From an uncultured virus (IMG/VR IMGVR_UViG_3300026488_000238) (Duplodnaviria; Heunggongvirae; Uroviricota; Caudoviricetes): a DNA stretch of 20,000 bases. Made by a program: the position numbers and the translations under genes. The notes beneath the pieces were generated by a model. That model made no database searches. It had not been told where the DNA came from and saw only the letters and a program-made list of their open reading frames with translations. The DNA is taken from IMG/VR virus record IMGVR_UViG_3300026488_000238. One strand, 5' to 3'. Positions 1 through 20,000 of the stretch are shown piece by piece; within the stretch, counting starts at the first letter, position 1; every line of letters starts with the position of its first letter.

Positions 1-2
1 TT

Positions 3-611
3 AATACGATTGCTGATAAAATTCAAAAACGCCCTAAACTTGTTGCCGCCATGCAAACGGAGATATCAAGAGAACAAATTTTATCAGATGTAGAAAAAGA
101 AGTTGATGTGGCCGCAGAACTGGTCGACGCCGGGCTGGCACATTATGAAAGGGTTATAAATGATTTGGAAAAGAAGCTGAAAGAAAAGGATAAAAAGCTA
201 AAGGAAAAAGACGAGGTAATTAAAGAAAAAGACGAGGCAATCAAAGAAAAAGAAAAGAAACTAAAAAGTGTAGAATTACGATTAAATAAAACGCAACAGG
301 ATCTTTATAAAAGTTTGCAATTGTTAGCTAAACCGATTCTTAATCAATATTTATCTGCAGATGCCGGGCTTAATCAACAAGAAGAATTAATTGCAGCATA
401 TTTTATCGCCAAAAAACGATTATTTTTTGATGATAATGCTCGGGCGTTTTGTCAATTGGTAGAAACAAATTTTAAAAATCTTATAGAAGCGCATAAAGAC
501 ATTGTTTTGCGGGTGCTTGCCGTGAAAATGCCTGAATATTTTGGAAAAGAAGAGAATAATCAAAACGCTATTGAAGACAGCATAAAAGACAATTGGAATT
601 TAAGCAGATAG
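3..611 (+). CDS. Coiled-coil protein of unknown function, probably 5'-truncated by the window edge
   Basis: The frame of ORF 51..611 is open back to base 3 (NTIADKIQKRPKLVAA-M) and no SD precedes ATG 51. Contains heptad repeats KEKDKKL/KEKDEVI/KEKDEAI/KEKEKKL. Confidence 0.8.
   Translation, partial: NTIADKIQKRPKLVAAMQTEISREQILSDVEKEVDVAAELVDAGLAHYERVINDLEKKLKEKDKKLKEKDEVIKEKDEAIKEKEKKLKSVELRLNKTQQDLYKSLQLLAKPILNQYLSADAGLNQQEELIAAYFIAKKRLFFDDNARAFCQLVETNFKNLIEAHKDIVLRVLAVKMPEYFGKEENNQNAIEDSIKDNWNLSR
180..263 (+). repeat. Four imperfect 21-bp in-frame tandem repeats encoding coiled-coil heptads
   Basis: aaagaaaaggataaaaagcta / aaggaaaaagacgaggtaatt / aaagaaaaagacgaggcaatc / aaagaaaaagaaaagaaacta. 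Confidence 0.8.
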
Positions 612-617
612 GGATTT

Positions 618-694
618 TGGTCGGGGTGGTGGGAGTCGAACCCACGCCCCCCTGGTCCCGAACCAGGTGCGCTGCCTTACTGCGCTACACCCCG
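618..694 (-). tRNA. tRNA-Pro(CGG)
   Basis: Reverse complement folds as a cloverleaf: acceptor CGGGGTG/CACCCCG, anticodon arm CCTGG-TTCGGGA-CCAGG, T arm GTGGG-TTCGACT-CCCAC, 3' ACCA encoded. C1-G72 with A73 is the bacterial Pro identity. Confidence 0.97.
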
Positions 695-701
695 AACACA
701 T

Positions 702-778
702 TGGAGCCCAGAGCGGGACTCGAACCCGCGCCCTGGTGATTACGAATCACCCGCTCTTCCTCACTGAGCTATCTGGGC
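702..778 (-). tRNA. tRNA-Thr(CGT)
   Basis: Acceptor GCCCAGA/TCTGGGC, anticodon arm GGTGA-TTCGTAA-TCACC, T arm GCGGG-TTCGAGT-CCCGC, 3' TCCA encoded. Confidence 0.97.
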
Positions 779-784
779 ATTTAT

Positions 785-877
785 TGGCGGAGCGGGAGGG
801 ATTCGAACCCTCGGAACAGCTTTGAACTGTTCACCCGCTTAGCAGGCGGGCACCTTTGGCCTCTCGGTCACCGCTCC
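785..877 (-). tRNA. tRNA-Ser(GCT)
   Basis: Acceptor GGAGCGG/CCGCTCC, anticodon arm CCCGC-CTGCTAA-GCGGG, long variable arm GAACAGTT-CAA-AGCTGTTC, T arm GAGGG-TTCGAAT-CCCTC, G discriminator plus CCA. Confidence 0.97.
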
Positions 878-892
878 GTCTTGCTCACAATA

Positions 893-921
893 ATTATACC
901 ACATAATGCTAGTGAATGCTA
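893..921 (-). promoter_or_regulatory. Sigma70/SigA-type extended -10 promoter for the tRNA cluster
   Basis: Minus strand TGTGG-TATAAT (893..903), 15 nt upstream of tRNA-Ser; only a weak -35 (TAGCAT) at 17-nt spacing. Confidence 0.7.
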
Positions 922-953
922 TATTGTTTTTGTATTATTAAAGTTTTAAGGTA

Positions 954-983
954 ATGAAAACATATGTTGTGCAAAAGTATAAT
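954..983 (+). promoter_or_regulatory. Putative sigma70/SigA promoter for the plus-strand operon
   Basis: ATGAAA (954..959), 18 nt, then perfect TATAAT (978..983), followed by SD AAGGAGG (1008..1014). Confidence 0.5.
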
Positions 984-1022
984 TACAGTGAAAAAAGATA
1001 AAATTTTAAGGAGGGATTAAAG

Positions 1023-2243
1023 TTGGACCATCGCTTGTATATACCATTATCGCACAGAGGAAAAGTATGGCAAAGTGCTTTCGTATATCCGACTGATGAA
1101 GAAGATGCATTGGTAGTATCAGGTTTTCTTAAAATTCAGCCTATGATTCGAATGTATTCTTATGGCTTTTTATTTTTCATAAAAGTGCCGAGAGGAGATA
1201 TTTTTAGCGGTGGTATAGGAAATTCTTATAAATACGCAGTATTAACGTATTATGTGCCAGTAATAACGTTAATTCCTGTTGCTTCAAACATTTCCATGGC
1301 GGGGCATATGATAGGCATACTAACATATGAAAGTCTTAACAATTATATGATTTTTAGGGTGCAAGGAGTTACGCCTGCGTCTGTATTAGCCTTCACTGCC
1401 GCAGCAAATAAATATGCAGAAGTGCCGTTAAATTATAAGCCTTTACAATACAGTGGGGCAGAGAAAATTATTGCAATGCCAGCGTATGTAACAATTTTGC
1501 GCACATTAAACTCTAATGTAATTCCGGCCATTTCACAATTTGCTGAAGAAGTTGGTTATTTTCAAAAACCTACTGCGTCCACATCCTATCCAACATTTCT
1601 TTCTAAATCGTCGTTTATTTTACTATCTGCATTAGCCGGGTCAGTATCACCAGATGAAACACCTTATCAAACGTCTATCTATTATTATTTTTCTGATAGG
1701 CCGCGTGATATTGATGATTTGCATCCGTATGAATTAACAAAGCGCATACTGCCTATAGGCTCACAAAGCGGAGATCCTGCTACATGGCCTTATGTAGACG
1801 GTATTAATACGGATAAAATTTTAAACGATATTTATACATTGTATTTTGCGATTACAAAGCCGCTCAATGATGGTAGAGACATGTTAAAAATGATTTTCTG
1901 GGGCGCTGTTGATGAAGGAACTTTACGGAAAACAAAAGAAATGTTAGACGAAGTGCTTGCATCTGGCCCAGCTCAATCTAAAAAATCTGTTAAAAAAGTA
2001 GATCCATTTATTGCGGCTTCTAAAAACTTCAATATTCTACGAGATCACGGCGCTTTGGCGTTTCAATTTAATCCTTATCTGCTGTTTTCTTCAATGATAA
2101 CACCAACTTTTGGCAATGTAATAAAAATGTACACAAATAGCAAAGATACTTTTTATTTACCTTTATATCCAAGCGACATTAAAGTGAGGGCGATATCTCA
2201 AAATGTACCGGAAGAGTTTCGTGATGTTTACAGAACAACATAA
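1023..2243 (+). CDS. Hypothetical protein, 406 aa
   Basis: Long ORF with TTG start 8 nt after AAGGAGG; no recognisable motif. Confidence 0.85.
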   Translation: MDHRLYIPLSHRGKVWQSAFVYPTDEEDALVVSGFLKIQPMIRMYSYGFLFFIKVPRGDIFSGGIGNSYKYAVLTYYVPVITLIPVASNISMAGHMIGILTYESLNNYMIFRVQGVTPASVLAFTAAANKYAEVPLNYKPLQYSGAEKIIAMPAYVTILRTLNSNVIPAISQFAEEVGYFQKPTASTSYPTFLSKSSFILLSALAGSVSPDETPYQTSIYYYFSDRPRDIDDLHPYELTKRILPIGSQSGDPATWPYVDGINTDKILNDIYTLYFAITKPLNDGRDMLKMIFWGAVDEGTLRKTKEMLDEVLASGPAQSKKSVKKVDPFIAASKNFNILRDHGALAFQFNPYLLFSSMITPTFGNVIKMYTNSKDTFYLPLYPSDIKVRAISQNVPEEFRDVYRTT

Positions 2244-2266
2244 AAAAGGTGGTGATTATGTAAGCC

Positions 2267-5200
2267 ATGGATATAAAAACCGTAATAGGAGAGCCATTTA
2301 TTAAAGCCATAAAAGTATGGTGGTATTTATGGCAGCACACGTTTGGGATTCCGAGTGTTGGTAACGTAACAGACCATTTGCCATCGGTAAATATTGGTAA
2401 CACGCAAACGGCGCTAATACTAATATTAAAAGGTTTGTTATTTTTAGTTTTGCTGTGGTTGGCATGGAAAGTTATTAGTTTTATATGGTTTGAAATGTAT
2501 GACGCACGCCCAAAGGTATGGTTTAAAATTATTCCTGCTGCCAAAGCTACATTTCAAGTAGACATGGTAAAAAGGCTAATAAATACTTCGTATCAATTAG
2601 CAGTGCCTGACAGTGCTTCGTGGTGGGATTATATTAAATATCGCATAGTACCGCCGCCATCAATTACGTGGCAATACACACCGCTGGGCATTTATCTGGG
2701 CGTGCCAAAAGAATACGAGCATACATTTACAGAAGTGCTTGAAGAAATGAGCGCTGGCAATAAAAAATTCGCATATGTCAAATATATGTTTCAGCCTTAT
2801 GACATGAAAAATGTAGCGCTTGTGAAACTGAAAAAAATCGTATTAGAGCAAGATTCAGTAAAGATTGAAGACTGGAGCGTATCTGATGAAGCAGTTGAGG
2901 GAACTCCACAAAGTAGACTAGAAAAGGGTATTGATACTGTTATTGATCCGGCCTCTCAGTTGTTGCATTATGCCGTTAAAACTGGTGAAGCGATGCAAAT
3001 TACTTTTAGGCCTTTGTGGAAAACCTCTATTTGGACAAGAAAAAGTAAAGGTAAATTCTTATTAAAAATAAGATATCGAGGGCGTGATATTGTATCGCAA
3101 TTGCCGCCGGTTGCTGAGTTTACTACTACAATGAGGGTGCCAATTCTTGGTAAATTATGGGATTTTCGCGCATATAACGGCGCTGTTGGCAGTATTTTTG
3201 AGCCAGCTGTTATATTGCCTTCTGAAAATGAGTTGGCTACTTTTATGTTATTCCCGGCAAACGCTTCGACGGTGGCCACTGAATCAGAAGAGGCTAATTT
3301 ACCGTTTGCATCTTTAGATTACTTTTTCTTTAAGTATCTTGGAAAAATACCAAAGCGTAAATTAGCACGCAGTAAGATGGCTGTTAAACTTATTAAGAAA
3401 ATGTATCAGGATTTAACTGATTTTATAGAGGCCCCTTCTATATATGACGAAGAAATAAAAGGATTACCAAAGGGAAACGCTCTAATTGACATGTTAATGA
3501 ATGATATGACAAAAGATTATCAAAAATATATAAGCACCCATTCCACCATTCCAAAGAAAGTAAAAGAATTACCGCTCTATAAGCGCCTTCCTAATGAAAA
3601 AGTAATTGTTAATATTCCAAAGGTGTTGAAAAAAGTAGAAAAAGCATTACAAAAGAAGCGTTTAAGTGAAAAAGAGGCGAGTAAATTAGCATTTTTAATG
3701 GCTACGATAAAAACTAAGATCGTTGAGCATCCAACGCCTAATTTGTTAACAGAACTAGCGTTTACGTCTCCGCCGGGCAAGCCAGATGATGCCTCTACAA
3801 AAGCAGCCATAAAAGTCGGTTATGCGCTAAATAAAGGTGAAATTACTGATGTTGGCATACTTCGCTATTCGCCCAATAAAAAGTATGTAAAACAGTTCAC
3901 TGATTCAAAAGGTAAAGTTATTACTATTCAATCTAACGCTGACACAGTAAGGGCTCCTCATATTCATGTTATAGGTGCTACCGGTTCAGGTAAGTCAGCA
4001 TTTCTTAAGGCTTTTTCAATAGAGGCATTATATAAAGGCTCCACTGTTATTTTATTAGAGCCACACAATGACATGTCTATTGATATTTACAATTATGCGC
4101 CGGATTTTACAGATCCAGTGTTTCTTATGCCTGGTTATCGTGGTTTGCGCCTATTGCCAAAAGTAGATTTAACAGATCCAAATATTCATCAGAACTATGA
4201 TGCAATTATTAACATTATTATTCAAGGCTTCAGAGGTTTCTTTGCGACGAGAGAAAGATCTGGTAGTCCTGTAACAATGTGGTCTAAGAATGTAGAAGAC
4301 GCAATATCTGCAGCATTTCAAACGGTGGGCTTATTAGATAATCCTACTGTTGATGATTTAATTAGCGTGTTAGTTGATGTTGATTATCGTCAACAAATTC
4401 TTACGCATGCTGCGCAGGATTATCGCTTACGTCCGATAGTGCAAAATATTCAAGAAAAAATGTATGCATTAGAGGGGATATTTAACACTAAAGGAGAACA
4501 TGCAGCAGCCTTAAGAGCTAGTATTTTAGGTAAATTAGAAACACTTAAAAGGACAGACACTCATAAGCAATTCTTAGTTGGTGATTTTGATTTTGATGAA
4601 ATATTCTTCACGCCGCAGCCCAGGCTTGTTGCTATTACATTTCCTTTACAATTTGACAGCGAATACATTATGCTTGTATCGTCTTTTATTTTCTCCAAAA
4701 TAACACAATATGCTTATAAACGCAAAGATTGGGTAGAAAATGATTGGCCTTTAATTTACTTTGTAATAGATGAGGCGCGCTCTATGTTTTCTTCGCCTTT
4801 GTTGCTTAGTAAAATGTTAAATGAGTTGCGTAAGTTCGGCGTAGGCATTGTAGTTTCTCACCAGAGCTTTGCGCAATTTGGCATAGAAAAAGATGCATTT
4901 GCTGCGGCGATGTCTGCTGCTCCACAAAGAATTATTCTTAATGTTGATTCTAAAGAAGATGTCGAACAATTGCGTAGTGTTTTAAAGGACAATATTAACA
5001 TGCTTGGAACGTTAGCAGTAGGAGACTATTTACATGTTCACAAAACAGTCTATAGAGCGCATGCGTATTGGTATAAAGATAGATTCCCCAAATTGCGTGA
5101 TTTACAGCTTGACGATGTACAAATGCGCATACCGCTTGATATTCTTGGCGCGCGTGTATTTTTCCCATCTGTATTAGAGGAAGCTAATGTTGTCATTGAT

Positions 5201-5839
5201 ACAGAGCCGTATTATACAAAATTGTATGGATGGAATAAATTAGCTGTTCCTAAGCAAATAGAAGAGGAGTGGGACAAATATACAGAGGACGTTCTTTATC
5301 CAGAAGCAGCCCCAATTTCTCTCATTCATCTTGGATTAATAGCTAGCAACAAGAAAAATCCATGGTGGCTTGAAAAGTTTGGCTTTGCTTACCTACAACG
5401 CCGAGACAGATTAGATACGAAAAATAAAGAATATACTGATATTATGAAAGAGCCAATTCTCTTTGGACAAGTGCATGATGACTTAATATTAGTAGTGCCG
5501 CTAATTAAAGACAATGTGCGCCCTGATGACGATATATTTGATAATCTCAAGTCATTATTGACAATGCTTGTGTCTAGTTCTAAATTCCAGTATGCCTTAT
5601 TCCCTATTACACCGGAAGATGTTATCCAAAATGTAGAAACAAAGAGATTACAAATTTATATTTATGTTGGGCGTACTAAATCAGTTACGGAAACCGAATT
5701 TAATAATTTCTTAAAACGCATTATAGTTAATGTAGATGCCACGAGCAAGACAATGAGGCGACAAGGCAAACGTCCTGAAGATGTTTTACATGTTATACCG
5801 TTGCCGACGGAAAAAGAATTATTTAAAAAGGGGGAATGA
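2267..5839 (+). CDS. Membrane-anchored VirD4/TraD (coupling protein)-like ATPase of the HerA/FtsK superfamily, 1190 aa
   Basis: N-terminal hydrophobic helix (ALILILKGLLFLVLLWLAW); Walker A HIHVIGATGSGKS (3974..3997) followed by VILLEPHND; Walker B IYFVIDEAR; downstream ELRKFGVGIVVSHQSFAQF, the R-K...hhhQ motif of this superfamily. SD AGGTGGTGA upstream. Confidence 0.85.
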   Translation: MDIKTVIGEPFIKAIKVWWYLWQHTFGIPSVGNVTDHLPSVNIGNTQTALILILKGLLFLVLLWLAWKVISFIWFEMYDARPKVWFKIIPAAKATFQVDMVKRLINTSYQLAVPDSASWWDYIKYRIVPPPSITWQYTPLGIYLGVPKEYEHTFTEVLEEMSAGNKKFAYVKYMFQPYDMKNVALVKLKKIVLEQDSVKIEDWSVSDEAVEGTPQSRLEKGIDTVIDPASQLLHYAVKTGEAMQITFRPLWKTSIWTRKSKGKFLLKIRYRGRDIVSQLPPVAEFTTTMRVPILGKLWDFRAYNGAVGSIFEPAVILPSENELATFMLFPANASTVATESEEANLPFASLDYFFFKYLGKIPKRKLARSKMAVKLIKKMYQDLTDFIEAPSIYDEEIKGLPKGNALIDMLMNDMTKDYQKYISTHSTIPKKVKELPLYKRLPNEKVIVNIPKVLKKVEKALQKKRLSEKEASKLAFLMATIKTKIVEHPTPNLLTELAFTSPPGKPDDASTKAAIKVGYALNKGEITDVGILRYSPNKKYVKQFTDSKGKVITIQSNADTVRAPHIHVIGATGSGKSAFLKAFSIEALYKGSTVILLEPHNDMSIDIYNYAPDFTDPVFLMPGYRGLRLLPKVDLTDPNIHQNYDAIINIIIQGFRGFFATRERSGSPVTMWSKNVEDAISAAFQTVGLLDNPTVDDLISVLVDVDYRQQILTHAAQDYRLRPIVQNIQEKMYALEGIFNTKGEHAAALRASILGKLETLKRTDTHKQFLVGDFDFDEIFFTPQPRLVAITFPLQFDSEYIMLVSSFIFSKITQYAYKRKDWVENDWPLIYFVIDEARSMFSSPLLLSKMLNELRKFGVGIVVSHQSFAQFGIEKDAFAAAMSAAPQRIILNVDSKEDVEQLRSVLKDNINMLGTLAVGDYLHVHKTVYRAHAYWYKDRFPKLRDLQLDDVQMRIPLDILGARVFFPSVLEEANVVIDTEPYYTKLYGWNKLAVPKQIEEEWDKYTEDVLYPEAAPISLIHLGLIASNKKNPWWLEKFGFAYLQRRDRLDTKNKEYTDIMKEPILFGQVHDDLILVVPLIKDNVRPDDDIFDNLKSLLTMLVSSSKFQYALFPITPEDVIQNVETKRLQIYIYVGRTKSVTETEFNNFLKRIIVNVDATSKTMRRQGKRPEDVLHVIPLPTEKELFKKGE

Positions 5840-5845
5840 GATGAA

Positions 5846-7540
5846 ATGAGCGTATTTTTCATAGATAAAAAGGCGTATAATCAATTACATCGTGATCCGG
5901 ATTTTCAAGGTGTTGATTTGGTTGTTGTAAAAAAGTGGGATGTAAGCGTTACGGCGCAAAATATTATTGATTATCTTGAAGAAAAGGGTGGTCTATTGCC
6001 GGAAACGATAGAAAAGATTAATAATATTGTTGTTGCCGGCTATAACATGCCTGAAGGTTTTGATTCCGATGTAGTATTAGCTTTGCGCGATACCATAACA
6101 GATGAAGAATTATATCAAGTATTAGTAGATCACTTATTTTTTGAGTCTATTCCATCCAATTATAAAGCAAGCAGTATTTTGATTTCTTACACATACAGCT
6201 CGGCGTTTGTAGAAGAATTGCAAGAACTATCATTTCAAGAGGAATTTAGTGATATTACAGATATTGTAGATACGGTTGCTGACCTTGCAGAAGACAAAAA
6301 AGTTAAGCAAACTGTTAAGAAATTGCGCAAAGTTAGTAAGAAAAAGCAACCTAAGAAAAAGAAAGCAAAGAAAAAGACTGCGCAGAAATATGATGTTTAT
6401 CTCTTGCCACAACACAGTTATTTAAATGGCCGATTATTTAACTATCAAACATTCATAATAGAAGATAGTTATGACAATATCATTTATAATCTTAGATTAC
6501 GCAAAGGAACATTTAAGAGTTTGTCTGAAACGGCAACATATGCAATTATTACTCCATATCAAAACAAATTTGTTGTTGTTATTCCTGAAGTCACTGATAA
6601 GAAATTGTTATCAGATCATAAAATTTCAGTTCCTTTTATGTATTTCTTAACTAAAGAAGAATCTGAAAGTGCTAAAGGTTACATTATTGTAGAAAAATCG
6701 CACTCTTCTGCGGCTTCGGCTTATGACATGACATTTATAAGCAAAGTAGGCGATTATGTGGTTTACTTTGATATTGCATATAAATTAAGCACATCCAATC
6801 CTTTTACTAGTATTGATGAATATTTGGCAAATCTTCCCTCTCAAAACATTGAAATTGTTTTAACAGATCCACAGTCGCGTAGTGCGATAGCAAACGCTTT
6901 ACAAAGCAAAAATACGCCGCCGCAATTAAAGGGTGCCACAGTAAAGATGCTTGACGATTATGATGGGATTATTTTAAAAGAGTCGTCTGTTTCAACAACC
7001 TTTGATAAGCCTTATCTTGCTTCAGATGTGCCATCGTTTAAGAAAGTTGGTAAATTTGACTTAAAAACATTCATATATAGTGACGCGGTTTACTCTGATA
7101 CTATTAGCGCTTTGAAGAGTGCAATTGTTATTTTACTTGTTGCTGGAATTATGTCTGGCTTTTCATTTGCGGCGGATAATGTAAGAACAAGATTAGATCA
7201 ATATAAATCTTATCTATCGCAACAATATTATGCAGTGCAGCAATCGCCAGTTGTGCAAAACATAAATGAATTACAGCAATATTTGCAAACAGTAAACTTT
7301 GATCAATCAACATCAATAGTAATTAAAAGAATGTATGAATTATTTGGCACAAATCTTCGCAGGCTAGTATATTCGCCGAAAGATAAAGAAATTATTATTG
7401 AGTTATCTACAATTTCAGGCCTATCGCCGACAGATTATATTATGACGCTGATGAAATCTGATATTGTTGATTATATTCAGCCGCCAAAAACTCTTAGCTC
7501 AGGCGAAGGCACTATCAGGCTTATGATTAAGTTGAAATAA
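5846..7540 (+). CDS. Bitopic membrane protein with PilM-PilN fusion / GspL-like architecture (tentative), 564 aa
   Basis: About 425-aa soluble N-terminus, single TM (AIVILLVAGIMSGFSFAA), Q/Y-rich coiled coil, then a short alpha/beta C-terminal domain. First in a cluster with T4P ATPases. The ORF is secure; the function rests on architecture only. Confidence 0.5.
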   Translation: MSVFFIDKKAYNQLHRDPDFQGVDLVVVKKWDVSVTAQNIIDYLEEKGGLLPETIEKINNIVVAGYNMPEGFDSDVVLALRDTITDEELYQVLVDHLFFESIPSNYKASSILISYTYSSAFVEELQELSFQEEFSDITDIVDTVADLAEDKKVKQTVKKLRKVSKKKQPKKKKAKKKTAQKYDVYLLPQHSYLNGRLFNYQTFIIEDSYDNIIYNLRLRKGTFKSLSETATYAIITPYQNKFVVVIPEVTDKKLLSDHKISVPFMYFLTKEESESAKGYIIVEKSHSSAASAYDMTFISKVGDYVVYFDIAYKLSTSNPFTSIDEYLANLPSQNIEIVLTDPQSRSAIANALQSKNTPPQLKGATVKMLDDYDGIILKESSVSTTFDKPYLASDVPSFKKVGKFDLKTFIYSDAVYSDTISALKSAIVILLVAGIMSGFSFAADNVRTRLDQYKSYLSQQYYAVQQSPVVQNINELQQYLQTVNFDQSTSIVIKRMYELFGTNLRRLVYSPKDKEIIIELSTISGLSPTDYIMTLMKSDIVDYIQPPKTLSSGEGTIRLMIKLK

Positions 7541-7560
7541 AGAGAAGGGGTGATGGAATA

Positions 7561-8397
7561 GTGTGGAATATAATTATTCTGATAATAATCGGCATTTACG
7601 CATGGGTGATGGTGTCAAATGTTTATAAACACTATGGGCGATTATCCACCGCAATTATAGTAACATTTCCCGCATTAGCTGCATTGATTATTCTGTATAT
7701 GTTTACAGCGCCATTTATAACTAACACTTTTGATTCGATTAAAATAAATCATGAAAGTTATGCATTAAGAGAACAGATTGAACAACAGATACAGACTGCG
7801 CTTAACGATGTTAATAATAGAATAACCACTAATGATTTGGAAAAATTAAAGAATTATATAGTTTTTTCAGAAGGGGCTTATTTCAGAGTTGGTTATATCT
7901 TTGATAAATTAAATATCACATCTGGACAAATTGATTTCGCGCCGGCAAAGAGAAAGCAAGTAGTTGGTGATATATATCAACACACAATTGGTTATAGCGA
8001 TCAATCTGATAGCATTGTTAGTAACGGTGGAAATCCTGGGATTTTAGACGTGATACAGAGATTGTCAAAGTTCTTTATTGTTGATAATGTTAGCATTGTA
8101 GGGCGTGAAACTTACTTATATATGTGTCCCGGACGCGAAGGTTGGTCAATTGTGCCTTGTAAGAATCCGATAGATAGAAAAACCGTTTTTACTTGGAATT
8201 ATTCGCTAAAATTACTGCAATACGAATATGGTAAGGACCCAAATATCAAAAATGTAGATGTAGACGTATATAACATGAGTGGCGATAAAATAGATGGGCC
8301 AATTAAACTTTCAGATGCCCTTGAAAAATATGGACAAATTGGTGGAGTTGTCATTGTAAAAGCACACAAGGAGGCGGTAAATAATGGGCAAAAATAG
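7561..8397 (+). CDS. Membrane protein, possible PilO/GspM-like alignment component, 278 aa
   Basis: GTG start after GAAGGGGTGA; two N-terminal hydrophobic helices, coiled coil (LREQIEQQIQTALNDVNNRI), soluble domain with a Cys pair CPGREGWSIVPC. Follows the PilN-like gene. Confidence 0.4.
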   Translation: MWNIIILIIIGIYAWVMVSNVYKHYGRLSTAIIVTFPALAALIILYMFTAPFITNTFDSIKINHESYALREQIEQQIQTALNDVNNRITTNDLEKLKNYIVFSEGAYFRVGYIFDKLNITSGQIDFAPAKRKQVVGDIYQHTIGYSDQSDSIVSNGGNPGILDVIQRLSKFFIVDNVSIVGRETYLYMCPGREGWSIVPCKNPIDRKTVFTWNYSLKLLQYEYGKDPNIKNVDVDVYNMSGDKIDGPIKLSDALEKYGQIGGVVIVKAHKEAVNNGQK

Positions 8398-9412
8398 TAA
8401 AATTGGTGTAGTAATTCCTAATATTTATCAAATCGGAGCAGCAGTTGATCAAAATGTAGATTTAGAGTTAGTTTATTCTGTTTTAAAGCAAGATAAAAAA
8501 GAATACAATGGCGTATTGATATTATCAAATAAAAACAAGCATAATGTAATGCCTTATTCACAATTCTTGCGCATGATTAGAACATTATCTAGCGTAATTT
8601 TAATTACATTTGATTCACAAACACTGGAGACCTTTATGCGGGAAAAATTGGGAATTACTAACCAAATGCAAATTAATGCTGTTTTAATGCGCTATCGTGG
8701 CATTATCACTAAAATTGCACAAGAGTTGCAAAAGACTAGATTAGTATTCATCATTAATGCCAAAGACGCAATAAAGCTTGGTATTCTTGCAAAAAATCCA
8801 CAAGACGCCGGCCTTGTATTGCAACGTATCGATAATCCTAATCCTGTATCGATGGAAGACATTGTGGAATTGTTAACTGGAATTGCTCGTATTGTAAACG
8901 AAGTGGATATTATTTACAAACAAGGATTGTCTGCTATTACAAATAATGAAGATAGCAGATACTTTATAGCGTTTCCATCAAAATTTAAGCAATTTATAAA
9001 CAAAATTAAGAAAGCAGAAGAGCGTGGAGAAATTTATGCAGTAGAATATTTGCTTCCGACAGTTTGGACAGCCACAATGACTACGACGTATGAAGATCGT
9101 AAGAAGAATCTTTTATCCTACTCGATAATCGTGTTAATATTAGCGTTAACGCTATTTTTCCCGAAATTTTCTGTAACTACATCGTTTGGAAACTCAACAG
9201 ATGTTACCATGGTTAATCTTTGGGGAAAAATAATCACGCCGCCGACAGTGCGAGTGTTTGATAAAATATACGACAACGATTTAAAGAAATTAACAGTAGA
9301 TATTCCGACGCCAAAAGAGTTTAAAGGACTAGATATCTTATTTATTCCTCCGTCAGGTGGTGAACAGCAAAGTGCGACAGGCAATCAAACAGCTACTACA
9401 AATAATCACTAA
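8384..9412 (+). CDS. Membrane protein, possible divergent PilC/GspF (T2SSF)-like platform, 342 aa
   Basis: SD AAGGAGG; helical segment RIVNEVDIIYKQGLS...FINKIKKAEERGEI...YEDRKKNLL followed by a TM (SYSIIVLILALTLFFP), resembling one T2SSF domain plus TM. Directly precedes two T4P ATPases. Confidence 0.35.
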   Translation: MGKNSKIGVVIPNIYQIGAAVDQNVDLELVYSVLKQDKKEYNGVLILSNKNKHNVMPYSQFLRMIRTLSSVILITFDSQTLETFMREKLGITNQMQINAVLMRYRGIITKIAQELQKTRLVFIINAKDAIKLGILAKNPQDAGLVLQRIDNPNPVSMEDIVELLTGIARIVNEVDIIYKQGLSAITNNEDSRYFIAFPSKFKQFINKIKKAEERGEIYAVEYLLPTVWTATMTTTYEDRKKNLLSYSIIVLILALTLFFPKFSVTTSFGNSTDVTMVNLWGKIITPPTVRVFDKIYDNDLKKLTVDIPTPKEFKGLDILFIPPSGGEQQSATGNQTATTNNH

Positions 9413-10439
9413 GTGGAACACCGATATTATTTTTCCAACGTTTATGTTAAACGGCGATTTAAAATTGCAACAAATAGATATGTTTTGGCGTGTTGAAAAT
9501 GGAAATGAGGGAACGCAGCTTGTATCTGACACTTTTTTTCTTCGCACACATGGACAAACACAAAAAATAAAAGTAGAAGACAAATTGCGTATTAATATTC
9601 CAGAACAACTAATTACAATTTACACAGATATTGAACACGCTTGGGAATATGCTCGATTTTTCATAAGACACAAAGGATATGGTTGGCGTTATACTATCTC
9701 ATGGGCGGCAAATACGGATATGCTTTTCATTACTGGAAGAATTTTAAAACAATTTGACACAAAAATATATGGAAATCTTGATGAAAAGGTAATCCAAAAC
9801 ATTTTAGAACATGGTGGCTTAACACTTATTGCCGGTGATTATAAACAGGGTAAAACAACTTTAGCGTATACATTATTAAGAAAATTCATAGGTACAGAAT
9901 TAAGGGCAGTATCTACCTTAGAAGATCCAATAGAACAGGTTTTACCTCCGCCGGCGAGACAGAGAGACATTGCAGAAATGCATTGGGTAAAGTACATTCC
10001 TTTGGTAATGCGAGAAGGCGCTGAAATAGTATTTTTTGGAGAAATCACAACGGGGAGGACGGCTTATTTAATGATGCAATATGCTGTTTCAGGTTTACCA
10101 ACATTAGCAACGATACACGCTTCGGCGCCGGATCAGATATTACCACGCTTTGCTGAATTAATTCGCAGTGAAAGAGAAGGAGAATTTCCATTTTCCTTTA
10201 TTACACAAACGCTATGGGTTAAATTAGAACATATTAATGGGGAACTTGTGCAAATTATAGACTGGATGGATTGGTATTCTGTAAGAAAAATGGGACTGCC
10301 GCCAACAGAGCACGCATATGGTAGGCTTCCTATGGTTAATATCAGAAACTCTATAGACAATTCGCCACCAGTTTACGGCCAAGTGTATATTTCTTATGAA
10401 CAGTATAAAAACATGGTGCTTAATATGCTACAATCATAA
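9372..10439 (+). CDS. PilT/PilU-like (PulE/VirB11 family) traffic ATPase, divergent
   Basis: Walker A GDYKQGKT (9834..9857), Asp box TLEDPIE, Walker B IVFFGEI, His box LATIHA; PilT-like size. Start moved from 9357 to GTG 9372, 8 nt after SD AGGTGGTGA, giving MRQAIKQLLQIITKWNTDIIF. Confidence 0.8.
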   Translation: MRQAIKQLLQIITKWNTDIIFPTFMLNGDLKLQQIDMFWRVENGNEGTQLVSDTFFLRTHGQTQKIKVEDKLRINIPEQLITIYTDIEHAWEYARFFIRHKGYGWRYTISWAANTDMLFITGRILKQFDTKIYGNLDEKVIQNILEHGGLTLIAGDYKQGKTTLAYTLLRKFIGTELRAVSTLEDPIEQVLPPPARQRDIAEMHWVKYIPLVMREGAEIVFFGEITTGRTAYLMMQYAVSGLPTLATIHASAPDQILPRFAELIRSEREGEFPFSFITQTLWVKLEHINGELVQIIDWMDWYSVRKMGLPPTEHAYGRLPMVNIRNSIDNSPPVYGQVYISYEQYKNMVLNMLQS

Positions 10440-10456
10440 AAGGAGGGGAATAACAG

Positions 10457-12862
10457 GTGGCCAATAAATACTATACGGCGTTTACCGTAATAGAAACGGA
10501 TAATGTTGTAGAACATCAGGAAAACATTATCCTTGATCAAACAGTAAGAGAATATCGTTCACCATTTCTTGTTGCTGAGGAAAAAATTATGATACGTGCA
10601 TCGGATAATGTGCACAATGAAATATTTAGCATGTTTGAAAGCTCTCGCATTTTCACAATAGATTCAGAAAATGATGATCTATATTATATTACTATCAACA
10701 AGCCGGATGTAATCAAGAATGTTGCATTTCATTATCGTGAGGCTCTAAAGAAAGTAGATATTAAAGATTTTGATTTCTCTGAATTCTTTAAAGCTGTTAT
10801 AAATGATGTCTTAAAAAATGGTAATATTGTGCGATTTGGTATTGGACTAAATGCAGATAAAATAGCGTGGAATATTGATAACATTGATATATTAGGAGAT
10901 GTTTCCTCTCTGCCGGATGCTGCTACACCAGAATTAATAGTACATACGCCACTTAGCAAGGATTTAATAGAAAACAAACAGCTAATTAATCTTAATATTT
11001 TCACAATCACGCGTAAAGAGAATGACGGCATATACGTATATGTGGCATTAGATACTCCGATTCGTTTCCAAGATACTTTTAAGGTATTCTTAATGGAATT
11101 AAAAAAAGAGAACAAGCCAGTATTCTTTTACTTTTTACCGCCGGGAATTTATCAAGCTTTATTAATGCGTGTGTTTCATACGTGGTTACAAACTTTAGAT
11201 AAAGTAGAATTATTATTTGAGTTCCATCATACGATTGCCAAAGAAATATTGGGACACGCTGAACGATCGATAGAGTCATTTAAAACAATAGTTGATAAAG
11301 CTCTGCAAATGAAATTTAATGAGATTAAATTCCGTGTGTTGCATCAAAAAAATGATATACCGCAAAAAGTAAACATATACTTTAGTGATGGCACTCAGCA
11401 TGTGTTTTACAAATCAGAATATCTTCCAATTTATTATAAACAGTTTTTATCTCTTATTGAGAATGTAGATATAACACTGGCGCAATTATTAGATAAACCC
11501 TATGATTTTTCTATAACAATTGGCAACCAAGATTTGCGTGTAGCAACGATACCAATTGGTAGAACAGCGATTCTTGCGCGTAATTCTGGGATTCTTGCAC
11601 CCTCAATGACAGTGAGAATCAGAACAGCGCAGAGTGTGCTTGATTCATTGTATAAAATGGGTCATGCTCCTACCGTTTATCCACGTTTTGCTTTATATAT
11701 TATGCCAAATCAATTTTCACCGCGCCCAGTATCTGGCGCTATTTATCTTGCCGGTGAAATGCATTCAGGTAAATCAACATTTGCAATAACATTTCAAAAG
11801 ATGTTATTTAATAAAGGTGTTGTTGACGTATTTGCGATGGAAGACCCGATTGAAGAAGTAGTTGAAGAATTTTCGCAATTTGACTTATCTGTTCAAGCTG
11901 AGAGTATAGAACAAATTGAAGAGAAAAAACGCAACAAGGCATTGGCATTTGTTAAATCAGTCTTGCGTCACGATCCATCTTTGATAAACGTAGGAGAAAT
12001 CAGAGACGCGGATATGTTATCTGCGTTTATCCAAATAGCGTTGTCTGGTAAGCCTTCTATGGCCACTATTCACGCGCCGAATTTACCATCAATCTTTGAT
12101 AAACTTAATGAACTTAAAGCTTCACCTGAACAAATGGTGAACGTAACAACGGCATTGGTGTTTCTTACATTATTACCGGCAGTACAACCCAAATATCTGA
12201 TACAGTTACCGCTTTTTGACAAAAACGGCAAACCAAATAGGGAAACGATGGCAAGACTTGAGGAGAGACTTGAAGAATTGTCAAATAGAGCGATATATTC
12301 CAGGCAAGATATAGAAAAAATAAAACGCACATATTTAGGCCCTTATTATATTTACGAAGCATTATTAGAATTTGTTATGGCTTTGGCAGTATTAGTGGAA
12401 CATTTCAGAGCAGATGGTGACGCTGATGGTCTAGCTTTTGCAAGGCGATGGTTAAAGGAATTGCTTACTAATCCAAAGATCTATTTATTAAATGAAACAA
12501 AAGTAAGGCAGCTTCCTAAACAATCGCTAATATATTTATCTGGTAAAAAGGTGCAAGCAGGTTCTTTCTGGTTATTAACAGCGGAAGACAAGGCGGAGTT
12601 ATATAAAATTATGAAACATGGTATAAGTCATAAGAATATACGCATTATTGCAAGGAGGTCAGATAATTTTGTATCTATGGATGAAGAATTGTTATGGAAT
12701 GTAATTACGGGCGCTATATCTTATGAGCATGCGATTGACAGGCTAGTAAAACATCAGGAAATTTATCCTTTTGCAAAAATGAGTCAAGAAGAGCTTGAAG
12801 AACGTTTAAATGTAACATCGGATTTAATTAGTAAAGCCCGCGAACGTATAATTGGAAAATAA
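10457..12862 (+). CDS. PilB/GspE-like extension ATPase, divergent, 801 aa
   Basis: GTG start after AAAGGAGGGG; DLRVATIP and MTVRIR arginine motifs, Walker A GEMHSGKS (11753..11776), Asp box AMEDPIE, LRHDPSLINVGEIRD, His box MATIHA; long N-terminal extension. Confidence 0.88.
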   Translation: MANKYYTAFTVIETDNVVEHQENIILDQTVREYRSPFLVAEEKIMIRASDNVHNEIFSMFESSRIFTIDSENDDLYYITINKPDVIKNVAFHYREALKKVDIKDFDFSEFFKAVINDVLKNGNIVRFGIGLNADKIAWNIDNIDILGDVSSLPDAATPELIVHTPLSKDLIENKQLINLNIFTITRKENDGIYVYVALDTPIRFQDTFKVFLMELKKENKPVFFYFLPPGIYQALLMRVFHTWLQTLDKVELLFEFHHTIAKEILGHAERSIESFKTIVDKALQMKFNEIKFRVLHQKNDIPQKVNIYFSDGTQHVFYKSEYLPIYYKQFLSLIENVDITLAQLLDKPYDFSITIGNQDLRVATIPIGRTAILARNSGILAPSMTVRIRTAQSVLDSLYKMGHAPTVYPRFALYIMPNQFSPRPVSGAIYLAGEMHSGKSTFAITFQKMLFNKGVVDVFAMEDPIEEVVEEFSQFDLSVQAESIEQIEEKKRNKALAFVKSVLRHDPSLINVGEIRDADMLSAFIQIALSGKPSMATIHAPNLPSIFDKLNELKASPEQMVNVTTALVFLTLLPAVQPKYLIQLPLFDKNGKPNRETMARLEERLEELSNRAIYSRQDIEKIKRTYLGPYYIYEALLEFVMALAVLVEHFRADGDADGLAFARRWLKELLTNPKIYLLNETKVRQLPKQSLIYLSGKKVQAGSFWLLTAEDKAELYKIMKHGISHKNIRIIARRSDNFVSMDEELLWNVITGAISYEHAIDRLVKHQEIYPFAKMSQEELEERLNVTSDLISKARERIIGK

Positions 12863-12882
12863 ATATTCATAGGAGGAGGTAG

Positions 12883-13200
12883 ATGTTAAATATGCTAACA
12901 GTGAAAACCAAAAAGAAAAATGACAAGAACACAAAAAAGGTGGTTAAAGCATTGTTTGACAATTATGATCTCATTGCGCCACATGTTGCTAGGACATATA
13001 AACTATTTTATCCGGAAGAGTTTGCATGGGTACCTGGAACGCCCACAACAGAAGATGTACAAATTACGCAACGCACAAGTGAGTTTTTGCAGCGATATGT
13101 TGACAAGCAATCGATGCTAGTAATTCTATCAACAATAATTGCGATATATAAGGAGGAATTAAGCAATGACAGACGGGACAGATCCGAAGGAAATATTTGA
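12883..13200 (+). CDS. Hypothetical protein, 105 aa
   Basis: SD AGGAGGAGGT immediately upstream; basic N-terminus; overlaps the next gene. Confidence 0.75.
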   Translation: MLNMLTVKTKKKNDKNTKKVVKALFDNYDLIAPHVARTYKLFYPEEFAWVPGTPTTEDVQITQRTSEFLQRYVDKQSMLVILSTIIAIYKEELSNDRRDRSEGNI

Positions 13201-14008
13201 AGAAATATTTTCTGTTAGTCCGACGATTAACAAAAACAAAGACGAACAGCACACTATTGTTTTGCCTGAGAGTGATAGTGTAACGATTAAAGATAAACGA
13301 ACTAAATCTAATAATAACTTTTTATCGTTAGAAGAACTAGCATTAGAATATTTGAAAAAAACAGCGCAAAGAGTTTTTATTCCATTTACACCGGAAGATC
13401 ATTTGGCGACAATTAAAGAAAAAGCAGCATCTGTTGCTACAACCCTTTCCACACAAATGCCGGTAACAGATATTACAAAAACTAGTCAGCATGTGTTTGC
13501 ATTGATGATATTAGATGTTATACCGTTAGAAGTAGGCGCTTACGGTTTTGATATTAAGAGACTCATGATACCATCTATTGCAGAAATTACTTCCATTCCT
13601 GAAGAAATCGCAAAATCTGTGGCACGCATTTATCTTTCTGACTTTTTTGCAATGGACCAAAAAAGGCAACAACAACTTGCATTATCTTTTGTAAATGCAT
13701 TAAGTGTAATGAATAGCGAGATTCAGCGTGGTAATATAAGCCAAGAGGCTATTTTAGCAACTTATCCTTATTTGTGGGGGGCTACAGATGCAGTATTATC
13801 GTTATACTCTTACGATTTTTCCGAAGAAATTGTGATGGATATTTACAAGGCATTAGTACCGTTATTAGAACATGTATTAATAAAACGTTCTTTCTTGGAC
13901 CTTTTACCTGGAAGCACTACTGAATATATTAATAGATTATCTTTTACATTTAAAATTGCTTTTAATATTAACTATCTCGCTTCCAAATATGCAATGGATG
14001 TTAAATAA
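13166..14008 (+). CDS. Hypothetical alpha-helical protein, 280 aa
   Basis: SD AAGGAGG 9 nt upstream of ATG; no recognisable motif. Confidence 0.85.
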   Translation: MTDGTDPKEIFEEIFSVSPTINKNKDEQHTIVLPESDSVTIKDKRTKSNNNFLSLEELALEYLKKTAQRVFIPFTPEDHLATIKEKAASVATTLSTQMPVTDITKTSQHVFALMILDVIPLEVGAYGFDIKRLMIPSIAEITSIPEEIAKSVARIYLSDFFAMDQKRQQQLALSFVNALSVMNSEIQRGNISQEAILATYPYLWGATDAVLSLYSYDFSEEIVMDIYKALVPLLEHVLIKRSFLDLLPGSTTEYINRLSFTFKIAFNINYLASKYAMDVK

Positions 14009-14013
14009 AGCAT

Positions 14014-14045
14014 TTGTCAAGTCTTTGTTGTGCTCGATTTATAAT
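14014..14045 (+). promoter_or_regulatory. Possible internal promoter ahead of the pseudopilin-like genes
   Basis: 73-nt intergenic gap with perfect TATAAT (14040..14045); TTGTCA at 14014..14019 but with an atypical 20-nt spacer. Confidence 0.35.
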
Positions 14046-14081
14046 TATTGTGGCAATTAATAAATTGGGAGGGGATTAGCT

Positions 14082-14837
14082 ATGTGGCTTGAAGATAAAA
14101 TTATTCATTTTCTAGTAGTGCTTACAATATTGGTAATTATTGTTATTGCTGGCCTTGGAGGATTGGCATGGATAGAATTACAACAATCTGCTACTGTGAT
14201 GGCTATGCGTGATGAAACAAGCGCACAAATAGAAAGCGTTGAATATGATTTAACAAATAAAATCAATGAAATTAAAATTAATATGAAACAAACTTATTAT
14301 ACGTCGCAGCATTTAAAAGATTTTGTGGCGCAGTATGTTGATATATCTTTTCTTGATTGGATAGCAAATAATAAGATTCAGTCAGATCTTTTTATAACTG
14401 ATGCACGTTTTATTCCTAATAAGGATGGGCTTTCTTATAATTTTTGCCTTAACGCACAATTAATGCAAGATGTTAATCCTAATAACTTTTATTTTAATAA
14501 CTTTACGGTTACAGCTACTCAAGGACAAGTTAACATTTGCATAAACAGGATACCCACAAAAGAAATTATGCAAATTGCAGAACAATATATTAATAACGAC
14601 ACTGGAGCTAAAAAGTTCTTTAGTTTTCTAAAATATGACATATTGCAAATAGATATTGAAGCGTACGGCATTACTCGTTTGAGATTTATAGTGCATAATA
14701 CTTCGGATACGTTAAAATTATATGCAAAACGATATGCATATAATAATATGGCACACACATTAAAATATTCGCGATATTTATGGGATATTAATTTTGAGCA
14801 AGGAATAGTTGACATTTATGTAGGAGGTGGTATGTAA
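14082..14837 (+). CDS. N-terminally membrane-anchored protein, pseudopilin-like, 251 aa
   Basis: SD GGGAGGGG; hydrophobic N-terminus FLVVLTILVIIVIAGLGGLAW then a long amphipathic helix and beta-rich domain with two Cys. No class III cleavage site. Confidence 0.55.
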   Translation: MWLEDKIIHFLVVLTILVIIVIAGLGGLAWIELQQSATVMAMRDETSAQIESVEYDLTNKINEIKINMKQTYYTSQHLKDFVAQYVDISFLDWIANNKIQSDLFITDARFIPNKDGLSYNFCLNAQLMQDVNPNNFYFNNFTVTATQGQVNICINRIPTKEIMQIAEQYINNDTGAKKFFSFLKYDILQIDIEAYGITRLRFIVHNTSDTLKLYAKRYAYNNMAHTLKYSRYLWDINFEQGIVDIYVGGGM

Positions 14838-14838
14838 T

Positions 14839-15198
14839 ATGAATGCATTAATGCAGGCTGTTGCAAGTATTTTAATATCGATAATAATCATAACTGGCAC
14901 ATTATATATTGCGATAAGCACTGCGCCAAGGATGCCGTTTGATTTACCAAAGGGGGTATATATGCAAGCGGTAGTGACTGACTTACCTGGAAACGTCAAA
15001 GTTGTATACAAAGACGCTGCGGGGCAATGGAAATATGAAAACCTAAGCGTTGCCTTATCACAACACAAGGCAGAAAAAATAGGGCCAATTAAATATCTGA
15101 CAAAGACATCAGAAAAAGCGACCGCTACTGGTGATTTATATATAAGTGAAGACATAAATGTATTTTTCGTTACGCCAATGACAATAGGAGGTGAATAA
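14839..15198 (+). CDS. Small N-terminally anchored protein, pseudopilin-like, 119 aa
   Basis: Start reassigned from 14827 to ATG 14839, after SD AGGAGGTGG and 1 nt after the upstream stop. N-terminal TM AVASILISIIIITGTLYIAI. Confidence 0.6.
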   Translation: MNALMQAVASILISIIIITGTLYIAISTAPRMPFDLPKGVYMQAVVTDLPGNVKVVYKDAAGQWKYENLSVALSQHKAEKIGPIKYLTKTSEKATATGDLYISEDINVFFVTPMTIGGE

Positions 15199-15204
15199 TA
15201 GGCT

Positions 15205-15942
15205 ATGGATGAATTAGGAATAGCCATATTAATTAGTTTTCTGATATTCGGATTATTTACTATATCTCTTACAAGCACGTGGCAAAGTGCAGCGCCACAA
15301 ATGAAGGAACAGAATTTCGCGGCAACATTGAATTATATTATTAATTTTCTTTACATGCAATCATACGAAGGAAAAACATTAGACGATTTAACACAGCCAA
15401 TTACGAAAGACGGTGTGACACTGCAAGCATGGATGTGGGATATACAAGATGGAACATGGTGTTATAACGTACAAGACGCATTAAACACATTGCCTGATTT
15501 TGTGAAAGATAAAGTGGGGCTTGAATACGTGAAGCAATACATACAAGAAAATGCTGATAGAATTCAACAATTTGCAATGAATGAAAATACATGCCTTTAT
15601 GTATATACGCACAGAGGCAGACGGGCAATTATTGATTATTGGAGTTTGCATAAATGCTCTGAGTTTGATGCAGACAATATGCCGGCAGTGTGTGCTGGTT
15701 GTCCCACATGCGGAGTGTTAGAGGCAAAGAAAATAAGCCAAATAGGGATAGAAGAGTTAAATGGTTTGCAATATATTGGCTTTCGCCCTTATACCAATAC
15801 AGCAACGGTGGCTGACAACATTGATCCGACAATAATGTCGTCGTTAAAATCGGGAGAAGCAGTGGATTTAGACGGATATTACAGCGCTGATGGTGGTGTA
15901 GCAAATACAGATCCAATATATCAATATTTAAGCACTAGATAA
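15205..15942 (+). CDS. N-terminally anchored Cys-rich protein, possible minor pilin or adhesin, 245 aa
   Basis: SD GGAGGTGA; MDELGIAILISFLIFGLFTISL hydrophobic N-terminus; six Cys including CAGCPTC. Confidence 0.6.
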   Translation: MDELGIAILISFLIFGLFTISLTSTWQSAAPQMKEQNFAATLNYIINFLYMQSYEGKTLDDLTQPITKDGVTLQAWMWDIQDGTWCYNVQDALNTLPDFVKDKVGLEYVKQYIQENADRIQQFAMNENTCLYVYTHRGRRAIIDYWSLHKCSEFDADNMPAVCAGCPTCGVLEAKKISQIGIEELNGLQYIGFRPYTNTATVADNIDPTIMSSLKSGEAVDLDGYYSADGGVANTDPIYQYLSTR

Positions 15943-15958
15943 AGGAGGTGAATAAGCC

Positions 15959-16300
15959 TTGTTGGGTGACAAAAATCCTTTTCTTATAGTTGAAACTGTT
16001 AAGTATGATGGTTCTTTGCCGGAGGATAATACTCTAATTATGCAGGAGCTATATTATGGCTTATCTTTGTATTCTTTGGTAGAGGTAAAAATGATTGACG
16101 AAGATGGAGAAATGATACGATCTTATGACCCAAGAATGTTAGCTAGTGTTTTTGATAATCTCAAAGGTGCTATTCCACATCCGGAAAAAGTGGCAGAATA
16201 TAAAAAAGATTTAAAATCGCGCATTGAGCCAAAAGACCTTGCTATTCTGGACGTTGTTATTAGTGATCTTATAAGCGCAAAAAAGGAGGAGAATAAATAA
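15959..16300 (+). CDS. Hypothetical protein, 113 aa
   Basis: TTG start after a perfect AAAGGAGGTGA SD. Confidence 0.8.
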   Translation: MLGDKNPFLIVETVKYDGSLPEDNTLIMQELYYGLSLYSLVEVKMIDEDGEMIRSYDPRMLASVFDNLKGAIPHPEKVAEYKKDLKSRIEPKDLAILDVVISDLISAKKEENK

Positions 16301-16301
16301 G

Positions 16302-17093
16302 ATGGTGTGGAATAAATTAAAAAAAGTTCTATTAGGCCAAAAATTAACAGGTTCAGATAAAAAAGTAAATGTATATCAGGCAAAATTATCAATTAAGGCC
16401 AGCAATACAAGCGGAGAATTATTAAAAACATGGAATGAAAAATTTTATGAAACACTAATTGAAGCCTTATCTTCTGTTGCCGTGTTAAACATTCCGGGCG
16501 TATGGAGTGGTTTTGAATGGCAATGGGATCCTGTAGCAGCCGCGCGCAAAGAAGGGCAAATAGAATATGGATATATTGTTGGAAATAGCATACTTTTATC
16601 TCCGCTAATTAGAGAAATGGATTTACCTGATAAATTAGCAATAATTACTGCGACGCAACAAAAAGCGTATATAAAGAATAATCATGATTTTATTGCTGCT
16701 CGTGCGGCAAAAGGCATTATTGCTACGCGGCTGCTAGGTGAAGAAATTGTAATTTATAATGAGCTACATATAGAATTTAATCGCGGTTTTAGTGAAGATA
16801 TAAGGCTTTATAGCACCTCTCAATTTATTAGAGTTCCATTGCAAACAGATTTTCACGCCCTATTTGCGCTACATTTATCAGGAGGTTTAACTAGACACAA
16901 AAGATTTGTAACATATCGCCCAAAAGCTTTTATGACAAAGCATGTCTATAATCGTTATAATACGATGGCAGAAGATACAAAAATAATATCTCGTCTTATT
17001 GTACCAGAACCAGCGGAAATGCAAGTTGAGACTTTCTTTGCTTTGGCTAATGTTAATGCTAGCAAATATTTATGGCAGGTGAATCTGAAATGA
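16302..17093 (+). CDS. Hypothetical protein, 263 aa
   Basis: SD AAGGAGG within the upstream gene end; ATG 1 nt after its stop. Confidence 0.85.
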   Translation: MVWNKLKKVLLGQKLTGSDKKVNVYQAKLSIKASNTSGELLKTWNEKFYETLIEALSSVAVLNIPGVWSGFEWQWDPVAAARKEGQIEYGYIVGNSILLSPLIREMDLPDKLAIITATQQKAYIKNNHDFIAARAAKGIIATRLLGEEIVIYNELHIEFNRGFSEDIRLYSTSQFIRVPLQTDFHALFALHLSGGLTRHKRFVTYRPKAFMTKHVYNRYNTMAEDTKIISRLIVPEPAEMQVETFFALANVNASKYLWQVNLK

Positions 17094-17674
17094 AGTATTT
17101 ATTATTTGAAAACAAACTTTATGCGTTTGATAACAATATTTTTGAAGAAATTGTTGCTCTTGATAAGCCACAAGCTGCATTTTTTTTATTTAGAAATAAT
17201 ACGGCAATTATTGGTAATGACAAACATTTAGAAGATGTTAGCATTTTTATACCGTCAGATTTTAACATTGCGCGATATGCCCATCTTGCTGTAGATAGTC
17301 AAATAGTTGTTAGCCTTGATGAAATTAAACAGAAATATCAACCATTAGGATTAATACCGCAGTCATGGACCGTGAAAACGCATAGCAGACTGATACAATT
17401 GCCTTTTTGGTTGCCATTGATTGCTGTTCGTTCAAATGATACAGAACAGGTGCTGGCACTATTAAAATTTGCCGGAGTTGTTATATGGCCCCAGGCGCTG
17501 ATGGATAGTTTGTTTAATTGTTTCATGGGACAGCCTTGGAATAAAAATATAGATAATTACATTACATTTATGAAAGTTAAAAATACCCCTTATATGGTCT
17601 TTGATAATAAGTTAGCCGCCCCAATGAGAAAAATTACATGGCTAAACGAGGTGAAACGCTTATGTGGGCGGTAA
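17090..17674 (+). CDS. Hypothetical protein, 194 aa
   Basis: Start reassigned from 17072 to ATG 17090 (ATGA overlap with upstream stop, SD AGGTGA 7 nt upstream). Confidence 0.8.
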   Translation: MKYLLFENKLYAFDNNIFEEIVALDKPQAAFFLFRNNTAIIGNDKHLEDVSIFIPSDFNIARYAHLAVDSQIVVSLDEIKQKYQPLGLIPQSWTVKTHSRLIQLPFWLPLIAVRSNDTEQVLALLKFAGVVIWPQALMDSLFNCFMGQPWNKNIDNYITFMKVKNTPYMVFDNKLAAPMRKITWLNEVKRLCGR

Positions 17675-18246
17675 TCGCTCAAAAAGCAAAAGAATTTTAT
17701 AAATTACCCGGCTCTCCTGAAACAGCGGAAAATGTTGTCAATGCAATCGAAAAATGTAAAGGGCAATGCTTAAACATTATATTGCAACAATTAGAGGCAC
17801 AAGAAGATTATTTGTCTATAACAATTGCGTTTATTTATTCTGCAGCAAGAAAATATGTTGACGAGGATAAACTAGAACAAATGCTTAAGGATTTTCTTAG
17901 TAGACATAAGGAAATTACTCATCAATGGATATTAACATACGAATTTATAATAAATGTATTGCAAAAGGTTAACGATATTACGATGAATAAAGAAATTAAA
18001 CAAATAGCTGAAATCGATCGGCAATTGTCTAAAATGCTATCAAATACAGATTATAGCATGTTTTATCATACATTGCTGCGTTTCTATCACAATCCCGATG
18101 TGCGTCAGCTGCGTGTAAATGAATCGTTGCCTTTGATAGTTAGTAATCAAACAATGTTAAAAGCCGCAAAGATTTTGACTAAAAATATTGAAGTCACAAA
18201 AGAAAATGCTATCAGTTTATTAAGGAATAAATTGTATAGCAAGTGA
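17662..18246 (+). CDS. Hypothetical alpha-helical protein, 194 aa
   Basis: Start reassigned from 17638 to ATG 17662, which follows SD GAGGTGA. Confidence 0.8.
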   Translation: MWAVIAQKAKEFYKLPGSPETAENVVNAIEKCKGQCLNIILQQLEAQEDYLSITIAFIYSAARKYVDEDKLEQMLKDFLSRHKEITHQWILTYEFIINVLQKVNDITMNKEIKQIAEIDRQLSKMLSNTDYSMFYHTLLRFYHNPDVRQLRVNESLPLIVSNQTMLKAAKILTKNIEVTKENAISLLRNKLYSK

Positions 18247-18302
18247 CGATATTCCGGTCTCTTATTATTTTAAATGATAGTATATTTTAACTGTATGATA
18301 AC

Positions 18303-18322
18303 ACCAGCTTAATAAAGCTGGT
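18303..18322. promoter_or_regulatory. Perfect 8-bp inverted repeat upstream of the pilin gene
   Basis: ACCAGCTT-AATA-AAGCTGGT, just after -10-like hexamers (TG-A-TAGTAT 18275..18283; TATGAT 18294..18299). No U tract follows, so not a classic intrinsic terminator. Confidence 0.5.
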
Positions 18323-18362
18323 AACAACAAAAAATCTATAACGAATGGGAGGTGCGTATTAC

Positions 18363-18902
18363 ATGCGCAAACATGGTTTTACACTTGTAGAGCTATTAGT
18401 AGTCTTAGCCGTTATTGCTATGCTCGCCGCTGCATTTGGCGGTTCTATTTATTCTTCTGTTATTGAAAAGACTCATTTGACAGCTGCCATTTCTTCTGCA
18501 GACACAATCGCAAAGGGATTGCAGACTTACTCACTCAACAATAGCAAATTTGATTTTGCAAGCGTTGACGAATTAAAGACAAAGCTTAAAAATCTTTATG
18601 CTGACTATGATGCAGTATGGCCTTGGGATAACACAAAGACAATGTTTGATATGATTTCTGGTATGTATATTCCATCTGATGATCCACAGTCTATCGCTGT
18701 TTGGTGGGCTCTTCCAAAGGCCGCTAACACAGTTGCAGCTCGTCAGAAAGATGCACAGACAGCTTGCTCCAGCGTAATTCCTGGTTTCACCAATCCTTCC
18801 GGTGCTACTGGCAATTACGTCCTTTACCTCAAAGTTTCCTCTAATCCTAACGCTGACGCAACACAGAGAAAGGTTATCGGTATTTGCAAGATAGGAGGAT
18901 AA
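18363..18902 (+). CDS. Type IV pilin (prepilin-type N-terminal cleavage/methylation domain), probably the major pilin, 179 aa
   Basis: MRKHG|FTLVELLVVLAVIAMLAAAF: short basic leader, G-1, F+1, E+5. C-terminal Cys pair (QTACSS...VIGICK). True start ATG 18363 lies 8 nt after GGAGGTG. Confidence 0.95.
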   Translation: MRKHGFTLVELLVVLAVIAMLAAAFGGSIYSSVIEKTHLTAAISSADTIAKGLQTYSLNNSKFDFASVDELKTKLKNLYADYDAVWPWDNTKTMFDMISGMYIPSDDPQSIAVWWALPKAANTVAARQKDAQTACSSVIPGFTNPSGATGNYVLYLKVSSNPNADATQRKVIGICKIGG

Positions 18903-18932
18903 TCTTCAAAAAATGCTTTTTTGTGCCTTTTT

Positions 18933-19316
18933 TTATTCTGCCACTTCTACAAGTTGCACATAGTAAACGCGCATTAAATTAGACAAATATCTATTAAGAG
19001 TTAGACGATCAATATTTTTATAAATACCAAACAGCACTACAACGCCCATTAAGATGCCAAATTTTAAACGGTTTTTCTCTTCTTCGGAAAGCTGTTCATT
19101 TGTAGCAATTGTGTTAAAAATAAGATTTGTGGCATAACTAATATCATCATAGTACTCTTCTAATTTATCTATAGAATTGCCACCATCTTGTAGCATGCGT
19201 GATAAGCCTACAACAGAGTTTTCTGTAAATATTTCATTAAATAGGCGAATAATTATTGGTTCTTTTCTATCAATAACTGCATCTATAAAAAATTCAATTT
19301 TTTTTCTAATGTCCAA
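18933..19316 (-). CDS. Hypothetical protein, 127 aa, with one hydrophobic segment
   Basis: TTG start after GGGGTGGTGA SD; hydrophobic FGILMGVVVLFGIY. Confidence 0.75.
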   Translation of the reverse strand: MDIRKKIEFFIDAVIDRKEPIIIRLFNEIFTENSVVGLSRMLQDGGNSIDKLEEYYDDISYATNLIFNTIATNEQLSEEEKNRLKFGILMGVVVLFGIYKNIDRLTLNRYLSNLMRVYYVQLVEVAE

Positions 19317-19333
19317 TATTCACCACCCCTTTC

Positions 19334-19606
19334 TTATCTAATTATACCATTTGAATTGTCTTCGTGCTGTTGATAAATTTCCATCAGATCTGTTGGCGGG
19401 TATTTGTGTTCTATAATATAACGCAAAAAACGCTTTAATTCATTAGCATATAATCCATCTGCTATAAAAACATGATTTTGTTTGTCTGTTTTCGTGTAGT
19501 AAGAAAACACAACCAATCTAGGCGGAATAAATCTAACTTTTTTAAAACACCAGGGGCAAGCTGCTGCCGCTTGTTGCCATAGTTTATGAGTTTCCGGGTC
19601 AATCAT
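19334..19606 (-). CDS. Hypothetical protein, 90 aa, single CxxC (CPWC)
   Basis: Start reassigned from 19624 to ATG 19606, which follows GGAGGTGAATAA. Confidence 0.7.
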   Translation of the reverse strand: MIDPETHKLWQQAAAACPWCFKKVRFIPPRLVVFSYYTKTDKQNHVFIADGLYANELKRFLRYIIEHKYPPTDLMEIYQQHEDNSNGIIR

Positions 19607-19610
19607 TGTC

Positions 19611-20000
19611 TTATTCACCTCCATTAAAAAAATAGTTGGTTACTTCTTTAACTCCTTTCAAGTAATCCTTTGGATATATAGGGATATTATACTCCTTATG
19701 ATAATGATCGATAACCACTATTTTGTTAAATTCAATATAATCTTTTTGAGTCCAATAATGCTGTAAAATAGCCTCTGCGCCTGAATTGAGAAATATGTTA
19801 TCAGAATGCAAAAAATAGCGCGCACTACCGATTAGCGTAAAAGGATCTTGGTGGTTTATGCCATATTCTACCCATTGGCGATAAAAGCTTTTGTATGCCG
19901 GCTCTAATTCTGGCTGATAATGAAAATAAGGCTCTAATAACAACAAAAGCGCTGTATAATTAACATAATAAGGCTTGGGATTATGAGTAGAAAGCCACAT
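19611..20000 (-). CDS. Hypothetical Tyr-rich protein, possibly 5'-truncated by the window edge
   Basis: ORF runs to the last base; ends in GGE*, which encodes the SD of the next gene, as elsewhere in the window. Confidence 0.7.
   Translation of the reverse strand: MWLSTHNPKPYYVNYTALLLLLEPYFHYQPELEPAYKSFYRQWVEYGINHQDPFTLIGSARYFLHSDNIFLNSGAEAILQHYWTQKDYIEFNKIVVIDHYHKEYNIPIYPKDYLKGVKEVTNYFFNGGE

Follow-up and report, generated by a model that had tools for sequence, protein, structure and literature searches.

Coupling proteins of the VirD4/TrwB type (T4CPs), such as R388 TrwB and F TraD, are membrane-anchored at the N-terminus and carry a RecA-like NTPase that contains a helical insertion and whose Walker A and B motifs are intact. 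T4SSs employ VirB11, DotB or TraJ, and conjugative elements may carry an accessory type IV pilus, examples being IncI1 R64 with its thin pilus and elements of the PAPI-1/ICEclc type. In these systems VirB4, a relaxase and a full channel occur together with a platform (PilR) and a peptidase (PilU). Single-ATPase transfer systems are represented by Streptomyces TraB and Thermus TdtA. The Ced/Ups systems of Sulfolobales are described as joining a type IV pilus to a membrane-associated VirB4/HerA-like ATPase and as moving DNA with no relaxase or classical T4SS (PMC11868833). VirB4 has been called the one ubiquitous T4SS protein (PMC12102498), the generic TFF definition given in PMC6668835 requires an ATPase, a platform and a pilin, and the defence system MADS is presented as an operon whose eight genes encode ATPases, nucleases, methyltransferases and kinases (PMC13662399).

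The stretch of DNA analyzed here (the window, 20 kb from a longer contig, ~63-72 kb in size) carries an operon of 17 plus-strand ORFs which tile positions 1023-18902, all co-directional (Table 1). Fourteen of the 16 junctions overlap or measure at most 25 nt, the remaining two being 73 and 98 nt, and 6 nt lie between the stop codon of a 1190-aa ATPase and the start of ORF564. Most starts are preceded by GGAGG-like Shine-Dalgarno (SD) sites. These measurements confirmed the layout given in a preliminary description of this DNA, namely a co-oriented gene run with gaps mostly under 25 nt in which the ATPase lies 6 nt upstream of its neighbor and shares its operon with two pilus-type ATPases and a pilin; the three pseudopilins and the complete type IV pilus machine also proposed there were not recovered, as detailed below. 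Base composition is uniform, core and accessory genes being alike. A strong SD (AAGGAGGG) stands ahead of the TTG start of the first gene, and the promoter-like site at 954-983 (ATGAAA-18-TATAAT) is a consensus match only, 95 such sites occurring window-wide against 88 expected from shuffled sequence. The tRNA cluster, divergent from the operon, marks its upstream boundary. Near-identical DNA is also present in further hydrothermal-vent runs; the piece 9283-9674, matched at ~99-100% identity by a contig from an independent run (X2), spans the junction between ORF342 and the first ATPase gene of the T2SSE family.

Table 1. Features of the window, with the evidence for each
Feature	Coordinates	Strand	Class	Evidence
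tRNA-Pro(CGG), tRNA-Thr(CGT), tRNA-Ser(GCT) cluster	618..877	-		ARAGORN; Rfam tRNA 55-69 bits; readable CCA ends
Non-coding region upstream of operon	878..1022	+		Promoter-like site, strong SD
ORF406, soluble, first operon gene	1023..2243	+	Core	L015 orthologue, 31% identity
1190-aa membrane-anchored P-loop ATPase	2267..5839	+	Core	Pfam, hydrophobicity, AF2, structural alignment, hhalign, tree
ORF564	5846..7540	+	Core	L015 orthologue; no family/PDB match
ORF278, two N-terminal TM segments and ~225 aa domain	7561..8397	+	Core	L015 orthologue; no family match
ORF342, ~240 aa N-terminal domain, one TM (242-260), short tail	8384..9412	+	Core	L015 orthologue; no family match
360-aa PilB/PilT/DotB-superfamily ATPase	9357..10439	+	Accessory	PF00437 E 6e-10; not in L015
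801-aa PilB/GspE/DotB-superfamily ATPase	10457..12862	+	Accessory	PF00437 E 2e-18
ORF105, small, soluble	12883..13200	+	Core	L015:9495-9785, 35% identity
ORF280, soluble	13166..14008	+	Accessory	No match in L015 or libraries
ORF251, ORF123, ORF245, one N-terminal hydrophobic helix each	14082..15942	+	Accessory	KD scan; no L015 homologue
ORF113 and ORF263, soluble	15959..17093	+	Core	L015 orthologues
ORF200 and ORF202, soluble	17072..18246	+	Accessory	No L015 or family match
Type IV pilin/pseudopilin gene, probable start 18363 (ORF 18345-18902)	18363..18902	+		N_methyl E 8e-9; TIGR02532, GspG

The 1190-aa ATPase has a single strong N-terminal hydrophobic segment (TM, residues 48-75), followed by an uncharacterised region (~76-545), the NTPase with a helical insertion (~553-943) and an uncharacterised C-terminal domain (~944-1190). 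Walker A (GATGSGKS, 570-577) and Walker B (D835-E836) are intact, and Pfam gave weak DUF87, TrwB_AAD_bind and FtsK matches. Residues 508-1020 were modelled with AF2 (core pLDDT >90); TrwB was the top Foldseek match (E 9e-11), while VIA structural alignment placed TrwB (Z 25.3, 342 aligned) and the VirB4 C-terminal domain (Z 25.3) level with the C-terminal domain of DndH (Z 24.9). By hhalign, R388 TrwB was matched with 90% probability over 264 columns, R388 VirB4 with 18% and pCF10 PcfC, barely recognisable, with 3.6%. A family HMM scored all three VirD4-type T4CPs (E 5e-18 to 4e-9) above all four VirB4s (2e-5 to 0.02). In the tree, from which PcfC and PrgJ were dropped for want of a regex Walker A, the window ATPase and its remote homologues form a clade sister to TrwB+TraD with VirB4 outside (support 83, with few references and long branches). 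The protein is thus supported as a relative of the coupling proteins, in the TrwB/VirD4-related branch of the FtsK-HerA superfamily, but is a deep branch beside the canonical coupling proteins and not within them. Where the preliminary description spoke of a membrane-anchored coupling-protein-type ATPase, the anchor and the relation to coupling proteins held, but the protein does not nest among the canonical T4CPs. It differs from T4CPs further in its length, with ~470 aa before and ~250 aa after the NTPase uncharacterised, in its identity to TrwB of 15-16%, in forming a separate radiation, and in lacking neighboring genes for a relaxase, VirB4 or a T4SS channel.

Relatives of this ATPase are few. 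Three close-ish ones were found among 1.84 billion cluster representatives, and tblastn of its ATPase domain against 72,556 plasmids gave just three weak matches. CedD and CedB were the top NCBIfam matches, over short stretches (34 and 23 bits against cut-offs of 600 and 700). The best library profile was the defence ATPase mad8 (PADLOC; 54.7 bits, E 2.7e-15), accompanied by weak DndH matches. An anti-phage defence system around a mad8/DndH-like ATPase would account for these scores and for the DndH structural match, and remote homologues (E ~1e-10) do lie in R-M/recombinase islands, where their neighbors are serine recombinases, type I R-M genes and SMC-like genes instead of transfer genes. 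This explanation is nonetheless highly improbable. PADLOC returned nothing for the other 20 ORFs scanned (16 in the operon), no further mad or dnd gene and no nuclease, methylase or effector domain was found in the window, and the MADS domains listed in PMC13662399 were not found there. To our knowledge, no described defence system resembles a set of seven membrane-anchored proteins, T2SSE ATPases and a pilin.

Almost all window proteins are orphans, which, together with the tRNA cluster adjoining the operon, would suit a large phage or virus of a vent bacterium whose operon serves virion assembly, packaging, genome delivery or egress, with the FtsK-HerA-type ATPase as motor and ORF406 or ORF263 as structural proteins. 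PHROG profiles without assigned function were among the best matches of the three ATPases (phrog_5156, 54 bits; phrog_26606), the STIV2 B204 packaging ATPase aligned to the model with Z 17, and the protein-atlas lead for ORF406 was viral hypotheticals, at 0.80 a chance-level value. Capsid, portal, terminase and tail profiles, however, matched nothing in the window or in L015, the syntenic contig described below. No tblastn match to the 1190-aa ATPase was obtained in 50,697 phage records, and IMG/VR held two remote matches to it and no relative of ORF406, the 801-aa ATPase or the window end. The ATPase also exceeds known packaging ATPases of the FtsK-HerA type fivefold in size, and its profile is nearer TrwB. 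A viral module is accordingly regarded as distinctly unlikely.

The metagenomic contig L015, the single syntenic relative, was compared over 15.7 kb and retains eight of the 17 genes (phmmer E 1e-8 to 9e-173), with their order largely preserved. The conserved core consists of the 1190-aa ATPase, three membrane proteins (ORF564, ORF278, ORF342) and four soluble proteins (ORF406, ORF105, ORF113, ORF263). ORF406 matched L015:1032-2333 (BLASTP E 3e-50, phmmer E 5e-54) and nothing in Pfam, NCBIfam, PHROG or PDB, and its AF2 model reached a pLDDT of only 31.7. ORF564 comprises ~415 aa predicted to be cytoplasmic, one TM (~420-440) and a C-terminal domain of ~125 aa; a Lys-rich stretch in the cytoplasmic part (~150-181) is Lys-rich in the L015 orthologue too. 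The ORF113/ORF263 homologues of L015 sit directly upstream of its ORF406 homologue, and downstream of its module are a 3-TM protein, a TM-anchored 3D-domain (peptidoglycan-lytic type) wall hydrolase and a DnaB-type helicase. Such a combination is typical of monoderm transfer/mobile modules; the DnaB and the 3D-domain lysin-like protein also match phage families, a point in favor of the viral explanation.

Both T2SSE ATPases and the pilin are missing from L015 (15.7 kb examined). Searching 4110 ORFs from 94 homologue loci with a T2SSE ATPase HMM gave no match (best E 0.023), and these loci held one pilin-like ORF in all. ORF342 and ORF105, adjacent in L015, are here separated by the two T2SSE genes, with overlapping or 17-20 nt junctions. 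The preliminary description named ATPase homologues without linked pilus genes as evidence against its reading, and this is largely what was observed, the sole syntenic relative lacking these genes. The evolutionarily conserved unit is the eight-gene module, not "pilus plus pump".

That description was right in assigning two ATPases to the PulE/PilT family, both being T2SSE members, which share 27% identity over 131 aa. The 360-aa protein probably starts at GTG 9372, ahead of which stands AGGTGGTG, and a Walker A motif, an Asp box, a Walker B-like motif and a His box can be recognised in its sequence. Its profile matches were ComGA (1.7e-20), TraJ (3e-10) and PilT (3e-9), and its best PDB matches PilF, PilT and DotB; the family membership of this PilT-sized ATPase therefore stands, but its identity as PilT does not (36 bits to pilT_fam, cut-off 319). 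The 801-aa protein, an orphan in 5.8e9 clusters, has its core at ~350-575, flanked by 350 N-terminal and 225 C-terminal residues which are uncharacterised. It matched ComGA (6.5e-22) and DotB (8e-12) profiles, and its best solved match was the T4SS ATPase DotB (8.7e-11), then BfpD and PilF. TraJ and DotB profiles match both proteins, a likeness to the PilT/VirB11-superfamily ATPases of T4SSs.

The pilin start is preceded by GGGAGGTG, and the predicted short leader of 5 aa (MRKHG, before FTLVELLVVLAVIAML; cleavage context MRKHG↓FTLVE) upholds the earlier call of a true pilin; an identical cluster member of 179 aa was found. The gene is set off from the rest of the operon by 98-116 nt with a 7-bp hairpin, so that a promoter of its own is possible. 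ORF251, ORF123 and ORF245 were not confirmed as pseudopilins; they share the N-terminal helix alone, with no N_methyl/pilin match even at E<=5 and no G↓F...E5 motif. Profiles for VirB4, VirB6, relaxase, the T2SSF platform and prepilin peptidase matched none of the 21 window ORFs, no VirB8-like or other T4SS part was recognisable by profile in the window, and each window protein showed at most two hydrophobic segments. The reported lack of VirB4, a VirB6-like polytopic protein and a relaxase was therefore reproduced, and, since neither inner-membrane platform nor prepilin peptidase is present, the window falls short of encoding a complete type IV pilus machine. With hhalign, none of 240 query-reference pairs with R388 and pCF10 T4SS proteins reached 20% probability (best 2.3%).

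R64/PAPI-1/ICEclc-type elements resemble the locus in that a single transfer-like region groups a T4CP-related ATPase with a type IV pilin and one or more PilB/PilT-superfamily ATPases, but the window lacks their VirB4, channel, relaxase, platform and peptidase, and its pilin leader is short. Monoderm T4SSs (MPF-FATA/FA; pCF10 Prg/Pcf, pCW3 Tcp) and the single-ATPase systems TraB and TdtA share with the locus a membrane ATPase, bitopic membrane proteins, the lack of outer-membrane parts and, on L015, a TM-anchored wall hydrolase; no VirB4 or hhalign match of the above kind links the window to monoderm T4SSs, however, and TcpA/FtsK-type ATPases are more distant than TrwB. Ced/Ups (CedA/A1/A2/B, CedD/E; UpsA/B/C/E/F) is alike in concept, a pilus set with a VirB4/HerA-like ATPase, yet the Ced scores are far under cut-off, no CedA-like polytopic protein is present, and Ced/Ups is archaeal with Ced and Ups genes not in one operon, while the window pilin and SD-led genes are bacterial in type.

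By analogy with Ups+Ced, TraB and TdtA, the whole operon might work as one integrated machine for DNA transfer or uptake. Cells or DNA would then be drawn by a retractile type IV pilus towards a lone translocase anchored in the membrane, the 801-aa protein acting as extension motor, the 360-aa protein as retraction motor and the three helix-bearing proteins as odd minor pilins beside the pilin. The tight co-directional operon with T2SSE genes embedded among core genes, two distinct T2SSE ATPases with readable catalytic boxes, a canonical pilin, the missing VirB4, VirB6 and relaxase, and the Sulfolobales precedent for type IV pili and VirB4-like ATPases in DNA exchange (PMC11868833) speak for it. 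The lack of a platform, which the TFF definition of PMC6668835 needs, of a peptidase and of any polytopic protein in the window, minor pilins devoid of a pilin signature, an unproven PilT, the pilus-free L015 and 94 loci, and the ~100 nt and hairpin before the pilin make it rather unlikely.

The same unconserved linkage, and the probable start region of the pilin's own, could mean that module and pilus-type genes are functionally independent and merely share a direction of transcription in this lineage. Among Patescibacteria, 148 of 5,713 VirD4-type T4CP homologues are reported near virB4 and exaptation is suggested (PMC12102498). Such juxtaposition is unlikely, as the T2SSE pair interrupts the core gene order, at junctions that overlap or are short, instead of lying alongside it, is no self-sufficient pilus unit without platform or peptidase, and shares the uniform composition.

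We tentatively prefer, at somewhat less than even confidence, to read the locus as a translocation module of eight genes, probably carried by a mobile element, which took up parts of a type IV filament in this lineage. Several observations count against translocation: no T4SS part is recognisable, mad8 is the best profile, homologues of the ATPase are not beside transfer genes, plasmid matches are three and weak, the clade falls outside TrwB+TraD, and there is a single syntenic relative. The core would most likely be the cytoplasmic-membrane part of a conjugation/T4SS-like substrate-translocation apparatus, with the membrane-anchored ATPase as a putative hexamer-type motor and the single- or double-pass proteins ORF564, ORF278 and ORF342 as candidate partners. 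Its substrate may be DNA or, less likely, protein, and the probable carrier, a mobile element or genomic island, would belong to a low-GC, uncultured bacterium of hydrothermal vents, possibly a monoderm-type thermophile. With 20 kb of the contig covered, a virus or a chromosome is a further, less favored possibility. In this genome two PilB/PilT/DotB-superfamily ATPases are inserted among the core genes, and four small genes (three membrane-anchored) and, past a gap, a canonical type IV pilin are added. From the T2SSE insertion and these added genes, the module seems to have acquired filament parts of the type IV kind, which may co-operate with the core, in a manner comparable to the use of VirB11, DotB or TraJ by T4SSs or to the accessory pilus of conjugative elements; alternatively, L015 may have lost them.

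Seventeen ORFs, all on the + strand, tile positions 1023-18902 of the window (G+C content 35%), and most of their starts are preceded by a GGAGG-like Shine-Dalgarno site. The genes form the tight co-oriented run that had been reported from the sequence: only two of the 16 junctions exceed 25 nt (73 nt ahead of position 14082, 98 nt ahead of the pilin gene), while the other 14 are at most 25 nt long or overlap, and the gap between the gene for the 1190-aa ATPase and the next gene is indeed 6 nt. The end of the operon is marked by a strand switch and a change of sign in GC skew at approximately 18.9 kb. The convergent ORFs beyond this point matched nothing in the libraries and lacked relatives among the homologue loci. 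A repeat scan of the window found no oriT-, att- or array-like repeats, while scans for terminators and promoters gave counts near the shuffled expectation. Based on Pfam, NCBIfam and PHROGs, family matches were obtained for four operon products only, namely the 1190-aa ATPase, the 360-aa and 801-aa T2SSE-family ATPases and the pilin.

Features of the window and of the homologue loci discussed in the text
Feature	Location	Strand	Remarks
Lys/Glu-rich coiled-coil ORF	3-611	+	21-nt tandem units (KEKDEVI/KEKDEAI) at 208-266
Three-tRNA cluster (Pro-CGG, Thr-CGT, Ser-GCT)	618-877	-	tightly packed, divergent, upstream of operon, CCA ends encoded
1190-aa ATPase	2267-5839	+	
Lys run of ORF564	6290-6390	+	residues ~150-181
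360-aa T2SSE ATPase	9357-10439	+	
801-aa T2SSE ATPase	10457-12862	+	
ORF251, ORF123, ORF245	14082-15942	+	
Pilin	18363-18902	+	
Three convergent ORFs (127, 96, 129+ aa)	18933-20000	-	downstream of operon
ORF564 orthologue	L015:5878-7707		
3-TM protein, then TM-anchored 3D-domain (peptidoglycan-lytic type) protein, then DnaB-type helicase	L015:11408-14410		
Mid-distance ATPase paralogue and neighbours	L016:1-4468		
Remote ~1000-aa TrwB-like ATPase locus	L053:9932-23091		
Remote ~1000-aa TrwB-like ATPase locus	L019:9995-15007		
Remote ~1000-aa TrwB-like ATPase locus	L021:8317-12005		
Remote ~1000-aa TrwB-like ATPase locus	L020:5020-11229		

The window represents 20 kb of a source contig of approximately 63 kb, for which a second assembly gives 72 kb. 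Near-identical DNA was found in one probable source run and in four further runs from three further studies, two of which are labelled hydrothermal vent metagenome; no RNA run was listed for it. Run-contig joints at 80% likeness had sides of <30 nt and were left aside, as were gaps in the cover by single runs. Short contigs of approximately 99-100% identity together spanned the whole window, the T2SSE genes among it, and one of them bridged the junction between ORF342 and the T2SSE pair; the gene arrangement is therefore not an assembly chimera. These contigs represent the same strain-level entity and not independent evolutionary evidence. In one of the runs (X4) a contig is short by exactly 21 nt at position 218, and the number of tandem units thus differs between populations. 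The tRNA cluster is, by eye, markedly more G+C-rich than its surroundings. G+C-rich tRNAs in AT-rich DNA are a pattern typical of thermophiles, so that a thermophilic source is suggested. The anticodons CGG and CGT belong to rarely needed tRNAs, and contigs of many other organisms stack up at this cluster in the runs compared.

The 1190-aa ATPase possesses a single strong N-terminal hydrophobic segment (residues 48-75, KD 2.5), i.e. a T4CP-type N-terminal TM anchor, which is kept in the orthologue on the syntenic metagenomic contig L015. Its Walker A (GATGSGKS, 570-577) and Walker B (D835-E836) motifs are invariant across its small family. Matches to Pfam were weak and mixed (DUF87, TrwB_AAD_bind and FtsK, ~22 bits), and the NCBIfam models CedD, TraD, CedB and VirB4 scored 17-34 bits against cut-offs of 366-700; the Ced equivalog scores were not reached (CedD 33.7 bits, cut-off 600; CedB 23.3 bits, cut-off 700). 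Other matching profiles were phrog_5156 (54 bits), PADLOC mad8 (54.7 bits) and DndH. An AF2 model of residues 508-1020, based on an alignment of 69 sequences and confident at residues ~562-935 (pLDDT mostly >90), revealed a RecA-like core carrying a seven-helix insertion (fragment 133-263), as in the TrwB-like NTPase domain. The top Foldseek match of this model was TrwB (E 9e-11). By VIA-align the VirB4-CTD (Z 25.3), TrwB (Z 25.3, rmsd 4.0, 342 aligned) and the DndH C-domain (Z 24.9) were tied, with HerA (21.0) and DotL (20.8) behind them.

Profile comparisons placed the protein closer to coupling proteins than to VirB4. With hhalign, the T4CP TrwB of R388 was matched at 90% probability over 264 columns versus 18% over 45 columns for its VirB4, TrwK; the pCF10 proteins PcfC (T4CP) and PrgJ (VirB4) gave 3.6% and 0.9%, respectively. 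With the family HMM, the T4CPs TrwB, TraD and PcfC scored better (E 5e-18 to 4e-9) than any of the four VirB4 references did (2e-5 to 0.02), and the VirB4 N-domain profile CagE_TrbE_VirB had no match in the protein. In architecture (TM, long N-domain, ATPase) it resembles VirB3-VirB4 fusions, which are mentioned in a published study (PMC12102498). In a quick maximum-likelihood tree (IQ-TREE, 52 rows, FtsK root), which held two T4CP references only and left out PcfC and PrgJ because a Walker A regex had missed them, the ATPase grouped with the sequences P0002, P0003 and P0004 (support 100); this clade fell within a 45-row radiation (98), sister to TrwB plus TraD (83) and with VirB4 outside, on long branches. 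The label "VirD4/HerA-like" used in the preliminary description is fair at the superfamily level, the protein being T4CP-related, but does not extend to T4CP identity itself. By sequence and structure its nearest relatives are TrwB-type T4CPs and the defence ATPases mad8 and DndH. For the N-domain the protein atlas gave a lead (0.89-0.87) that included DUF8128 of Saccharimonadota, which Pfam did not bear out.

Close relatives of the ATPase are rare. A word-based search of 5.8 billion clusters returned the protein itself alone, and HMMER against 1.84 billion representatives gave 894 matches, 11 of them at E<=1e-10 and 4 (self included) at E<=1e-30; the remote matches are proteins that combine TrwB_AAD_bind, DUF87 and TraG-D_C. 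The 801-aa ATPase and the pilin are orphans to the same degree. No match to the 1190-aa ATPase was obtained by tblastn in phage records, and three weak ones were obtained in plasmids, on Streptomyces and Embleya replicons. Neither the 1190-aa ATPase, used as a single query, nor ORF406 nor the 801-aa ATPase had a relative in IMG/VR, where an exact search with 55 nt of the window end also gave no match. Matches of the 801-aa ATPase in phage records proved to be generic GspE/PilT genes in records resembling bacterial DNA. The remote ~1000-aa TrwB-like ATPases are repeatedly accompanied by a small, paralogous TrwB-like ATPase and a ~200-aa protein, and, across the four loci, by serine recombinases, type I R-M genes (among them a fusion) and SMC-like genes, including an SMC-like ATPase. 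These regions look like defence or mobile islands rather than pilus or transfer loci, and are possibly MADS-related, given the mad8 profile match. For the operon itself a role in defence, to which the kinship of the ATPase with mad8 and DndH would point, is highly improbable: from the MADS set mad1-mad8 mad8 alone was matched, and the other 20 ORFs of the window gave no PADLOC match.

What did emerge, unexpectedly, was a linkage of eight genes around the ATPase. In the only syntenic relative found, the 18.3-kb contig L015 (15.7 kb compared), homologues of ORF113, ORF263, ORF406, the ATPase, ORF564, ORF278, ORF342 and ORF105 occur in exactly this order, with phmmer E values of 1e-8 to 9e-173 and 23-35% identity. 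Both T2SSE ATPases, ORF280, ORF251, ORF123, ORF245, ORF200, ORF202 and the pilin have no counterpart in the 15.7 kb, and the T2SSE pair of the window is inserted between ORF342 and ORF105, which are adjacent genes in L015. Beyond the core, L015 carries two unknown ORFs, the 3-TM protein, the TM-anchored 3D-domain protein (E 1.5e-13) and the DnaB-type helicase (E 2e-32). No DnaB N-domain was detectable in this helicase. At its length L015 could be a small complete element. Contig L016, which belongs to the sample series of L015, carries a paralogue of the ATPase with 26% identity. Behind it lie a dCache-domain sensor and two small ORFs without annotation, but none of the core genes, which indicates that the eight-gene linkage is specific to the closest clade.

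The core is best read, though tentatively, as a conjugation/T4SS-like translocation module of the cytoplasmic membrane to which type IV filament parts would have been added in this lineage. This is suggested by the anchored T4CP-related ATPase with its conserved bitopic membrane partners, by a Lys-rich cytoplasmic stretch in both ORF564 orthologues, and by the wall hydrolase and helicase that adjoin the core in L015. The Lys run of ORF564 (KKVKQTVKKLRKVSKKKQPKKKKAKKKTAQK) lies on the predicted cytoplasmic side, and the L015 orthologue is likewise Lys-rich despite 27% overall identity; the stretch may serve as a linker that binds nucleic acid or lipid. Anything said here of the module's substrate, the direction of transport, protein contacts or filament formation is what we infer from the gene content, folds, synteny and absences observed. 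Pair profiles of ORF406 and ORF564 gave nothing meaningful against PDB sequences (best E 0.5), and a Pfam search at E<=5 with 28 unannotated proteins or domains found no match common to both members of any orthologue pair. The AF2 model of ORF406, made from a two-sequence alignment, was unusable (pLDDT 31.7), and its nearest protein-atlas clusters (0.80) were at chance level.

The generic definition of a type IV filament machine comprises an ATPase, an inner membrane platform and a major pilin, as set out by Denise et al. 2019 (PMC6668835). A PilB/GspE-type ATPase is represented twice (PF00437, E 2e-18 for the 801-aa and 6e-10 for the 360-aa protein); the two are 27% identical, and in both the Walker A, Asp, Walker B and His boxes are readable. 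Their best profile is ComGA (73-78 bits, cut-off 300) and their best solved relatives are DotB, BfpD, PilF and PilT. The supposedly PilT-sized 360-aa protein scored 36.4 bits on pilT_fam (cut-off 319), with ComGA, TfpB and TraJ higher and a PDB list mixing PilF, PilT and DotB; on sequence, the pair is not assignable to PilB, PilT, ComGA, DotB or TraJ. The NCBIfam match lists also show that the T2SSE superfamily includes the T4SS ATPases VirB11, DotB, TraJ and TrbB, and the presence of such ATPases alone therefore does not imply a pilus. The pilin is genuine, as had been proposed (N_methyl E 8e-9, TIGR02532 E 5e-8, class III signal MRKHG/FTLVELL). Its start is most likely at 18363, behind GGGAGGTG, in agreement with an identical 179-aa cluster member. 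The spacer ahead of it (18247-18362) contains a 7-bp hairpin (CCAGCTT-AATA-AAGCTGG, ~18305-18322) and AT-rich -10-like motifs, and the pilin may be transcribed apart from the operon. The three supposed pseudopilins, ORF251, ORF123 and ORF245, have an N-terminal hydrophobic helix only and no N_methyl or pilin match at E<=5. Among the 21 ORFs of the 20-kb window no T2SSF/platform profile (PilC/GspF/TadB-C) was matched and none has at least three hydrophobic segments, nor was a prepilin peptidase (peptidase A24, DiS_P_DiS), the gene for which may lie elsewhere in a genome, matched in the window. What stands of the type IV pilus machine first described is thus two T2SSE ATPases and one pilin, with platform, polytopic protein and peptidase absent from the window.

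Conservation of the ATPase-pilus linkage in relatives was largely refuted: L015 has no pilus genes in the 15.7 kb compared, a T2SSE-ATPase HMM found none in 4110 ORFs from all 94 homologue loci (best E 0.023), and a pilin-N-terminus regex matched one of these ORFs (in L064). The preliminary description, in which a retractile pilus serves a single DNA or protein pump, was confirmed in part as an observation and supported in part as an interpretation; that pilus and pump form one integrated machine is rather unlikely, the close spacing of their genes notwithstanding. Mere juxtaposition of an ATPase module and pilus-type genes, to which the pilus-free L015 core would correspond, is itself unlikely; the T2SSE pair stands inside the core, and base composition is uniform between core and accessory genes.

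Profiles confirmed the reported lack of VirB4, VirB6-like protein and relaxase in the window, where VirB8-like proteins were not matched either, and no relaxase or T4SS lies beside the ATPase in the window or L015. When 12 unknown proteins were compared by hhalign with 20 T4SS proteins of R388 and pCF10, 0 of 240 pairs reached 20%. No virion, relaxase, integrase or defence-effector domains were found in the window. A virus module, as the phrog_5156 match might suggest, is improbable. It is doubtful, too, that the operon encodes a hybrid envelope machine, in which the orphan T4CP-related ATPase and its seven partners would have captured PilB/PilT-type motors together with a type IV pilin. Such a machine would use a type IV filament and one hexameric translocase to carry DNA from cell to cell or into cells, and would do so with no VirB4, no canonical platform and no relaxase of a known type; it would belong to thermophilic bacteria of vents or to mobile elements of these. 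T4SS-bearing elements that also carry an accessory pilus of type IV, such as R64 and PAPI-1, are among the nearest in concept. So is Ups/Ced of the Sulfolobales (PMC11868833); the hybrid machine, if real, would be its conceptual counterpart in bacteria, undescribed before. A literature search for such an ATPase/pilus combination, supplementary files aside, did not turn up this module. VirD4-type homologues are numerous in Patescibacteria, where most of them lie far from virB4 and may have been exapted (PMC12102498). The present operon differs from VirD4-like genes beside pilus genes in that group: its pilus-type ATPases stand within the conserved order of the core, and its 1190-aa ATPase is of a different and much rarer clade.

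The novelty lies in the partner set of the putative T4CP-related translocation module, which is undescribed, the type of module itself being known. A VirD4-like ATPase next to pilus genes is not to be read as one machine without a synteny test. Even if the function were virus assembly or defence, the module would offer a tractable ATPase surrounded by unknown membrane proteins in a set that is compact and conserved. Should the core be a transfer apparatus, the coupling-protein/VirB4 radiation gains a deep and so far unsampled branch, the partner proteins of which are recognised by none of the current profiles. If true, this would be a second, independent route by which type IV filament motors became attached to a DNA or protein translocase, and would bear both on the evolution of conjugation-like systems and on gene flow within the communities of hydrothermal vents.
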